Shown: positions 1 to 46,617 of the stretch, piece by piece
Layout: each line of letters begins with the position of its first letter
Numbering within the stretch: the stretch's first letter is position 1
The notes under the pieces: model-generated
Seen by the model: only the letters and a program-made list of their open reading frames with translations
Told to the model about the DNA's origin: nothing
Databases searched by the model: none
Virus record (IMG/VR): IMGVR_UViG_3300021600_000003
Coordinates: 83,249-129,865 of that record
Length of the DNA stretch: 46,617 nt
DNA from: a virus
Lineage: Duplodnaviria > Heunggongvirae > Uroviricota > Caudoviricetes
Strand: one strand, 5' to 3'
Program-made: the position numbers and the translations under genes

Positions 1-2
1 AG

Positions 3-608
3 GATTCATACCATAAGACACTTGTTGACTACAATTTCAATCACATACCAATTACTGAGGACCGTTTGATTGAAGGAGGGATAGGTAAGTTTGATAGTTG
101 TGCTGCTGATTTATTGGAAACTGTAGATGATGTTTATATTCTTAAACAGGTAATATTAAGTAACTATAAGGATGTGTTCCCAAGTGAGGTTAATTCATAT
201 TGGTTGGAGGCTTATAAAGAGCTGATTGATGAAGGACATACATTCACAACCAAGACAATGAAAGATATACTTGGTATGGTGACTAGTGGACATGTTATTG
301 ATGCTTCACACTTCAAGGCACTGATAAATGCCGGATATGTATCTAATCCTCTTGAGGCTATATTCCAACACTTGGATTTTATATTCACTAGAGTTGCTGG
401 TCCATGTGAACAGGTACAACAAGTATTATCACGATTTGGTGATTTCAAGGTATATTTTGGTAAGATGGATTGCTATAAGGATATTAAGATAAAAGGTAAT
501 GAGATGTATATCAAGGATACATATGTAACCAAAACTCCTGCATATACAGCTACTAAATGTCTTATGGAGCATCCTGATGGAGTAAATCTAATTAGTTCAT
601 TATTATAA
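3..608 (+). CDS. Hypothetical protein, 5'-truncated at the window edge
   Basis: The frame of ORF 66..608 stays open back to position 3, so the true start is upstream of the window. Confidence 0.75.
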   Translation, partial: DSYHKTLVDYNFNHIPITEDRLIEGGIGKFDSCAADLLETVDDVYILKQVILSNYKDVFPSEVNSYWLEAYKELIDEGHTFTTKTMKDILGMVTSGHVIDASHFKALINAGYVSNPLEAIFQHLDFIFTRVAGPCEQVQQVLSRFGDFKVYFGKMDCYKDIKIKGNEMYIKDTYVTKTPAYTATKCLMEHPDGVNLISSLL

Positions 609-716
609 TCACAACTGAGGTAGTGGTAGGAAACCTCATTAAATAAATCGTAAAAGCTTGTCAGGGAAGAAGTTGAACAAACCTGAATAAAAAAGAGAGT
701 AAACACACATAAATCA

Positions 717-1361
717 TTGTATATGAAAGATTTAATGGAATTTGAAGACGTTAAGACAGCATTGTCTACCGTTGTATCCGAGTCAGATGTCAATAATGGC
801 ACTAACGGAATTGAGTTTTTAGCCTATTCTTACAGTAGAGATACTGTATATGACAAGAAGAAGGCAGAAAATCAGGTAAAGATGGCTAAAGCTATCCTAA
901 CTGGTGATCTAGAAGCTGCATCTGAGGTTCAGAAGCTAATGGATAATCCTGAACCAACCAAAGTGATCACTATTTGGAAGTTAATTGAACCACTCAAGAG
1001 GATAAGTGGTACAAAAATACTTCATGATGGTGATAAGACTTACCAATTGTCCATGGAAAATGTGGCATTAATACATATTCCTGAAGATTCTATCAGATTA
1101 GGTCTGATTGAAGCTGAAGAGACAGAAGAAGAAGCAGAAAATATCTATGGTAATAAGGTAAAGGTGTTAAGAATGCGTATTGTGAAGGGATTAATTGATG
1201 TAGCTGCACCTATTGTGGATAGAAATGAGAAGGAAATAATGCCAAAACGTGCATTTGTCACTCCAATTAGTTATCGTGCCATGCAAATTGCTGGTGAATT
1301 GATGTCTAGGGAGAGATTTGCAAAGAAACGTAGGTATGGATTTGATGAAATTGGTGGATAA
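717..1361 (+). CDS. Hypothetical phage protein (214 aa)
   Basis: Long ORF with AT-rich leader; no motif recognised. Confidence 0.75.
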   Translation: MYMKDLMEFEDVKTALSTVVSESDVNNGTNGIEFLAYSYSRDTVYDKKKAENQVKMAKAILTGDLEAASEVQKLMDNPEPTKVITIWKLIEPLKRISGTKILHDGDKTYQLSMENVALIHIPEDSIRLGLIEAEETEEEAENIYGNKVKVLRMRIVKGLIDVAAPIVDRNEKEIMPKRAFVTPISYRAMQIAGELMSRERFAKKRRYGFDEIGG

Positions 1362-1540
1362 TCTACCTAAAGTAGTTATTCAAGTAAGGAGGATAACTAA
1401 TTAATACTCAATACAGTAGGTGATATGATAGTTATATATCATATTGCCTTCTGTGGTTGAGTCTAAAAATTTTATATCACCAAGCAGGGCGAGAGGTAAG
1501 TGATTGTTATTTATATTTTTAAAAATTAAATGATTTTATC

Positions 1541-2080
1541 ATGTTAAACAAAGAAGACTTACTCAAGTTCACAAAGAATGTGGAGCTTGCAGTTACACTC
1601 GTGGAAGACGACTCATCTGATCGTACCGAAGTAAAGGTATTACATTTGGCAAATCCTGTTTCAGCAACTGGTTCTATTCCTACCTCTGAAGGATTGGAAA
1701 TGAAAGCTACATCTAATAAGGTGTATGTTGCTGCTGACGACATTGCTGAATTCCTCAAGGATGCTGAATCCAAAGATGGAGCAATCGTTTACAAAGGACA
1801 GATGCATTTGGATGTGTCAAAGCCTGCTGGTCGTCGTGATGCTAACGGTGATTATGTTATTACCAAGCCTGCTAAAATCTGGTTAACCAAAACCAAATTC
1901 AGCAGAAGTGGCGGTGCATTACGTACCGAATCACAAACCAGCCTGAATAACCTCATCAACAAAATGTTCAGTGGAAAAGGTCTCGATCTTACCTCTGAAG
2001 AGACAGCAAAGAAAGCTGATGAGCCTGTAAAGGTAACTGCAACAAGCAATAAGCCTGAAGCAGTTAAGGTAGGTGGATAA
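1541..2080 (+). CDS. Hypothetical phage protein (179 aa)
   Basis: Long ORF followed by an intrinsic terminator. Confidence 0.8.
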   Translation: MLNKEDLLKFTKNVELAVTLVEDDSSDRTEVKVLHLANPVSATGSIPTSEGLEMKATSNKVYVAADDIAEFLKDAESKDGAIVYKGQMHLDVSKPAGRRDANGDYVITKPAKIWLTKTKFSRSGGALRTESQTSLNNLINKMFSGKGLDLTSEETAKKADEPVKVTATSNKPEAVKVGG

Positions 2081-2102
2081 TCGAAATTCCTCCTTAATAA
2101 AT

Positions 2103-2137
2103 AAAGACAGTTATGGTAATCATAGCTGTCTTTTTTT
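2103..2137 (+). terminator. Intrinsic terminator
   Basis: AAAGACAGTTATG-GTAA-TCATAGCTGTCTTT hairpin followed by a T-run. Confidence 0.8.
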
Positions 2138-2437
2138 ATTTCTCCACCTTAGACAGCCGAATATGGCTTAGAACGCTTCGGTTTTGGGTGAGAATAGAGA
2201 GAATTTAGTTAATATTTCACTTCACCACATTTCTCTAACTGCTTGAAAATCAGTAGGTAGAAAATTTAGGTTTGGTGGAGTATATAACTATCTTACCAAC
2301 TAATGTACCTTATAGGGTTATTTAATTAATTAGATTGTTATCTTAAGTAACACCTTTGGTTTATTCTTTTTGGTGTTACAGCATTACTATACCACATAAA
2401 TAGGTAGAGACTTACTCTCTCTACTTATTTCTTTCTT

Positions 2438-2535
2438 CTTGGGTACAAAATTCACTGGACATAGTAGGTAAAGCTTATTTGAATACTCCTACATACTTAG
2501 TTGGCAGTATAAGTGACTGTAAACAGTGTACCAAG
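2438..2535 (+). ncRNA. Structured RNA motif A, copy 1 (unassigned family)
   Basis: Shares AAAATTnACTGGACATAGTAGG...CCTACATACTTAGTTGGnnGTATAAGTGACnnTAAACAG with 6462-6551; compensatory stem changes between copies. Confidence 0.7.
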
Positions 2536-2761
2536 ATGTGAATGGGGGCAAGTTTGTGCTGGGATAGGCCATCCTAGTGAAATCGGCAGGCCGTTCGGTT
2601 GCTGATCTTTCTTCTTGTCTCGGCTTTGCGTAGTTACTGAAAGAGAGCATTGTGTAAATATAGCACAGGCTATGCAGATGGAATAATTCTGTATAGGGCT
2701 CACAGATAATATGCTTAGCCATTTTTTAGGTTTGTTTTCATCACAATATAAATGTATAAAC

Positions 2762-2995
2762 ATGGCAAAGATTATAAAACAATCAGATGACGTATTTAAT
2801 GGTAACCATCCGAATAACATTAATGAAGGGTATCAAACAACATCCTTTGGATGGGAGAAACCTGAACTGCCTGTTATTGGACAAGGATACAATTTTGGTA
2901 TACTTCGTACATCAACAGTTACAGAGATAATATCTCAAGATGATGAAGGATATATCTTTAAGACAGTAAATTCTACATATAAAGTAACCTATTAA
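2762..2995 (+). CDS. Small hypothetical phage protein (likely start MAKIIK)
   Basis: Part of ORF 2711..2995; the ATG at 2762 follows an AT-rich leader. Confidence 0.7.
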   Translation: MAKIIKQSDDVFNGNHPNNINEGYQTTSFGWEKPELPVIGQGYNFGILRTSTVTEIISQDDEGYIFKTVNSTYKVTY

Positions 2996-3012
2996 CCATT
3001 AAACTAATTACT

Positions 3013-3171
3013 ATGATTTATGGATATTGCACACGTGTGGGTAGAAAATTAAGAGTAGGTGATATTATTGTTACCAAAACTAATACTGTTCATTATTTTT
3101 GGACATTTCAGCAAAATGTTCAGAAATTTCCTTCTCTATCATACCTATTTAGGGTAAAATCTTTGAAATAA
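3013..3171 (+). CDS. Small hypothetical protein (52 aa, MIYGYCTRVGRKLRVGD...)
   Basis: Manually translated; fills the gap between neighbouring genes. Confidence 0.5.
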   Translation: MIYGYCTRVGRKLRVGDIIVTKTNTVHYFWTFQQNVQKFPSLSYLFRVKSLK

Positions 3172-3195
3172 TTATTCATTTTTAAAACATTAGCC

Positions 3196-3486
3196 ATGAA
3201 AGTAGGATCAATTGTTGTATGTCTCTATGTAGATGCATCAGAGGATAAGGATAAAGATATTAAATGGTTACCAGTAATGGATGAGAAAACACCATATATG
3301 ATTCGTTCTATTAAGAATAATTGTGCAAGTGGTAGTATTGGAGTATTATTTGAGGAAGGAGTTATTGGTCTTTTACCATCTGGAAGTGAATTACAGTTTC
3401 CCATTGAAAAAGTTAGAGAAATACTTCCTCCAGAGAATATTAGTGAGCAAATTGAGGAATTTATGAAACAACCCGTAACATCATGA
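3196..3486 (+). CDS. Hypothetical protein, paralog of 19302..19595
   Basis: Shared MKVGSIVV, IKW.PV.DEKTPYMIR, FEEG.IG.LP and LPPE.I.EQ.E blocks. Confidence 0.85.
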   Translation: MKVGSIVVCLYVDASEDKDKDIKWLPVMDEKTPYMIRSIKNNCASGSIGVLFEEGVIGLLPSGSELQFPIEKVREILPPENISEQIEEFMKQPVTS

Positions 3487-3821
3487 AAAATATGATATTG
3501 GGTTTCTATCATGTAATAACAAATAAGCGTACTAAGTACAACGCTTCTTCATATCCATTTTTCTCTAACTCTATATTAAATAATACTGACTTAATTATTG
3601 TAGATAATATATGTAAAGGTAAGCCTAATACTGTATTAGAAACTGTTAGGTTAGCCTTAGAAAAATGTGATAAATGTTATTTTATATTGGATGATGTAAA
3701 ATTTCCATTGGATTTCTCACAATCATATACATGTAAAGAATTACATTGTGTTCTCTCAAATCCTCAGTTTTTTGAAAAGACAGTCTTCATTCTTAATAAT
3801 GAAGTATTAAATACTTGGTAA
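3483..3821 (+). CDS. Hypothetical protein
   Basis: ATGA overlap with the upstream stop. Confidence 0.65.
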   Translation: MKNMILGFYHVITNKRTKYNASSYPFFSNSILNNTDLIIVDNICKGKPNTVLETVRLALEKCDKCYFILDDVKFPLDFSQSYTCKELHCVLSNPQFFEKTVFILNNEVLNTW

Positions 3822-3876
3822 CCCCTCCGGTTTATATGAAAGAGTCATAGCTTTCGTGTGATAGGGGTTACCATCT

Positions 3877-4102
3877 CTAAGGTTAAACATACCAATGAGG
3901 TATATCCTCTCGAGAATGTTTTCAATTAAACCTTAACAAGCCTGTGGGGCTAGTATATCATTCATTATCTATAACTATGTAGGAATACGTAGGAGCTTTT
4001 GCAAGCTTTAAGATATGTAATTAACGTAAATATCCTTATCTACGTGATAAGAATAAAAATGCAATACGTAATGATAACTTAGTGCAGACGTAAAAATCAG
4101 GC
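3877..4102 (+). ncRNA. Hatchet-class self-cleaving ribozyme candidate with expanded L1 and P4
   Basis: P1 TAAGGTT/AACCTTA enclosing GAGAAT, then CAAG-CCTG-TGGGGC ... TTAGTGCAGACGTAAAAAT-CAGGC (P2 GCCTG/CAGGC). Matches the hatchet consensus as I recall it (GAGAAU; CAAA; UGUGGGGC; GUGCAGACGUUAAAA). Confidence 0.8.
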
Positions 4103-4505
4103 AGAGTTCCGATTAAGCATGGTAGCTTTAATTGGTTATCCTCTAACGACGTAAGTTGTTAAAATACTACCACCCAGTGCCTACAAAACGATCGCACTGA
4201 ACACTTAGGTTTATCGGATTCCTAATTACAGAGAGTGGCCGCATGACAAGTTTTGACAGACTTTAAGTCTCTAACTTGCTGATGGCAATAAGCTCTCAAG
4301 TCTTTTAAGGAGAATGGTGTTACTCTCATACATGAACCGTGTATGTATTAAAAGATTTACTCATGTGGTGACATATGAGGCACGCAAAGTAGGAATGGTC
4401 ATCCTCAACGTCCTTATTAAACGGAACTTTACCTAAAACAAACAGGTATTGACTGCAATTATGTCTTTCCTTAATGGCTTTACAGAAACCGTTAGCCATT
4501 CTCAA
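4103..4505 (+). ncRNA. Multi-hairpin structured RNA downstream of the hatchet element
   Basis: No convincing ORF; nested stems (GAGTTCCGAT/ATCGGATTC, TAACGAC-GTAA-GTTGTTA, CAGTGC/GCACTG, GAGAATGG/CCATTCTC). Confidence 0.5.
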
Positions 4506-4530
4506 AATCATTAATCATTAAAAAGTAAAA

Positions 4531-4932
4531 ATGAAAAAATTCCTTTTACTGATTGCTATTACTATTGGCATAGCACAGTTATCCCAAGCACAAACAATTT
4601 ACAAGGTATCTCAATCATCAATATCTCATTATAACTATTCCACTCAATCATGGATAGAAGATAATAGATATTATCCTGACAATATGTCACTTATCATGAA
4701 TGGTATGGACATTACAGTTGATGCTAAGAATCCTGTATACCTACGTTTAAAAACTAATAAAGCAACAACCTATCACAATGGTGATCCTGTACTTAATTAC
4801 GAAGGTATGATGGATGGTGTAATAGTATCCGTAAAATTCTATATGGATAGTGAAGGTGCATTTACAGATATGTGCATCTTTAAAAATACACGAGCTGGAG
4901 GATATATCTGTTTGGATTATCGAATAAACTAA
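4531..4932 (+). CDS. Secreted or periplasmic protein with Sec signal peptide
   Basis: MKKFLLLIAITIGIAQLSQA/Q, typical Bacteroidota signal peptide. Confidence 0.8.
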   Translation: MKKFLLLIAITIGIAQLSQAQTIYKVSQSSISHYNYSTQSWIEDNRYYPDNMSLIMNGMDITVDAKNPVYLRLKTNKATTYHNGDPVLNYEGMMDGVIVSVKFYMDSEGAFTDMCIFKNTRAGGYICLDYRIN

Positions 4933-4937
4933 TTTAC

Positions 4938-5036
4938 GTACAGAAAGGACGACAACCTATCTACACCTTATCGAGGGTGCGAAGTAGATGGGATGCAGGA
5001 GAAACGCATTCTGCAATTGTGTTGTCCCTTCTGTAC
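4938..5036 (+). ncRNA. Three-way-junction structured RNA candidate
   Basis: GTACAGAA-A-GGACGAC pairs with GTTGTCC-C-TTCTGTAC and encloses two further arms. Confidence 0.45.
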
Positions 5037-5298
5037 TATTAAGAAAGAATATTATAGCTTAACTATGATCCCCCAAAAAGGGAGTAGTTAGGACAAGTAG
5101 AGTATAAATAGTAGCTTATAGCAGCTTGAGGAATCTCTCTGTAATATTTCTAATTAATTTCCCCCATCTACTAACTAACTGGAGGACTGTCTGGTATATT
5201 TTGATTTAGACAGTTCCTCCTTTATTTTAAAAATATTCTGGGATGGGAACCTCTAGCTCTTAAATGGGCAGGGGTTCTCTCCTATTAAAAATAAATGT

Positions 5299-5475
5299 AT
5301 GAAAAATTTTATAATAAATATATTTAATACTTTCTTAGGAATCATACTTATTATCTTCTCTATTCCACATGCATTATTTGCTGCTATTAAAGCACTTTAT
5401 CGTAGGGATTATAGTTGTTTTGAGAAGCCAATGGGTGATTTACTAGATGTATTAGAGGAAATCATTGAAAACTAA
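5299..5475 (+). CDS. Small membrane protein (58 aa, MKNFIINIFNTFLGIILIIF...)
   Basis: Manually translated; hydrophobic N-terminal half. Confidence 0.55.
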   Translation: MKNFIINIFNTFLGIILIIFSIPHALFAAIKALYRRDYSCFEKPMGDLLDVLEEIIEN

Positions 5476-5502
5476 TTATTCACAATTCTAAAACTAAACA
5501 CC

Positions 5503-6210
5503 ATGGGTGAGTTAAAGAAAAAATGCACGGTAGTAATGCTACCTACTAATAAATTATTAAGAGCAGGTCAACTTGCTATTGATTTAAAACATAATACCTT
5601 AGTTAAATCAAACTTTGGATTAAAAGTTAAAGAGAGTTCTGTTTCTCCACAACATCTATATATCTGCTTTCAAGAGGAGATAAAAGAAGGAGATTGGTTC
5701 TTATCTGATGATAGAAATCATATAAATGATGTTCCAATATATCGTGTAGAACAATGTATTAAAATTGAAAATGAATGGGTATATGGTTCTATTGATAAAA
5801 TGGGACAAGGGTATAATCCTGATTGGTCTAGTAAAATAATAGCTACTACAGATAGTTCATTAACTATTGGTGCTGAAAAAGCTGGTGAAAATGTATGGCA
5901 CAATCCTTTACCAAGTATATCAGAAGCTTTTATCCAGAAGTACACAGAAATGTACAATAAAGGACAACAGATAAAAGAGGTAATGGTTGAATATTATGAG
6001 ACTTGTGGTATGACAGGAGATGTAAAACAATTAGGCATTCTCATTCCAAAACTTCGTAACAACGAAATCATCATCAGCAAATGCAAAGATACTTGGAATA
6101 GAGAAGAAGTTGAGAAACATTTATCTAACTATGGTGCTGATGTAGCTTATGCTGTACAAAATAAAAAATCAATTCCATATTATGTGGAGTGGTTTGAACA
6201 ACATTTTTAA
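5503..6210 (+). CDS. Hypothetical phage protein (VVMLPT / EEIKEGDW / KIIATTD type)
   Basis: 235-aa ORF; the EIKEGD.W motif recurs in 24026..24469. Confidence 0.8.
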   Translation: MGELKKKCTVVMLPTNKLLRAGQLAIDLKHNTLVKSNFGLKVKESSVSPQHLYICFQEEIKEGDWFLSDDRNHINDVPIYRVEQCIKIENEWVYGSIDKMGQGYNPDWSSKIIATTDSSLTIGAEKAGENVWHNPLPSISEAFIQKYTEMYNKGQQIKEVMVEYYETCGMTGDVKQLGILIPKLRNNEIIISKCKDTWNREEVEKHLSNYGADVAYAVQNKKSIPYYVEWFEQHF

Positions 6211-6227
6211 TTGAAAATCAACTAGTT

Positions 6228-6464
6228 ATGAAAAAAATAGCGTTTCAACTTTTAATTAGCTTAGTTTTAAGCTTTTTAATATTACCATTAGCTTGGATAC
6301 CTGAATCAGTTACCATTAAAGCAAAAGGTACCCCAACAGTATTCTATCCATTCTATGAGTATTGGCAAATGGCTGGCATATATCTTATGGCTATATGTAG
6401 TGGTTTTTGGATAGTAGAACAGTCTGGGAAGCTTTATGATAATTGGAAAGAGAGAAATCTTTGA
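6228..6464 (+). CDS. Small two-TM membrane protein
   Basis: Two hydrophobic segments. Confidence 0.7.
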   Translation: MKKIAFQLLISLVLSFLILPLAWIPESVTIKAKGTPTVFYPFYEYWQMAGIYLMAICSGFWIVEQSGKLYDNWKERNL

Positions 6465-6551
6465 TAGGGTGCAAAATTAACTGGACATAGTAGGACAACC
6501 CTACATACTTAGTTGGTGGTATAAGTGACCATAAACAGCTTACCTAATCAT
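6462..6551 (+). ncRNA. Structured RNA motif A, copy 2
   Basis: See 2438-2535; begins at the stop codon of the upstream gene. Confidence 0.7.
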
Positions 6552-7223
6552 TCCCCAATGCATTCTCACGTGGATATAAGCATCAATAGCAGAGATTCCC
6601 AATTTAGGGTGCCATTCTGTGAGATGTAAAACCACCTGATTAAGACTATAGTGGTAAGGCAAAGAGTCCTTATCTGATTTCTTAATCAGCTCCCAAGGGT
6701 GATCAGTTGTAATATAAGGAAGGCTCTGAAATAAACCATTTAATGAGCAAAACAAAGAACTTTGTTGGTAAAAGTTCATCCTACAAGTACACAATAAAAG
6801 TGGAAATATATTACAACTGAGTGCAGAGGGATTTTTAAATGTGCAGAGTAGGGTTAATATAAGAGTTGCAAATCTTATGTTATTACAATCATTGCTGAAA
6901 ACCTACAGTGCCTTGTACTTAAAATAGTTGCAATGAAGCAAGTAAAAGCTAACAATGGAGAGTTTTGTTATAGGGATGCTAATACCTATAATGTTTGTAC
7001 CAAATTTTACAAAAACTTATAATTAGCATTAATGCATCATTTGGATTCAAAAAATACAAAACATGATAAAGTTTATCTTAAAATACTGGATAGAGATTGT
7101 TATGCTTATATGCTTTGCACTTATAATGTGTGCATGCACACCAAGATATATCTCTGTAGAAAATGCTGCAAATGGCAAAGCCAAATGTGGTCAATGGGTA
7201 CGTTAATTCTTAAAAACAAACAT

Positions 7224-7418
7224 ATGAGCAAAAATCATCCCGCACTTCGTACTTGGGACGAAGTAAAAGTAACTCGTGGTAAGCTTCGTGGTAAGCTAAC
7301 AGATGAATTGGTTAGAGAAATCTGGCCTTCTAGTACAATAAAAGTAAATAATACCAATATTGATCCATCACATATTCATCCCACAGGGCTTAAGAAACCC
7401 ATTATTAAAGTTCGTTAA
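7224..7418 (+). CDS. Small basic hypothetical protein (likely start MSKNHP)
   Basis: In-frame ATG within ORF 7032..7418, after an A-rich leader. Confidence 0.55.
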   Translation: MSKNHPALRTWDEVKVTRGKLRGKLTDELVREIWPSSTIKVNNTNIDPSHIHPTGLKKPIIKVR

Positions 7419-7489
7419 GAGTGCTATTTTTCACACTCCTACATAAAGTGTTTATACACAGTTATCTAGGAGTTTTTAAAACAAATACT

Positions 7490-7672
7490 ATGAAGTTATT
7501 TCTTAGTGGATTATTATGTCGTTTAAGTCATCGTATTAAAATGACACAAAAATCTTTATTTATTGATATGGTTACACGCCAAAGAGTGCATCAATATGAA
7601 TGTAAGAAGTGTGGTTCTTTTATGTCTACACATTCTCGAATATCATATCGTGCATACTGGCCAATCAAATAA
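7490..7672 (+). CDS. Small hypothetical protein with CxxC
   Basis: ATG at 7490 within ORF 7421..7672; ECKKCG. Confidence 0.55.
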   Translation: MKLFLSGLLCRLSHRIKMTQKSLFIDMVTRQRVHQYECKKCGSFMSTHSRISYRAYWPIK

Positions 7673-7952
7673 TTGCCTGAATCAAGTATCTACATGCGGA
7701 AACGCCTAACGAAGGTAAGAGGTAGTAATACCTAAAGACGTGCTAGAATTCTGAATGATCAACTGAACAATTTAACTTGACGGTTAGATTTTTACATTAG
7801 GACATGGAGTGTGTAAGACATCCATGAGAAAGGACGACAGCATGATTGATAGCCAAATAGGGCAATAATATTAAGTGTCATGGGTAAGTACATGTATGAA
7901 ACAGTTATCTTACGAGATACTGGAGACATCATTTACTTGCCCATGGTATTTT

Positions 7953-8000
7953 TATGGAAAATATTAGGGATTATTGAGAGTTCGAATCTCTCTTCCATAC
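7953..8000 (+). ncRNA. tRNA-like mini element (acceptor-like stem plus perfect T-arm, no anticodon arm)
   Basis: TATGGAA/TTCCATA 7 bp; GAGAG-TTCGAAT-CTCTC T-arm; 16-nt connector only. Confidence 0.55.
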
Positions 8001-8177
8001 TAAAATTATTTTTATGACTCCCCTTCAACACTTATTTCTTATAATGCGTGACAAAAGCTTAAAGAAAATACATGATCATACTATATTTTGGATAAAAGGT
8101 AGTACCTTTGTGGCTAGACCGCAACATATAAAGTATAATTTTTGTAAAAACTAATTTTTCAACCAAAAACAATTATT

Positions 8178-8828
8178 ATGATTCAGTTATCAATTTTAGG
8201 AATTATTCTCCTACTATTTCTGTGGTACGTATTAAAACCACGACCAAAAGATGAGAATGGATTTAAGATGTGGTTCTTTAGTGAACGAAGTTGGCATGCT
8301 CGTTATTACAAATTAATAGTGGGTAAATTACCTCAAGGTGGTTGTGTTTACTTTTGGGTTATGATAGCATTAATATTGTTATCTCCTTTATTTCTAATAT
8401 TCTGGATATTATTCAAATTATCGGATTTGAATACCAATAGATTAAACAAGAAAAATGCCAAGAGAACTCCAGAGCAAAAAAGGAAAAGAGAAGAAAAACT
8501 AGAAAGGAGAGGTTTATGGATGGAAAAGTTTGGTGAATATCTTGGAAAAACTCTAGTTATCTTAATGCTATTATTTGCTTTAGGAGTAATTATATATGCC
8601 ATTCTTGAAGGTAAAAGAACTAATCTTTGGCATTTTCTTGAAATATGCAGTATAGTACTTTTATTTGTAGGAATAATTATATTATTGCGTTGGTTATGCT
8701 TAAAGATACATTTGGGAAGATATATAATAAAAATATTAAAACCATTAGGATATCCTTTTAAGTATATATGGAGTATTATTGTTGCTATCTATACAAAATC
8801 CTGCCCTAAAATAACATGGAATAAATAA
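8178..8828 (+). CDS. Multi-pass membrane protein
   Basis: About four hydrophobic segments with basic loops. Confidence 0.8.
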   Translation: MIQLSILGIILLLFLWYVLKPRPKDENGFKMWFFSERSWHARYYKLIVGKLPQGGCVYFWVMIALILLSPLFLIFWILFKLSDLNTNRLNKKNAKRTPEQKRKREEKLERRGLWMEKFGEYLGKTLVILMLLFALGVIIYAILEGKRTNLWHFLEICSIVLLFVGIIILLRWLCLKIHLGRYIIKILKPLGYPFKYIWSIIVAIYTKSCPKITWNK

Positions 8829-8853
8829 CATCTCATAATCAAAAACAATTATC

Positions 8854-10548
8854 ATGTTCTCAACAAAGAAAAAGACATTACACAGTAATCCAGCTTCAGC
8901 TGTTAAAGTGTCTGCAAAAAGTGCCTTTGTAACTGCAGGAATGAGGAAATCTGCACGTACATTATCAGGCAATGGAGCTTTAAAATTCTCTACAACAGGA
9001 AATTCCTTTGTAGATGAGTTTGGACAGGCTGGCTCGTTCAAAGCTCCTCGTGATTTCTCAACAATTACTAAAAGTATGACTACATTGTGGTCAGAAAGTC
9101 AGTTGTTGTGTATCAAATTTCTCTTCTATCTCCGTTTAATCACACGGAAAGTACAGTTTTCTGATGGAAACACAACAGAACATCCTCAAAGAGGACAAGG
9201 TTTACGTCATGAAGGGATTTTCAGGATGATGTGGCTTCACATCTATTATCCTACTGCCTTTTGGAATAACGTTCTACTATTCATCTCTGTAGGTTCATGG
9301 AAAGACATTTTCACGATGCTATCCTATGACTTACAGTATAATGGATGGAAGGATAGGAAATTGGATTGGAGCAAGTTAGGTATACTATTATTAGCCGGGC
9401 TTGAGAATCCTAAAACTACCAATTTGGTAAAGAAGTATCTTCCACAAATTAAGGCAAACTCTGCTTGTAAGACTGTTGAAGCACAAGCAGATAATATCAT
9501 TGCTAAGTGGATATGCTCCTTGTTATTTGGTGGTAAGGCAGAAGACAACTCTTCCTCTACCTACAGGAAATATCGTAAGCTGAAGACGTCAGGAACAGCT
9601 CATGAATGGCAAAAACTGATCAGTCAGAACAAAATGCTACAAATCAATTTTGATAATGTACATGGTAGAGCTTTGGCTCAGCTTGTGAGTGGTAAGTTTC
9701 TGAAAAATAACAATTTGGAAGGTAACTATACAAAATGGCTGGAAACAAAACCAGTTGTAAAGTATACGGGTTATGTTTACGAATTGTTAGCTACTATCCC
9801 TGCAGCAAAACAGAAGTATCAGGAAGATATTATTGTTAAGCAGTTTGGTACATTAGTAGAAACTGCTAAGAAAGGTGCTGTTGATGGTACATCCCTTATT
9901 GTTGTAAGAGATACATCTGGTAGTATGTCAAGTCCTGCTACAGGTACAAAGATATCTGCTGGAGATATTGCTAAAGGTTTAGCGTTATTCTTCAGTGAGA
10001 TGCTACCTGCTGGTAGATTTGCTGATAGTTGGATTGAATTCCACTCAACTGCAAAGATGCGTCAATGGCAAGGTAAGAATGTAGTTGAAAAATGGAGAAA
10101 TGATGGTTCTTCCTATGTAGGAGGTACTGATTTTCAAAGTGTTATCAAACTCTTCTGCAGTATTATGAAGGAAGGTGTTCCTGAAACTGAGTTCCCTACT
10201 GGTATTTTATGTATCAGTGATGGTGAATTTAATCCTGCTATGTTAGGTAAAACTAATGTAGATACTGCTCTTATCACTCTTACAAGAGGTGGATTTAGTA
10301 AAGGATATGTTGATAACTTTAAGATTGTCTTGTGGAACCTCCAGAGTGGTTACTATGGTAGAGATACTGGGAAGAAGTTTGAGACATATGGTGGTGTAAA
10401 GAACGTCTTCTACTTTAGTGGCTTGGATGGTAGTGTTGTGTCATTCTTAACAGGAATGGCTGATAATACCAAAAAGCTGCCTGAAACAGCAGAAGAACTG
10501 TTTGATGCAGCTATGAATCAGGAAGTTCTCAACATGATTGAGGTATAA
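8854..10548 (+). CDS. DUF2828-type protein with C-terminal vWA domain (TROVE/Ro60-like architecture)
   Basis: N-terminal SGNGALKFSTTGNSFVDEF; MIDAS motif VVRDTSGSMS; GGTDFQSV, ISDGEF and IVLWNL vWA elements. Confidence 0.8.
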   Translation: MFSTKKKTLHSNPASAVKVSAKSAFVTAGMRKSARTLSGNGALKFSTTGNSFVDEFGQAGSFKAPRDFSTITKSMTTLWSESQLLCIKFLFYLRLITRKVQFSDGNTTEHPQRGQGLRHEGIFRMMWLHIYYPTAFWNNVLLFISVGSWKDIFTMLSYDLQYNGWKDRKLDWSKLGILLLAGLENPKTTNLVKKYLPQIKANSACKTVEAQADNIIAKWICSLLFGGKAEDNSSSTYRKYRKLKTSGTAHEWQKLISQNKMLQINFDNVHGRALAQLVSGKFLKNNNLEGNYTKWLETKPVVKYTGYVYELLATIPAAKQKYQEDIIVKQFGTLVETAKKGAVDGTSLIVVRDTSGSMSSPATGTKISAGDIAKGLALFFSEMLPAGRFADSWIEFHSTAKMRQWQGKNVVEKWRNDGSSYVGGTDFQSVIKLFCSIMKEGVPETEFPTGILCISDGEFNPAMLGKTNVDTALITLTRGGFSKGYVDNFKIVLWNLQSGYYGRDTGKKFETYGGVKNVFYFSGLDGSVVSFLTGMADNTKKLPETAEELFDAAMNQEVLNMIEV

Positions 10549-10556
10549 TTTATCAC

Positions 10557-10588
10557 AAAGAGCTCTTATTAAGTTAAGAGCTCTTTTT
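10557..10588 (+). terminator. Intrinsic terminator
   Basis: AAAGAGCTCTTA-TTAAGT-TAAGAGCTCTTT plus T-run. Confidence 0.8.
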
Positions 10589-10599
10589 AAATATTTTTT

Positions 10600-10848
10600 A
10601 TGATAGTACCTAAAGTTGGTGATTGGGTAAGATTACCTAGTATACGTCCAGCTAATTGGAATCCGTATGGTAAAATGGATCACTTTCTAGGAAAGATTGT
10701 AAAAGTTCTTGATATACGTTATTCAAGCTTTCTTTTTGAAGGTCAACTCGGATGGAATTTTAAATATAGAGAAATTGAAGAGAATCTTGGTCCAGATTAT
10801 GATCCTGATGAAACTCAAACAATTAAAAATCACTATACAATCTTTTAA
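10600..10848 (+). CDS. Small KOW/SH3-like protein with C-terminal tag (..IKNHYTIF)
   Basis: KVGDWVR start; shared tail motif. Confidence 0.8.
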   Translation: MIVPKVGDWVRLPSIRPANWNPYGKMDHFLGKIVKVLDIRYSSFLFEGQLGWNFKYREIEENLGPDYDPDETQTIKNHYTIF

Positions 10849-10850
10849 AA

Positions 10851-11066
10851 ATGGATTATGCAATTAACGCATCATCTATCAAATCAAAGACTTCGATAAA
10901 GTTAGTGTTAACACCTACTAATACTCTCGAGAGAGAGTTCTTTAATCAACTCTTTGCAAATGGTAGTGCTATAATCGAGGCAATTCCTAATACAGAGGAC
11001 ATTGTTATAACCCGTAAGGAGGAAAACGGTAAACCTTCCACTACTGTTAAAGTAGATGAAACATAA
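10851..11066 (+). CDS. Hypothetical protein
   Basis: Start lies 2 nt after the upstream stop. Confidence 0.7.
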   Translation: MDYAINASSIKSKTSIKLVLTPTNTLEREFFNQLFANGSAIIEAIPNTEDIVITRKEENGKPSTTVKVDET

Positions 11067-11150
11067 TTAAGTCACTCAAAATCAAATGTATGTTCAAAGA
11101 CGTATTTATTTTGAAGAAAACATAAAATAACCTCAATAACCCTTGAAAAT

Positions 11151-11182
11151 AAGAGAACCTTAGAAATGAGGTTCTCTTTTAA
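11151..11182 (+). terminator. Intrinsic terminator
   Basis: AAGAGAACCT-TAGAAATG-AGGTTCTCTT plus T-run. Confidence 0.75.
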
Positions 11183-11236
11183 CATTTATTTAACATATTA
11201 GATAGAGATTTTTTGTTTATTTTTCATTTTTATCTC

Positions 11237-11244
11237 TATCTTTG
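11237..11244 (+). promoter_or_regulatory. Bacteroidota -7 promoter box driving the hairpin array
   Basis: TATCTTTG matches the TAnnTTTG consensus; TTTG about 20 nt upstream. Confidence 0.65.
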
Positions 11245-11279
11245 ATATCCAATCATACTTAATACTGTGGTTGGGTAAA

Positions 11280-11607
11280 AGGATACATACAGCAACTATT
11301 TAAGCAATACACTTGTAATGTAAAACAGCTAAAAACTGTATCCTGATAAGAAGTCAGACAGCAAATACAAAAACAATTCTACTTTAAACAGGAACGACTC
11401 GAGTTCGACTCTCGAGACCTTAACAGAGGTGGAGTGGTCTGGAATATCTGTGACTTCTGATAAGAATAGCAACAGCAACTACAACAATTCTACTTTTAAT
11501 GGAAAACAAACGCTATTCTGATAAGATTACCAACAGCAACTAACTAAATTGCTAACCATATACTCTAGCGAGAAAAAATGGTAATCTGATAAGGACGCCT
11601 ACAGCAA
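11280..11607 (+). repeat. Tandem array of 4 hairpin units plus a partial 5th, with ACAGCAA / CTGATAAG motifs and anticodon stem-loop mimics
   Basis: Unit-specific closing stems AGGATAC/GTATCCT, AGAAGTCA/TGACTTCT, AGAATAGC/GCTATTCT, AGATTACC/GGTAATCT; ACAGCAA 5x; CTGATAAG 4x. Confidence 0.85.
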
Positions 11608-11634
11608 TTAAAAATGAGTATTGTAAAAATGTTA

Positions 11635-11663
11635 AAGAGCCCAGCTAATTACTGGGCTTTTTT
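11635..11663 (+). terminator. Intrinsic terminator closing the array transcript
   Basis: AGCCCAG-CTAATTA-CTGGGCT plus T-run. Confidence 0.8.
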
Positions 11664-11687
11664 ATTAACCAAAATTAAAAATTTATC

Positions 11688-11891
11688 ATGCCAAACAAAG
11701 AGTATTTAGAACATCAGGTTATAGATAGCCTGAGCAAGAAACACGATTTAAGGATTGTTGGTAATACTATCCAAGAATTAAACCCTCCTGCATCAAAAGG
11801 TGATGTTGGGATTGGTAGCAAAGGAAAGATTGATTTCCTTCTAAAATATAAGGGATACAGACATATTTATGTTAAAGATTTTAAGAAATAA
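11688..11891 (+). CDS. Small hypothetical protein
   Basis: ORF between two terminators, with AT-rich leader. Confidence 0.7.
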   Translation: MPNKEYLEHQVIDSLSKKHDLRIVGNTIQELNPPASKGDVGIGSKGKIDFLLKYKGYRHIYVKDFKK

Positions 11892-11913
11892 ATATTTTGA
11901 TTTTGGGGACGTA

Positions 11914-11946
11914 GGGGGTACTATAGAAATATGGTACTCCCTTTTT
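11914..11946 (+). terminator. Intrinsic terminator
   Basis: GGGGGTACTA-TAGAAATA-TGGTACTCCC plus T-run. Confidence 0.7.
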
Positions 11947-11969
11947 ACTAACAATTAAATTAAGTTACT

Positions 11970-12173
11970 ATGAGCAAAGAATTAATTGCCTCAGCTAGAC
12001 CCGGTCAGCATCAGGTAAAGATTTACAAAAACAAATATGTTAAGACATTTGTTTATGCAAGAGTACGTAAAATGACATTCATTGAAAATCCCTCCCATAA
12101 AAATTTTATGTCAGCTATTTTTAGAATAGCTCATAATATACTTAAGCAAACATCTATAAAATATAATCCATGA
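11970..12173 (+). CDS. Small basic hypothetical protein
   Basis: ATGA overlap with the next gene. Confidence 0.65.
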   Translation: MSKELIASARPGQHQVKIYKNKYVKTFVYARVRKMTFIENPSHKNFMSAIFRIAHNILKQTSIKYNP

Positions 12174-12442
12174 AATATATCCCTCTAAAAGAACTAGTAG
12201 TTGGTACTTGGTATTATAGTGCTGTTCTTGATTACTTTTTTAAGTTTTTAAAGTTAGAAACTACAAATACTAATTGTGTTTATAGTACAAGACATACAAA
12301 TAAAGGAGAGAATAAAGATTACCTTGATTATTTTTGTCATAGTAAAATGGAAAAAACTATAGAATTAGCTGATATGGATAAAGTAAAGGAGTTTTATCCT
12401 GATGAGTTTCCTGAAATTATTAATACATACGAAATTTTTTAA
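12170..12442 (+). CDS. Small protein with C-terminal tag (..IINTYEIF)
   Basis: ORF track plus shared tail. Confidence 0.8.
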   Translation: MKYIPLKELVVGTWYYSAVLDYFFKFLKLETTNTNCVYSTRHTNKGENKDYLDYFCHSKMEKTIELADMDKVKEFYPDEFPEIINTYEIF

Positions 12443-12444
12443 CT

Positions 12445-12495
12445 ATGAAAAGAGAACATCCTCCAACTATTAATTTATCATATTCAATTTTTTAA
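12445..12495 (+). CDS. 16-aa micro-ORF MKREHPPTINLSYSIF (mostly the C-terminal tag)
   Basis: Manual translation; 2-nt spacing to both the upstream stop and the downstream ATG. Confidence 0.6.
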   Translation: MKREHPPTINLSYSIF

Positions 12496-12497
12496 TT

Positions 12498-12757
12498 ATG
12501 GAATACACAATCACTGATATATATATAATGGCTTTACTTTTAAGAATAATAAAGGAAAAGGTAAAACATATCAAGTTACTAAAATACAATCTACTACTTA
12601 TATACATTTAAAAGGAACTGATAATAATTATGATAATAGTCATTATGAAATTAGTGAGATTGTACGTCTTTTAAATGCTGGAACATATGTAGAGGAAAAA
12701 CTCTTAACGGTTGAGGTAGCTGAACCAATTATAATTAACTCTTACTCAATCTTTTAA
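12498..12757 (+). pseudogene. Tagged small protein (..EPIIINSYSIF) frameshifted at an (AT)5 tract
   Basis: Removing one AT from 12517-12526 gives an 85-aa ORF, MEYTITDIYNGFTFKNNKGKG...IINSYSIF. Confidence 0.75.
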
Positions 12758-12758
12758 T

Positions 12759-13076
12759 ATGAAAAAATTAATATACGGAAAGAATGTACATGAAGGAGAC
12801 ATTGTTACATATGTGAATTCTAATGGGGACCGTTATCCAGCAAAAGTATCTAAAAACGGTCATTGTAGCTGTTATGCATCTATAAAAAATAACTCGTTTT
12901 GCAACTATAGTGGAGGTATTCCAGAAGATGGGATAGAAGAAGCTCTTCCTGAAGAAAAGAAATGGCTTGAAATGTGTATAGCAGAAGGACGACGTGTTGT
13001 TTCCTTTGATAGAGCTGTTGAATTGTATAATTCTGAAAAGACTCATTCTATTATTAACAATTATTCACTTTTTTAA
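12759..13076 (+). CDS. Small protein with C-terminal tag (..IINNYSLF)
   Basis: EGDIV KOW-like start; shared tail. Confidence 0.8.
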   Translation: MKKLIYGKNVHEGDIVTYVNSNGDRYPAKVSKNGHCSCYASIKNNSFCNYSGGIPEDGIEEALPEEKKWLEMCIAEGRRVVSFDRAVELYNSEKTHSIINNYSLF

Positions 13077-13078
13077 TT

Positions 13079-13309
13079 ATGTCACTATTAGATAAAGGAA
13101 TCAAAGTTGGTTCAAGAGTTCGTATGTTGTCCACTACTCAATATGATGAAGATGATAGTAATCCTCGTGATTGTGAGGGTACTGTTGATATATATAATAA
13201 TCATCATGCCTCTGTACAATGGGACAATGGTTATCACAATGGATCATATGATGATAAGGATATTGGATTAGCTGAACCAACCATAATCAATTCATATTCA
13301 CTGTTTTAA
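13079..13309 (+). CDS. Small protein with C-terminal tag (..IINSYSLF); paralog of 15353..15577
   Basis: Shared RVRML.TTQY..DSNPRDC.GTV..WDNG. Confidence 0.85.
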   Translation: MSLLDKGIKVGSRVRMLSTTQYDEDDSNPRDCEGTVDIYNNHHASVQWDNGYHNGSYDDKDIGLAEPTIINSYSLF

Positions 13310-13310
13310 A

Positions 13311-13583
13311 ATGGGTAATGATATTGATATAGCAAGAAGTGCTATCGATAATCTTCAAAGTACTATTGATAACCTTGAAGAAGAAAAGGATAATATATCT
13401 TCCAACTATGATGAGCTAGAAGTCAAATTGGCTAACGCAAATGACAAGATAGAAGAATTAAGAACAGAATTAAGTAATTACTCTACAGAGATTAGTAATC
13501 TTAATAGTGTAATTAATGATTTAGTATCCAAAAATGAAGAACTACAAAAGAACACAGTAAACAACAATTATTCAATCGTTTAA
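13311..13583 (+). CDS. Coiled-coil protein with C-terminal tag (..VNNNYSIV)
   Basis: Heptad-like pattern; shared tail. Confidence 0.8.
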   Translation: MGNDIDIARSAIDNLQSTIDNLEEEKDNISSNYDELEVKLANANDKIEELRTELSNYSTEISNLNSVINDLVSKNEELQKNTVNNNYSIV

Positions 13584-13603
13584 CAAATCAAAACAAAAAC
13601 AAA

Positions 13604-14092
13604 ATGGCAAAGAAAACAGCAACAGACAGCCCTTCATTGGAATTGGCTATTACTAAAGGTGGTATTCCTGATGTAATGAAAGCTCTTGAAGCTAAAATGA
13701 AAGAATTTGAGTTCATTCGTGACTCAAAGTACAAAACTTCCGGTAATCTGGATGGTTTTGGTGACCTGAAGAATGAAAAACTTATCCCTAACCTTATCCG
13801 TGCATACTCACTGGTGTTGGCAAAGTCAACAGCTTATGAGAATGCTGCACAAGATCTTGGTTTATCTTCTTACCCTGCCTTTGAAATTGGCGGTGGATCT
13901 ACTGAAGACTGGAGAAGTGATATCCTCTTGAGGAAAGCTATTATTGAGCAGAAAGAAAACATGGACAAACTGCAGGCCTTCAGGGACAAAGCAGCTAAAT
14001 TCATGTCTGAATCTGATCAGAAAGCAATGTTCTTCCAAGAAATGCAGGCTTTCCTGTCTACTACAGGTGGAGCAATTGAAAGTGGCGACTAA
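13604..14092 (+). CDS. Hypothetical protein (162 aa)
   Basis: ORF followed by a terminator hairpin at about 14102-14130. Confidence 0.8.
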   Translation: MAKKTATDSPSLELAITKGGIPDVMKALEAKMKEFEFIRDSKYKTSGNLDGFGDLKNEKLIPNLIRAYSLVLAKSTAYENAAQDLGLSSYPAFEIGGGSTEDWRSDILLRKAIIEQKENMDKLQAFRDKAAKFMSESDQKAMFFQEMQAFLSTTGGAIESGD

Positions 14093-14143
14093 ATATTTAA
14101 GAAGGGGAAGGGAAACTTTCCCCTTCTTTTTAAAACAACCTTT

Positions 14144-14437
14144 ATGTCATTAATAATAAGTGAACTACAAATAGGAGAAGCATATACAACAATTGGTAAG
14201 GATGTAGGATATACATTTATACATGATGGAGATAGTACATGTGTTTCATATATCTACTATGGTACATATCATACAGGAGGTCATTTATCAAGTATAGATA
14301 ATATTAGCTTTTCTTTTTATGAGAAAGCTAGTGAAATAGACAAAGCATGGCTAGTAGCATGTATAGAAGCTAAACGTACAGTACCAAAACCTGTAGAAAT
14401 CCCTTCTCTTATAAAAAATAATTATTCTTTATACTAA
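14144..14437 (+). CDS. Small protein with C-terminal tag (..IKNNYSLY)
   Basis: ORF track plus shared tail. Confidence 0.8.
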   Translation: MSLIISELQIGEAYTTIGKDVGYTFIHDGDSTCVSYIYYGTYHTGGHLSSIDNISFSFYEKASEIDKAWLVACIEAKRTVPKPVEIPSLIKNNYSLY

Positions 14438-14445
14438 ATATTTGC

Positions 14446-14453
14446 TATCTTTG
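14446..14453 (+). promoter_or_regulatory. Bacteroidota -7 promoter box
   Basis: TATCTTTG followed by CAAAC, ahead of a 330-nt non-coding structured region. Confidence 0.6.
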
Positions 14454-14628
14454 CAAACAGCTTAAACATTGAAAGCTTTATAGTAGAAAACAACCTAATT
14501 CGTACGAACTCTGGTTCCTCTGGATGTCGGGTTATTTCTTCTATATAAAGATACTGTCAGTAATGGCAGACGTAATGGTCCCTTGAGAAAGGATCTGGTC
14601 TTGGGAAACCTTGATTTTTTAACATTAC

Positions 14629-14783
14629 GAATGAGTTCTCAGCAGGCAGAGTACATGACTAGGAGACAAACCTAGCAGAAAAGTTGTACTCTCAGTAGAG
14701 ATACTGTAGGTATAGCCATTGACCCTAACTCAGCTTAGTAATAGATTGGTCTAACCAGATTGTGAAAAGGAGAAGGGTGCTAA
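14629..14783 (+). ncRNA. Structured RNA motif B, copy 1 (pseudoknotted, unassigned)
   Basis: GAAnGAGTTCTCAGCA ... TGACCCT(A)ACTC ... CAGATT ... AGGGTGCTAA, shared with 20447-20583. Confidence 0.65.
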
Positions 14784-14804
14784 TTTTTAATCAAATAAAA
14801 GGAT

Positions 14805-15275
14805 ATGAAAAGAGTACTAGTAATTTTAACGTTATTTATGACGTTAGCAGTAACTTCCAATGCCCAAAAGACACTTGGTACAACCCTATTAACAGGCTAC
14901 AGCTTAAAGGCTGGTGTGCTTTTACAGAACAATGCTACATCTACTGAGGTAGAATTGGGCAAGACTTTTGGAAAACATACTATTAGCTTGGAAGGTAGTT
15001 TTACAAATACTCCAGTGAAGAATTACTTTGCTGGTTTAGAGTATACTAGGAGTGTGTATGAAGTAGGTGCATTTGATTTGGGTGTAGGTGGTGCAGTTAC
15101 TTTTGCCTTAAATAGGTTTCATGCCTTAACCTTTTCACCAAAGGTTGATGCAGGACTTAAATTAGGAAAGTATCTCATTTTGGAGGCTACACTAGCTAGT
15201 CCTATTTATGAGGGGAGCACATTGTTTAAACCCATTAATTTGCAAGCAGGTTTGAAGCTTGGAGTTACTTTGTAA
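14805..15275 (+). CDS. Putative small outer-membrane beta-barrel protein
   Basis: Signal peptide MKRVLVILTLFMTLAVTSNA/Q; alternating Gly/hydrophobic strands; ends GLKLGVTL. Confidence 0.7.
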   Translation: MKRVLVILTLFMTLAVTSNAQKTLGTTLLTGYSLKAGVLLQNNATSTEVELGKTFGKHTISLEGSFTNTPVKNYFAGLEYTRSVYEVGAFDLGVGGAVTFALNRFHALTFSPKVDAGLKLGKYLILEATLASPIYEGSTLFKPINLQAGLKLGVTL

Positions 15276-15295
15276 CCCATAATTGATTTAAAGAC

Positions 15296-15327
15296 AAGGA
15301 GGTTCACATTTGTGGACCTCCTTTTTA
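15296..15327 (+). terminator. Intrinsic terminator
   Basis: AAGGAGGTTCAC-ATTT-GTGGACCTCCTT plus T-run. Confidence 0.8.
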
Positions 15328-15352
15328 TTTACACTAAAAATCTCTTTTAATT

Positions 15353-15577
15353 ATGAAACAAGAAATAGAAATCGAATCAAGAGTTCGTATGTTAAATACT
15401 ACTCAATATGGAGAATGTGATAGTAATCCTCGTGATTGTGATGGTACTGTTACTGATATAAAGGAATATGGAGAATATAGTGTTGTGTGGGATAATGGTC
15501 AAGATAATGGGTCATATACTGATACAGATATTGGACTAATTGTACCAACAATAAATAATAACTATTCAATCTTTTAA
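15353..15577 (+). CDS. Small protein with C-terminal tag (..INNNYSIF); paralog of 13079..13309
   Basis: High nucleotide and protein similarity to 13079..13309. Confidence 0.85.
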   Translation: MKQEIEIESRVRMLNTTQYGECDSNPRDCDGTVTDIKEYGEYSVVWDNGQDNGSYTDTDIGLIVPTINNNYSIF

Positions 15578-15578
15578 C

Positions 15579-15764
15579 ATGAAACATGTATTTTATAAGA
15601 TATCACAAGGAATGTTTTGGCTTGTCATGTCTCTTGCTTATTGTATTTCCCAGTTTTTTATATTATTATGGTATTTTGATTATCATCGTTGTATAAAATT
15701 TCGTACTTTTGTCAAAGATGTAAAAGAATGGATAGAACGTGATGATGATGTTCATCATTATTAA
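15579..15764 (+). CDS. Small membrane protein
   Basis: One hydrophobic segment; coupled start. Confidence 0.65.
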   Translation: MKHVFYKISQGMFWLVMSLAYCISQFFILLWYFDYHRCIKFRTFVKDVKEWIERDDDVHHY

Positions 15765-15827
15765 ATACAATATAAGTGGCTTTGTTAGCCCTCGGACCAA
15801 TATTGGTCAGCATGATAACACATAGAC

Positions 15828-16254
15828 ATGTTAATTGCACACAAGACAGACAAAAGAATTGGTATATGTGATATAGAGACTATGGTCGAATTGTTCGACG
15901 TAGGTATCTATAATCCAGATACTAAAGAGTGGTATGAATTTCAAATATCACAGTACAAGAACGAGCTATTTGAGTTCGTAAAACATTATACATCAGGACA
16001 TTATGATTATTTGGTTACCTTTAATGGTATATCATTTGACCAACAAGTGTTAGAATGGATAGTAGATAATCATCAGAAATGGGCAGAAAACACTAATTTA
16101 GAGATAGTAGAGAAAATCTCTGATTATGCACAAAAGATGATTGATAATAGTAATTATGGTATGTTTCCTCCCTACAAGGAGAGTAGTTTTCGTATACCTC
16201 CCATAGATATCTTCAAGATACATCACTTTGATAATGATGCTAGAAGAACATCCT
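15828..16254 (+). CDS. polB: Family B DNA polymerase, exon 1 (3'-5' exonuclease N-part)
   Basis: CDIET (ExoI) and TFNGISFD (ExoII); splicing joins TCC T|TA AAA TGG to read RRTSLKWCEY. Confidence 0.9.
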
Positions 16255-17360
16255 GAACCACAAATTTAGGGATGTATAAACCTATTGAATTGACTGGAAC
16301 ACCCTTAGAGCTTTGTACACATCCTGCACCAGTAATGAGTGTAGTGGTAAAAGAGACAAAGATTGGGAAATCAGCAGCTAAGAATCCCTCTGGGATTAAA
16401 GTTCAGAGACTATCGAAACCACTTGTAGTGAAACAGGATAAGGGAGTAGAGTAGTGTTAACAATTATTTAACACGAAGTAGTAGGATGATAATGATTCTT
16501 TTCGTATATTTATCAAAAGATAATATATGAAATCAGGAATCTATAGAATTGTAAATCTGAAGAGTGGAAGAGTGTATATTGGTTCAGCACAAGACTTGAA
16601 TGAGAGAAAAATCAATCACTTCTCAATGCTGAGAAACAATAAACATTCATCAATAATTCTTCAGAGAGCTTATAATAAGGCAGAAGATAAGAGTATCTTT
16701 GAATTTCAAATACTAGAGTATTGTAAGAGAGAGAAGTTAATTGAAAGAGAGAATTACTATCTCATAACTCTTTGTAAAGCAAAGGATTATATAGATAAAG
16801 TAACTAAAGACTTTCTTAAGCTATCTTATAACATACTACCAGTAGCAAGTGAAGGATTTTCAGGAAGACATAGACCAGAGAGCATTCAGAAGATGAAAGA
16901 AAATCACCCTTTAAGAAAAGACATTCTAATCTATAAAGATGGATTATTTTTAAAGGAAGTTCTTTCAGGAGAGGATGCTAAGAAAGAGACTGGTTTATCT
17001 AAGAGTGGAATTCTGGAAGCTTGCAGAACAAGAAGATACGTAACAAAATCAGGTTATCTATTTTGTTTTAAGGAAAATAAAGAAGACTTAGAGAGTAATA
17101 TTGGTCTGATTTGGAAGCCTTGGAACAAGGGACAGAGAGGTACAGAGAATTTAAAGAATGCAACTAAAATTGCAGTTAAGAATTTACAGAGTGGAGCTAC
17201 AGAGGTATTCAATTCCCAGTTGGCAGTTTGTAAATTCTATAGTCTTCAACCTTGTACTGTTAACAGATGCTTGAAATCAGGAAAGCCTTACAAAAAGCAA
17301 TTACAATTCGAATATCATAAGATATAGTCCAATCCACCTTGAAAGAGGATGGTAGAAATG
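16255..17360 (+). mobile_element. Group I self-splicing intron with homing endonuclease in L8
   Basis: P1 ACATCCT/GGGATGT with U.G at the 5' splice site; Q-like AATCAGCAGC (16369); R GTTCAGAGACTA (16401); S AAGATATAGTCC (17319); terminal G at 17360; splicing restores the frame (687 aa). Confidence 0.92.
16527..17327 (+). CDS. GIY-YIG homing endonuclease (intron-encoded)
   Basis: GIYRIVNLKSGRVYIGSA; stop codon lies inside the intron S element. Confidence 0.92.
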   Translation: MKSGIYRIVNLKSGRVYIGSAQDLNERKINHFSMLRNNKHSSIILQRAYNKAEDKSIFEFQILEYCKREKLIERENYYLITLCKAKDYIDKVTKDFLKLSYNILPVASEGFSGRHRPESIQKMKENHPLRKDILIYKDGLFLKEVLSGEDAKKETGLSKSGILEACRTRRYVTKSGYLFCFKENKEDLESNIGLIWKPWNKGQRGTENLKNATKIAVKNLQSGATEVFNSQLAVCKFYSLQPCTVNRCLKSGKPYKKQLQFEYHKI

Positions 17361-18997
17361 TAAAATGGTGTGAGTATATGATGAATATGGATGTTGAGGA
17401 AATGCCAATACATTTCTCTCAAAGAAATCTCTCTAGAGAAGATATAGAGAGTACTCAGGAATATCGTCGTCATGATGTTATGGCTACTTACAATTTATTA
17501 CTTCTTACTTTAGGTCAAACTGATTGTTTTAATGAGGATTTAGCTGATTATAAAGGTAAGAATAAGATTCAAGATAGGTTAGACATCATTAAAGAAACTG
17601 GTATGCAGTGCATGAACTGGAGTGATGTTAAGATTGGTGAAGAATGGAATAGGATGGATTATATTAAGTCTGAAAGAATATTAGACGAGAAATCCCTATT
17701 TCCACAAAAAGTTAAACATCCTTATGGACAGAAATTTAAGAATTTCTTTCCAAAAACCATGTCATTTACCACTCCTAAACTTAAGACTTTTATTAAGAAT
17801 CTTGGAGAAGAGTTTGTATTAGCTAAAAAGCAGGAGTTTCCTATTACAATAGGTCAAACTACCTATAATATAGCAAAAGGTGGAATTCACTCTACAGAGA
17901 GAAATAGACAGCTTATATTACCTAACAATCATACTTGTAGTGATGCTGATGTTGGAGCTCAATATCCAAACTCAATTATTAAATTGTTAGTATATCCTCC
18001 GCATTTAAAGAAAACTATTATTGTTAACTTTATCAAAACCAATGAGTTAAAGGATTATTATAAGCAGATTGGTAAAGAAACAGAAGATAAAGCTCTTAAA
18101 TCTTATTATAAAGGATTAGAAGGAGCTACTAAATTACGTATGAATGGTGGATATTATGGCAAGTTAGGTCAAAAAGGTTCATTCCTTGAGTATCCTGAAG
18201 GCTTACTGAAGGTATGTATGGGTAATCAGATTGAGATTTTAATGCTCATAGAAGCTATGGAAGAAGCTGGTTTTACTGTAATATCAGGTAACACTGATGG
18301 TATTGTTACAATATATCCTTTAGATAAAGAAGATAAATACTTTAAGATATGTCATGAATGGGAAGAGAAGGTAGGAAATGTTAAGATGGGTAAACTTGAG
18401 TATGCTAAATTTAAAGGATTATGGCAAGATTCTGTAAACTCATATATTGGATTAAAGGAAGATGGTGGAGTTAAGAAGAAAGGTCGTTTTGTTACTGTAT
18501 ATGGTAGTCCGGGATGTGAGATAAATAAGAATAAATCAAATCGTATTATACCATTAGCTCTAGAGGCATATTTTATAGAAGGTAAGGATCCTCAAGAGTT
18601 TATTAGAAATCATAAGAATATCTATGATTTCTGTATAGCTAAGAAGGCTACTGGAAAAATGCATTATGAGGAACAATGGGAAGAGAATGGTATAATTACT
18701 AAAAAGGTACATAAAAAACTAGTACGTTTCTTTTTATCTACTAAAGGTTCTATCTTATATAAGAGAGGTTTTAACAATATGGGTAAACCTATGAATAATC
18801 ATGTTAATGCTCCAAATAATTTAGGGCAACCACTAGTTACTTATTTTAATAGATTCTTTAAGAAAGATGATTATGATATTGATTATAATCAGTATATATT
18901 AGAGACTCTAGAGAGAATAGATAGCTTGGAAGGAACAAAGAAGGCAAAAGCATTTTTGGATAACCTTCGTCCAACAAAACAATTGTCATTATTTTAA
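17361..18997 (+). CDS. polB: Family B DNA polymerase, exon 2
   Basis: Motif A DADVGAQYPNSI, motif B KLRMNGGYYGKLG, motif C SGNTDGI; C-terminal QLSLF. Confidence 0.92.
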
Positions 18998-19008
18998 AAT
19001 AAAATACT

Positions 19009-19299
19009 ATGTTACCAGAAAAATGGGTTATACAAAATAAGAAAAAGGATAAACAATTTCGAGATACTTTCTTCTCATTTATGAAAACAATTCTTTCACC
19101 TAATGAGTATGTTACTCTCACTAATCATTATAGTATAGGTTGGACTTATTTTCATTTTCCAAATTATACAACTTGTAAAGGATTTCTATTTGGAGATCAT
19201 ACTGCTCTTTATAAAGAGGAAGGTTATACTGAAGTAACTTTATATAATTTGATAGAAAATTGTGAATTAACTATTAATAACACATATACAATCTTTTAG
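19009..19299 (+). CDS. Small protein (MLPEKW..) with C-terminal tag (..INNTYTIF)
   Basis: ORF track plus shared tail. Confidence 0.8.
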   Translation: MLPEKWVIQNKKKDKQFRDTFFSFMKTILSPNEYVTLTNHYSIGWTYFHFPNYTTCKGFLFGDHTALYKEEGYTEVTLYNLIENCELTINNTYTIF

Positions 19300-19301
19300 A
19301 T

Positions 19302-19595
19302 ATGAAAGTAGGAAGTATTGTTGTAGTAAAACCATTTATTGCACATCCATTTCATGCTCCATTTATAAAATGGGAGCCTGTTAAGGATGAAAAAACTCCT
19401 TATATGATAAGGGAAATTGGTAAAGGGGGTGATGGAACTCCTGCAGCTGTATTTGAAGAAGGTATTATTGGATATCTTCCGGGAAATATAGAGATTGCAT
19501 TGTACTGTAATGTACTAATTGAACTTTTACCTCCAGAGGATATTGCTGAACAAGTAGAAGATATGATATGTGTACCCTTAAAAGATAGTTTATGA
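19302..19595 (+). CDS. Hypothetical protein, paralog of 3196..3486
   Basis: See 3196..3486. Confidence 0.85.
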   Translation: MKVGSIVVVKPFIAHPFHAPFIKWEPVKDEKTPYMIREIGKGGDGTPAAVFEEGIIGYLPGNIEIALYCNVLIELLPPEDIAEQVEDMICVPLKDSL

Positions 19596-19831
19596 AAGTA
19601 AAATGTAATGAATGTAATGGGACAGGTGAAGCTGTCTATTCCTGTTGTACTGGACAAGTTATAACAGGTGATATACTTATGTGTCCTGATTGTCATGAGC
19701 ATCTTGGTGAAGAACCATGTCAGGCATGTGATGGTACAGGAGAAGTAGAGGAGGAAGATTTCCAAGAAGTACCCAAAATAGATTTGCTCTTAAGAGCTGA
19801 ATATCATGCTGATAATCAGCAAGATAGATAA
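19592..19831 (+). CDS. DnaJ-type zinc-finger (CxxCxGxG) small protein
   Basis: CNECNGTG, CPDC, CQACDGTG. Confidence 0.8.
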   Translation: MKVKCNECNGTGEAVYSCCTGQVITGDILMCPDCHEHLGEEPCQACDGTGEVEEEDFQEVPKIDLLLRAEYHADNQQDR

Positions 19832-19834
19832 ACA

Positions 19835-20446
19835 ATATTTACCTGCTGAAAGCAAACAAATAATAAGTTAAGTAAAGCCTCTTAGAAATAACGTAACTTA
19901 ATCAAATTATAATCCTATACCAAGAGGGAGTTGTTTGTAGACAGATGTTAACTTATAAACTTATTGGGTATATTGACTTCTTTTAGAAGCACATGATTGG
20001 CCACAAAATGTAAGTATTTTAATATTCACACTCTTGGAGTGACAGGTAGATTTTATTACCCATACACCATAATACATAAAGTGTATGTAGTTGATAATAT
20101 TTGGATTTTCCAAATAAATCTATGATTATAATACATAAAATCATAGGACAGTTATCACAATCTGTGAATTGTAAGTAAGATTAAGTTCAACCTTGACGAG
20201 ATTAAGCCTCGATGTAATCATATTGTTTGAAGCTCCTAATAGAGTTAGGTATGAGGTCATTCGCTAGCATGGTAGTGGGGTATTTACATTTCTAAAATTC
20301 ATATAGTAATATATGACGTGTTGTTCCAAATTGAGATATGGAACGTCTTAAACCATATGTTGCAACCTTAGCAGACAAAGTAGATATAAGTATCTGTGCT
20401 GATTGGGTAACATAGCTGAAATGAGTAAGCGAGATTTCTACAACAC
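19835..20446 (+). ncRNA. Long multi-hairpin non-coding region (candidate large ncRNA)
   Basis: About 610 nt with no called ORF and many perfect short hairpins. Confidence 0.45.
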
Positions 20447-20583
20447 GAACGAGTTCTCAGCAAAGTAGTTAAGACCAGTTATCTAAACTTTCGGGTAAAG
20501 AGCTATACGTCATTTAATTACCTGACCCTACTCCTACACAATAATCTAGTGTTTACACAGATTCGGGAAAGAGAGGGTGCTAA
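20447..20583 (+). ncRNA. Structured RNA motif B, copy 2
   Basis: See 14629-14783. Confidence 0.65.
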
Positions 20584-20657
20584 ATAAATTAATAACTATT
20601 AATATGGATAAATATATAGACATTGTGTCCATGTTCTTAATCAATAAACTAAAAATT

Positions 20658-20897
20658 ATGACAAACGGAAATGATGCAGCACATCCAACACTTGAACAAA
20701 ATGGTAATGAGAGATGGAATACTGAATATGGCTTAACCAAACGAGAACACTTTGCTGCTATTGCAATGCAAGGGTTATTAAGTAACCCAGAATGGATGAT
20801 AGTGTTTAAGTCTGAAAAGTTCCTTATGCAACCTGAAATTATAGCTGAAACTTCTTTAAAGGCAGCCGATGCCCTAATCACCCAACTAAATCAATAA
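20658..20897 (+). CDS. Phage protein of the GLTKREHFAA.AMQG type
   Basis: Motif I recall as recurrent in phage proteins; ATG at 20658 inside ORF 20577..20897. Confidence 0.8.
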   Translation: MTNGNDAAHPTLEQNGNERWNTEYGLTKREHFAAIAMQGLLSNPEWMIVFKSEKFLMQPEIIAETSLKAADALITQLNQ

Positions 20898-20914
20898 ACC
20901 TAAATCAAACAACC

Positions 20915-21199
20915 ATGACACCCGAACAAAAAGCAAAAGAGTTAACTAATAGTTTCTATCAACCACTTGGTAAACTGAATTGCATGGTATCAAACGATGA
21001 AATGTGGAACTATGCCGTTCAATGTGCCATTATATGCGTGGATGAGATATTGAAATTAATTCCACAAAAAAAAGATTGGAGCAAGAGTACATTGTTACAG
21101 ATGGAAGCATTTGGTGATAATCCTAATGATTTTGAATTGCCAGATAATAATGAGTTTGTTTACTGGAAATCAGTCCTCACCTACCTAACCAACATTTAA
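20915..21199 (+). CDS. Hypothetical phage protein (MTPEQKAKEL type)
   Basis: ORF track; ends YWKSV. Confidence 0.75.
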   Translation: MTPEQKAKELTNSFYQPLGKLNCMVSNDEMWNYAVQCAIICVDEILKLIPQKKDWSKSTLLQMEAFGDNPNDFELPDNNEFVYWKSVLTYLTNI

Positions 21200-21255
21200 A
21201 CACATATAACACACAACTCTAACCCCATCACCCATTAATCAATAAACTAAAAATT

Positions 21256-21870
21256 ATGACAAACACGCAATTACACGCAAAAAGAGAATTAGAAATTCTT
21301 TTTAAAACAACACCTGATGCAATTATTAGGGAATTTGAAACCGAAATACTTGCATTATGTGAGAAATTCGGACAATCAGGACAAAGTGGAGGTTCTGCAC
21401 CATTTACAGCAGGGGCATTATCTCACGCAATTAAGAAACTTTGTTTGCAACAAACTATTGCACCGCTTACTGGAGAAGAAAATGAATGGGGAACAGTTGC
21501 AGATGGTTTTAATCAAAACAATAGAGAAGGTGCTGTATTTAAAAATGGCGATGGTAGAGCATATTATTTGGATGCTATTGTTTGGAAAGGAGATACTTGG
21601 AACAGCGACAAAACAAGTAACGATTGGGACACTTTTACAGGGACAATACAAGGTATAAGTAGCAGACAATTTATTAAATCATTTCCTTTTAAACCTAAGA
21701 CTTTTTATATTGATGTTACTCGTGAAAAATTTGATGCGACTAAACACAATAAGTCTGATGCTGTAACAACTGGACTTGATGGCGATGTAGTTTATTCTAT
21801 TAAGGATATGAAACAACTTGATGAAGTGTTTGAATATTATGATAAATTTCAGCAAACATTGTCTAAGTAG
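21256..21870 (+). CDS. Hypothetical phage protein
   Basis: 204-aa ORF; GQSGGSAP motif. Confidence 0.8.
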   Translation: MTNTQLHAKRELEILFKTTPDAIIREFETEILALCEKFGQSGQSGGSAPFTAGALSHAIKKLCLQQTIAPLTGEENEWGTVADGFNQNNREGAVFKNGDGRAYYLDAIVWKGDTWNSDKTSNDWDTFTGTIQGISSRQFIKSFPFKPKTFYIDVTREKFDATKHNKSDAVTTGLDGDVVYSIKDMKQLDEVFEYYDKFQQTLSK

Positions 21871-21955
21871 CGGAATGGTAGCTATTGCTGCTAACTCATA
21901 AATACACGCAGGTTACTGGTAACGAAAAAACGCTCACAACTAAAAACAAATAACA

Positions 21956-22477
21956 ATGATTAACAAAGAAGAACACGAAAGGATTACTCACATCATGGAT
22001 GATAGGAAGAAAGTACAAAAGCGGTATAGTGAAGAAACAGGTAAAGATTGGATGGTAGTTGTTATTGGTAATGAGGGTTATGCTACTTGGGATTATCAAA
22101 GATGGCTTGAAGATAAGTTAGCTGCCACCACCTCCACCGAACCAAAGGGGGTACAGATAACAATTAAAAAAGAAGACAACCTCAAGGTGGCTGCATGGTT
22201 GATGCAGAATGGTATTGAATATTCATCTAATCCTATTGAGTGGAATGCCAAGACCTTACAAGCAATGAAAGAAGCCTATGATTATTATATGTCATTAATG
22301 GAAGAACAATCAATCCCCACCGAACCAAAGGAGGGTGATATGCACGGCAAAACATTAGAATATTGGAAAACTAATGCAGAGGAAAATTATCTAACTACCC
22401 CAATAAGTGTATTAAAATATATTTCAATATTGGAAGAATACTCCCTACACTTCTCCTCGCTGCTAAATTCTTTCTGA
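21956..22477 (+). CDS. Hypothetical protein (mosaic, internal TEPK repeat)
   Basis: ORF track. Confidence 0.7.
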   Translation: MINKEEHERITHIMDDRKKVQKRYSEETGKDWMVVVIGNEGYATWDYQRWLEDKLAATTSTEPKGVQITIKKEDNLKVAAWLMQNGIEYSSNPIEWNAKTLQAMKEAYDYYMSLMEEQSIPTEPKEGDMHGKTLEYWKTNAEENYLTTPISVLKYISILEEYSLHFSSLLNSF

Positions 22478-22504
22478 AATTCTAATATACTTTTGAATGT
22501 TTTC

Positions 22505-22534
22505 ATGTATTACAATGTATTACATTGTAAAACA
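22505..22534. promoter_or_regulatory. Operator-like site: 9-bp perfect inverted repeat within 10-bp direct repeats
   Basis: TACAATGTA-T-TACATTGTA (22511-22529); ATGTATTACA twice; TAATTTTG -7-like box at 22565. Confidence 0.45.
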
Positions 22535-22694
22535 AATTTATTTGGATATTATTTTTTTAATGGTTAATTTTGTAGTCAAGTTCTTTTAAAAAGGGAGAGG
22601 CAGAGTACAATTTGGCTAATGAGACCTTATGCATCTGCACCTCTAATGTGGGCTGTAGTATTTATTTGCTACACTCATCCCTTGTGAATAAAAG

Positions 22695-22772
22695 TGGAGA
22701 CGGGAATGAGACTCGAACTCATGATCTCTAGGGTGGCGGCCCTAGTAACTTAACCAACTCGTCCATCCCGTC
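22695..22772 (-). tRNA. Atypical tRNA (Gly-GCC-like) with expanded anticodon loop; possibly a pseudo-tRNA
   Basis: Minus strand reads GACGGGA TG GACGAGTTGGTTAAGTT A CTAGG GCCGCCAC CCTAG AGATC ATGAG TTCGAGT CTCAT TCCCGTC T CCA. Confidence 0.75.
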
Positions 22773-22813
22773 TCGTAAACTAACCCCGAATGAAAATAAG
22801 GGGTGTATTAAAG

Positions 22814-22866
22814 TAAACCACATGTACTAGAATTTTTTAAAGGTAAAGTACATGTGGTTTTTTTAT
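22814..22866. terminator. Bidirectional terminator-like hairpin
   Basis: AAACCACATGTACT ... AGTACATGTGGTTT with A/T runs on both sides. Confidence 0.6.
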
Positions 22867-23078
22867 CCTTGAATTACCTGTGAATACCACATACTCCCCG
22901 CTTTCCTGCCTCCCTCAATTTTTTCATTTTTTATTTTATTAGATGTTTTTAGTCTTGATAAGGCATTGGATACATTGTTGCTTATTTTGTTATAAGATTC
23001 ACCTGTATATTCTGCATACGCATTAATAATATCACTTGTTCCCTTTCCACCTTCACCTTCAAGATATTTTAAAATAAC
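22863..23078 (-). pseudogene. Start-less C-terminal fragment of a putative winged-helix protein
   Basis: Minus frame VILKYLEGEGGKGTSDIINAYAEYTGESYNKISNNVSNALSRLKTSNKIKNEKIEGGRKAGSMWYSQVIQG*, preceded by TAG and no start codon. Confidence 0.5.
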
Positions 23079-23154
23079 CTACTTCACCCAAACATTTGAA
23101 TAACCCCCAACCCCTATAAAATAAGTAATTATTCACAATTTAAAAAGAAATAAC

Positions 23155-23415
23155 ATGACAGCAGACAGAATTAAAGAAATACAAGAAACAACAGCCTTTC
23201 CAAATAGTCTAAGCGTTTGTCAAGCATTAATAAAAGTATGGAATGAGTGTGAATATGAACAAAATAGTAGAATGTATAGTGAGGAAGATATCAAATCAGC
23301 TTGGGAAAATGGTAGAAATGGAGAAACTGAATGTATAGGAAGCTATCCTTTTTATAAGACTGTTTTTAAAAATAAAACTTTTAAAGATTGGTTTAAACAA
23401 TTTAAAAAGAAATAA
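23155..23415 (+). CDS. Hypothetical phage protein
   Basis: ORF track; MYSEEDI..A motif. Confidence 0.75.
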   Translation: MTADRIKEIQETTAFPNSLSVCQALIKVWNECEYEQNSRMYSEEDIKSAWENGRNGETECIGSYPFYKTVFKNKTFKDWFKQFKKK

Positions 23416-23417
23416 CA

Positions 23418-24029
23418 ATGGAAAAATTAAAATATATATTAAGGGATTTTAAATGGGTTAAAGCACTATTCAGTCCTTTTAAGCCATTTACTGTTAAATT
23501 TTACTTAGGTAAAATAGAAATAGGAGTTCCTTATTTTCTTCCTAGAAAATGGGTAAAAGCTACTCATAAATTAGCAACTGAAGCAACCTTAAAACAAATT
23601 AAAGACAATGAAAGATTTAATGTATTAAACCCTCAATATCCTATGCATATAAAGTCTTTTGAAGAACTGTATGCTGAAAAAATGAGATGCTCATATCCTA
23701 TACCTCTTAAAATAGGATTTAATTATTGTAGTTTAGGATGGAAAACAAAATTTGATGACATTAGATTTGAATATGCACCAGTGTTTTCTTTTGTATTTTT
23801 TGGTTATCAATTAGCTATGATGATTGGTACAGGCAAACAAGATTGGATTTCTAATTATTGGGAAGCATGGATTTGTTACGAATATTATTCTGACAAAACT
23901 CAAACTAAAAAAGAAAGAATAGCTTTTTGTAAAGAAAGATGTCCTCAAACATGGGTGAGATATCATAAAGATAAAACTAAAACAACTACTGATTATTACG
24001 AACTTATACTAAAGAAAAAATATTTATGA
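23418..24029 (+). CDS. Hypothetical phage protein
   Basis: 203-aa ORF; coupled start. Confidence 0.8.
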   Translation: MEKLKYILRDFKWVKALFSPFKPFTVKFYLGKIEIGVPYFLPRKWVKATHKLATEATLKQIKDNERFNVLNPQYPMHIKSFEELYAEKMRCSYPIPLKIGFNYCSLGWKTKFDDIRFEYAPVFSFVFFGYQLAMMIGTGKQDWISNYWEAWICYEYYSDKTQTKKERIAFCKERCPQTWVRYHKDKTKTTTDYYELILKKKYL

Positions 24030-24469
24030 AATATTTTGCAAAATATCTTCCAGTTGATGGGGAAATAAAAGAAGGGGATAAATGGTGGGACGGAACAAAC
24101 ATTTGTGATGATTGGGATAGTAAGGAAGCTTGGAATACTTGTAACGGAAAACCAGTAAAACTCTTGCTTTGTAGTAGAGACATACAAGTAGGTGATGAAT
24201 GTTACATAGCTGGTAGAAACTTCCTTCCACCAACTTATTTAGCTACACAAATGGATTTTAGTGCTAAATATGAATCTATACAAATGCTTAAAGGAGCTTT
24301 TAAGGTAATAGGTGAAATATCTCCTGATGCTTTATCTTTTGTTACTGAAGGAGATGAATTTGATGAAGAAGAGATAGTAGTATCAAGAAAACCTATGAAA
24401 AAATACATAGAAAATAACCCATATTGTAAAATTGTAAATATTAAAGGTCCATGTGGACATTTTCATTAA
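24026..24469 (+). CDS. Hypothetical phage protein (MKYFAKYLPVDGEIKEGD)
   Basis: ORF track; EIKEGD.W motif shared with 5503..6210. Confidence 0.8.
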   Translation: MKYFAKYLPVDGEIKEGDKWWDGTNICDDWDSKEAWNTCNGKPVKLLLCSRDIQVGDECYIAGRNFLPPTYLATQMDFSAKYESIQMLKGAFKVIGEISPDALSFVTEGDEFDEEEIVVSRKPMKKYIENNPYCKIVNIKGPCGHFH

Positions 24470-24489
24470 CATAAAATAAAAATAATATT

Positions 24490-24921
24490 ATGAATCCACT
24501 TAATTTTTTAATAGGATTGATTATATTGGGAGCCTTTATTTCGTGTGAAAAAACTTTACCAAAAGAACCACCTCCTACAACAATCATCACATACTATCGT
24601 CTTCAAATTAATGATAATGATGGTAAGTTTATTCATAGTCAAATTGTTACAGGTAAGGAAGTACAAAGTTTTAATGGTAATCCTGTATCTGATGATGGTC
24701 ATCATGAGTGTGAAGAACATCCTGAACATTGTCCTATTGTACCAATTATATTGGAGTATTTTAATATTTCAATTGGAGAGAAAGTAATTCTTTCTTGGAA
24801 AATGGCTGCACAAGATAATGTTAAAGACTTTGAAATACAATCCTCTAAAGATGGTATTACATTTAAAACTATTGCAATTGTATTTCCTAACTATTTAGGA
24901 GAATATCTTATTAAACTCTAA
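24490..24921 (+). CDS. Putative lipoprotein with a Bacteroidota Ig-like (LPVEL-type) domain fragment
   Basis: Lipobox-like GAFIS/C; VPIILEYF..VILSW....DN...FEIQSS.DG..F..IA.V pattern. Confidence 0.65.
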   Translation: MNPLNFLIGLIILGAFISCEKTLPKEPPPTTIITYYRLQINDNDGKFIHSQIVTGKEVQSFNGNPVSDDGHHECEEHPEHCPIVPIILEYFNISIGEKVILSWKMAAQDNVKDFEIQSSKDGITFKTIAIVFPNYLGEYLIKL

Positions 24922-24980
24922 TCTTGATGACTGCATTTTTACAACCTTGTACCCTGCATTAACCCTAAAAACAATTAATA

Positions 24981-25517
24981 ATGGATATAATTAGTATACC
25001 ACTTGGAATATTAATATTAATATTCTTTGTCATGTGTTTACCAAACAATAAAAATATGGAAAAAACTAAAGAATCTCCAGAAACTGGAGATAAACCAACA
25101 AAAGAAGAAATTAGTGCTGTAACTGATACTATCTTAGGGTGTATGGCACAAAGATTTGAGGAAAATCAGAAAAAACCATTTCAGTATGTAGTAGCATATT
25201 ATGACAAGAACGATAATTTTCTTGGATATCATGATAGCACTTTCTGTACTCTTACTCAAAAGAAAGAACAAGGAAAACGTTATAGCGGTGAAAACCCTTA
25301 TAATCAGTTAGCTATAATTCGTAAAAACCTTGATTATACATTAAATATGACTGAGGAGAAAACTGAAGGAAAAATATTTGCTAAACTCAACCTACAAACT
25401 AAAGAACAACACTTCCCAAATTTAGGGGTAGAAGATGTCTTTATTGAGGCTGAATATCTTGAGGAAGGTATAGCACCTCAACGTTTTGTATGGAAAGAAA
25501 TAACCACAGATGACTGA
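24981..25517 (+). CDS. Hypothetical protein (N-terminal TM or later start MEKTKE)
   Basis: ORF track. Confidence 0.7.
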   Translation: MDIISIPLGILILIFFVMCLPNNKNMEKTKESPETGDKPTKEEISAVTDTILGCMAQRFEENQKKPFQYVVAYYDKNDNFLGYHDSTFCTLTQKKEQGKRYSGENPYNQLAIIRKNLDYTLNMTEEKTEGKIFAKLNLQTKEQHFPNLGVEDVFIEAEYLEEGIAPQRFVWKEITTDD

Positions 25518-25908
25518 TAAATATCTACAACCAAAAGCTAACTTCAATAGATTGTTAGCCGATTATATACGATATGGTAACTTAACTATTGGTTTTGATT
25601 TTGATGATACTGTATATGACTGTTATGGTAGTGGACACAATTATCCTCTAGTAAGACAGCTTCTAAGAGATTTAAAATCAATAGGTTGTACATTAGTATG
25701 TTGGACAGCTAATAAAGATTTAGCATTTGTTTCTAAATTTCTTGATGAGAATGATATACCTTTTGATAGTATCAATGAGGGAGGTATAGCTTTACCATGG
25801 GAAAGTAAAAAACCCTTCTTTTCTGCATTACTAGATGACCGAGCTGGTTTACTACAAGTATATACAGAACTGAGGGAATTTGTTGACATTATAAAAAAAG
25901 AGAAATGA
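25510..25908 (+). CDS. HAD-superfamily hydrolase-like protein
   Basis: DFDDT motif I, WTA motif II, LLDDR motif IV. Confidence 0.75.
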   Translation: MTDKYLQPKANFNRLLADYIRYGNLTIGFDFDDTVYDCYGSGHNYPLVRQLLRDLKSIGCTLVCWTANKDLAFVSKFLDENDIPFDSINEGGIALPWESKKPFFSALLDDRAGLLQVYTELREFVDIIKKEK

Positions 25909-26792
25909 AAGTAGGTGTTATAATTGGGAGATTTCAAAGTCCTTATATCCATCATGGATATGAGGACTTAATAGAATATATTAGGAAAAATAATGATAAG
26001 TTAGTTATAGTTGTTGGAGGAAATGAAACAAAGTTTACTAATAAAAATCCTCTATCTTTTGAAACTAGGAAGGTAATGTTATCAAAAACATATCCTTATG
26101 CAGATATTCTCTACTTACAGGATACACCTTTAGATAGTGATTGGAGTGCCTCTTTGGATTTACTATTGTCCCCATATAATAATGTTACCTTATATGGTAG
26201 TAGAGATAGTTTTATATCATGTTATACTGGAGTAAACAAAACTGAGGAGTATAACGCTGTTATAAATATATCTTCTAGTACTATCAGAGAGAAGATATCT
26301 AAAATACCTCCCTACAAACATAATAAATCATTCAGAAGTGGTATTGTTTATGCTGTTGAGAATAAATATCCTATTACATTTCCTACTGTAGATATTGCTA
26401 TAGTAAATGTTAGAAGAGATGAAATAATATTGGGAAAGAAACGTAATAATTCTAAATTATGCTTTCCGGGAGGATTTGTAGATAGAAAAGATAAATCTTT
26501 TGAGCATGCTGCTATACGAGAGTTTAGTGAAGAAGTAACTGATATAACAATACATAGCTTAAATTATGTATCTTCTCATCAAGTAGATGATTGGAGATAT
26601 AGAGGTTGCTCTGATGGAATTATAACTAGCTTTTTTACTGGAATAGGTTCAGGTATTCCAAAAGCAAGTGATGATTTAGAAACTGCTGAATGGTATAATA
26701 TCAAAGATTTTGATATAAATAACTTACAATCATGTCATCATGTATTATTTGAATCATTAATAAAATATTTACAAATAAAATATTCAATATGA
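25905..26792 (+). CDS. nadM: Bifunctional NMN adenylyltransferase / Nudix (ADP-ribose pyrophosphatase), NadM-Nudix type
   Basis: IGRFQSPYIHHGY, NPLSF..RK.M, ISSSTIRE; Nudix box FPGGFVD...AAIREFSEE. Confidence 0.9.
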   Translation: MKVGVIIGRFQSPYIHHGYEDLIEYIRKNNDKLVIVVGGNETKFTNKNPLSFETRKVMLSKTYPYADILYLQDTPLDSDWSASLDLLLSPYNNVTLYGSRDSFISCYTGVNKTEEYNAVINISSSTIREKISKIPPYKHNKSFRSGIVYAVENKYPITFPTVDIAIVNVRRDEIILGKKRNNSKLCFPGGFVDRKDKSFEHAAIREFSEEVTDITIHSLNYVSSHQVDDWRYRGCSDGIITSFFTGIGSGIPKASDDLETAEWYNIKDFDINNLQSCHHVLFESLIKYLQIKYSI

Positions 26793-28189
26793 GAAAAAAT
26801 ATAACTATTGATACTGATGCCTATAAGATAACTCATTGGCTTCAGCGTCCTCAAAACATAACAAAACTCTATAGCTATGGTGAACCTAGAGTAGGTGGAA
26901 AAGATAAAGAAATATGTTTCTTTGGATTATCTCCAGCTATACAAGAGCACTTATTGTTTCCAGTAACTAATGAAATGATTGAGGAAGGTATTGAAGAATG
27001 TATCTCTACTTTTGGTACTCCTGCCTATTTTAATAAGGCAGTTTGGGAGAAAGTAAGAGATTTAGGATACTTTCCTATTAAAATTATGAGTGCTCCAGAA
27101 GGAATGATAATTGGGGAAGGAAATGTTTGCTTTACTATAGAGAGCACTGAGCCATGGTTTGCTAATATGATAAGTCACTTTGAGGATATCTTAATGTGGG
27201 TATGGTACGCTACTGGCGTTTGTACTAGAAGTATGAATATCAAGAGAGGTATTAGACCAGCTTTTGAGAAGTCTTCTGATATTGGTAATTTAATATTACC
27301 TGTAGCAGTAAATGATTTTGGTTTAAGAGGAGCTACTTATCATGAGGGTGCTATAATGGGAGGAATGGCTCATTTAGTACATTTTGTGGGTAGTGATAAT
27401 ATGCCAGCTTCTAGGATGATAAAGGACTTTTATAATTATAAGGGTCGTGCAAAGAGTGTTTGGGCAACTGAACATTCTGTAGCAACAAGCTATGGTAATG
27501 GAAGGGGAGAATATGATTATGTAATAGCTCAATTATCTCAACATACTGACAAAATTAAGTCAATTGTTATAGATAGTTATGATGCAGATAACTTCATGCA
27601 GAATATTGTAGGAAGTGATGAAATCAAAAGATTAGTAATAGCTCATGAAGGAAGAATAGTTTGGAGACCAGATACTGGTAAACCTCTCACTAACGTATGC
27701 AAGTATTCTGATGTTTTAGGTGCTATTTTTGGATTTGATATGAATAGCAAAGGTTATAAGACAATAAAACATAATACAGGCTTAATACAAGGTGATGGTA
27801 TGACAGAAGAAACTATACCTGAATTATATGATGAGTATATTAAAACGGGTTGGTCTGCTGATAATATCATTACAGGTTCTGGTGGAGGATTACTAGAAGA
27901 AGGGTTAACAAGGGATACTCAAAGATGGGCTATTAAGGCTTCCTATGGAGAAAAAGATGATATTCCCTTTGATATACGTAAAACTCCAAAGAATGATATG
28001 TCCAAACAAAGTAAAGGTGGTAAAGTAAAATTGCATACTCCTCATACTACTCTTGAGTCCTCTAAAGAGACAAAGATAATGTTTGATGCATATCAGAACT
28101 TATTAATACCTGTATATGATAATGGAAAGTTCTACAAACAGAATTTTGAGGATATTATAGAAAGAGCTAATAAAGACTATTATACTTAA
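26789..28189 (+). CDS. nadV: Nicotinamide phosphoribosyltransferase
   Basis: DTDAYKITHW, DFGLRG, HLVHFVGSD, ATEHSV, IVIDSYD, WRPDTG, IQGDG. Confidence 0.92.
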   Translation: MRKNITIDTDAYKITHWLQRPQNITKLYSYGEPRVGGKDKEICFFGLSPAIQEHLLFPVTNEMIEEGIEECISTFGTPAYFNKAVWEKVRDLGYFPIKIMSAPEGMIIGEGNVCFTIESTEPWFANMISHFEDILMWVWYATGVCTRSMNIKRGIRPAFEKSSDIGNLILPVAVNDFGLRGATYHEGAIMGGMAHLVHFVGSDNMPASRMIKDFYNYKGRAKSVWATEHSVATSYGNGRGEYDYVIAQLSQHTDKIKSIVIDSYDADNFMQNIVGSDEIKRLVIAHEGRIVWRPDTGKPLTNVCKYSDVLGAIFGFDMNSKGYKTIKHNTGLIQGDGMTEETIPELYDEYIKTGWSADNIITGSGGGLLEEGLTRDTQRWAIKASYGEKDDIPFDIRKTPKNDMSKQSKGGKVKLHTPHTTLESSKETKIMFDAYQNLLIPVYDNGKFYKQNFEDIIERANKDYYT

Positions 28190-28299
28190 CAGTATATTAT
28201 CTTAGTTAGGACGGTAAGATATTCTTTCCGTCCTTTTTTATGTCAAATAGTCATCCAAATAATTTGGAACTGACACACAAACAATCTAAATTTGTATTT

Positions 28300-28503
28300 A
28301 TGGAAAAAGAAATTGTATCACTATTTACTGTTACTAGTTATAAGACTGGTAAACAAATTGAGGAAGCTATTCATGGAGATGGTCAAGAAGCTATTAAATT
28401 TTTACGCACTCAATACCCACGTCATACTAAATTCGTTTTAGAAGGATTTGAGTTAGATGGAACATTTATGCCTCTATATATTAAAAATCGTAATCATGAT
28501 TAA
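28300..28503 (+). CDS. Small hypothetical protein
   Basis: ATG at 28300 within ORF 28240..28503. Confidence 0.6.
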   Translation: MEKEIVSLFTVTSYKTGKQIEEAIHGDGQEAIKFLRTQYPRHTKFVLEGFELDGTFMPLYIKNRNHD

Positions 28504-29125
28504 TATTGGAAAGTACACAAGGATTCTAAATGAGGGATTATTACTAGATCACTATTCTGTTTTATGTAGTATCAGGGATGGTAGTGTATTACCTAAAAGT
28601 ATGAGAATCAATGGTTTTATTAATCTTTTACATAAAAAAGGTTATTTAGAGGATGGTAGCCTTACTGATTTAGCTATTTCTCTAGTAGAAAATGATACAG
28701 TTATTTCTATGCAGAAAGTAATGGAACCTATTACTACTACCAGTACAATTAATATAAAAGAAGAATTTGATTTTACTTTGTGGGTATTACGTTTACATGA
28801 GAAGTTAGTTAAGAAAATCTATGATCAAACAGGTAAAAGACAAGTTAGAGATAAGATACAAGGAACATCTTATTCTTTCTTACCTAATTCTACGGACTTA
28901 GGAAAGGTAATTGTCAGAGCTATAAATGCTTATAAATTAACTGATTATGATAAGATTGAGAAATGTCTACTTAGATATGTAGATAGGAAAATTAAGGAAG
29001 ATACTTGGTTTCCAATATTAGGTTACTATATTATGAAAAAAGATATGTCTGCTATGGTAACCGATATGGAAAATATGGATGATGATGATAAAAGTAGTAA
29101 TAATGATTCAACAGTAAATATATGA
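28496..29125 (+). CDS. Hypothetical protein preceding the helicase
   Basis: ORF coupled on both sides. Confidence 0.75.
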   Translation: MINIGKYTRILNEGLLLDHYSVLCSIRDGSVLPKSMRINGFINLLHKKGYLEDGSLTDLAISLVENDTVISMQKVMEPITTTSTINIKEEFDFTLWVLRLHEKLVKKIYDQTGKRQVRDKIQGTSYSFLPNSTDLGKVIVRAINAYKLTDYDKIEKCLLRYVDRKIKEDTWFPILGYYIMKKDMSAMVTDMENMDDDDKSSNNDSTVNI

Positions 29126-30207
29126 GTGAATTTGATAAGCTAAATGAAGAAGTATTAGATGGGATGGAAGGTAAAAATGAAGCTATTCCTATTGGATTAC
29201 CTCGTTTGGGTAAATATGCCAATTGGAGAAAGCGTATTTTTACTTTACTGTTCTCATCTACTGGAGCAGGAAAGAGTAGTTTAGCAGATGATATGATGCT
29301 AAATGCTTGTGATTGGTGTATAAAAAATATATCATCTGGGAGAAAGATAAAGTTTATTCTTTTCTCTATGGAGAGAAGTAGACACTTGCGTATTGCTAAA
29401 TGGGTAAGTAGGAAGATTTTTATTGATACAGGAACAACTATTCCAGTACCTAAGTTGTTAGGATGGTGGAAAGAGAAAATGACAGAGGATGAATATAAGT
29501 TATTTACCCAATATCAGGATTATATTGCAAGATTACTTGATGAATTTATTGATATATATGATGGTGCTCGTAGTGCTGTTGATATCTATCGGATAATGAA
29601 AGAGTATCATGCTGAAAATGGAGTATATATACAAGATCCTGATAATACATATAAGAAAATCTATGTTGCAAATGACCCTAATATCATTGTAGTTCCTATT
29701 ATAGATACTGGTAATCTAACTAAACGTACTAAAGATCATCCTAGTAAAAAGCTATCTGTAGACTTACTATGTGAGTTTATGCAGGGTTTTAGAGATTTAG
29801 AGGGAGATTCTCCTTTCTGGATATCTCAAGTAGGCAGAAGTATGTCTAATCCTATGCGTTTAAAGGATACTGAAGCTGAATTAACATTGGATGATGTTAA
29901 GGAAAGTGGTGATATGGGAGATGCTTGTGATATTGCTTTGTCTTTATTTGATCCTATTAAATATAAACAAGGTAGTAAAACAGGTTATAATCCTATGGAT
30001 TTTCTTGATAGAGATAATGGAGCTACATATTTCCGTTCTATCCAGATATGTAAATCATCTTATGGTGAAGATAATTTACGTATTCCTTTGGGTTTTAATG
30101 GTTTTTGTGGTCAATTTAAAGAGTTACCAAGAAAAGATACTCTTGATGAGAGACAATTACGTGACTTGACAGATTCTGTCAAAAATAAAAGTTATTTTTT
30201 AAGTTAA
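29122..30207 (+). CDS. DnaB-like replicative helicase
   Basis: Walker A STGAGKSS, FSMER, IIDT, WISQVGRS, DVKESGD. Confidence 0.85.
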   Translation: MSEFDKLNEEVLDGMEGKNEAIPIGLPRLGKYANWRKRIFTLLFSSTGAGKSSLADDMMLNACDWCIKNISSGRKIKFILFSMERSRHLRIAKWVSRKIFIDTGTTIPVPKLLGWWKEKMTEDEYKLFTQYQDYIARLLDEFIDIYDGARSAVDIYRIMKEYHAENGVYIQDPDNTYKKIYVANDPNIIVVPIIDTGNLTKRTKDHPSKKLSVDLLCEFMQGFRDLEGDSPFWISQVGRSMSNPMRLKDTEAELTLDDVKESGDMGDACDIALSLFDPIKYKQGSKTGYNPMDFLDRDNGATYFRSIQICKSSYGEDNLRIPLGFNGFCGQFKELPRKDTLDERQLRDLTDSVKNKSYFLS

Positions 30208-30217
30208 AAATATTATT

Positions 30218-30451
30218 ATGAAAGAAGGAGATAATGTCATTTTATATGATATAAAAACAGAAAAGGAATGGGATACAATAGGATTTGTTAATTTAACAGA
30301 TTATGGATTAAAAATAGGAGAAACTTATACTATACATAGTATAAGTAGCAATACTCTTCAATTAGTAGAAGATACGTACAAATGGAATATTCCGTTTATT
30401 TGTTTTAGTGAACCTATACCATCTATAATCGATAATTATGAATTAATATGA
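30218..30451 (+). CDS. Small protein with C-terminal tag (..IIDNYELI)
   Basis: MKEGDNV KOW-like start; shared tail. Confidence 0.75.
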   Translation: MKEGDNVILYDIKTEKEWDTIGFVNLTDYGLKIGETYTIHSISSNTLQLVEDTYKWNIPFICFSEPIPSIIDNYELI

Positions 30452-30696
30452 GAAACGAAAATATTGGACAAAAAATCCGATTTGTACGAAAACCTACTTC
30501 TGATGAATGGAAAGGAATAGGTGAAATACCATTTTCAAAAAGACTTGAAGAAGCTATAGAAAAAGGTTTACCATTAATACTTCAGGATATTCATAATCAC
30601 TTTAATAGTATATATATAGAAGGAGAAGATGGCTGGTGGCCTATAGTTTGTTTTGAGTTGTATAGTGCTATAAAGGACAATTATTCTATATTTTAA
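30448..30696 (+). CDS. Small protein with C-terminal tag (..IKDNYSIF)
   Basis: Shared tail; stop overlaps the helicase ATG. Confidence 0.8.
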   Translation: MRNENIGQKIRFVRKPTSDEWKGIGEIPFSKRLEEAIEKGLPLILQDIHNHFNSIYIEGEDGWWPIVCFELYSAIKDNYSIF

Positions 30697-31769
30697 TGAG
30701 AGAACAAAGACAAAAAGATGCCGTCAGAGCTTATATTAACTCTGACGGCAAAAGTATTATTTATGCTGCTCCTCGATTTGGAAAGATTAAGGTAGCTATA
30801 GATATTATGAAGGAAAAGAAATATAGTAATCCACTTATAGTAGCTCCTCGAAAGGATATTAAGGTAGGATGGACAGATGACTTAAAGAAATGGGGATATA
30901 GTGGAGTAATGACTTTTTGTACATTTGCCTCTATAAAGAAAATGGTAGGTACAGGATATCTTTATGATATTCTTATCATTGATGAACCTCATGAGCTATC
31001 TGCTAATCAACAGTCACTTCTTAAGCCTCTTGTAGATAATTTGCCTACTTTAGGATTAACAGGAACAATGACTAACAAAACAGCTAATGAGTTGTATGAT
31101 ACTTTAGGATTAGATACTTGTTATAAGTATACTATTGATCAAGCTGTTAGAGAAGGAATATTAGCAGACTATGATATATTTATTCATAGAGTTTCTCTAG
31201 ATAATAGAAGATATGTCTACTCATCCTCTAAAGGAAAGAAGTATACAGAGAAAGGATATTTTGATTTGTTTATGTTCGTTAGACAAAGAGCTAAGATGAA
31301 GCATTTTATCGATATGAAATTGATTAATATTATTCAAAATTCTCATGCAAAACTAGAGAAAACTAAACAATTACTTGAACAATTTACTAGAGATAGAATA
31401 TTAGTATTCTGTGGTACAACAAAGACTGCAGATAATTTAGGTATACCCGTCTATCACTCTAAATCTAAAGAGACAGAAATCTTCTCGTCATTCTGTAAAG
31501 GTATAAATTATGATCAACTTGCTACTATTAAAATGATGCAGGCAGGTATTACAATTTCTCCTATCCATAAAGGAATTTTAAACTATACCTCTGGTAATCC
31601 AGAAGATTGTGCACAGAAGATATGTCGTTTTCTAGGTTTTGAGTATGCTAATCCTGACAAAAAGGCAGAGTTACATATCATCTCTAGTAATGAATTATTT
31701 GAAATAGATAGGCTTAAAACAGCTCTATTATTTTTTGACCAAACAAAAATACAAATATGTGTCTATTAA
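30696..31769 (+). CDS. Superfamily 2 helicase
   Basis: AAPRFGKI (I), IIDEPH (II), LGLTGT (III), QKICR (VI-like). Confidence 0.85.
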   Translation: MREQRQKDAVRAYINSDGKSIIYAAPRFGKIKVAIDIMKEKKYSNPLIVAPRKDIKVGWTDDLKKWGYSGVMTFCTFASIKKMVGTGYLYDILIIDEPHELSANQQSLLKPLVDNLPTLGLTGTMTNKTANELYDTLGLDTCYKYTIDQAVREGILADYDIFIHRVSLDNRRYVYSSSKGKKYTEKGYFDLFMFVRQRAKMKHFIDMKLINIIQNSHAKLEKTKQLLEQFTRDRILVFCGTTKTADNLGIPVYHSKSKETEIFSSFCKGINYDQLATIKMMQAGITISPIHKGILNYTSGNPEDCAQKICRFLGFEYANPDKKAELHIISSNELFEIDRLKTALLFFDQTKIQICVY

Positions 31770-31911
31770 TAAAGGAGTAAAAAGATATACCACTTTGCAG
31801 ATAGTTCTAATCAAACTTGGATTGTATAAATGATTGATTATCAATAAAAAATTTTAGTTAGAAAAATGATAAAAACTTGTATAAAAGTTAGGAAAATGCA
31901 GTGAAAATGTG

Positions 31912-31919
31912 TATATTTG
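31912..31919 (+). promoter_or_regulatory. Bacteroidota -7 promoter box
   Basis: TATATTTG followed by C, about 30 nt upstream of the ATG at 31951. Confidence 0.6.
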
Positions 31920-31950
31920 CTATTCAATAAGTAAACATTTACTATATAAT

Positions 31951-32757
31951 ATGGCAGGAAAACAAATTGTAGAAACAAGAAAACCTGATGGTGATTTTGA
32001 ATTACCAGATGGACTAACAGTACCAGAGATTAACATGCAATCATGTATTTTATTTGGATTACCTAAATGTGGAAAAACTACTCTTTTATCTTTATTACCA
32101 GATTGTCTAATTATTGATACCGAAAATGGTACCAATAAGATTAGTGCTTTGGTAAAGAAAGTTCCAGAGGATAGGGGTCCAGTAGGTAGAATGAGATGGC
32201 TTGATGAGTTTGCAGATTACCTTATAGCAAAAGGTAAACCTTATGACTATGTAGCTATTGATACATTAACAGAAGTTAATGATATGGCAGAGTGGAGTGG
32301 AACATATCGTTATATGAACAGTCCACAAGGTAAATCATTTAACAGAGTTGATGGTGAAAAAGGTGGTCAAATGCTTAAACCAGTAGATGATGGATATGAA
32401 AGTGTTCATACTATTGGAGAGGGATTTGGCTACAGATGGTCAAGAGAAGATACTATGCGTGTCTTTGAGAAATACATGAGAGTAGCTAAGAAGTGTGTCT
32501 TCTTTGTTTGTCACGTAGAGGATAAGTATATTGCTTTGAAGGAGAATACAGATGTATTAGTTCCCAAGCAGTTAGCTTTGACAGGAAAATTAAGAAACAT
32601 TTTACCAAGAAAGGTAGATGCTATTGGTTATGTGTACAATGAAGATGGTACTATTAAAATCAACTTTACAGGAAGTGAGGAAAGAGTAGGAGGAAGCAGA
32701 GCTGTTCATCTACAAGGCTACAACGATGTAGCAGATTGGAACAAAATCTTTATTTAA
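31951..32757 (+). CDS. AAA-family ATPase, Sak4-like single-strand annealing/recombination protein
   Basis: GLPKCGKTT, IDTENG, AIDTLT, FVCHVEDK, VDAIGY. Confidence 0.8.
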   Translation: MAGKQIVETRKPDGDFELPDGLTVPEINMQSCILFGLPKCGKTTLLSLLPDCLIIDTENGTNKISALVKKVPEDRGPVGRMRWLDEFADYLIAKGKPYDYVAIDTLTEVNDMAEWSGTYRYMNSPQGKSFNRVDGEKGGQMLKPVDDGYESVHTIGEGFGYRWSREDTMRVFEKYMRVAKKCVFFVCHVEDKYIALKENTDVLVPKQLALTGKLRNILPRKVDAIGYVYNEDGTIKINFTGSEERVGGSRAVHLQGYNDVADWNKIFI

Positions 32758-32810
32758 CTAACAAATCCTCTCGAAAGAGAGGTTCGACATTGTAAATTAA
32801 CAACCAATAT

Positions 32811-33371
32811 ATGGCAACATTTAGCAAACTCAAACCCACTACTAAATTGAGTGAAACTCAGTTTTATAGTGTAGAGAAGATTACAGGCAACAAAGTACAG
32901 TTGCGGAATGATTTAGGTGATGTTATTACTGTTGATGATAAGTATGTAGAAGCATGCTTAGTATCTGCAGAAGAAATTATCACTGAAAAGATTATGTCAC
33001 GTACAGACTTGACTAATCTATTCTTAGTATCTACAAACGTAGCTTTGACAGTAAACTACAACAAACAAGTAGATCCAAAAGAAGTAAAAACTCAATTACA
33101 TTCTCTTTATCCTAATAAGGGTGGAAAGATACTGTCAGAAATTGATTACCAGAAAAAAGTTAACAGTCTATTATCTACTGCTCTTGAGGGAGAAGAAAGA
33201 ACTATGATTGGAAGACATTATGGTAGTAAAGATGAATTTGGTAGAGTACGTTTTATTGATATGGAACTGACAACAGATCCATCTAAAGATTATGATACTC
33301 GTCAAAGGTTAGTAGATACTCGTACAATTAACTGGTTAATTCTACGTGGTGTAAAGTACAAAGTAAAGTAA
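32811..33371 (+). CDS. Hypothetical replication-module protein
   Basis: 186-aa ORF. Confidence 0.8.
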   Translation: MATFSKLKPTTKLSETQFYSVEKITGNKVQLRNDLGDVITVDDKYVEACLVSAEEIITEKIMSRTDLTNLFLVSTNVALTVNYNKQVDPKEVKTQLHSLYPNKGGKILSEIDYQKKVNSLLSTALEGEERTMIGRHYGSKDEFGRVRFIDMELTTDPSKDYDTRQRLVDTRTINWLILRGVKYKVK

Positions 33372-33451
33372 ACTTTGCCTGTTCTTAAGTGACTTCCCCC
33401 GTAAGGGAAGCCCTCGGGTTACAATATCGTAACCACTTAAAAAACAATAAT

Positions 33452-34429
33452 ATGGCAGTAAAAGGAAGACAAAAAGAACAAAAAGAGTTTACAAACAAAC
33501 TATTTGTTGGCTTTACAGCAGTTAAAGTAATTGCAGTAAATCCTACCAGAGAAGAACTCAACAAGATTTTGGGAAAAGAAGACAGTCAAGAAGACAAAGC
33601 AATTACGTATTTAGGAAGTGACCAAGAAGGTAATGACCGTATGCGTATTTTATTTGTACTAAAGGATGACAAAAATGAGAAAATCTTCTTCCATTCATTT
33701 AATCTTACTAACAAAGTAAGAAAGAATAAGGAAGGGGACAAATGTCAGATTGTTAATTCCACTTGCTCTACTAGTTGGGCACCATTTATCAAAGCACTTG
33801 ATAAAAAAGGTAAAGCTATTCTAGATGAGAATGGTAAAGAAACGTATACTGAGAAAGTGAATGCTGAACTCATTCAAGATTGGTTTGCAAACTTTACTAA
33901 CAAGGAAAAGGAAGTTCTTGGTCCAAAGAAATGGAGAGAAGCCTTATCTGGTGAAGAAGAGTTAGTTACATTACTTAGAAGTTGGCTTGGAAGGCTAGAC
34001 TTTATGGATCCTGAAACTGAAGTATTTGTTGATACAGCTAAACTGTTCAAGGAAAACTTCAAAGAGTTAAGGGAGCTTATTAGTTTAGACGAATCAGGTA
34101 ACTTTACAGATGGTGGATTAGATACCCCATTTGTAGTACTATTAGGTGTAAGAACTGATGAAGATGATGCTACTAAAAAGTATCAACAAATATGGGGTAA
34201 AGCATTCTTACCTGCAGGATTCATGAAGTATATCAATAACGACATGAAGTTTCCTACAGACTATTCTAAGAAAATCTTTAAGAAATTCAAGGAAGAAGTT
34301 GAAGGTGATTATGGCTTTAATGGCTATACAGAGTTGGTACCTTTGATAGAGTATGATGAAGCTAAAGACATTGCTGGTAGTGCTACTACTGGTAAAGAAA
34401 TAGCTGCACCTACATCTGGAGATTACTAA
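33452..34429 (+). CDS. Putative single-stranded DNA-binding protein
   Basis: GFTAVKVIAVNPTREEL start, acidic tail, position between Sak4-like ATPase and primase; function is inferred. Confidence 0.55.
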   Translation: MAVKGRQKEQKEFTNKLFVGFTAVKVIAVNPTREELNKILGKEDSQEDKAITYLGSDQEGNDRMRILFVLKDDKNEKIFFHSFNLTNKVRKNKEGDKCQIVNSTCSTSWAPFIKALDKKGKAILDENGKETYTEKVNAELIQDWFANFTNKEKEVLGPKKWREALSGEEELVTLLRSWLGRLDFMDPETEVFVDTAKLFKENFKELRELISLDESGNFTDGGLDTPFVVLLGVRTDEDDATKKYQQIWGKAFLPAGFMKYINNDMKFPTDYSKKIFKKFKEEVEGDYGFNGYTELVPLIEYDEAKDIAGSATTGKEIAAPTSGDY

Positions 34430-34450
34430 GGATTTTGTACGAAAAGTGAA

Positions 34451-34479
34451 GGAGGGCTCAGAAATGGGCTCTCCTTTTT
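34451..34479 (+). terminator. Intrinsic terminator
   Basis: GGAGGGCTC-AGAAAT-GGGCTCTCC plus T-run. Confidence 0.8.
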
Positions 34480-34536
34480 ATTTAACTTAAAAATTTATAA
34501 TATGTGTTTTTATATATTATTATAAACCATGTTAAT

Positions 34537-35571
34537 ATGATAAAAGGAAGATTAAAAGTTAAACCTCTAGAGAAAGAAGATATACTACGGAGAATTACTC
34601 CGTATGATATTTACCGTCTATATCAGGGATCATTCAAACTGAATGATGTTTGTGTAAATTATCATAGAGGGGAGAAAAACCCTTCTCTTATTATAAGTAC
34701 TCGTCTGTCTAGTCAGCTTCGACATAAGGATTTTGGAGATAAAGACTGGAGTGGAGACTGTTTTAATTTTGTACAACAGATTCATAGATGTGACTTTGGT
34801 ACGGCTTTAAAGATTATCGATAGAGACTTCTGTCTAGGACTTACAAATGGAAAAGTAGTTAATAATAAACAAATCATTACTTGGGGACAACCTGAGGTTG
34901 AGGAAAAACGTCCTCCACTTTTTCAGATAATTTATTATTCTCATATGTCTAGACAAGCTTTAGATTATTGGAAGAAATTTGGAGTTACTGAAGCAGATTT
35001 AAGAAAAGAACATATATATCAGCCAGCAGAAATTTGGAGAAATAGGAAGAAGATACCTATGGGTAATTTAATGACATTTGCTTATCATTATCCTGAAATA
35101 GATAAATGGAAGATATATCGACCATTTGCTCCAAAGAGAACAGAGAGTACTCCTATCAATCAATGGAAGTGGGATAGTAATGTTCCCTTTGATTATATCG
35201 ATAATATGTCAGCCATCAAAGGTGACTGTACAGCTATGTTCCTTGCTAAGAGTAAGAAGGATAGATTAGTATTAATGAATGCGTTAGGTACTGATTGTAT
35301 TGCTGATGTTCAGGCAGAAGATGCAGGATGTCTTACATTTGAGAATTTGGAACAATTTAAGACAGTTGATAAAAGGTATATTATCTCTGATAATGATAAA
35401 AAGGGCAAAGAGTTCTCTTGGTGGTTAACAAAGGAGCACGGCTTTAAGCACGTAAATGTTCCAGATAAGTATCTTCTTGAGACTCCAAAGTGTACAGATT
35501 TTGCAGACTTATGCTATCATCATGGTATGGAAGCAGTTATTAGTTACTTTAAAACAAAACAGATTATATGA
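34537..35571 (+). CDS. DNA primase (crAss-like, Toprim)
   Basis: Degenerate Zn-binding region (CVNYHRGEKNPS, DFG..SGDCF); AKSKKD; ISDNDKKG. Confidence 0.8.
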   Translation: MIKGRLKVKPLEKEDILRRITPYDIYRLYQGSFKLNDVCVNYHRGEKNPSLIISTRLSSQLRHKDFGDKDWSGDCFNFVQQIHRCDFGTALKIIDRDFCLGLTNGKVVNNKQIITWGQPEVEEKRPPLFQIIYYSHMSRQALDYWKKFGVTEADLRKEHIYQPAEIWRNRKKIPMGNLMTFAYHYPEIDKWKIYRPFAPKRTESTPINQWKWDSNVPFDYIDNMSAIKGDCTAMFLAKSKKDRLVLMNALGTDCIADVQAEDAGCLTFENLEQFKTVDKRYIISDNDKKGKEFSWWLTKEHGFKHVNVPDKYLLETPKCTDFADLCYHHGMEAVISYFKTKQII

Positions 35572-35606
35572 CAACACAAATTATTAACGATTATAATATA
35601 TTTTAA
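35568..35606 (+). CDS. 12-aa micro-ORF MTTQIINDYNIF (tag-only peptide)
   Basis: ATG overlaps the primase stop (ATGA); its TAA abuts the next ATG at 35607. Confidence 0.6.
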   Translation: MTTQIINDYNIF

Positions 35607-36122
35607 ATGAAAGAATTAAGAGTAACTCCTGAAGTAATTAATGATTTAGTCAAAAATCAAATATTTGTATTTGGCAGTAATGAATCTGGTATTCATGGTG
35701 CAGGTGCTGCAAGACTTGCAGTAGATAAATTTGGTGCTCAACCCGGTAAAGGTTGGGGATTGTCGGGCAATACATTTGCATTGCCAACAAAAGATTGGGA
35801 GATTAAGACTCTTCCAATTGAAGCAGTAAAAAACTACGTGGATAGGTTTATAGCCTTGACAAATGGACATTATCATAGCAAATGGAATTTTCTAGTAACT
35901 AAAATAGGATGTGGATTAGCTGGTTTTACTCCAGAGGAAATTGCTCCTTTATTTAAAGAATGTCGTAACCAAAGAAATATATGGTTACCACAGGATTTTC
36001 ATGATGTATTAGATGGTATATATGTACCATCAGCAGAAATTCCTCTTGATTTAATACCTTCTGTATCAGGAGGTCTTATTCTAACTGGTTTTAAACCACA
36101 AAAAGATATTCTTAACAATTAA
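35607..36122 (+). CDS. FVFGSN..G.HG.GAA family phage protein (macro-domain-like, A1S_2505 type)
   Basis: IFVFGSNESGIHGAGAA; TKIGCGLAG. Confidence 0.75.
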   Translation: MKELRVTPEVINDLVKNQIFVFGSNESGIHGAGAARLAVDKFGAQPGKGWGLSGNTFALPTKDWEIKTLPIEAVKNYVDRFIALTNGHYHSKWNFLVTKIGCGLAGFTPEEIAPLFKECRNQRNIWLPQDFHDVLDGIYVPSAEIPLDLIPSVSGGLILTGFKPQKDILNN

Positions 36123-36132
36123 ACTTAATATT

Positions 36133-36588
36133 ATGTGTTTACTAACAATTAAAAGAAGAACAACTAGAGAAGATATTCTAGCTTTAGAACCAGAAATAGC
36201 TAGTAAAGATATAAGTGTATGGAAAGTACTATTACTGGAGATAAAGCCTAATAGTAGGCTACGGAATAGATATATTAGTCCTTACTATGATTTTGAGTAT
36301 AAAAAAGGAGAACATTACTATCAAACAGAAGATTGGTGTAGTAAGTCAGCATCTTATCAAAATAACCAATATGGACTTGAAATTGAATCTGGTTTACATG
36401 CTTATATTAATAAAATATTTGCAGAAAATGATGAAGGTAAGGGCGGTTATGTCTGGAGGCTACATGCTAGCCAGTATTACAGGATCTACTATAATAAGAT
36501 TATAGTAAAAATGACTATACCTAAAGGAAGTAGATACTATTTAGGAATATGTGGTGATATTGTAACTGATAACTTAATTTGGAAATAA
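36133..36588 (+). CDS. Hypothetical phage protein (..GLHA..IPKGS.YY), paralog-like of 37349..37735
   Basis: Shared MC..A.KDI.V.K and IPKGS.Y motifs. Confidence 0.75.
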   Translation: MCLLTIKRRTTREDILALEPEIASKDISVWKVLLLEIKPNSRLRNRYISPYYDFEYKKGEHYYQTEDWCSKSASYQNNQYGLEIESGLHAYINKIFAENDEGKGGYVWRLHASQYYRIYYNKIIVKMTIPKGSRYYLGICGDIVTDNLIWK

Positions 36589-36589
36589 T

Positions 36590-37330
36590 ATGGAAAAATT
36601 AGATTATTTGACATTTAAAGACAAAATGGGAGATTGGGCACCAAAGTTCAAATCTTTCATTGAAGGTGCACAAATGTGGGATATCTATCAGAAACTAAAG
36701 AAAGACTCCATAGGAGATACAATCGTTCCTAAAAGCACGGATACATTTCGTGCTTTTAAGACGGTTAATCCTAAAGAATTGAAGGTAGTTTTTTATCTGA
36801 TGGATCCTTATCCTCGTAAGTACTCAAATGGAGTTTTTCAGGCTGACGGTATTGCAATGAGCTGTTCAAATAGCCCAGATAAGAAATTACAACCATCTTT
36901 AGTGAATTGGTATGATGCCATAAGCAAAAGTGAGGGCTACAGAGTAAATTATAGCCCTTCCTTGGACTATCTTCACGAACAAGGGATAATGCTCCTAAAT
37001 AGTGATTTGACCTGTAAATTGAATAAGACGCAGTCTCATGAGAGATTATGGGAACCTTTCCAGAAATACTTCTTAGAAGAGGTAGTAGGTAGTGATACAT
37101 CTATCATTTACGTATTATGTGGGAAAGCTTCCCTCAGGATGGAGCAATATATAAATCCATTCTGTAAAATCTTCAAGTTAGATCATCCTGCTGCTGCTGC
37201 TTATACTCATACAGATTGGGACGATGAAGGAACCTTTAAGGCTATTAATAAGATTATATGGGATAATAATCGTTATCATATCTTTTGGGATAAGGATAAG
37301 TGGGAGGATAGTAAGAATTTACCTTTTTAA
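36590..37330 (+). CDS. ung: Uracil-DNA glycosylase (family 1-like)
   Basis: LMDPYP (GQDPY equivalent), QPSL, LLN..LT, HPAA. Confidence 0.85.
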   Translation: MEKLDYLTFKDKMGDWAPKFKSFIEGAQMWDIYQKLKKDSIGDTIVPKSTDTFRAFKTVNPKELKVVFYLMDPYPRKYSNGVFQADGIAMSCSNSPDKKLQPSLVNWYDAISKSEGYRVNYSPSLDYLHEQGIMLLNSDLTCKLNKTQSHERLWEPFQKYFLEEVVGSDTSIIYVLCGKASLRMEQYINPFCKIFKLDHPAAAAYTHTDWDDEGTFKAINKIIWDNNRYHIFWDKDKWEDSKNLPF

Positions 37331-37348
37331 TAATTAAAATTTTAATTT

Positions 37349-37735
37349 ATGTGTTTTAAAATAATTACACCATGTCAAAAGGCAAGAAAAGACATATTGG
37401 TAAAAAAGCGTATTAATAAAAATGGTTTTGGATGGCTCTTTTCTTTAGAAATAAAAAATGAGAAAGGAAAATTTCAAATAGAACCTTGGACTAAAGGATA
37501 TCACTATAGTGAAGCTAATTTTCCTAAAAATAAGCATTATGGTGTTATTGGAGGTGATGCATTTCATTCATTTGAAATAAATACTACTAAAGGTCATTGG
37601 CTAGTCATAAGTGAAGGCTTTGATGGAGTAGATAAAACTATTATTGGTAGAATTCCTAAAGGTAGCTATTATTTTTATAATAAAATAGACAAAGAGTATT
37701 GTTCACAAGATTTTATATACGATAAAGATTTATAA
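37349..37735 (+). CDS. Hypothetical phage protein, paralog-like of 36133..36588
   Basis: See 36133..36588. Confidence 0.75.
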   Translation: MCFKIITPCQKARKDILVKKRINKNGFGWLFSLEIKNEKGKFQIEPWTKGYHYSEANFPKNKHYGVIGGDAFHSFEINTTKGHWLVISEGFDGVDKTIIGRIPKGSYYFYNKIDKEYCSQDFIYDKDL

Positions 37736-37736
37736 T

Positions 37737-37970
37737 ATGAATGCTACAACAATTGAAAATCTCGTCTATGATGCTTATCAGGAAGATGGCATAGCAGGTG
37801 CATGTAAGGAAGCAGACAAACATAAGATATGTCTATATGAATTTTGTGATAGTTGTGATTGTCAAGTTCCTACTATTAAAGGTGACCACGGTTGCCTAAT
37901 TTGTGGTCATGAGACTATAAAAGATCCTCACATAGAGGATATTCCTTGTGAGAACGATGAAAACAACTAA
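37737..37970 (+). CDS. Small zinc-ribbon protein
   Basis: CDSC...CLICGH. Confidence 0.7.
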   Translation: MNATTIENLVYDAYQEDGIAGACKEADKHKICLYEFCDSCDCQVPTIKGDHGCLICGHETIKDPHIEDIPCENDENN

Positions 37971-37975
37971 TTACG

Positions 37976-38188
37976 ATGAATATACATGAGGAACGTTTGA
38001 AATGTAAACTTGCCTTATGGGATACCCCCGGTTTCTTCCAATTTATAAAAGAATTGGATGAAGCTGTTGGGGATCTTGTAAGCATTACTGAGCAAGTAGA
38101 GATACAACGTAAATTGTATCAAAAACAATTGGATGAAATAGAAATCCAACCTAAACCTAAATTTAAACAATCAAAATTACCGTTATGA
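37976..38188 (+). CDS. Small hypothetical protein ending QSKLPL
   Basis: ORF track. Confidence 0.7.
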   Translation: MNIHEERLKCKLALWDTPGFFQFIKELDEAVGDLVSITEQVEIQRKLYQKQLDEIEIQPKPKFKQSKLPL

Positions 38189-38526
38189 CAGCAACAGTAA
38201 AAGTAATACCAACATATCAGTTTGCAAGAAATCTTCAAGCAGGTGATTTAATCATAGTACCCTATACTAATAGGTTATATCCAGCTATATTTACTGGATA
38301 TGGAAAGGCTGGAAATGTACGTTTTTATACTTTACATGTAGGTCAACCTTATCGAAATAATATTATTGAGAGAATTACTGTAAAACATAAAAAACCCTAT
38401 GTTAGTTTTATAAATAGAACAGGTCAAAATATTATAGCAAAATTAGATCCTGATGAGTTAGAGTCTAGTTATAGACAATGGTATGAAGAATTTAAAGGTT
38501 TACTACTTAAACATAATATGATATGA
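38185..38526 (+). CDS. Hypothetical protein
   Basis: ATGA-coupled on both sides. Confidence 0.75.
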   Translation: MTATVKVIPTYQFARNLQAGDLIIVPYTNRLYPAIFTGYGKAGNVRFYTLHVGQPYRNNIIERITVKHKKPYVSFINRTGQNIIAKLDPDELESSYRQWYEEFKGLLLKHNMI

Positions 38527-40799
38527 TAATAGCAGAAGAAGTAAAAGACGTCGAGATACTTGGTGAAGATACTAGTAAAAAGGCTAAGATATCTCAAGAT
38601 AAATTAGCTAAATTACAGTATCTACTTACTAAGGGTCTCTATAAAGATCCAATTACAGCAGTAATCGCTGAATGGACTAATAATGGTATAGATAGTGTTG
38701 TTCAAGCTGGAAAATCTCCTATTGATAATCCTGTTATAGTCTCTATCTATAAGAATGAGAAGGAACAGATTATCTTTAGAGTAGAAGATAGGGGTATTGG
38801 ATTAGATGATAAGGACTTTGAGGATATTTGTATGAATTACTTAGAGTCTACAAAAGAGGAAGATAATAATACTATAGGACATTTCGGTATAGGTATGAAG
38901 TCATTTCTTTCTCTCGAGAGATCAGCTACTTTTACATGTCGTAGAGATGGTCTAGAAAGAAAGTATCTTGTTTATGAGGGAGCAGAGTTTGTTAACTTTA
39001 CTCTTGTTCATGAGAAGAAAACAAAAGAAGAAAATGGAGTAATATCTGAGTTAGTTATTAATGGATGGTCAGAGAAATCTCAATTTGTAGATAAAGCTAA
39101 AACTAAATTAGCTTATTATGATACTGCTGTATTAGTTATTGATGGAGTACCAGTTATAAATGATATCTATAGAAATGATTTATTTCAATGGTCTACCCTA
39201 AACAAGAATCCAAATATACACATCTCTCTAAAGGATGTATACTATTCTATTGATTATGAAGCACTTGGAATTAAACCTATACCTATTAACATAGCTATTA
39301 GACTAAACTTAGGAGATGGTTTAACACCGACTCCATCAAGAGAAAGTTATATTACTAATGATAAGGTAAAAGCTCTTCTAATTAATAAGATAGATAGTAT
39401 TGCAGATTGGTTTGTAGACAAGTACAATGATACAGTTGGTAATTTTCCTGATTTTCTTAGTGCTTATAACTTTATAGGAAATACTACCTATATTGTAAAT
39501 TTAGGAAATAATAGTTTTCAGATAAATCCAATTCTTAAGTATTCTACAAAGACTTGTCAATCACCAAAGATAAAAGGTATATCAATGAAAGATCCGTTAT
39601 TTTATACAAGACGTAAGGAATCTTTAATTAGAGAGTTTACTTTTGCTGGCTATATGGATAGCAATAAAAAGATTAGAACAAAGCAAACTCATATTGATTT
39701 AAGTTATCAGTTGTTTTCTGGTAAGAAAGATATGATTTTGGTATCTCAATCATTTGTTGGAAATGTTAGAGAATTTCTTAAATCTAAATACAAAGGAGAT
39801 ACTATCTTTATAAAACGTAATAATTTTAAGAGAGAGTTAGGTGGTGAAATGGATAATAAGAGAAACGTAGGAATAAGTACACCAGATAGTTATTATAATT
39901 TGTTAGAGTTACGTCGTTTTCCAAAAAAAGACTGGAGAAGTCACATTAAAGAATGGGATTTTGTTGTATCAACAATAGTTAGTACCTTTATAGATGAGAC
40001 TAATGTTGAGTCTAGTAAAGCATTTACTGATTGGGTACAGAAAAAATATGATGAGCAGAAAATTAAAAGAGCTGCTAATCAAATATCTGGTAGTTATAAT
40101 GGACTCAATAAACAACAAGGAGATGTAACTATTGCTTATTCTTATGAAAGATATGGAAAAGTTCATTTTAAGAAAGCACCCTTTCCTATTGCCAAATTGA
40201 CAGAAAATAAATTTGCAACTGTCATAGTAGCAGAGGAAGATGAAGATAAAGCAAAATCCATTATTAAACTTAATAAGTGCAACAATATTAAGTTTGCAAT
40301 GATTGGAAAACTAGAGATGAAGAAACTTCCAAAAAGTCATCAATTTATTACATTTAATCAATATTTAAGTATGGAAAGTAAACCATTTATGAGATTAGCA
40401 TCTGCTATCTTATATAAGAGAGCAACAAAAGAGTTTGATAGTCTTACAAATCATAAGAACGGAATCTATAAATTATGTATAGAACATTTACTTGTAGATG
40501 TAGAGACTCTAGAGGACTATATCGATAGGAATTTGGTATATACGGGAGATAGTGCTGTAGAAACTATAATTTTAGAGACTGCAGAAGAAAATAAACTATT
40601 TGATTTAAAGAATCATGATATCTATAATAGAGTAAGAGAAGGGATAAAGAAATATGATTTTGTTTCTTTATTGAAAGAGCCAAGTTATTATGATACAGAA
40701 CATCAGAAAAGGTATAATAGTCTTATTAATCAAATTCTATTATTTCGTAAGAAGTACTATAATGATTTAGAAGGTGCAGAAATCGTATTTAAAAAATAA
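38523..40799 (+). CDS. rIIA: rIIA-like protein with N-terminal GHKL (Hsp90-like) ATPase
   Basis: EWTNNGIDS, EDRGIGL, STK, GHFGIGMKS; paired with an rIIB-like gene. Confidence 0.85.
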   Translation: MIIAEEVKDVEILGEDTSKKAKISQDKLAKLQYLLTKGLYKDPITAVIAEWTNNGIDSVVQAGKSPIDNPVIVSIYKNEKEQIIFRVEDRGIGLDDKDFEDICMNYLESTKEEDNNTIGHFGIGMKSFLSLERSATFTCRRDGLERKYLVYEGAEFVNFTLVHEKKTKEENGVISELVINGWSEKSQFVDKAKTKLAYYDTAVLVIDGVPVINDIYRNDLFQWSTLNKNPNIHISLKDVYYSIDYEALGIKPIPINIAIRLNLGDGLTPTPSRESYITNDKVKALLINKIDSIADWFVDKYNDTVGNFPDFLSAYNFIGNTTYIVNLGNNSFQINPILKYSTKTCQSPKIKGISMKDPLFYTRRKESLIREFTFAGYMDSNKKIRTKQTHIDLSYQLFSGKKDMILVSQSFVGNVREFLKSKYKGDTIFIKRNNFKRELGGEMDNKRNVGISTPDSYYNLLELRRFPKKDWRSHIKEWDFVVSTIVSTFIDETNVESSKAFTDWVQKKYDEQKIKRAANQISGSYNGLNKQQGDVTIAYSYERYGKVHFKKAPFPIAKLTENKFATVIVAEEDEDKAKSIIKLNKCNNIKFAMIGKLEMKKLPKSHQFITFNQYLSMESKPFMRLASAILYKRATKEFDSLTNHKNGIYKLCIEHLLVDVETLEDYIDRNLVYTGDSAVETIILETAEENKLFDLKNHDIYNRVREGIKKYDFVSLLKEPSYYDTEHQKRYNSLINQILLFRKKYYNDLEGAEIVFKK

Positions 40800-40812
40800 A
40801 AAACAATAAAGT

Positions 40813-42183
40813 ATGGAATGGTTTAAAATGGCATGGCTAGACTCCAGTGAGAGAAAAGCCTTGAAACAAGCAAGCAAAATTATGGGTGATTTATCACAAG
40901 CAGACGCTTTACTTGAGGGAAATATTCCTAGTAAAGCAGTTGAATTACCTGTAGTAAGACCTTACAAAAACATTATCTATTCATGTGGTAATCTTACTGT
41001 TATATTTGATGACGGTACAGTATTAGATAAAATGAATGTAGATAAAGATTTTCTTTCAGATATACGAGCATGTAAATCTCAGAAGGAAATTGAGAATTTA
41101 ATGGTAGATAGAACACAATCTACTTCTCAAAAATCTTCTCATGTTATTGAGACAGAAGATGAAAGACAAAAAGTTTATTGTAATCTAGAAGTATTACATA
41201 AACATAAAGATTTTGTAGTATCAGGTAATACGGTTATTCTAAAAGGAGTAAATTTACCTATCCCAACTATTATCTTAACATCATTTATTGAGATATTAGA
41301 GAAATTAGAGGAATCTAGAAAAGCTGGTAAATTGTTTGGATTAAGTTCACATGATTACTTTGATCAATATCAAGCATTAAAAATGTTCTGGTTAAAGTTA
41401 GCTTTAAATCCTCTTCCTCAAAGTAGAGAAGATTTATTAGCATTCTGTAGGATAAATGATGTACGTATTACTAATAATGGTAATCTTATCTTATATCGTA
41501 GAGTTGTTAGTAATATAACTGCTGATAAAGGATATGTAACTTTTATCAGTCAAAGCTATTATTCTATAAAGAGTAAGAACCAAGATTGTAAGAATTATGC
41601 TGTAGGTAAGAAATCAGGATATTTTTATACTACTGATTTAAGGAAAGATGATTTTGTAGCTTCAGAGTTAATTGGCAACTTACAGCATTTATATTTAGAG
41701 TTACCAGAGTATGAGAATAATACATTTACAGCTGCTCATGATCATACTGTAAAAATTAAGATTGGTGGTATCTATAAGATAGATGATAAGAAGATCAATC
41801 TGGATAATGGTTTATGTGCTGCAGGTGGTTTACATGCTGCTGCTGTAGATTATAACTATTCTGGCTTTGGTGATACTCCTGTAGTTGTATTGGTTAATCC
41901 AAGTAAAGCTATAACTGTACCTACCAATGAGACAGGAAAGTTACGTACTACAGAAATGTTTGTAGCATGTATTAATGATAAAGATCAAGGTTATCACTTT
42001 GATGAGTCAGCTTTGACTTCCTTTGATGAGGAATATCATGATTTTAGCTTATATGAATTAGAACAAGCAGCTTCTAGTAAGAGCTTTTCTACTTTAAGTG
42101 TTAAAGATAATGTACCTGCTATAAGTTTAGTAGATTTGGATTTAATTAAGTTTATGCTTAAGAATAGAATTAAAGATTTTTAA
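40813..42183 (+). CDS. rIIB: rIIB-like protein
   Basis: ITNNGNLILYR, CAAGGLHA, VLVNP...VP..E.GKLR; follows rIIA. Confidence 0.8.
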   Translation: MEWFKMAWLDSSERKALKQASKIMGDLSQADALLEGNIPSKAVELPVVRPYKNIIYSCGNLTVIFDDGTVLDKMNVDKDFLSDIRACKSQKEIENLMVDRTQSTSQKSSHVIETEDERQKVYCNLEVLHKHKDFVVSGNTVILKGVNLPIPTIILTSFIEILEKLEESRKAGKLFGLSSHDYFDQYQALKMFWLKLALNPLPQSREDLLAFCRINDVRITNNGNLILYRRVVSNITADKGYVTFISQSYYSIKSKNQDCKNYAVGKKSGYFYTTDLRKDDFVASELIGNLQHLYLELPEYENNTFTAAHDHTVKIKIGGIYKIDDKKINLDNGLCAAGGLHAAAVDYNYSGFGDTPVVVLVNPSKAITVPTNETGKLRTTEMFVACINDKDQGYHFDESALTSFDEEYHDFSLYELEQAASSKSFSTLSVKDNVPAISLVDLDLIKFMLKNRIKDF

Positions 42184-42223
42184 CTAATAAATGCCTCGAA
42201 AGAGGCTTCGTAAATAAATAAAT

Positions 42224-43309
42224 ATGAATAAATTACCAATACTGTATAAGTATACACAGAAAGGTCAAATCCAACAATGGCAAATCTCTACAGAGAAAGA
42301 CAGATTTTGGACAGAAGAAGGTATACAAGGTGGAACTATAACTACCTCTAAACCAACAGTTTGCAAAGCAAAGAATGTTGGTAGAAGTAATGAGACTACT
42401 CCTAGTCAACAAACTGTTGCAGAAGCACAAGCTAAATGGCAGAAGAAAGTTGATGCTGGATATAATGAAATTTTAACAGATGAAAAGAAATTCTTTGAAC
42501 CTATGCTGGCTCACGAGATTAGTAAGTATGAGAAGTTACTCTTTACTGTATCAACTTTCATACAACCTAAGCTTGATGGATTACGAGCCATTAATGCTAT
42601 TAACACTGTTATGAGTAGAAATGGTAAACCATATTTAGCTTGTCCTCATCTTTATCAAAATGAAGTTACTCTAGATGGCGAGTTGTATAATCATACATAT
42701 CATGATGATTTTAATAAGATTGTTAGTTTGTGTAAGAAGCAATCACCTACTCTAGCGGAATTACAAGAGAGTGAGAAAATGGTACAAATGTGGGTTTATG
42801 ATTTTCCAGATCATAAAGGTAAGTTTTCTGATAGAATACAAGCCTTAAAGAAATGGATTGCTAAAACAGCTAATAAATCTTTTGTATTAGTACCAACCTA
42901 TCAGGTTAAGAATCAGAAAGATATAGATATGTATCATGAAAAGTTCTTAGAGATGGGATTTGAGGGTTCTATTATTCGTCTTGACTTGGGTGAGTATGAA
43001 AACAAACGCTCTAAACAATTACTTAAAAAGAAAGATTTCGTAGATGAAGAATTTAAGATTCTAGAGGCAGTAGAAGGTGAAGGTGGACGTGCAGGAACTA
43101 TTGGATTTTTTGTTATGGAGTTAGAGGAAGGTAATGAACGTACTTTTAAGAGTAATGTTAAGGGAGATTTTGATTTTCTTAAAGATATTTGGAAGAATAG
43201 AAAACACTATATAGGAACTAAAGCAACAGTTAAATACTTTGCTAGAACTCCTGATAACATTCCTCGTTTTCCATATATTATCAAATTAAACAGAGAAGAA
43301 TATGAGTAA
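42224..43309 (+). CDS. lig: ATP-dependent DNA ligase with N-terminal WGR-like domain
   Basis: QPKLDGLR (adenylated Lys), LDGELY, FEGSIIR, LLKKK, PRFP. Confidence 0.92.
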   Translation: MNKLPILYKYTQKGQIQQWQISTEKDRFWTEEGIQGGTITTSKPTVCKAKNVGRSNETTPSQQTVAEAQAKWQKKVDAGYNEILTDEKKFFEPMLAHEISKYEKLLFTVSTFIQPKLDGLRAINAINTVMSRNGKPYLACPHLYQNEVTLDGELYNHTYHDDFNKIVSLCKKQSPTLAELQESEKMVQMWVYDFPDHKGKFSDRIQALKKWIAKTANKSFVLVPTYQVKNQKDIDMYHEKFLEMGFEGSIIRLDLGEYENKRSKQLLKKKDFVDEEFKILEAVEGEGGRAGTIGFFVMELEEGNERTFKSNVKGDFDFLKDIWKNRKHYIGTKATVKYFARTPDNIPRFPYIIKLNREEYE

Positions 43310-43463
43310 GACATTTTTATTTGCAGCAAAAAACAGCAGTATTTGTGTAACTATCTCAGCAGACAATGAGGACGATGCTCTGGCTGAAATTGGTGAATAC
43401 TTTGATAACCATGGTACTAGTGACCTAAGACTTGAGTCGGAGGAGGACGAAGATGATGAGTAG
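43302..43463 (+). CDS. Small acidic protein (53 aa, MSKTFLFAAK...EEDEDDE)
   Basis: Manual translation; overlaps the ligase stop and the next start. Confidence 0.6.
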   Translation: MSKTFLFAAKNSSICVTISADNEDDALAEIGEYFDNHGTSDLRLESEEDEDDE

Positions 43464-43698
43464 AAAACTAACAGAAGAACAAGTTAAAGAAAGAACAAGG
43501 AAAAGAACAAGCTATGTCAGTAACCTTAATCAGGCTAAATCACTAAGAGGATATAGTGTTCCTGACATAGCTATCTATCCTATTCTTATGAAACTTCATT
43601 ACTTAAAAAGATACAAATATGGAAGAAATGTCATATTTGCTGAAGGAAGTATTAAACTTTTAGCAGAAGATATTGAAAATAAAATCGTTAAATTATGA
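43453..43698 (+). CDS. Small basic hypothetical protein
   Basis: ATG at 43453 within ORF 43432..43698. Confidence 0.6.
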   Translation: MMSRKLTEEQVKERTRKRTSYVSNLNQAKSLRGYSVPDIAIYPILMKLHYLKRYKYGRNVIFAEGSIKLLAEDIENKIVKL

Positions 43699-44885
43699 GT
43701 AACGAAAGATATGCAAAATTGATAATGGTAACCACAGCCAATAACAATAAGTATTATGAAATGACGTGGGCTGGTGGTTCAAACTTTACTGTTAAATATG
43801 GTAGAGTAGAAAGTACAGCAACTGTACTCACTTATCCTTATAGTATGTGGAATAGTAAATATAATGAAAAGATTGGTAAAGGTTATAAGGATGTTACAGA
43901 TTTGGTAACAGTTCAAGTAGTTAAAGATAAAGTTAAACAAGATACTTTAGTAGATATAAAAGAAAAGAAGGTTAATGATTTTCTTACTTTAATGAAGAAT
44001 TATACTGATAAGTTGGTTTCAACCACATATTCAGTTAAGGCTGATGCAGTTAGTCAGAAACAGATTGATGAAGCTCAAAAGCTCATTGATCAGTTAAATA
44101 AGCTAGATGCTAAAAAGACTCAGGATGTGAATAATAAGTTAGTTGAGTTGTATACTATTATTCCTAGACGTATGAGTCATGTGTCTTATTATATCTTACC
44201 CAATATTAAATTGGATAGGACACTACAAAGTGAACAAGACAACTTAGATGCTATGGCAGCTCAGGTATCACTGATTAAGCCTGTAACATCTAAGAAAGCT
44301 AAAGAAGATGCTAAGAAAAGTCAGACCCTACTGGACAAACTTGGCATTACTATGGCAGAAGCAAAAGTTTATAAAGAGATTGACTATCTCTTAAAGCAAC
44401 AGCATGGTAGAAAGGTTAATGCTATCTTTGAGGTAAATAAAACTGAAGAAGATAAAGTATTTAATAGCTGGCTATCTAAGCAGAAAAATAAGTCAACAAG
44501 GGTTCTTATCCACGGAACACGCTGTACTTCAGTAATCCCAATACTGGAGATAGGATTGAAGATTCGTCCCTCTGGAGGAAACTTCCAATTCTCAGGCAAA
44601 GCATATGGAGATGGTAATTACTTCTCTGAACATATGCAGAAATCTCTTGGTTATACTGGTAGTGATAGTGACAAAGTCATTCTAGTATATGAGGTTCATA
44701 CTGGTAATCCATTTGTTTATAATGGATGGTTTAATGGTAACTCTTTTCCCTTAACCTATAAAGAATTACAGAAAAGAGATTATGATTCTACATTTGTTAA
44801 GGCAGGTAATGGACTATTAAATAGTGAAATTATTGCATATAATGAACAACAGAATCGAATAAAATATATTATATGGTTAAAGTAG
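43695..44885 (+). CDS. PARP-like ADP-ribosyltransferase with WGR and helical regulatory domains
   Basis: YYEMTW..YGRV (WGR); YTIIPR (regulatory); H-Y-E triad LIHGT, GKAYGDGNYFS, NSEIIAY. Confidence 0.85.
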   Translation: MSNERYAKLIMVTTANNNKYYEMTWAGGSNFTVKYGRVESTATVLTYPYSMWNSKYNEKIGKGYKDVTDLVTVQVVKDKVKQDTLVDIKEKKVNDFLTLMKNYTDKLVSTTYSVKADAVSQKQIDEAQKLIDQLNKLDAKKTQDVNNKLVELYTIIPRRMSHVSYYILPNIKLDRTLQSEQDNLDAMAAQVSLIKPVTSKKAKEDAKKSQTLLDKLGITMAEAKVYKEIDYLLKQQHGRKVNAIFEVNKTEEDKVFNSWLSKQKNKSTRVLIHGTRCTSVIPILEIGLKIRPSGGNFQFSGKAYGDGNYFSEHMQKSLGYTGSDSDKVILVYEVHTGNPFVYNGWFNGNSFPLTYKELQKRDYDSTFVKAGNGLLNSEIIAYNEQQNRIKYIIWLK

Positions 44886-45562
44886 GTGAAATTTGGGATT
44901 TAGTAACTCCAGTTAAAGTATTCAGAATCCATTCCGATGCAACAGTAGATGTTTGTGACGGAGATGGTAGCTGTCTAACTGTAGTAGAAAAGGATTTAGT
45001 AACAATTATAAAAAATGACAACATGAAAGCAATGAAAGATGCAGTGCTCAAAGTAGCACAAACTTTGGCTAAAGCCAACAACACAGTAACAACTCTAGAA
45101 ATTAAAAATGAATTACGGAGAGATTATCCATATTATTTCTGGACTCAACTAATAGTGAGTACATATATGGATCAGTTAGCAGGTGATGGATTGTTCAGCT
45201 ATACCGATAATGGTACATATCGTATTTACTCTTTAGTAAAAGCTAAGAAAGCTAATACTGTAGTAACTTTGAAGGCTAGTAAAAAAGCTTCACTTACTAA
45301 AACAGTTAAAGCATCTTCTAGTAATGTTACATCTACAGCTGGTACTCAATGGGTTAATATACAGAAAGCTAAGATTACTGACACAAGACTGTTAAGTTTA
45401 GCAAGTCATCCACAATTTGTTGCAGTTATTTTGGCTAATGGTCAGAATGTAACAAAGAATACTATTAAACAACAGAAGAAATCTCCTGTTGGTTATATTA
45501 GTCCAAAATTAGGAAGAATTAAGAGTATTTTGGTTGGAACTACCTTATACAATGTGAAGTAA
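44873..45562 (+). CDS. Hypothetical protein
   Basis: 229-aa ORF overlapping the PARP stop. Confidence 0.7.
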   Translation: MVKVGEIWDLVTPVKVFRIHSDATVDVCDGDGSCLTVVEKDLVTIIKNDNMKAMKDAVLKVAQTLAKANNTVTTLEIKNELRRDYPYYFWTQLIVSTYMDQLAGDGLFSYTDNGTYRIYSLVKAKKANTVVTLKASKKASLTKTVKASSSNVTSTAGTQWVNIQKAKITDTRLLSLASHPQFVAVILANGQNVTKNTIKQQKKSPVGYISPKLGRIKSILVGTTLYNVK

Positions 45563-45612
45563 TTGATTATCAAGTAGATGAGGAAGCCTATACAGCTTCC
45601 TCTTCTTCTTAT

Positions 45613-46326
45613 ATGGATTTAATAGAATATTTTAGTAAAAGAAACTTGCTAACAGATGGCAAGAGTAATACAAAAACAGCAAAGAATAGTATGGTAACAT
45701 ATTATTTATCTTTGCAGCCGACTAACTTAAATAGTAAGAAAGAGAATTTATGTAAGTTCTCTACTAAAGAATGTAGAACAGCTTGTTTGCAATTTGCTGG
45801 TAGACAATCATTTAATAATGTAGTACAAAGTAGAAGTAAGAAAACAGAGTTTTTTGTTAATCATAAAAAATTGTTTACTACTAAGTTATGGCAAGAACTA
45901 CAAAAGTTAAATGATAAAGGTAATAAAGTAGCAGTACGATTAAATCTCTTGAGTGATATAGATTGGGATATTACGTTTTTAAATATTAATGACAAATATG
46001 ATATGCAGAGTCTGACAAATATTCAATTTTATGATTATACGAAAGATCACATGAAAGTATACTCTGATAAGCTTAAGAACTATAACTTAACATTCTCCTA
46101 TTCAGGTCATAACTGGAACCATGCAGAAATATTTCTAAAAGATAAAATAGCTAATGTGGCTGTGGTATTCAAAAAAGATGTACCTTTGGCATGGAATGGC
46201 TTTAAAGTTGTAAATGGAGATATGAGTGATGAACGCTTCTTAGAGGAAAAAGGAGTTATTATTGGTCTAAAGTACAAAACTCCAAAAGGAGTTAAGTATC
46301 AGAAAACTAAATTCGTAGTAGAATGA
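45613..46326 (+). CDS. Gp88-like phage protein (Cys-triad, radical-SAM-like)
   Basis: NLC...T.ECR.ACL..AGR, VRLN..SDI.W, QFYDYTK, LTFSYS, GD..D.RFL. Confidence 0.75.
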   Translation: MDLIEYFSKRNLLTDGKSNTKTAKNSMVTYYLSLQPTNLNSKKENLCKFSTKECRTACLQFAGRQSFNNVVQSRSKKTEFFVNHKKLFTTKLWQELQKLNDKGNKVAVRLNLLSDIDWDITFLNINDKYDMQSLTNIQFYDYTKDHMKVYSDKLKNYNLTFSYSGHNWNHAEIFLKDKIANVAVVFKKDVPLAWNGFKVVNGDMSDERFLEEKGVIIGLKYKTPKGVKYQKTKFVVE

Positions 46327-46617
46327 AAGTACTGTCACTATTTGATGGAATGTCCTGTGGACAGATTGCTCTGAAAAAAGCAGGAATAACTGTAGATACA
46401 TACTATGCAAGTGAAATTGATAAGAATGCTATTAAAGTAGCTACTAACAATTTTCCTAATATGATACAACTTGGTGATATAAATACAGTTGATATTACAA
46501 AATTACCAAAGATAGATTTATTAATAGGAGGTTCTCCTTGTCAAGGATTTTCCTTTGCAGGAAAACAACTAAACTTTAATGATCCTAGAAGTAAACTATT
46601 TTTTGTATATGTAAAGA
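46323..46617 (+). CDS. DNA (cytosine-5) methyltransferase, 3'-truncated at the window edge
   Basis: MKVLSLFDGMSCG (motif I), ASEIDK, GGSPCQGFS (motif IV), DPRSKLF. Confidence 0.92.
   Translation, partial: MKVLSLFDGMSCGQIALKKAGITVDTYYASEIDKNAIKVATNNFPNMIQLGDINTVDITKLPKIDLLIGGSPCQGFSFAGKQLNFNDPRSKLFFVYVK

Follow-up and report, generated by a model that had tools for sequence, protein, structure and literature searches.

Hatchet RNAs are counted among the rarest classes of self-cleaving ribozymes. About 210 representatives, all of them metagenomic, have been described (Li et al. 2015), and the class is largely confined to genomes of the Crassvirales (2026 preprint, doi 10.64898/2026.03.07.710320); hatchets in crAss-type phages are already known. 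In the crystal structure of env10, whose residue numbering is used throughout, cleavage occurs directly 5' of nucleotide 1, a member of the first P1 pair, and the highly conserved residues are C20-A22, U28-G31, G63-G66 and A73-A75 (PMC6561176). The loop of P1, L1 (U7-U13), docks on the internal loop L3, with A12 and U13 in minor-groove triples and U39 and U59 extruded; this contact is reported to be crucial, and a mutant without the extruded L3 residues was inactive (PMC6561176). Activity is kept with U, A or C at position -1 (PMC6561176). The hatchet Ht-1 was active without its P1 loop, P1 then being built from two strands (PMC4604424), and 44 nt of P4 were swapped for a tetraloop without harm (Li et al., PMC4604424). 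A hairpin P0, which is dispensable, precedes the cleavage site by a few nucleotides in about 90 % of hatchets (PMC4604424). HDV-like ribozymes are the only other self-cleaving class located wholly 3' of the own cut (PMC6561176), with a fold and catalytic residues unrelated to those of the hatchet. Ribozymes in this position leave behind a clean upstream RNA and a downstream RNA capped by the ribozyme.

The locus analysed here is located on a 46,617-nucleotide stretch of DNA of a virus of the Caudoviricetes (positions 83,249 to 129,865 of the IMG/VR record IMGVR_UViG_3300021600_000003), called the window in the following; coordinates are counted from its first letter. We consider 3877-4102 on the plus strand a genuine self-cleaving hatchet of the 6-bp-P1 type, expanded and placed in a multi-gene message, with a probability of about 0.6. 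New are the architecture with an insert in L1, present in two sequences, the window and the metagenomic locus L180, and the simple context of a single ribozyme in a lake phage.

Assignment to the hatchet class

The Rfam Hatchet model (RF02678) matched the plus strand of the window at 3918-4102 with 55.4 bits, the gathering score being 51. The match covered the full-length model (positions 1-133) with an E value of 1.1e-8 for the 46.6-kb window and of 7.5e-12 for the whole genome. A hatchet at this place had been proposed by a sequence-only reading of the DNA; since the match lies above the gathering score, the proposal does not fail for want of a covariance-model hit, and the membership of 3877-4102 in this rare but known class was confirmed as far as sequence and predicted pairing go. 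A search of the whole record of 129,865 bp, with a completeness of about 90 % (CheckV estimate), found the same site as its sole Hatchet match; the remaining 84 kb presented 12 tRNA genes, no further ribozyme and no RAGATH RNA. A permissive Rfam scan of window positions 3000-6000 gave nothing credible beyond the Hatchet match. The findings far exceed chance; for CCTGTGGGGC by itself, 0.02 occurrences are expected per window.

On inspection, each of the hatchet-like blocks named in the sequence-only reading was found at its claimed position. The Rfam alignment and the crystal structure (PMC6561176) locate the invariant linker CAA (C20 A21 A22) at 3937-3939; the reading had called a linker CAAG, the G of which is the first base of P2. 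By alignment and pair count, P2 comprises five pairs between GCCUG (3940-3944) and CAGGC (4098-4102), the latter forming the 3' end of the ribozyme. Between P2 and P3 lies the asymmetric L2, with UGGG on its 5' side (U28 G29 G30 G31, 3945-3948; Rfam alignment and PMC6561176), comprising the catalytic-core guanines, and GCAGACGUAAAAAU on its 3' side (4084-4097), where G63 C64 A65 G66 occupy 4084-4087 and A73-A75 occupy 4094-4096. All residues listed as highly conserved in PMC6561176 are present (3937-3939, 3945-3948, 4084-4087, 4094-4096). The block TGGGGC covers 3945-3950 and the block TTAGTGCAGACGTAAAAAT covers 4079-4097. The 5' strand of P3, GCU, is followed by a zipped-up L3 in which A, G and U are paired and A3955 is bulged (3949-3955); the opposite strand (4077-4085) presents the 3' side of L3, with A and C paired and U4079 or U4080 bulged, and the P3 3' strand AGU(G)C. 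P3, including the G32.U62 wobble, pairs 3949-3951 with 4081-4083, and P4 follows with seven pairs. Every pair of P2, P3 and P4 is kept in L180. The sole core departure from the Rfam consensus, an A in place of U at position 71, is shared by L180 and many freshwater hatchets.

With the 6-bp-P1 hatchets (RF02678; env10, PMC6561176; Ht-1, PMC4604424) the window locus shares the order P0-P1-CAA-P2-L2-P3-L3-P4 as well as the G32.U62 wobble, A3-U17, the bulged L3 residues and UCU before the cut. Its L3 differs from the form in env10 and Ht-1 by being two nucleotides longer per side and almost fully zipped. Three hatchets of lake or environmental phages (L169, L221 and L252) have the same P3/L3 sequence as the window (GGGGCUAGU ... 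AACUUAGUGC). These three and the group with the loop UUAGCAAA, likewise from lake or environmental phages, scored 59-75 bits and have, unlike the window, no helix inside L1.

The P4 domain (3956-4076) is closed by UAUCAUU (3956-3962) and AAUGAUA (4070-4076) and holds a branched insert of 107 nt in the minimum free energy (MFE) folds, in agreement with the multi-hairpin extension of about 110 nt behind TATCATT/AATGATA that had been read from the sequence. In the other hatchets among the matches listed, 47-131 nt separate TGTGGGG from the 3' core and multi-hairpin inserts occur there too. A large P4 is ordinary and common in the hatchet family, the window domain being at the long end of the range.

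The window hatchet was the lowest-scoring of the hatchets scored, most others reaching 68-104 bits. The low score counts against an active ribozyme and would suit a hatchet-derived relic that has lost cleavage and survives as a structured spacer or in another role, e.g., as an RNA element for protein binding or stabilisation. Such a relic is poorly compatible with the catalytic-core nucleotides, which are all intact, and with P2, P3 and P4, which are perfect; we consider it distinctly improbable, and its bearing on P1 and L1 is discussed below.

Placement of P1 and the predicted cleavage site

The Rfam alignment begins at 3918 and imposes a local P1 of poor quality (UCAA/UUAA), one pair of which is non-standard. 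A 6-bp P1 can be formed instead between CUAAGG at 3877-3882 (positions 1-6), a strand that UU 3883-3884 can extend, and CCUUAA at 3931-3936 (positions 14-19). Its first pair is mismatched, its loop has 48 nt, and it covaries with L180. The arms, TAAGGTT (3878-3884) and AACCTTA (3929-3935), fall within a 10-nt inverted repeat of 90 % complementarity (3878-3887 and 3926-3935) that dominates every thermodynamic fold. The commonest gut hatchets read ATCT/TTAAGG TGAGAAT CCTTAA CAA (the slash marking the cut), the window reads ATCT/CTAAGG, 48 nt, CCTTAA CAA. AUCU precedes the predicted cut, where most hatchets show ATCT, TTCT or GTCT. Among the matches listed were 53 distinct 6-bp-P1 hatchets; nearly all have UC at positions -3/-2 and 46 have A-U as pair 3-17, and the window fits both.

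The P0 hairpin (3816-3873) was found by an inverted-repeat search as a perfect 11-bp stem, TGGTAACCCCT at 3816-3826 and AGGGGTTACCA at 3863-3873, with a loop of 36 nt. The stem stops 3 nt 5' of the predicted cut and its 5' arm spans the TAA stop codon of the open reading frame (ORF) at 3483-3821; a hairpin at the end of this ORF had been noticed before and was thus recovered. The strong helix, the near-identity to gut hatchets, the upstream UC motif, the position of P0 and the shared design of L180 all argue for the long-range P1, which is supported as a better placement than the local P1 of the Rfam alignment. The earlier suggestion of a P1 that encloses an insertion gains support from the same design and covariation in L180, from UCU 5' of the cut and from P0 only 3 nt upstream.

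In env10, the cut immediately precedes the first P1 nucleotide (PMC6561176). This places the predicted scissile bond between U3876 (-1) and C3877 (+1), in line with the homology to 6-bp-P1 hatchets; the cut had been expected near 3877. In the crystal structure, U1-A19 stacks on the catalytic C20-G30 (PMC6561176). The window has a C.A mismatch in this pair (C3877.A3936), which counts against activity and, adjoining the scissile bond, is in favour of a relic; however, other natural hatchets carry mismatches at pair 1-19 as well (7 of the 53 distinct 6-bp hatchets among the matches listed). Also counted against the window element was the report that a P1 length of exactly 3 or 6 bp matters (PMC4604424).

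Two other assignments came up for the P1 strands. In a MAFFT alignment of the 5' halves, the P1 5' strand of the canonical relatives was set against the proximal GUUUUCA, a gap-penalty artefact that was rejected because GUUUUCA cannot pair with CCUUAA. Other internal partners for the P1 3' strand (AUGAGG at 3895-3900 and UAAUGG in L180) were judged to be at chance level for AU-rich inserts.

A helix inserted into L1

Pattern scans of IMG/VR, of JGI and ENA metagenome contigs and of species genomes collected at least 280 hatchet loci. A motif-anchored screen of these loci obtained at least 323 instances with at least about 65 distinct 5' halves. P1 of 6 bp was combined with an L1 of 7 nt in at least 204 instances, of 8 nt in at least 40 and of 5 nt in at least 16; P1 of 3 bp with an L1 of 5 nt was present in at least 57 instances. 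The Rfam Hatchet model has 7 positions for L1. Against the usual 5-8 nt, the window L1 has 48 nt (3883-3930), and among the matches listed (about 65 distinct hatchets) a long L1 was restricted to the window and L180. In the hatchet descriptions of PMC6561176 and PMC4604424, no form with a helix in L1 was found.

In the MFE folds, the expanded L1 consists of UU, an inner helix P1a (AAACAU 3885-3890 with AUGUUU 3916-3921), a small apical hairpin, GAGAAU and a 3' segment UCAAUUAAA (3922-3930). The extra hairpin in L1 seen by the sequence-only reading is reproduced as P1a with its apical hairpin. The reading had also counted GAGAAT among the L1 blocks. The motif is present (3912-3917). Within a loop of 29 nt, an agreement in six bases with the L1 motif of gut hatchets is not very likely to arise by chance, and the closing strand follows the motif immediately, as it does in a canonical L1. 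Its place is, however, the loop of the inserted helix and not the canonical L1 position, and L180 is devoid of it. From these sequences, GAGAAT as a conserved L1 block is doubtful; as a canonical L1 block it was rejected and survives only if P1 has 3 bp, as discussed below.

L180 is the hatchet of JGI contig Ga0181360_101945, a metagenome contig of 1701 bp, on whose minus strand it occupies 1089-855. It scored 59.0 bits against Rfam Hatchet, again with P1 misplaced, and aligned with the window across the whole ribozyme. Both have the L1 insertion at the identical point with identical junctions, GG-TTAAAC-[insert]-GTTT-(AG/TCA)-ATTAAA-CC, and both share the P4 closing helix and the segment AAAUGCAAUACG(G)UAAUGAUAA; a P4 domain of about 115-120 nt is common to both. 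RNAalifold on the two sequences retained P1, P2, P3, the zipped L3 and P4. In separate MFE folds of P1 plus L1, both sequences formed P1, a 3'-strand bulge of 6-7 nt (window, UCAAUUA; L180, AGAUUA), P1a and one or two apical hairpins. P1a of L180 (AAACAAAG/UUUUGUUU) exceeds that of the window in length (8 bp) and is capped by two hairpins.

Compensatory changes were observed in two helices. The P1 pair 4-16 (3880/3933) is A-U in the window, U-A in L180 and C-G in L169, L252 and L221, thus three different Watson-Crick pairs occur at this position in the clade. In the L3 zipper, the pair 3953-4078 differs on both sides, with G-C in the window against C-G in L180. For the design with an insert in L1, the covariation rests on two sequences and very few events. 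The flanks of L180 and the window are unrelated, as regards both the spacers and the ORFs on either side, and exact-protein look-ups for the neighbour genes of L180 returned only the same contig. The conservation of the ribozyme between non-homologous flanks indicates that selection acts on the RNA itself.

An active hatchet with a P1 of 3 bp has to be weighed against the long-range P1. It would pair UUA 3926-3928 with UAA 3934-3936 around the loop AACCU and cut between A3925 and U3926; P0 would then be the inserted helix 3885-3921, with GAGAAU in its loop, and 3878-3884 would compete with P1 or regulate it. A P1 of this length occurs in 40 % of hatchets (PMC4604424), and the Rfam alignment sets P1 locally after the insert in window and L180 alike. 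Both sequences allow the 3-bp helix with its 5-nt loop, in the window with a proper U1-A19, but three A-U/U-A pairs are no match for a long-range helix of 7-8 bp, and the compensatory change at 3880/3933 is sensible only for the long P1. Among the matches listed, 23 of the 26 distinct 3-bp hatchets carry GUGARRRU in the P0 loop next to the 3' strand, which makes CGAGAAU at the same place in the P1a loop of the window suggestive; L180, however, lacks GAGAAU, and a separate P0 already precedes 3877 in the window and the equivalent site in L180. Moreover, UC at -3/-2 is absent before 3926 in both sequences and present before 3877. A 3-bp P1 is therefore regarded as quite unlikely, and the 6-bp P1 is retained in the following.

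The freshwater relatives have L1 loops of 8 nt of the form UU...AAA, e.g., UUAGCAAA, AUGUUAAA and UUGAUAAA. In the window and L180, P1a is inserted between the two ends of this loop, both of which are kept (UU ... AUUAAA), and single-nucleotide bulges are kept on both L3 strands (A3955 and U4079/4080 in the window). We infer that L1 still uses its 3' end to dock on L3, with P1a pointing away as a peripheral arm. The disruption of the canonical L1 of 7-8 nt, the loop that docks on L3, would speak for a relic, as the mutant in the L3 contact was inactive (PMC6561176). A relic is difficult to reconcile with the retained L3 bulges and with L180, in which the expanded design is kept with compensatory changes despite unrelated flanks, pointing to selection on the fold. 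A self-cleaving RNA thus remains our preferred reading.

A rather speculative extension, to which we assign little weight, is that P1a and the branched P4, co-occurring in both examples, form a tertiary module that takes the place of the L1-L3 contact or gates it. The result would be a regulated hatchet that also matures a structured phage RNA of about 430 nt, and cleavage, hence the separation of the mRNA from the RNA led by the ribozyme, would depend on a folding event or a bound factor. In any case, a helix that can be inserted into L1, the loop making the fold-stabilising contact with L3, bears on the question of how much of this contact is needed. Further expanded hatchets may have been missed, since Rfam mis-aligns P1 and scores such variants barely above the threshold.

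Genomic context and the downstream RNA

The window carries ORFs on the plus strand only. The ribozyme follows the ORF at 3483-3821, which encodes 112 amino acids of no known family (no PHROG or Pfam match, no relative in viral contigs) and ends with its stop codon in the 5' arm of P0. No ORF of at least 40 amino acids on either strand overlaps 3822-4313. Behind the ribozyme lies a strongly folded, ORF-free spacer of 428 nt (4103-4530), most of it closed by a 9-bp long-range helix between 4103-4111 and 4422-4430; its MFE z-score was -3.4, and none of 100 shuffles was equally stable. The next ORF, at 4531-4932, codes for an orphan protein of 133 amino acids starting with MKKFLLLI, with no relative in a set of 5.8 billion proteins. 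Three neighbouring proteins had no relatives in IMG/VR, and the phage had no match in INPHARED by megablast or blastn. The ribozyme is probably embedded in a multi-gene transcript, as indicated by the common orientation of all ORFs, by the absence of a Bacteroidota-type -7 box (TAnnTTTG) from the plus strand at 3101-8103 and by the position of the first plus-strand terminator-like site 3' of the ribozyme, at 4994-5015 (both simple pattern scans).

In our proposal, a multi-gene message of the plus strand would carry the ribozyme by co-transcription, and the RNA would cut itself between U3876 and C3877 in a Mg2+-dependent internal transesterification. The upstream product would be the mRNA of the ORF 3483-3821, ending with the P0 hairpin plus 3 nt and a 2',3'-cyclic phosphate. 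The downstream product would start with a 5'-OH and comprise the folded ribozyme, the structured spacer of 428 nt and the ORF 4531-4932. Cleavage would give separate fates to the transcript halves, an uncoupled stability being the most economical reading. Most likely, then, the predicted hatchet cuts a multi-gene message of the phage between two small genes; that its self-cleavage would release the downstream structured RNA, as suggested from the sequence before, is plausible.

The spacer opens another possibility, that the ribozyme is not concerned with mRNA processing and sets the 5' terminus of an independent non-coding RNA about 650 nt long (ribozyme plus 4103-4530). An ORF-free spacer with a z-score of -3.4 and a closing helix of 9 bp would suit such an RNA, and the L180 ribozyme is likewise followed by about 320 nt of stable, ORF-free spacer (z -3.3). 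The stability of the L169 spacer is ordinary, however (z -0.7), and the spacers of window, L180 and L169 have no detectable sequence in common; MAFFT and sensitive blastn found no sequence relative of the window spacer in the collected hatchet loci. Also in favour, gut phage hatchets precede 200-650 nt devoid of ORFs of at least 70 amino acids and are located amid RAGATH RNAs and tRNAs. Against it, the window spacer had no Rfam family match (none at E<=1). The window has no terminator-like site between the spacer and the ORF 4531-4932, and a long structured 5' leader of the mRNA of this ORF fits the data equally well. We therefore rate a stand-alone RNA as unlikely and prefer cleavage within a multi-gene message.

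In L180, P0 has 9 bp, stops 6 nt before the own cut and resembles, unlike the window hairpin, an intrinsic terminator with a GC-rich stem and a U-rich run. The hatchets of gut phages of crAss size are, like that of the window, located just after an ORF of the same strand and are followed by ORF-free sequence. These phages present two to four hatchets per locus among RAGATH-6/7/9/14 RNAs, tRNAs and a permuted tmRNA, whereas the window phage has one hatchet with none of these RAGATH RNAs, tRNAs or tmRNA nearby. With this far simpler context than the ribozyme and RAGATH clusters of gut phages, a lone hatchet between two small genes, flanked by P0 and a long folded spacer, presents a simple test case for function. 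The stretch was not contained in public runs recorded as RNA; two lake-water DNA runs contained it with an identical sequence and no variants.

Results and discussion

The loop of P0, the hairpin just 5' of the hatchet cleavage site, carried a recurrent motif in ribozymes with a short first stem (P1). The 60 nt upstream of hatchets with a 3-bp P1 were inspected for GUGARRRU, including loci L007, L013, L023 and L117, gut phage contigs of crAss size. Among the matches listed, 23 of 26 distinct upstream flanks had the motif in the P0 hairpin loop, against 7 of 133 upstream flanks, again among the matches listed, for hatchets with a 6-bp P1. [quoted passage not shown] The sequences suggest that P0 supplies the L3 contact where P1 comprises only 3 bp; Li et al. 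2015, by contrast, described P0 as unconserved and dispensable (PMC4604424). The P0 stems were not alike across the lineages seen among the 3-bp-P1 hatchets.

In L180 (metagenome contig Ga0181360_101945), a homologue with the same L1 insert as the window ribozyme (3877-4102), P0 is a GC-rich 9-bp hairpin, GAGCCCUGU / ACAGGGCUU, at about 1125-1090 on the minus strand, followed by a U-rich run that reaches into the predicted cleavage site. Judged from its sequence, this arrangement looks like an intrinsic terminator immediately 5' of the ribozyme.

Directly 3' of the window ribozyme lies an ORF-free segment (4103-4530, plus strand) with an MFE z-score of -3.4. A 9-bp long-range helix, AGAGUUCCG / CGGAACUUU (4103-4111 / 4422-4430, plus strand), forms the closing stem of a domain that spans some 320 nt and comprises several hairpins. 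The segment had no match in Rfam and no sequence relative at any of the gathered hatchet loci. It could serve ORF 4531-4932, the next plus-strand gene, as a long structured leader, or it could be a separate RNA.

Two further contigs, L195 and L286, contained the exact hatchet 3' core motif TTAGTGCAGACGTTAAAATCAGG, in L195 with the P4 3' sequence upstream of it; the 5' core TGNGGGG was not found within 400 nt upstream of the motif in either contig. They are possibly truncated or split hatchet copies.

Gut phage contigs (L005, L019, L055, L007, L107 and others) held two to four hatchets per single locus, with RAGATH-6, -7, -7-assoc, -9 and -14 RNAs, a tRNA and a permuted tmRNA between them. In contrast to these crowded RNA regions, the lake phage has a single hatchet. 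On metagenome contig L176, a hatchet (143-270, 59.3 bits), a group I intron (3541-3735, 61.9 bits) and a tRNA (4048-4118) lie inside 4 kb. The window itself has a tRNA-like gene at 22695-22772 on the minus strand (Rfam tRNA, 49.2 bits), opposite to every ORF of the window; ARAGORN called it 'tRNA-???', with an irregular anticodon loop.

Follow-up and report, generated by a model that had tools for sequence, protein, structure and literature searches.

ClpX in Escherichia coli reads the terminal Ala-Ala of the ssrA tag. Chaperone-addiction (ChAD) tails are short C-terminal extensions on antitoxins of different families, and their SecB-like reader is encoded next door. ChAD tails belong to toxin-antitoxin-chaperone systems (bioRxiv 10.1101/2024.02.24.581848), and C-terminal degrons are exemplified by those of ClpXP and Tsp (PMC10638403). 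In bacteriophage T4, gp33, gp55, gp43 and ligase dock on the sliding clamp via short terminal motifs (PMC2988020, PMC6212786), as does the Mu phage protein MuC (PMC12867686). The T4 proteins IPI-III and Alt are the model for a capsid targeting sequence (PMC3012670).

The genome considered here, of 129,865 bp, comes from an uncultured lake-water crAss-like phage; the window, meaning the whole stretch of DNA analysed, is 46,617 nucleotides long. Many of its small proteins end in a common peptide, best explained (probability about 0.5) as a C-terminal docking tag through which interchangeable accessory proteins would reach one common partner. A literature search found no published description of the tag, as the original prediction had supposed.

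Tagged genes and the occurrence of the tail

All thirteen tails predicted for the window are present at the gene ends given for them, and in 13/13 the Tyr is fourth from the end and the stop codon follows at once (11 TAA, 1 TAG and 1 TGA). The tagged genes and their context are, by position in the window:

10600..10848, + strand: tagged small ORF, 82 aa, tail IKNHYTIF
12170..12442, + strand: tagged small ORF, 90 aa, tail IINTYEIF
12445..12495, + strand: tagged mini-ORF, 16 aa (MKREHPPTINLSYSIF), tail TINLSYSIF
12498..12757, + strand: tagged gene, frameshifted in the assembly, tail IINSYSIF
12759..13076, + strand: tagged small ORF, 105 aa, tail IINNYSLF
13079..13309, + strand: tagged small ORF, 76 aa, DUF4314-like body, tail IINSYSLF
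13311..13583, + strand: tagged coiled-coil ORF, 90 aa, weaker tail VNNNYSIV
13604..14092, + strand: untagged conserved companion ('anchor') protein, 162 aa, helical
14144..14437, + strand: tagged small ORF, 97 aa, paralog of 12759..13076, tail IKNNYSLY
15353..15577, + strand: tagged small ORF, 74 aa, paralog of 13079..13309, tail INNNYSIF
17378..18997, + strand: C-terminal part of the split DNA polymerase (context), ending QLSLF, a canonical clamp-binding motif
19009..19299, + strand: tagged small ORF, 96 aa, tail INNTYTIF, TAG stop
30218..30451, + strand: tagged small ORF, 77 aa, tail IIDNYELI, TGA stop
30448..30696, + strand: tagged small ORF, 82 aa, tail IKDNYSIF
35568..35606, + strand: tagged mini-ORF, 12 aa (MTTQIINDYNIF), tail IINDYNIF

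What had been counted as thirteen proteins comprises ten full-length ORFs, two mini-ORFs and one frameshifted gene. The tail of the mini-ORF at 12445..12495 is similar to that of L025 8398-8673 (GYPTVKNNYSIF), which lies at the equivalent position in a related phage, and by this likeness a deleted gene has probably left the mini-ORF as a remnant of its start and tail. In the frameshifted gene, the frame of the tail at 12757 lacks a start codon; an (AT)5 run (12517-12526) separates it from the ATG at 12498, which opens a different frame. In run X2, from a second lake sample, a contig has 2 nt fewer at 12517, giving an intact 85-aa tagged ORF at a depth of only 2, and the sequence of 12498..12757 is identical across three assemblies. 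The mini-ORF at 35568..35606 begins in an ATGA that also holds the primase stop, and the next ATG comes directly after its stop codon. Its interpretation as a frameshift extension of the primase was rejected; the primase ends KQII, compared with KGIIL in the ortholog of the sister phage G001. Among the other tagged genes, 19009..19299 directly follows the polymerase gene, 30218..30451 is flanked by two helicase genes, and the coiled-coil ORF lies immediately upstream of the companion gene. Paralogy extends beyond the single pair predicted: 13079..13309 is related to 15353..15577 (E 2e-25), 12759..13076 to 14144..14437 (E 3e-4), and perhaps 30218..30451 to 30448..30696.

When all six frames of the 129,865-bp genome were scanned with the pattern [IV]x[ND]xY[STEN][IL][FYVI], 14 matches were obtained. 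Twelve of these directly precede a stop codon on the + strand, and all twelve are confined to 10.8-35.6 kb of the window; the same scan found zero tags in the 83 kb containing the structural genes. TINLSYSIF, the thirteenth tail, falls outside the pattern and has the same eight-residue frame with Leu at -6. Ten of the 260 non-nested ORFs of at least 35 aa match the motif, whereas shuffling the last 25 residues of each ORF yielded a mean of 0.0036 matches and a maximum of 1 across 5000 rounds. Chance does not account for the tails (10 full-length ORFs against 0.004 expected). As predicted, the large enzymes lack the tag; it is found on no protein above 105 aa in this genome, and the largest tagged protein among relatives has 194 aa. 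This distribution marks the tail as a short linear motif, confined to the C-terminus, in one clade of environmental crAss-like phages.

Peptide selection, portability and dialects

The tail consensus is P-x-[IV]-[NIK]-N-[NS]-Y-[SEQD]-[IL]-[FYI]-COOH, and it survives in orthologs from related phages, where the original prediction had looked to loss of the tail as a refutation. For instance, the L025 orthologs of 10600..10848 (54% identity) and 12170..12442 end in IKNNYSLF and INNSYLIF, and P0004, the ortholog of 13079..13309 in L021 (58% identity), ends in VKNNYSIF, retaining the tail despite the codon changes TAT>TAC, TTT>TTC and CTG>ATA. Orthologs of the coiled-coil ORF end in NNNYIL, NNNYSIV and NDSYSIT. 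Over seven ortholog/paralog groups, amino-acid identity is 60% in the tails versus 44% in the bodies, and the codon of an identical residue differs in 40% of cases, in tail and body alike. The synonymous variation predicted for the tails is therefore real and, since orthologs hold the tail while its codons drift at the rate of the body, the tail is by this comparison selected as a peptide and is not a DNA repeat. At -2, the codons ATC, ATA, ATT, TTA, CTT, CTG and CTC all occur, with Ile and Leu swapping through unrelated codons.

There is also a bias at the nucleotide level. Ser at -3 is encoded by TCA in 27/29 cases (16-23% elsewhere), Ile at -2 by ATC in 23/42 (10-16% elsewhere), and codon -3 has A as its third base in 44/49. 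This bias is not predicted by a pure peptide model and counts against it.

The protein encoded at 12759..13076 consists of a beta-rich domain, two helices, a variable linker and the tail. In its structural model the body has a pLDDT of 84, while the nine tail residues (97-105) fall below 50; its fold matches, SH3-like, Sm and Tudor, are all weak. The linker to the tail varies by 0-9 residues inside one family. With a variable linker and modelled disorder, the tail has the behaviour of a linear motif.

Across 13 contigs, 78 tagged ORFs fall into 36 BLAST sequence clusters, which bears out the claim that the tag is portable across unrelated protein bodies. Tyr at -4 and I/L/V at -2 are present in 78/78. 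Positions -1 and -3 track the genome, not the protein family, and the last residue is F, I or Y: the dialect is YS[IL]F in G000, L025 and L027, YSII in L033 and L035, YEIY in L029, and Y[QED]I[FY] in L032 and L170. L029, L166, L167 and L170 carry NNYEIY or NYQIF, bridging the N-x-Y-S-[IL]-F and YEIY forms, and by these intermediates the tail is a local variant of a wider Y-x-I-[FY] tag. The tail codons of the YEIY dialect include the next start (TATGAA). In this genome the next ATG falls outside the tail, so that the peptide is separable from the junction overlap of the YEIY form. The genome-specific dialects, the wider tag and the companion gene were not part of the original prediction.

A proposed docking tag and its alternatives

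Variation at -1 and -3 by genome instead of by family leads to the proposal of one shared reader. The tail would work in trans as a docking peptide, lying as an extended strand in a groove of this reader, which would engage the alternating conserved side chains at -8, -6, -4 and -2 along with the aromatic or aliphatic residue at the free C-terminus. Bodies could then be gained, lost and swapped freely, each product still being delivered to the same place, and the bodies of accessory proteins would become exchangeable modules for one partner. Of the address label originally suggested, portability stands, and the single partner is putative. Candidate readers are the companion protein, the host sliding clamp, or a protease that reads ssrA-like tails.

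The best candidate is possibly the companion at 13604..14092, which lies in or beside the arrays and may act as a phage-made hub or chaperone. It is conserved and helical, with about 155 aa across relatives, and its family has 1035 cluster representatives; it matches no known family, and its fold model (pLDDT 78) has no match in the PDB. Companion orthologs stand beside the tag arrays on all 13 tag-bearing contigs, an association biased by ascertainment via the companion gene, its converse being tested by G001 only. G001, whose replication genes are 66-87% identical, has neither tags nor companion by tblastn and profile HMM. Gene neighbourhoods thus show the companion to be co-inherited with the tag arrays. 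In L168 a companion homolog (36% identity) lies within an array where 19/47 ORFs end in P-[QL]-[IL]-F-N. L039 has a clear companion homolog (HMM E 1e-45), and the shared Y-x-I-[FY] tail was not found within 8 kb of it; the companion is therefore not an obligate reader of the tag.

An unlikely reading is that the tail is a variant clamp-binding motif, giving the small proteins the use of the peptide pocket on the host beta sliding clamp (DnaN) or making them rivals for it. As predicted, the polymerase of the phage ends in QLSLF, a tail that would address the same pocket (the polymerase of G001 ends QQLTLF and that of L027 QTSLW). The phage lacks a clamp gene of its own (PF00712 is absent from the genome), the tagged genes sit within the replication module, and the T4 proteins and MuC are precedents. 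Both motifs are C-terminal and the last three tag residues, [SED]-[IL]-[FY], fit [SD]-L-F, but the likeness is weaker than originally proposed. Variability is highest at the position aligned with Gln (N 42, S 15, T 8 and Q 3 of 78), the invariant Tyr replaces the Leu of the motif, the conserved Asn is one residue further upstream, and nothing in the clamp motif corresponds to the conserved -6 and -8. A conserved host pocket would not be expected to go with dialects (final F, I or Y; IFN on L168), and G001 has the same polymerase tail and no tags. It would also seem costly for the phage to make a dozen proteins that compete for its own processivity factor.

It is similarly improbable that the conserved end has a cis-acting role at gene junctions and that the protein tag is a by-product of it. 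Either the nascent peptide would modulate termination and re-initiation on the next ORF from the peptidyl-transferase centre, or an RNA/DNA junction cassette would provide the start context of the next gene and a recombination site for gene shuffling. The next ATG is mostly 0-4 nt past the stop, and tagged genes are coupled more tightly than untagged ones (a start within 5 nt for 7/10 versus 31%, p = 0.03). The codon bias of the tail (TCA, ATC and A as third base of codon -3) and the inclusion of the next start in the YEIY tail codons also fit. Mini-ORFs of 12-21 codons and one start-less remnant immediately precede genes, and such translatable, near-tag-only mini-ORFs suit a cis role at least as well as docking. 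However, synonymous divergence is equal in tail and bodies, Ile/Leu and F/Y/I swap through dissimilar codons, and the peptide is kept here although the ATG falls outside the tail. Tags also precede A-rich leaders of 10-32 nt, and one ends a transcription unit (14144..14437, with no tightly following gene and a promoter-like TTTG…TATCTTTG downstream). Independent start regions in this genome, such as CAAAACAAAAACAAAATG, look unlike tail junctions, and the genes of G001 are packed equally tightly without the tag. Neither a variable linker nor a genome-wide change of the last residue is expected of a ribosomal signal.

More doubtful is a C-terminal degron or mimic of the ssrA (tmRNA) tag, read by a host protease or adaptor, which would make the accessory proteins time-limited or turn them into decoys that occupy this machinery. 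ARAGORN predictions in five Bacteroidota genomes gave the tmRNA tags GENNYALAA (twice, from two Flavobacterium genomes, one of lake origin), GENTYALAA, GEENYALAA and GNEEFALAA; the pattern [N/E]-[N/T]-Y-small-L is common to these and to tails like IINNYSLF. A disordered non-polar tail that requires a free C-terminus is typical of C-terminal degrons. Against this, the register is off by one residue and a bulky F, Y or I takes the place of Ala-Ala. A partial match is also unsurprising, since the tail was compared against several known terminal motifs, and a degron leaves the companion gene and the IFN dialect unexplained.

The virion packaging or ejection signal suggested originally is highly improbable. 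Tagged proteins would enter the capsid or tail as cargo and be injected along with the DNA, as in the capsid targeting of T4 internal proteins; crAss-like virions do carry cargo proteins, and hypervariable arrays of small proteins with a common signal of about 10 residues are an analogous architecture. The signal is C-terminal without an evident cleavage site, however, and the genes run co-directionally with the replication and anti-defence genes around them, a long way from the structural module and its zero tags.

Least probable of all is that the tails bind one another as Asn/Tyr/Ile-rich strands in a beta-zipper or small amyloid-like sheet, joining all tagged proteins in one assembly perhaps scaffolded by the coiled-coil protein: the I-x-N-x-Y-x-I alternation reads as strand-like and aggregation-prone, concerted genome-specific change is expected of a self-recognising motif and the tagged coiled coil is conserved beside the companion gene, but this very member has the weakest tail (final V, T or L).

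Comparison with known systems

The putative docking tag shares features with several known systems. Like the T4 capsid targeting sequence, it is an address of about 10 residues that is portable between small proteins, which are hypervariable, non-essential and encoded in plastic arrays; the T4 sequence is N-terminal, cut by the prohead protease and found on late virion proteins (PMC3012670), whereas the tag is C-terminal and belongs to a replication/accessory module. The Bacteroidota tmRNA tag GENNYALAA is likewise a disordered C-terminal peptide with an N-N-Y-small-L core and a free end that is read. In contrast to it, the tail here is gene-encoded, ends in one bulky residue and is shifted in register by one.

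The beta-clamp motif QL[SD]LF and the tails of T4 gp43, gp33 and gp55 are also short terminal peptides that bring unrelated proteins to one hub (PMC2988020, PMC9690074). The clamp motif and the tag both end in [SD/E]-[LI]-[F/Y], and the polymerase of this phage bears the canonical form. The tag differs in its unconserved key Gln, invariant Tyr at position 2, extra upstream positions, strict C-terminal location and lineage-specific dialects, and its clamp binding is only putative.

ChAD shares with this locus a grafted short C-terminal tail and a dedicated small reader encoded by a neighbouring gene, here a candidate; it differs in that the companion is all-helical, many clients would share one reader, and no toxin is present. 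The YEIY form has the same Tyr at -4, Ile at -2, aromatic residue at -1 and stop directly after, while the tail of this phage is distinguished by N-x-Y-S-[IL]-F together with a conserved Ile at -8 and Asn at -6.

Distribution and anatomy of the tails

The 13 C-terminal tails first described are all present in the window, each directly before a stop codon and each with Tyr at position -4 and Ile or Leu at -2; the residue at -1 is aromatic or aliphatic, which gives a Y-x-I-[FY]-type ending. When the whole genome was scanned in six frames with the pattern of the original prediction, 14 matches were found, 12 of which end at a coding-strand stop, all within window 10.8-35.6 kb. This frequency is well above that of shuffled tails: 10 of 260 ORFs match, against 0.0036 expected when the last 25 residues of each ORF are shuffled. 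The last 12-14 residues of one tagged protein, AEPTIINSYSLF, provide an example.

Not every tail belongs to an intact small protein. Ten of the 13 stand as described, while the other three are two mini-ORFs and one frameshifted gene:

12445-12495, + strand: tagged mini-ORF of 16 codons
12498 (ATG) to 12757 (tail), + strand: frameshifted tagged gene with an (AT)5 run at 12517-12526
35568-35606, + strand: tagged mini-ORF of 12 codons, its start in an ATGA overlap with the primase stop

We considered whether a programmed -1 frameshift might append the 35568-35606 tag to the primase and dropped the idea, since the primase has exactly the same kind of end as the ortholog in G001, a sister phage. 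The (AT)5 run places the tail at 12757 in a different frame from its ATG. This frameshifted sequence is the same in three assemblies. Among contigs of the two lake DNA runs compared, one from the second lake sample (depth only 2) lacks 2 nt at the run and carries an intact 85-aa tagged ORF; the repeat could be a site of length-variable on/off switching or of simple decay. Exact-protein look-ups returned contigs L018-L020, which are 100% identical to the window and carry no strain-level variation. Tail remnants also occur in relatives, just upstream of a gene in both cases: a start-less ten-codon frame, KVINNAYSIF, on contig L027 (6267-6296), and a 21-codon ORF ending HLNDSYSII on contig L033 (1203-1271).

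The bodies that carry the tails are diverse. At least 6-7 unrelated bodies occur in the window, as had been proposed, though with three paralog pairs rather than one. Pfam and PHROGs searches for the function of tagged bodies returned only coiled-coil noise and, for a DUF4314-like pair, PHROGs of unknown function. The KOW/SH3-like character ascribed to many bodies holds in part, as the body of the family of ORF 12759-13076 weakly resembles SH3-like barrels of the Sm/Tudor type. In the AlphaFold model of this family the body has a pLDDT of 84 and the nine tail residues fall below 50, and members differ by as much as nine residues in the length of the linker that joins the two.

The phage is crAss-like, uncultured and from lake water, and the window covers the rightmost 46.6 kb of its 129,865-bp IMG/VR record. 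Every real gene in the window lies on the + strand, and the tagged genes are interspersed with replication and anti-defence genes, outside the structural module. The window encodes a primase, a ligase, two helicases, an AAA_24 protein and a DNA polymerase whose gene is interrupted by one for a GIY-YIG endonuclease; RIIA and RIIB are also encoded. The anti-defence genes form a counter-defence cluster at 21256-28189 and 43695-44885. It comprises Tad3, of the Thoeris inhibitor family; NAMPT together with an NMN-adenylyltransferase/Nudix protein, a pair for NAD+ regeneration; and a PARP-like ADP-ribosyltransferase. The polymerase region corresponds to one uninterrupted 683-aa gene in G001:

15828-18997, + strand: split DNA polymerase, with a 142-aa N-terminal piece (15828-16256), a 60-aa ORF, a GIY-YIG homing endonuclease (16527-17327) and a 539-aa C-terminal piece (17378-18997)

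Other distinctive C-termini were observed in these genomes. A 346-aa protein at window 33389-34429 has no family match and ends …TSGDY; among its neighbours in a language-model comparison is DUF669, a family with phage single-strand-binding-like members, and it may be the SSB of this phage, with an aromatic C-terminus in the style of T7 gp2.5. Further endings are …SKNLPF (window 36590-37330), …SQVLPF (G001 43640-44113), …IEILPF (G001 60108-60464) and DEEEEFITTDTFPF (a 70-aa ORF on L027). Bacterial SSB has a similar [IL]-P-F tip, and LPF-type endings may constitute another terminal docking motif.

Tail dialects in related phages

Relatives were found through a mid-array gene that lacks the tag, here called the companion, and their contigs were then compared:

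13604-14092, + strand: companion, 162 aa, untagged; helical model with a pLDDT of 78

The tail is kept in related phages, with runs of small genes bearing the same kind of ending on every relative contig. Pooled statistics were drawn from 78 tagged ORFs of at least 40 aa on 13 contigs; BLAST groups these ORFs into 36 clusters. Every second position (-8, -6, -4 and -2) is conserved, a pattern that suggests an extended strand that would present one face together with the free C-terminal residue.

Residues at tail positions in the 78 pooled ORFs (-1, last residue before the stop)
-1: Phe 36, Tyr 29, Ile 6
-2: Ile 69, Leu 8, Val 1
-3: Ser 28, Glu 23, Gln 10, Asp 7
-4: Tyr 78
-5: Asn 42, Ser 15, Thr 8, His 3, Asp 3, Gln 3
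-6: Asn 48
-8: Ile 39, Val 15
-10: Pro 29

Positions -1 and -3 track the genome and not the protein family, giving rise to tail dialects. For instance, a single ortholog group ends in F, Y or I depending on the genome in which it resides. Such concerted, genome-wise change is what would be expected of one shared reader, or of mutual recognition between tails.

Tail dialects and the genomes or contigs that use them
YS[IL]F: window phage, L025, L027, L038
YSII: L033, L035
YEIY: L029
Y[QED]I[FY]: L032, L166, L167, L170, L171

The same architecture is found with a different tail on L168 (IMGVR_UViG_3300033121_001335), where 19 of 47 ORFs between 5585 and 17256 end P-[QL]-[IL]-F-N-stop around a companion homolog of 36% identity. 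Three small ORFs on L023 (Ga0164310_10034667, 1075-2353), two of them DUF4314-like paralogs and one unrelated, end [YC]-K-S-I-W-stop; this may be another dialect, on a contig too short to show a companion. L039 encodes a clear companion homolog and no shared tail of the Y-x-I-[FY] kind; two adjacent small ORFs at 11681-12216 end LILDNVW and TILDVLW.

The array had no blastn match among GenBank phages, and an IMG/VR scan with the DUF4314-like tagged family found none. A metagenome scan recovered only distant homologs with different tails, on L023 and L024. With a mixed 60-aa alignment of tagged proteins as query, the only outside protein found was P0004, encoded on L021, an ortholog of the tagged DUF4314-like 76-aa ORF at 13079-13309. 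A search of G001 for a different shared tail found none.

Candidate readers of the tag

A portable tag is the best supported interpretation; we assign a probability of about one half to the tail being a docking tag that acts in trans. The candidate readers are ranked with the companion first, followed by the host sliding clamp, a cis role at the gene junction and a degron.

The companion, a conserved protein of about 155 aa (162 aa in the window), lies within or beside the tag array on all 13 tag-bearing contigs, an association biased by the sampling, which started from the companion gene. G001 shares the flanking small genes and the replication genes with the window phage at 66-87% identity; it has no tags, no orthologs of any tagged protein and no companion, even by profile HMM. 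The companion has no Pfam, PHROG or PDB match, its fold matches are limited to uncharacterised phage proteins, a tblastn search of GenBank phages gave no match and an Atlas search yielded nothing informative. Its family nevertheless comprises 1035 cluster representatives, and it has no annotation. On L171 (4820-5542), an upstream tagged ORF and the companion form one 240-aa protein (P0024, …VNNYQIKTIT-MSEK…) because the stop codon between them is missing; the fusion may be natural, or the stop may have been lost. The L168 array around a companion homolog likewise favors a functional link between companion and tag, whereas L039, with a homolog but no such tail, tells against it. A complex prediction of the companion with the tagged 76-aa protein scored 0.00, a value obtained without controls and evidence neither way.

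On a tentative reading, which we regard as less likely than not and as less probable than a trans-acting docking tag as such, the companion family would act as receptor or chaperone dedicated to a lineage-specific C-terminal peptide, the two forming a virus-encoded tag-and-reader platform. The peptide read would be YS[IL]F in this phage, YEIY or YQIF in its relatives and, in a distant branch, P[QL]IFN. By acquiring the tail, any small gene would be plugged into the same machine, allowing modular recruitment and exchange of accessory or anti-host effectors.

The host sliding clamp (DnaN) is a lead suggested by the phage polymerase, which ends in a canonical QLSLF, and by the absence of a clamp gene from the phage. 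The last three tag residues resemble the clamp motif QL[SD]LF, with a small or acidic-type residue at its third position (S, E, Q or D at -3) followed by [IL]-[FYI]. However, the key Gln at motif position 1 is not conserved, as the aligned tag position -5 is variable (Gln in 3 of 78), and an invariant Tyr occupies the position of the motif's Leu. The dialects are also hard to square with a conserved host pocket.

Alternatively, the conserved ending could act in cis at the gene junction, as a nascent peptide or as a DNA/RNA cassette. In seven homologous groups, amino-acid conservation is 60% in the tail versus 44% in the body, while the codon differs at 40% of identical residues in tail and body alike. 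Tail codons thus drift like body codons, and overall there is no extra constraint on the tail DNA. Amino-acid classes are kept through unrelated codons: at position -2, Ile and Leu alternate via seven different codons, and P0004, at 58% identity, keeps AEP-x-[IV]-x-N-x-Y-S-[IL]-F despite several synonymous and conservative changes. These observations favor a peptide signal over a cassette. On the other hand, tail codons are markedly skewed relative to the bodies of the same genes (Ser TCA 27 of 29, Ile ATC 55%, Asn AAC 51%), 44 of 49 tails have A as the last base of codon -3, and the next ATG is unusually close after tagged genes. A junction role is retained as a rival because of this bias and spacing. 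Where the dialect is YS[IL]F, the ATG of the following gene lies outside the tail codons, so conservation of that peptide is not attributable to the TATGAA overlap found with the YEIY form. Selection to decode critical residues accurately may account for the residual nucleotide signal, as may the context in which the downstream gene starts. Skewed tails are exemplified by window 13295-13309 and 15563-15577, and the phage encodes a tRNA-Ser(UGA), the reader of TCA.

Ranked last of these leads is the host machinery that reads ssrA tags, which is favored by a resemblance to the N-N-Y-small-L core of Bacteroidota tmRNA tags but opposed by replacement of the Ala-Ala end read by ClpX and by a register shifted by one. 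ARAGORN predictions from five Bacteroidota genomes gave the tags GENNYALAA, GENTYALAA, GEENYALAA and GNEEFALAA, all ending ALAA. A phage tmRNA as the source of the tag was dropped, as no tmRNA was found in the phage.

Significance and relation to known systems

Most small early and accessory phage genes lack a known function. A common tail on dozens of small proteins, spread over 36 clusters, offers an experimentally tractable handle on all of them at once and could lead to the hub on which they converge, be it phage-made, the host clamp or a protease of the host. Should the companion be the reader, the system would represent a new virus-encoded mode of modular effector recruitment and would provide a function for a large unannotated phage family. 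The genome-specific dialects constitute natural specificity variants for recognition, and searches with the tag could reveal accessory and anti-defence genes in Bacteroidota phages that have not been cultured. A literature search found no published description of the motif or of shared phage C-terminal tags; as far as could be found there, no account exists of this particular tag, of its dialects or of the companion gene.

The phage tag is similar in kind to known terminal docking motifs and to the T4-type capsid targeting sequence. The latter, however, is N-terminal, is cleaved by the prohead protease and is borne by virion proteins, whereas the tails described here are C-terminal and belong to a replication and accessory module. 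The tails also differ from ssrA tags, which are added by tmRNA: they are encoded within the gene itself, and their last two residues are [IL]-[FYI] where an ssrA tag has L-A-A at its end. In its logic the proposed phage platform would be comparable to eukaryotic short-motif hubs, from which it would differ in being encoded entirely by the virus.

What the first reader, a model, noticed from the sequence alone, without database searches (positions are those of the whole stretch)
11280..11663. Promoter-to-terminator array of hairpin units carrying tRNA anticodon stem-loop mimics
Seen: after a TATCTTTG promoter box and a leader hairpin (11249-11274) come four units plus a partial fifth. Each has a different 7-8 bp closing stem, so structure is conserved while sequence is not. 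ACAGCAA follows each 5' strand and CTGATAAG spans each junction. The loops carry 7-nt anticodon-like loops: TACA-CTTGTAA-TGTA (Thr UGU, 11308-11322), TTCTA-CTTTTAA-TGGAA (Lys UUU, 11488-11504) and TTCTA-CTTTAAA-CAGGA (UUA, 11377-11393). Unit 4 has a weaker CAT-containing loop. A terminator closes the array. Established: tRNA-Lys(UUU) is the substrate of the anticodon nuclease PrrC, and phages counter tRNA-cleaving defences. Inference: the transcript is processed into a cassette of small RNAs acting as anticodon-nuclease decoys, RNA-repair substrates or Ro-bound Y-like RNAs. It is not CRISPR, because there is no constant repeat and the variable parts are structured.
Basis: partly seen in the sequence, partly recalled or inferred. 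Interest (0 to 1): 0.9.

Follow-up and report, generated by a model that had tools for sequence, protein, structure and literature searches.

The report
Phage Ro60-like protein's partner RNA array
A lake-water phage makes a string of small hairpin RNAs that share one docking "handle" and display pieces of tRNA. The handle travels across phages with a ring-shaped Ro60-like protein, so the two probably form an undescribed RNA-protein particle, and the handle closely resembles an orphan RNA class of social amoebae.

Summary
The array is real: four complete units and a fifth half unit lie between a Bacteroidota-type promoter with a leader hairpin and an intrinsic terminator. Each unit has the layout UAAG, an 8-bp covarying helix, ACAGCAA, cargo, an A-rich strand, the helix 3' strand, then CUGA. 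A covariance model of this handle found 202 hits in 80 phage loci that were chosen only for a relative of the upstream 564-aa gene. All 202 hits lie on that gene's strand. Conversely, 10 of 10 records found only through the RNA pattern encode that protein. The protein (DUF2828/DUF7788) is predicted to fold like Ro60 (TROVE ring plus vWA). Long units in relatives carry YrlA-like permuted tRNA modules. Short units are strongly enriched for anticodon-like 7-nt loops (68 of 177, against about 5 expected), with Lys-UUU commonest. In 14 of 42 relatives the handle engulfs the protein's own start codon. Best reading: these are Y-RNA-like partner RNAs of a phage Ro60-like protein that display tRNA parts. 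The anticodon-nuclease decoy idea is untested. Short units also match the Dictyostelium Class I RNA model below threshold, with the same AAG/ACAGCAA/CUG layout. This scan has met the system before in 124 or more other genomes; I found no publication describing it.

The parts
8854..10548 (+). Gene for the 564-aa Ro60-like protein (P0001; DUF7788, family DUF2828; PHROG 850 'RNA-binding protein'), the proposed protein partner of the array
   Evidence: Pfam DUF7788 at 4e-9. Homologs carry PF11443 plus PF25043. PHROG 850 at 2.5e-25. The AF2 model has pLDDT 85, and its top 13 PDB matches are all Ro60/TROVE. It is the only copy in the genome.
11212..11244 (+). Bacteroidota-type promoter candidate: TTTG, 21 nt, TATCTTTG
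   Evidence: Pattern match. The same TTTG...TAnnTTTG layout lies upstream of 23 of 157 array starts, against 6% of background windows. Function is inferred.
11246..11277 (+). Leader hairpin at the likely 5' end of the transcript
   Evidence: Fold of -14.7 kcal/mol, z -3.5, 0 of 200 shuffles as good.
11278..11346 (+). Unit 1: handle plus a cargo with a short AGC/GCU helix and an anticodon-arm-like hairpin (4 bp, loop CUUGUAA, Thr-UGU-like)
   Evidence: R1 66.1 bits, E 1e-12. Rfam RF01414 20.8 bits. The cargo design recurs in L100, L005, L047, L075, L065 and L019.
11347..11460 (+). Unit 2: handle plus a reduced, permuted tRNA-like module. It has a hairpin with a CUUUAAA loop, a T-arm (CTCGAG / TTCGACT / CTCGAG), a 3-bp closed acceptor-like stem and a D-loop-like GUGGUCUGGAAUAUC
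   Evidence: Fold. Same class in L201, L138 and L020, with a covarying T-arm. The 5' handle is found by R1.
11461..11521 (+). Unit 3: handle plus a weak U-rich/A-rich hairpin. Alternative readings are a Lys-UUU-like loop CUUUUAA or an AAUGG loop
   Evidence: R1 53.3 bits. RF01414 21.6 bits. The minimum-energy fold shows only the handle helix. Relatives are L075, L105, L120, L135 and L146.
11522..11589 (+). Unit 4: handle plus non-tRNA-like cargo (small hairpins)
   Evidence: R1 55.2 bits. RF01414 26.2 bits, E 0.011. Fold z -3.75.
11590..11633 (+). Unit 5, incomplete: UAAG-GACGCCU-ACAGCAA with no 3' closing strand. Probably a decayed unit
   Evidence: Read from the sequence. Not found by R1.
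11634..11663 (+). Intrinsic terminator hairpin (core GCCCAG/CUGGGC) followed by U6
   Evidence: 11-bp hairpin in the fold. Not listed by the simple scanner, probably because A-U pairs extend the stem into the T run.

Best explanation
The array encodes Y-RNA-like partner RNAs of the phage's own Ro60-like protein (P0001, DUF2828/DUF7788), whose gene lies 730 nt upstream.

A precursor of about 400 nt runs from its own promoter to the terminator (inferred). Each unit folds so that its ends form an 8-bp helix capped by an A/G juxtaposition. Next to the helix lie single-stranded ACAGCAA and an A-rich 3' strand. This 'handle' is the docking site for the ring-shaped protein (inferred from co-occurrence, not shown).

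Units are probably released at the 4-nt single-stranded linker, CUGA|UAAG (inferred).

The variable cargo protrudes and presents tRNA parts. In this window that is an anticodon-arm look-alike (U1, perhaps U3) and a T-arm/elbow module (U2). These would tether the particle to tRNA-recognising host or phage proteins, or sequester those proteins (inferred).

In many relatives the same handle encloses the protein's start codon. This suggests the protein also represses its own translation. That element is degenerate in this window.
For: 1. Forward co-occurrence. Eighty loci were chosen only by the protein. Handle model R1 gave 202 hits at E<=0.01 in about 71 of them, all on the protein's strand. A regex finder gave 327 units on that strand against 27 on the other, in 72 of 79 loci.
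2. Reverse co-occurrence. Ten of 10 records found only by the RNA pattern encode the protein. So do the multi-copy loci.
3. In this genome there is one such gene and one array.
4. No other neighbouring gene is conserved with them.
5. Protein fold. The AF2 model has pLDDT 85 and pTM 0.86. Its top 13 PDB hits are Ro60/TROVE, including phage phiLo Ro60 and Deinococcus Rsr (probability 0.99-1.0, TM 0.27-0.59). The Swiss-Prot models give Ro60 of worm, frog, mouse, human and Deinococcus. The MIDAS residues D353, S355 and S357 are invariant.
6. Long units in relatives match the tRNA-like part of Rfam YrlA at 25-38 bits.
7. Handle helix covariation is 0.83 against 0.20, 0/500 shuffles.
8. The handle lies over the start codon in 14 of 42 distinct gene starts, against 4 of 16,371 control ATGs.
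9. Precedent. Ro60 genes sit next to their Y RNAs on the same strand (PMC4201824). Phage phiLo Ro60 binds two phage-encoded Y-like RNAs (PMC12135203).
Against: No binding, expression or processing data exist, and no RNA-seq run holding this sequence was available.

The handle lacks the known Ro-binding motifs (GNCGAA(N)G or GGUCCGA). The Rfam YrlA and Class I models score below their thresholds.

The protein matches Ro60 only at fold level (9-14% identity, no Pfam TROVE hit).

In this window two small ORFs separate the gene from the array, and the array has its own promoter, so co-expression is not guaranteed. The start-codon handle is missing here.

About 9 of 80 protein loci showed no unit, though several of those are cut by contig ends.
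Confidence: 0.75

Rival explanations
1. The units are free-standing anticodon-nuclease decoys. The anticodon-arm look-alikes soak up tRNA-cleaving defence enzymes (PrrC, RloC or PARIS type), and the Ro60-like protein is not needed.
For: Anticodon-like 7-nt loops are strongly enriched in short units: 68 of 177 against 5.0 +/- 2.2 in shuffles. Lys-UUU (CUUUUAA) is the commonest, and tRNA-Lys(UUU) is the known PrrC and PARIS target (established knowledge). In one clade the Ro60-like gene sits among NAD-salvage genes, a family I recall (not checked here) as used for phage counter-defence.
Against: Only 21% of non-redundant units have a strict anticodon-like loop. An equal share carry T-arms, and most carry neither. 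This reading does not explain the invariant handle, its tie to the protein, or its presence over the protein's start codon. In this window only U1 is a clear case.
Confidence: 0.1
2. The handle is only an RNA processing or stability signal, read by a host RNase, that punctuates a polycistronic small-RNA precursor. The link to the DUF2828 gene reflects shared operon history rather than binding.
For: The junction spacing is constant (8 nt), with a 4-nt single-stranded linker between helices. tRNA-like punctuation elements were noted elsewhere in this genome by an earlier agent (e1-1863884; not tested here).
Against: A pure cleavage signal would not need seven invariant single-stranded bases inside the helix. 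It would not be expected over the start codon of the one co-occurring protein. The same handle occurs on single, non-arrayed units in relatives.
Confidence: 0.07
3. The handle is a small self-cleaving ribozyme that cuts the precursor at CUGA|UAAG.
For: The conserved unpaired bases flank a helix exactly at unit borders. The same genome carries a hatchet ribozyme, and a relative has a sub-threshold twister-like hit.
Against: No Rfam ribozyme family matches the units even at E<=10. By eye, the CUGAUAAG junction differs from the hammerhead core CUGAUGA as I recall it. The conserved core is very small.
Confidence: 0.04

Closest known systems
Ro60 (Rsr, TROVE + vWA) with Y RNAs. This covers bacterial and phage YrlA/YrlB (Rfam RF02553; Chen et al. 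2014, PMC4201824) and Thermus phage phiLo Ro60 with Yrl1/Yrl2 (PMC12135203).
   Same: A ring-plus-vWA protein, at fold level, is encoded next to small RNAs on the same strand. The ends of those RNAs form a stem beside a conserved single-stranded motif in a large internal loop. Some of the RNAs carry a permuted tRNA-like domain (T-arm, closed acceptor, D-arm). More than one RNA accompanies each protein.
   Different: The protein belongs to Pfam DUF2828/DUF7788, not TROVE, with 9-14% identity to Ro60. The RNA motif is ACAGCAA with AAG/CUG ends instead of GNCGAA(N)G. Units are tandem, 1-10 per locus in the non-redundant count, with fixed 8-nt junctions. Cargo includes anticodon-arm look-alikes. 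The handle is reused over the protein's start codon. Rfam YrlA scores 25-38 bits against a threshold of 69.
Class I RNAs of dictyostelid social amoebae (Rfam RF01414; Kjellin et al. 2021, PMC7919456)
   Same: The layout matches from end to end: start (A)AG, a short terminal helix of variable sequence in which that G pairs with the C of the 3' CUG, then ...ACAGCAA next to the 5' strand, a variable middle, an A-rich stretch, and the end CUG(U). Length is 42-65 nt against 49-70 nt for the short phage units. RF01414 is the best Rfam family for the short units. The 3 hits in the window and 8 in relatives all lie inside arrays and on the array strand.
   Different: The phage units are tandem, in a bacterial virus, and lack the DUSE promoter. 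Only 7 of the 11 motif positions are shared. The helix is 8 bp rather than 6 bp. Scores of 21-34 bits fall below the threshold of 41.5. The published partner is the RRM protein Rnp1A, and the class is reported as unique to Dictyostelia. Common descent is not shown.
Tandem small-RNA arrays of defence or counter-defence systems: CRISPR arrays and type III toxin-antitoxin ToxI repeats
   Same: A promoter, then tandem units with a conserved junction, then a terminator.
   Different: There is no constant repeat of CRISPR length. The variable parts are structured and conserved across phages. The units are not near-identical. No cas gene or ToxN-like gene is nearby.

Membership tests
Y RNA / YrlA (RF02553) | Encoded within a few kb of a Ro60 ortholog, on the same strand | tested here: met
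   The array lies 730 nt downstream of the Ro60-like gene on the same strand. There were 202 of 202 model hits on the protein strand in 80 loci. The protein is Ro60-like by fold only.
Y RNA / YrlA (RF02553) | Terminal stem with the Ro-binding motif GNCGAA(N)G or GGUCCGA | tested here: not met
   The conserved motif is ACAGCAA. The outer stems of the YrlA model mispair in the alignment.
Y RNA / YrlA (RF02553) | tRNA-like domain (T-arm, closed acceptor stem, D-arm) | tested here: met
   The window's U2 has a T-arm, a 3-bp closed stem and a D-loop-like segment. Long units of relatives match the YrlA core.
Y RNA / YrlA (RF02553) | Reaches the Rfam gathering score (69 bits) | tested here: not met
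   Relatives score 24.6-37.9 bits. There was no YrlA hit in the window even at E<=10.
Y RNA / YrlA (RF02553) | Physically bound by the Ro60-type protein | not testable with these tools
   This needs a gel shift, RNA immunoprecipitation or a solved structure.
Dictyostelid Class I RNA (RF01414) | Conserved ends, (A)AG at the 5' end and CUG(U) at the 3' end, flanking a short variable terminal helix | tested here: met
   Columns A2, A3 and G4, and C83, U84 and G85, are invariant or nearly so. The helix covaries.
Dictyostelid Class I RNA (RF01414) | 11-nt motif CCUUACAGCAA next to the 5' strand. Positions 3, 6, 9, 10 and 11 are near-invariant across Dictyostelia | tested here: inconclusive
   ACAGCAA (positions 5-11) is conserved, including C6, C9, A10 and A11. 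Positions 1-4 fall in the variable helix, and the helix-to-motif spacing is one base shorter than in the Dictyostelium model.
Dictyostelid Class I RNA (RF01414) | Reaches the Rfam gathering score (41.5 bits) | tested here: not met
   The window scores 20.8-26.2 bits and relatives up to 34.1 bits.
Dictyostelid Class I RNA (RF01414) | Single genes with a DUSE promoter about 60 nt upstream, in dictyostelid genomes | tested here: not met
   Here the units form a tandem array in a phage, behind a Bacteroidota-type promoter.
Ro60 / TROVE protein (for P0001) | HEAT-repeat ring followed by a vWA domain with a MIDAS motif | tested here: met
   Full-length Foldseek matches to Ro60 structures. The DxSxS residues are invariant. 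An ESM Atlas cluster mixes TROVE, DUF2828 and DUF7788.
Ro60 / TROVE protein (for P0001) | Sequence match to Pfam TROVE (PF05731) or to solved Ro60 chains | tested here: not met
   Pfam lists only DUF7788, even at E<=10. There was no PDB sequence hit.
tRNA | Cloverleaf recognised by ARAGORN or Rfam RF00005 | tested here: not met
   No tRNA call falls in 11278-11663.
CRISPR array | Constant direct repeats separating unstructured unique spacers, usually with cas genes nearby | tested here: not met
   Only 15 fixed bases are split around a variable 7-mer that pairs with the previous unit's partner. The cargo classes are conserved across phages.

The most novel reading that the evidence does not exclude
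The phage handle RNAs and the dictyostelid Class I RNAs are one RNA class, related by descent or by strict convergence. Their ligand is a TROVE-superfamily (DUF2828-type) protein. The phage arrays would then point to the missing kind of partner, and a testable function, for an abundant amoebal RNA class thought unique to Dictyostelia. In phages, the particle would use displayed anticodon arms and tRNA elbows to capture or disarm tRNA-targeting host enzymes.
Probability: 0.2. Interest if true: 0.9.

Novelty: new variant of a known kind. Interest (0 to 1): 0.72.

Why it matters
Ro60/Y-RNA particles are known from animals, some bacteria and a few phages, but their function remains hard to pin down.

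This finding points to a much larger phage-borne branch. More than 2,400 protein relatives appeared in one search. The branch has its own RNA docking motif, tandem multi-RNA arrays and modular tRNA-part cargo. The likely autoregulatory copy of the handle on the protein's mRNA gives a ready genetic test.

It assigns a concrete candidate function to DUF2828/DUF7788, a domain family for which I found no functional literature and whose fold relatives in AlphaFold DB include an entry named 'Plant/T31B5-30 protein'.

It also gives the first outside relative, or look-alike, of Dictyostelium Class I RNAs, whose mechanism has been open since 2004.

If the displayed anticodon arms engage tRNA-cleaving defences, this would be a new counter-defence principle.

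Tried and rejected
- BLAST of the array and of 12 kb around it against GenBank phages gave no match.
- Rfam at gathering thresholds found nothing in the array. ARAGORN made no call there.
- A PDB sequence search with the protein gave only a chance hit.
- Sequencing runs: two lake-water DNA data sets hold the stretch and no RNA holder is listed. Expression and processing could therefore not be examined, and read laying was not used.
- RNA-repair genes in this genome: no RtcB and no Rnl2-type ligase. The T4 Rnl1 search is uninformative because its control found nothing anywhere. Pnkp/Hen1 were not searched.
- The simple terminator scanner did not list the terminator, although the fold shows it.
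- Whether Dictyostelium encodes a DUF2828/DUF7788 protein could not be settled. Organism names are masked in the AlphaFold cluster search. Swiss-Prot models gave only Ro60 and telomerase p80. Avesson et al. 2011, which lists the four Class I RNA-binding proteins, is not held.
- A hammerhead reading of CUGAUAAG was rejected by eye from my recollection of the core: the junction has A where I recall the core's G8, and no GAAA follows the helix.
- Permuted functional tRNA genes needing ligation were rejected. The tRNA-like modules follow the YrlA layout (closed acceptor stem), and the genome has no ligase.
- ToxI-like antitoxin and CRISPR readings were rejected (see membership tests).

Full report
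**The observation**

CTGATAAG-N7-ACAGCAA occurs exactly four times, at 11343, 11457, 11518 and 11586 on the + strand. Only 0.19 matches are expected by chance. The pattern occurs nowhere else in the 129,865-base virus record that holds the window.

This gives four complete units: U1 11278-11346, U2 11347-11460, U3 11461-11521 and U4 11522-11589. A fifth stretch has the 5' half of a unit but no closing strand. It runs into a hairpin plus U6, which is a typical intrinsic terminator.

Upstream lies TTTG-21 nt-TATCTTTG (11212-11244), the layout of Bacteroidota promoters. A stable leader hairpin follows at 11246-11277 (z -3.5).

**The handle**

I aligned 46 short units from this window and many unrelated phage contigs (alignment A2). 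The conserved frame is U-A-A-G, six to seven variable bases, ACAGCAA, cargo, an A-rich stretch, the complementary variable bases, then C-U-G-A.

The terminal helix is 8 bp and includes the conserved AG and CU.
- 92% of cells are paired.
- All pairs show double changes.
- The covariation score is 0.83, against 0.20 in shuffles (0/500) and 0.06-0.14 with slid partners.
- RNAalifold predicts the same eight pairs on its own.
- The near-invariant A3-U84 and G4-C83 pairs switch together (AA..UU four times, GG..CC twice). My unit finder did not force that combination.

A2 and G85 are invariant and face each other at the helix end. The 8-nt junction therefore divides into CUGA|UAAG. Only GAUA is left unpaired between neighbouring helices, which makes it a natural cleavage point. 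That is an inference.

**What travels with the handle**

The ORF 730 nt upstream (8854-10548, P0001) matches Pfam DUF7788. Its relatives carry DUF2828 plus DUF7788, and more than 2,400 relatives appeared in one search. It also matches PHROG 850, annotated 'RNA-binding protein'.

An AlphaFold model (pLDDT 85, pTM 0.86) matches Ro60 structures over its full length.
- The top 13 PDB hits are all Ro60/TROVE entries. They include frog and human Ro60, Deinococcus Rsr and Thermus phage phiLo Ro60.
- Ro60 proteins lead the Swiss-Prot models.
- The vWA MIDAS residues are invariant.
- Sequence methods do not see TROVE.

I fetched 80 viral loci solely by similarity to this protein. I then searched them with covariance model R1, built from the handle.
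- There were 202 hits at E<=0.01, in about 71 of the 80 loci.
- All 202 lie on the protein's strand, mostly just downstream of the gene and sometimes just upstream.
- A cruder regex finder gave 327 units on the protein strand against 27 on the other.

The reverse test agrees. Ten of ten virus records that I had found only through the RNA pattern encode the protein, as do the multi-copy loci inspected first. No other neighbouring gene family is shared across the loci. This genome has one such gene and one array.

**The handle on the protein's own mRNA**

Some R1 hits begin 4 nt before the protein's start codon. In these genes the sequence reads AAG-AUGUUYR-ACAGCAA ... ACAUCUG. The AUG therefore sits inside the handle helix, and the first codons (M-F-N/D-S-K) spell the motif.

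A full handle of this kind is present at 14 of 42 distinct gene starts, against 4 of 16,371 other ATGs in the same loci. Genes that lack the upstream AAG almost always lack the motif too.

The simplest reading is that the protein binds the handle and represses its own translation. This is an inference, and the element is degenerate in this window.

**The cargo**

Rfam, searched without thresholds, gives two recurring sub-threshold families inside the arrays and nowhere else in the loci scanned.
- Long units match YrlA (RF02553, 25-38 bits, threshold 69). The match covers the T-arm, closed acceptor stem and D-arm, and not the Ro-binding stems.
- Short units match Dictyostelium Class I RNA (RF01414, 21-34 bits, threshold 41.5).

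Among 177 non-redundant short units, 68 hold a hairpin with a 7-nt loop of the anticodon pattern (pyrimidine-U-NNN-purine). Shuffled cargo gives 5.0 +/- 2.2, with a maximum of 12 in 200 shuffles.
- The commonest loops are CUUUUAA (14), CUUGUAA (4), and CUGAUAA, CUCUUAA and CUCGUAA (3 each).
- Long units are dominated by T-loops.
- Among 193 non-redundant units (protein-anchored loci plus this window), 43 carry a T-arm and 40 a strict anticodon-like loop.

In this window:
- U1 belongs to the clear anticodon-arm class (Thr-UGU-like).
- U2 is a reduced permuted tRNA-like module whose relatives show a covarying T-arm.
- U3 is ambiguous between a Lys-UUU-like loop and a U-run/A-run hairpin.
- U4 is not tRNA-like.

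**Interpretation**

The closest known system is Ro60 with Y RNAs. Bacterial and phage Y RNAs are encoded beside Ro60 on the same strand and often mimic tRNA (PMC4201824). Phage phiLo Ro60 binds two phage Y-like RNAs and can assemble with host PNPase (PMC12135203).

The present system shares that logic. It differs in protein family, in the RNA docking motif, in tandem organisation, in displaying anticodon arms, and in the start-codon copy of the handle. I therefore read it as a new variant of the Ro/Y-RNA kind, not as a member of the YrlA family.

The RNA-repair idea has no support in this genome.

**The Dictyostelium likeness**

Kjellin et al. describe Class I RNAs as follows: they start AAG, have a short variable terminal stem, then CCUUACAGCAA, a variable middle, and end CUGU. 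They are 42-65 nt long and reported as unique to Dictyostelia.

The phage handle has the same order, the same G-C closing pair and the same ACAGCAA. Three window units and eight in relatives hit the Rfam model, always on the array strand. Both genomes are A/T-rich, which inflates such scores, and the scores are below threshold. I therefore treat this as a strong resemblance, not membership.

I could not determine whether dictyostelids encode a DUF2828-type protein.

**Context and prior notes**

The DNA comes from lake-water metagenomes. The promoter type suggests a Bacteroidota host.

After I had reached the reading above, the scan's own index showed that the same protein-plus-ACAGCAA-handle pairing has been noted in at least 124 other genomes. 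Earlier agents gave the same interpretation, also noted the Class I likeness, and also found no publication. My searches for DUF2828, DUF7788 and related identifiers found no functional paper.

Noticed in passing
window 3918-4102 (+): Hatchet self-cleaving ribozyme above the Rfam gathering score (55.4 bits against 51).
   Followed up: no
window 22698-22772 (-): A tRNA gene lies on the strand opposite to the window's run of + strand ORFs (Rfam tRNA, 49 bits). ARAGORN cannot name an anticodon: by eye the anticodon stem looks like 6 bp closing a 6-nt loop. CCA is encoded.
   Followed up: partly
L135:5997-6059, L125:5997-6062, L133:5997-6056, L160:5997-6065, L075:5866-5928 and others: In relatives, the start codon of the Ro60-like gene lies inside a complete ACAGCAA handle (14 of 42 distinct gene starts against 4 of 16,371 control ATGs). 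This is probably autogenous translational control. The element is degenerate at window 8850-8900.
   Followed up: yes
L197:8740-10224, L156:4163-4744, L156:6230-7000, L182:3318-3776: In one clade the Ro60-like gene is flanked by NAD-salvage genes (NAMPT/NAPRTase, isochorismatase-type nicotinamidase, NAD synthase) and a nucleoside deoxyribosyltransferase. I recall NAD salvage being reported as a phage counter-defence route; I did not check that here.
   Followed up: partly
own genome G000:C1:55250-57613 (-): A cluster of 12 ordinary tRNA genes includes Thr(UGU) but no Lys. The anticodon arm of the phage's own tRNA-Thr differs from the Thr-like arm displayed in unit 1.
   Followed up: partly
L019:202-311 (+): One handle unit encloses an almost complete tRNA-Ile(GAU)-like sequence (D-arm, anticodon arm, T-arm) with a poor acceptor stem. 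Cargo therefore ranges from single tRNA arms to near-whole tRNAs.
   Followed up: no
L005:2047-2112 (-); L037:1-337 (-): A sub-threshold twister-P1 ribozyme hit (59.5 bits against 67.2) lies about 2.7 kb from one array. A tmRNA hit (52 bits, cut by the contig end) lies on the array's strand about 760 nt beyond another array.
   Followed up: no
window 11590-11633 (+): The fifth unit keeps UAAG-N7-ACAGCAA but has lost its 3' closing strand and runs straight into the terminator. I saw no such half unit at the end of the other arrays I read.
   Followed up: partly

Follow-up and report, generated by a model that had tools for sequence, protein, structure and literature searches.

A twelve-codon reading frame between the primase gene and its neighbor in a lake-water phage, a probable relic of an in-frame gene-block deletion

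The C-terminal tip of SSB, which reads D-D-D-I-P-F in E. coli, is a hub-binding peptide. Portable C-terminal motifs that bind the sliding clamp have also been described in the gp43, gp55, and gp33 proteins of T4 (PMC2988020). Where translation is concerned, gene pairs whose stop and start codons overlap, as in ATGA or TAATG, have been reported to be coupled by termination-reinitiation (Huber et al., PMC6728339, PMC10666635), and, in the E. coli and Haloferax reporters described there, a gap of approximately 20 nt almost abolishes this coupling (PMC10666635).

The micro-ORF analyzed here, which separates the primase gene of a lake-water phage from the gene that follows it, resembles the pairs of Huber et al. 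in its 4-nt ATGA overlap at the 5' end and its 0-nt gap at the 3' end, and, among the gene junctions of the window (the whole stretch of 46,617 nt that was analyzed), the ATGA overlap is the most frequent, being used by 12 of 72, all of them ordinary gene pairs. It differs from these pairs in that the middle cistron has a mere 12 codons, is very probably a deletion relic, and would be a pure relay. The coupling experiments reported by Huber et al. were, furthermore, performed in E. coli and Haloferax rather than in a Bacteroidota-type host. The features of the locus are as follows:

34504 to 35571, + strand: DNA primase, with a likely start at ATG 34537 (344 aa), which agrees with the called relatives (344/355-aa gene)
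35568 to 35606, + strand: micro-ORF, MTTQIINDYNIF-stop, the probable relic of an in-frame head-to-tail fusion
35568 to 35576, + strand: head of the micro-ORF, ATGACAACA (M-T-T), the probable retained start of a post-primase gene
35577 to 35606, + strand: tail of the micro-ORF, Q-I-I-N-D-Y-N-I-F plus TAA, nine codons, the probable retained 3' end of a tagged gene
35607 to 36122, + strand: downstream gene, 171 aa, phrog_2072 (unknown function), E 9e-38

The sequence-only reading had described a 12-codon ORF whose ATG overlaps the primase stop and whose TAA directly abuts the next ATG, and both the coordinates and the description proved exact. The ATG (35568-35570) shares its TG with the primase stop TGA (35569-35571), which gives ATGA at 35568-35571, while the TAA (35604-35606) is followed without a gap by the ATG of the 171-aa gene at 35607. 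The 12 sense codons encode the peptide given above, with ATG ACA ACA in the head and CAA ATT ATT AAC GAT TAT AAT ATA TTT TAA in the tail. The further claim that the product is almost entirely a shared tag also held, given that residues 5-12 (IINDYNIF), which stand at the extreme C-terminus directly before the stop, fit the tag motif of 12 other frames; ahead of the tag, the micro-ORF has only MTTQ, whereas all the other tagged members have a protein body of 55-170 aa. The upstream gene was assigned to the phrog_12622 DNA primase (E 9.6e-21), with 129 homologues, the distant ones of which carry PF01807. The micro-ORF site is covered by the contigs of one of two lake-water DNA runs, the probable source run, and, as the contigs of the other run end at 35543, this second run provides no independent allele.

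A strong terminator-like hairpin (34448-34477), with 13 pairs and then a T-rich tail, lies between the gene of a 346-aa protein and that of the primase, and, given its position, the genes from the primase onward, the micro-ORF included, may constitute a separate transcription unit. The 346-aa protein itself (33389-34429), which is encoded directly upstream of the primase, has an extreme C-terminus that is conserved in relatives, with the endings APTSGDY, APQTSEY, APTSSDY, and SPHSSEY in the homologues of loci L001, L003, L005, and L012. These endings may represent another C-terminal docking tail, distinct from the tag, and our guess is that the protein is SSB-like.

The tag, defined as [ITV]-x-[ND]-x-Y-[STEN]-[IL]-[FIVY]-stop, ends 12 + strand frames besides the micro-ORF, all located at 10.6-30.7 kb of the window, and no tagged frames were found elsewhere in the 129,865-bp genome. 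These frames are:

10600 to 10848, + strand: tagged gene, tail IKNHYTIF
12170 to 12442, + strand: tagged gene, tail IINTYEIF
12445 to 12495, + strand: second tag-only mini-ORF, 16 aa, MKREHPPTINLSYSIF, with 2-nt spacers to both neighboring tagged genes
12498 to 12757, + strand: tagged gene, tail IIINSYSIF; the ATG frame and the tagged frame differ
12759 to 13076, + strand: tagged gene, tail IINNYSLF
13079 to 13309, + strand: tagged gene, tail IINSYSLF
13311 to 13583, + strand: tagged coiled-coil gene, tail VNNNYSIV
14144 to 14437, + strand: tagged gene, tail IKNNYSLY
15353 to 15577, + strand: tagged gene, tail INNNYSIF
19009 to 19299, + strand: tagged gene, tail INNTYTIF
30218 to 30451, + strand: tagged gene, tail IIDNYELI, between the DnaB-like and SNF2-like helicase genes
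30448 to 30696, + strand: tagged gene, tail IKDNYSIF, a paralogue of 30218-30451

The motif followed by a stop occurs 12 times in the window, in comparison with a mean of 0.04 and a maximum of 2 in 200 dinucleotide-preserving shuffles, which excludes chance as the source of the tag. The proteins that precede it are mutually unrelated (coiled coil, small globular), except for two paralogous-looking pairs. Given that the tag codons vary synonymously (ATT/ATA, AAC/AAT, TCA/TCT, CTT/TTA) and that the tagged genes differ in their downstream context, the tag is conserved as a peptide and not as DNA; the same synonymous variation, together with the variable distance to the next gene, rules out a DNA-level signal, such as a promoter, a terminator, or a ribosome site. 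The mini-ORF at 12445-12495 is probably another in-frame relic. The adjacent gene at 12498-12757 starts as MEYTITDIYI... in the ATG frame and ends as ...PIIINSYSIF in the tagged frame. The shift between the two apparently falls within a (TA)n run at approximately 12519-12528, and may indicate that the gene is a pseudogene, that the assembly is in error, or that slippage occurs here. The use of the tag is patchy among the primase relatives, given that no tagged proteins were found in the 146.7-kb contig G001, the closest long relative by primase in IMG/VR.

A candidate partner for the tag is encoded among these genes:

13604 to 14092, + strand: P0001, candidate tag partner, 162 aa, helical

This is the only protein common to the tag-bearing, otherwise dissimilar phage contigs G000, G002, and G003 (blastp 1e-4), and in each of these contigs its homologue is located among the tagged genes, while the present phage carries a P0001-family gene in the same genome as the micro-ORF. 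The proteins of the family have approximately 150 aa and were found at loci L156-L164, L172, L176, L178, and L180-L182; the search for related loci with a 16-sequence alignment added one locus. At 14 of the 15 loci with a P0001 homologue, a C-terminal tail is common to 2-13 small genes, mostly beside the homologue, the exception being L183, a 2.8 kb contig. The tail varies with the lineage of the homologue, being NNYSIF-like in this phage, L161, and L163, NY[ED]I[FY] in L172, EPxYEIY in L176, INx[YF]SIF in L178, EQFPIY in L180, and NFD[IVT]L in L181 and L182. As the tag and the P0001 family both co-occur and co-vary, the sequences point to a co-evolving tag-and-partner pair.

The P0001 family comprises 1332 cluster representatives at E <=0.001, all unannotated. 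The AlphaFold model of P0001 is helical (pLDDT 81); a Pfam search returned no family, Foldseek against the PDB gave no match with E <0.001, the ESM Atlas shape search reached TM <=0.43 by query, and VIA-align wide retrieved, at best (Z 6.4), generic helical hairpins, with no convincing fold match. No description of the tag or of its partner was found in the literature.

When this system is set beside those described above, the tag is similar to the T4 motifs in being a short hydrophobic/aromatic C-terminal peptide with a variable linker that is portable and common to unrelated proteins. On the other hand, the gene that travels with the tag, and whose product is the candidate partner suggested by the sequences, encodes a helical protein of approximately 150 aa that has neither a clamp fold nor any known fold, and the tagged proteins here are many fast-evolving small proteins, whereas the bearers of the T4 motifs are subunits of the replisome or the RNA polymerase. 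The tag is also similar to the SSB tip in its position at the extreme C-terminus, with a hydrophobic residue and Phe last, and free tag peptides may compete for partners as those of the SSB tip can, although the tag reads N-N-Y-S-I-F rather than acidic-P-F, and is found on at least 12 different proteins rather than on one. We do not claim that the tag belongs to either the T4 clamp-motif or the SSB-tip family.

The origin of the micro-ORF can be traced in relatives of the phage. A total of 22 loci in which a related primase gene (53-82% identity) is present with its 3' end were obtained from IMG/VR, JGI/ENA metagenomes, Logan assemblies, and one NCBI assembly. An ATG overlaps the primase stop as ATGA in 20 of these 22 relatives, in which it opens a gene of 51-236 aa, except for one ORF that leaves its contig at 32 aa. 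The interval between the primase and phrog_2072 ranges from 277 to 2446 nt in the 15 relatives that have both genes, in comparison with 35 nt here, and contains from one to five variable genes, including homing-endonuclease genes. Such genes (GIY-YIG, LAGLIDADG) were observed within or 3' of the interval, at L001 7085-7780 (GIY-YIG), at L168 3185-3859, and at the 3' ends of L165 and L184, and their presence shows that gene flux is concentrated in this region. No tag-only ORF was found at the primase-phrog_2072 locus in any of the 22 relatives, and the exact micro-ORF peptide, searched as a DNA pattern in viral contigs, gave 0 matches.

Three of the closer relatives show the ancestral gene order. 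The primase is followed in L165 by a 91-aa gene (MTTDHID...) and then phrog_2072. L184, whose primase is 79-80% identical, has a 96-aa gene (MTTFEED...), a 233-aa gene, and an 82-aa gene ending in KIINNYSII-stop before phrog_2072, while L169 (primase 79% identical) has genes of 95 aa and 234 aa, followed by an 81-aa gene ending in QVINNYNIF-stop, an 84-aa gene ending in EIINNYNLF-stop, and then phrog_2072. Full-length tagged genes are therefore present at this locus in L169 (81 and 84 aa) and L184 (82 aa), which was the check proposed alongside the original description of the micro-ORF. The phrog_2072 homologue overlaps the upstream stop, or lies <=2 nt from it, in L165, L168, L169, and L184.

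The two parts of the micro-ORF match the two ends of this gene block. The head, ATGACAACA, agrees in all 9 nt with the start of the 91-aa gene of L165 and in its first 8 nt with that of the 96-aa gene of L184, and both of these genes also overlap the primase stop as ATGA. Of the 30 nt of the tail, 26 are identical to those that close the 81-aa tagged gene of L169, and 25 to those that close the 84-aa gene, whereas only 16-21 of the 30 are shared with the tagged paralogues of the phage's own genome; the match of 26/30 is also higher than the identity of the flanking genes, at 200-237 of 300 nt. There is no trace in the window of the bodies of the post-primase genes of L169, L184, or L165. Given that the head and the tail are homologous to the two ends of the gene block of the relatives, the micro-ORF can be read as the relic of an in-frame head-to-tail deletion. 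The tail IINDYNIF is, in addition, the exact tail of a 71-aa protein in L157, and the intact tag of the micro-ORF is predicted both by a recent deletion and by purifying selection on the peptide.

The ancestral order would have been the primase, a 91-96 aa gene with an M-T-T start and an ATG overlapping the primase stop, often a gene of 233-234 aa, and one or two tagged genes of 81-84 aa, ending in ...IINNY[NS]I[FI], before phrog_2072. A single deletion of approximately 1.2-1.5 kb would have joined the first three codons of the first gene in frame to the last nine of the tagged gene, and this event would have left both native junctions in place, that is, the ATGA on the primase side and the TAA-ATG contact with the phrog_2072 gene on the other. 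One of the two alternatives in the sequence-only reading, in which the gene body had been deleted and the tag left behind, is thus supported as the origin of the micro-ORF, given that its two parts correspond to the two ends of the block that would have been lost and that L169 and L184 keep the tagged genes. With high confidence, then, we consider the micro-ORF to be the deletion relic of an accessory-gene block, which would now act as a ribosome relay from the primase to the phrog_2072 gene.

Gene relics and fusions formed by in-frame deletion are known from the hypervariable accessory regions that phage genomes contain, and a second deletion is found at this same locus. In comparison with L003 (7047-8044), the loci L002, L007, and L008, which come from three different metagenomes, have a clean deletion of 842 nt, which joins the 45 first codons of the post-primase gene to the last five of the next, 232-aa gene, and produces a 51-aa fusion that is in frame and keeps both junctions. 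No difference between L002 and L003 is found in the 139 nt before the breakpoint or in the 18 nt after it. This deletion is, judging from the sequences, independent of that which formed the micro-ORF, and the two are alike as clean internal deletions that are head-to-tail and in frame, with the junctions kept, although the L002 fusion keeps 45 residues of the first gene, whereas the micro-ORF keeps three head codons and its product is almost purely tag. Both of the deletion alleles at the locus (2/2) are in frame, which would occur by chance in approximately 1 in 9 cases, and this is weakly consistent with selection on the frame. Other signs of decay in the arrays of tagged genes are the frameshifted gene at 12498-12757 and a copy that is truncated in L181 in relation to L182.

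The role of the micro-ORF, we infer, is most likely that of a two-step relay from the primase to the next gene, given that neither native junction has been disrupted, that ATGA overlaps are the most frequent junctions in the window, that the phrog_2072 homologue adjoins the upstream stop in the four relatives named above, and that coupling is lost at gaps of approximately 20 nt in the reporter experiments. The ribosomes that end the primase would restart at the ATG that overlaps its stop, translate the 12 codons, and terminate right where the next gene starts, so that the micro-ORF would act as a two-step termination-reinitiation relay that couples the phrog_2072 gene to the primase, and its 12-residue product, essentially the bare tag, would be a by-product and not a selected effector. 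As coupling was almost lost at approximately 20 nt in those reporters, the next gene would no longer be coupled to the primase across 35 untranslated nt; a 12-codon ORF in frame, flanked by ATGA and TAA-ATG, would restore the two-step relay, while an out-of-frame deletion would carry the ribosomes beyond the next start codon. This role would explain the persistence of the in-frame remnant, and we reasonably infer that the micro-ORF has been kept to preserve translational coupling. On the other hand, the host is presumably one of the Bacteroidota type, without Shine-Dalgarno-led initiation, and may not need coupling here; the A+T-rich 35 nt might allow the downstream gene to be initiated independently.

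Four other readings of the micro-ORF can be weighed against that of a deletion relic that serves as a relay. The likeliest of these is that the relic has been co-opted, with an abundant 12-residue free tag being made together with the replication genes and competing for the partner of the tagged early proteins, either the P0001-family protein or a host factor, so that the tagged proteins would be released or switched off. If this were true, a deletion relic would be a timing switch that displaces tagged early accessory proteins from their P0001-family partner, in a tag-and-partner system that has not been described. In favor of this reading, the tag in the tail is intact and reappears, residue for residue, at the end of a natural full-length protein of L157, a family of candidate partners accompanies the tag and varies along with it, and the translation of the micro-ORF is plausible, as its ATGA start type is shared with 12 ordinary genes in the window; the short C-terminal clamp-binding motifs of T4 are, likewise, portable and interchangeable between proteins (PMC2988020), and the second bare-tag mini-ORF of this genome, at 12445-12495, could hint at a use for bare tags. 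Against this stand the lack of a tag-only ORF at the locus in all 22 primase relatives and its occurrence, in clean form, in 0 of the 13 other tag-bearing stretches, where the short matches are a frameshifted or truncated full-length gene, or chance. Two such candidates were rejected: the ORF at 2442-2498 of L178 seems to be the 3' end of a 74-aa gene that has undergone a frameshift in an A8 run, and the 31-aa tagged ORF of L181 is a truncated copy of the 80-aa gene of L182. Within L178 2400-2500, the 74-aa gene gets the lineage tag INTFSIF only through this frameshift, which may result from decay, from an error in sequencing, or from programmed slippage. Peptides that are short and unprotected are usually degraded fast, and the tag-only micro-ORF is present in one genome only. 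The suggestion in the sequence-only reading that the tag works as a free competitor peptide has thus gained no positive evidence, no relative having conserved a tag-only ORF at this locus; a useful peptide from the micro-ORF is unlikely, and we would give the competitor reading roughly the weight of an outside chance.

The remaining readings are considerably less probable than this. The deletion junction might have created a sigma-70-type promoter (ATGACA, 18 nt, TATAAT) that gives a leaderless or near-leaderless transcript from the next ATG, and the micro-ORF does contain, at 35568-35597 and with 11/12, the best promoter-like match in the 5 kb scanned, one of only three 11-of-12 sigma-70-type matches on both strands of the 46.6 kb window, with a -10 hexamer that ends 9 nt before the ATG at 35607; this match is to the sigma-70 consensus, however, while the host is presumably of the Bacteroidota type. 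The Bacteroidota RNA polymerase uses the -35/-10 consensus poorly, and the genome is enriched in promoters of the Bacteroidota type, TTTG...TAnnTTTG (8 vs 2.6 expected). Both hexamers are, moreover, by-products of coding (ATG-ACA for Met-Thr and TAT-AAT for Tyr-Asn), the full-length tail of L169 contains the same TATAAT, and the relatives carry genes, not a promoter, at the site. Because the hexamers follow from coding, L169 shares the TATAAT, and the promoters are of the Bacteroidota type, we rate the promoter reading as very improbable. A marginally lower rating is given to the possibility that the tail was copied from another tagged gene of the phage's own genome, through recombination between tags, rather than left by a deletion in situ: the 16-21 of 30 nt that all the tags share with the tail could seed such recombination, but the best match of the tail is its positional counterpart in L169 (26/30) and no own-genome paralogue, and recombination between tags would delete or swap whole genes, leaving no mini-ORF made up of a head and a tail. 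Finally, a frame of just 39 nt could be open by chance in an A+T-rich spacer, and yet the motif and stop occur 12 times vs 0.04 expected, and the head and the tail are homologous to genes of the relatives; the shuffle counts and this homology refute chance, to which we attach a negligible probability.

The reading of the micro-ORF as the relic of a deleted accessory-gene block, which would relay ribosomes to the next gene, places it, when considered alone, among the ordinary products of gene flux, and little is lost when gene callers overlook it. It is, nevertheless, a clean natural in-frame deletion that leaves the chain of stop-start junctions intact, for which a second independent example is available at the same locus, and the two deletions support the idea that translational coupling limits which deletions survive in the tightly packed operons of phages. 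The micro-ORF is also a minimal tag isolated by nature, and its 12-mer is a ready-made probe, for binding, competition, or pull-down, of the system formed by the tag and its putative partner. It is this tag-and-partner system that is the unusual part, with a partner family of more than 1300 sequence clusters that carry no annotation, and it is far more interesting than the micro-ORF through which it can be approached.
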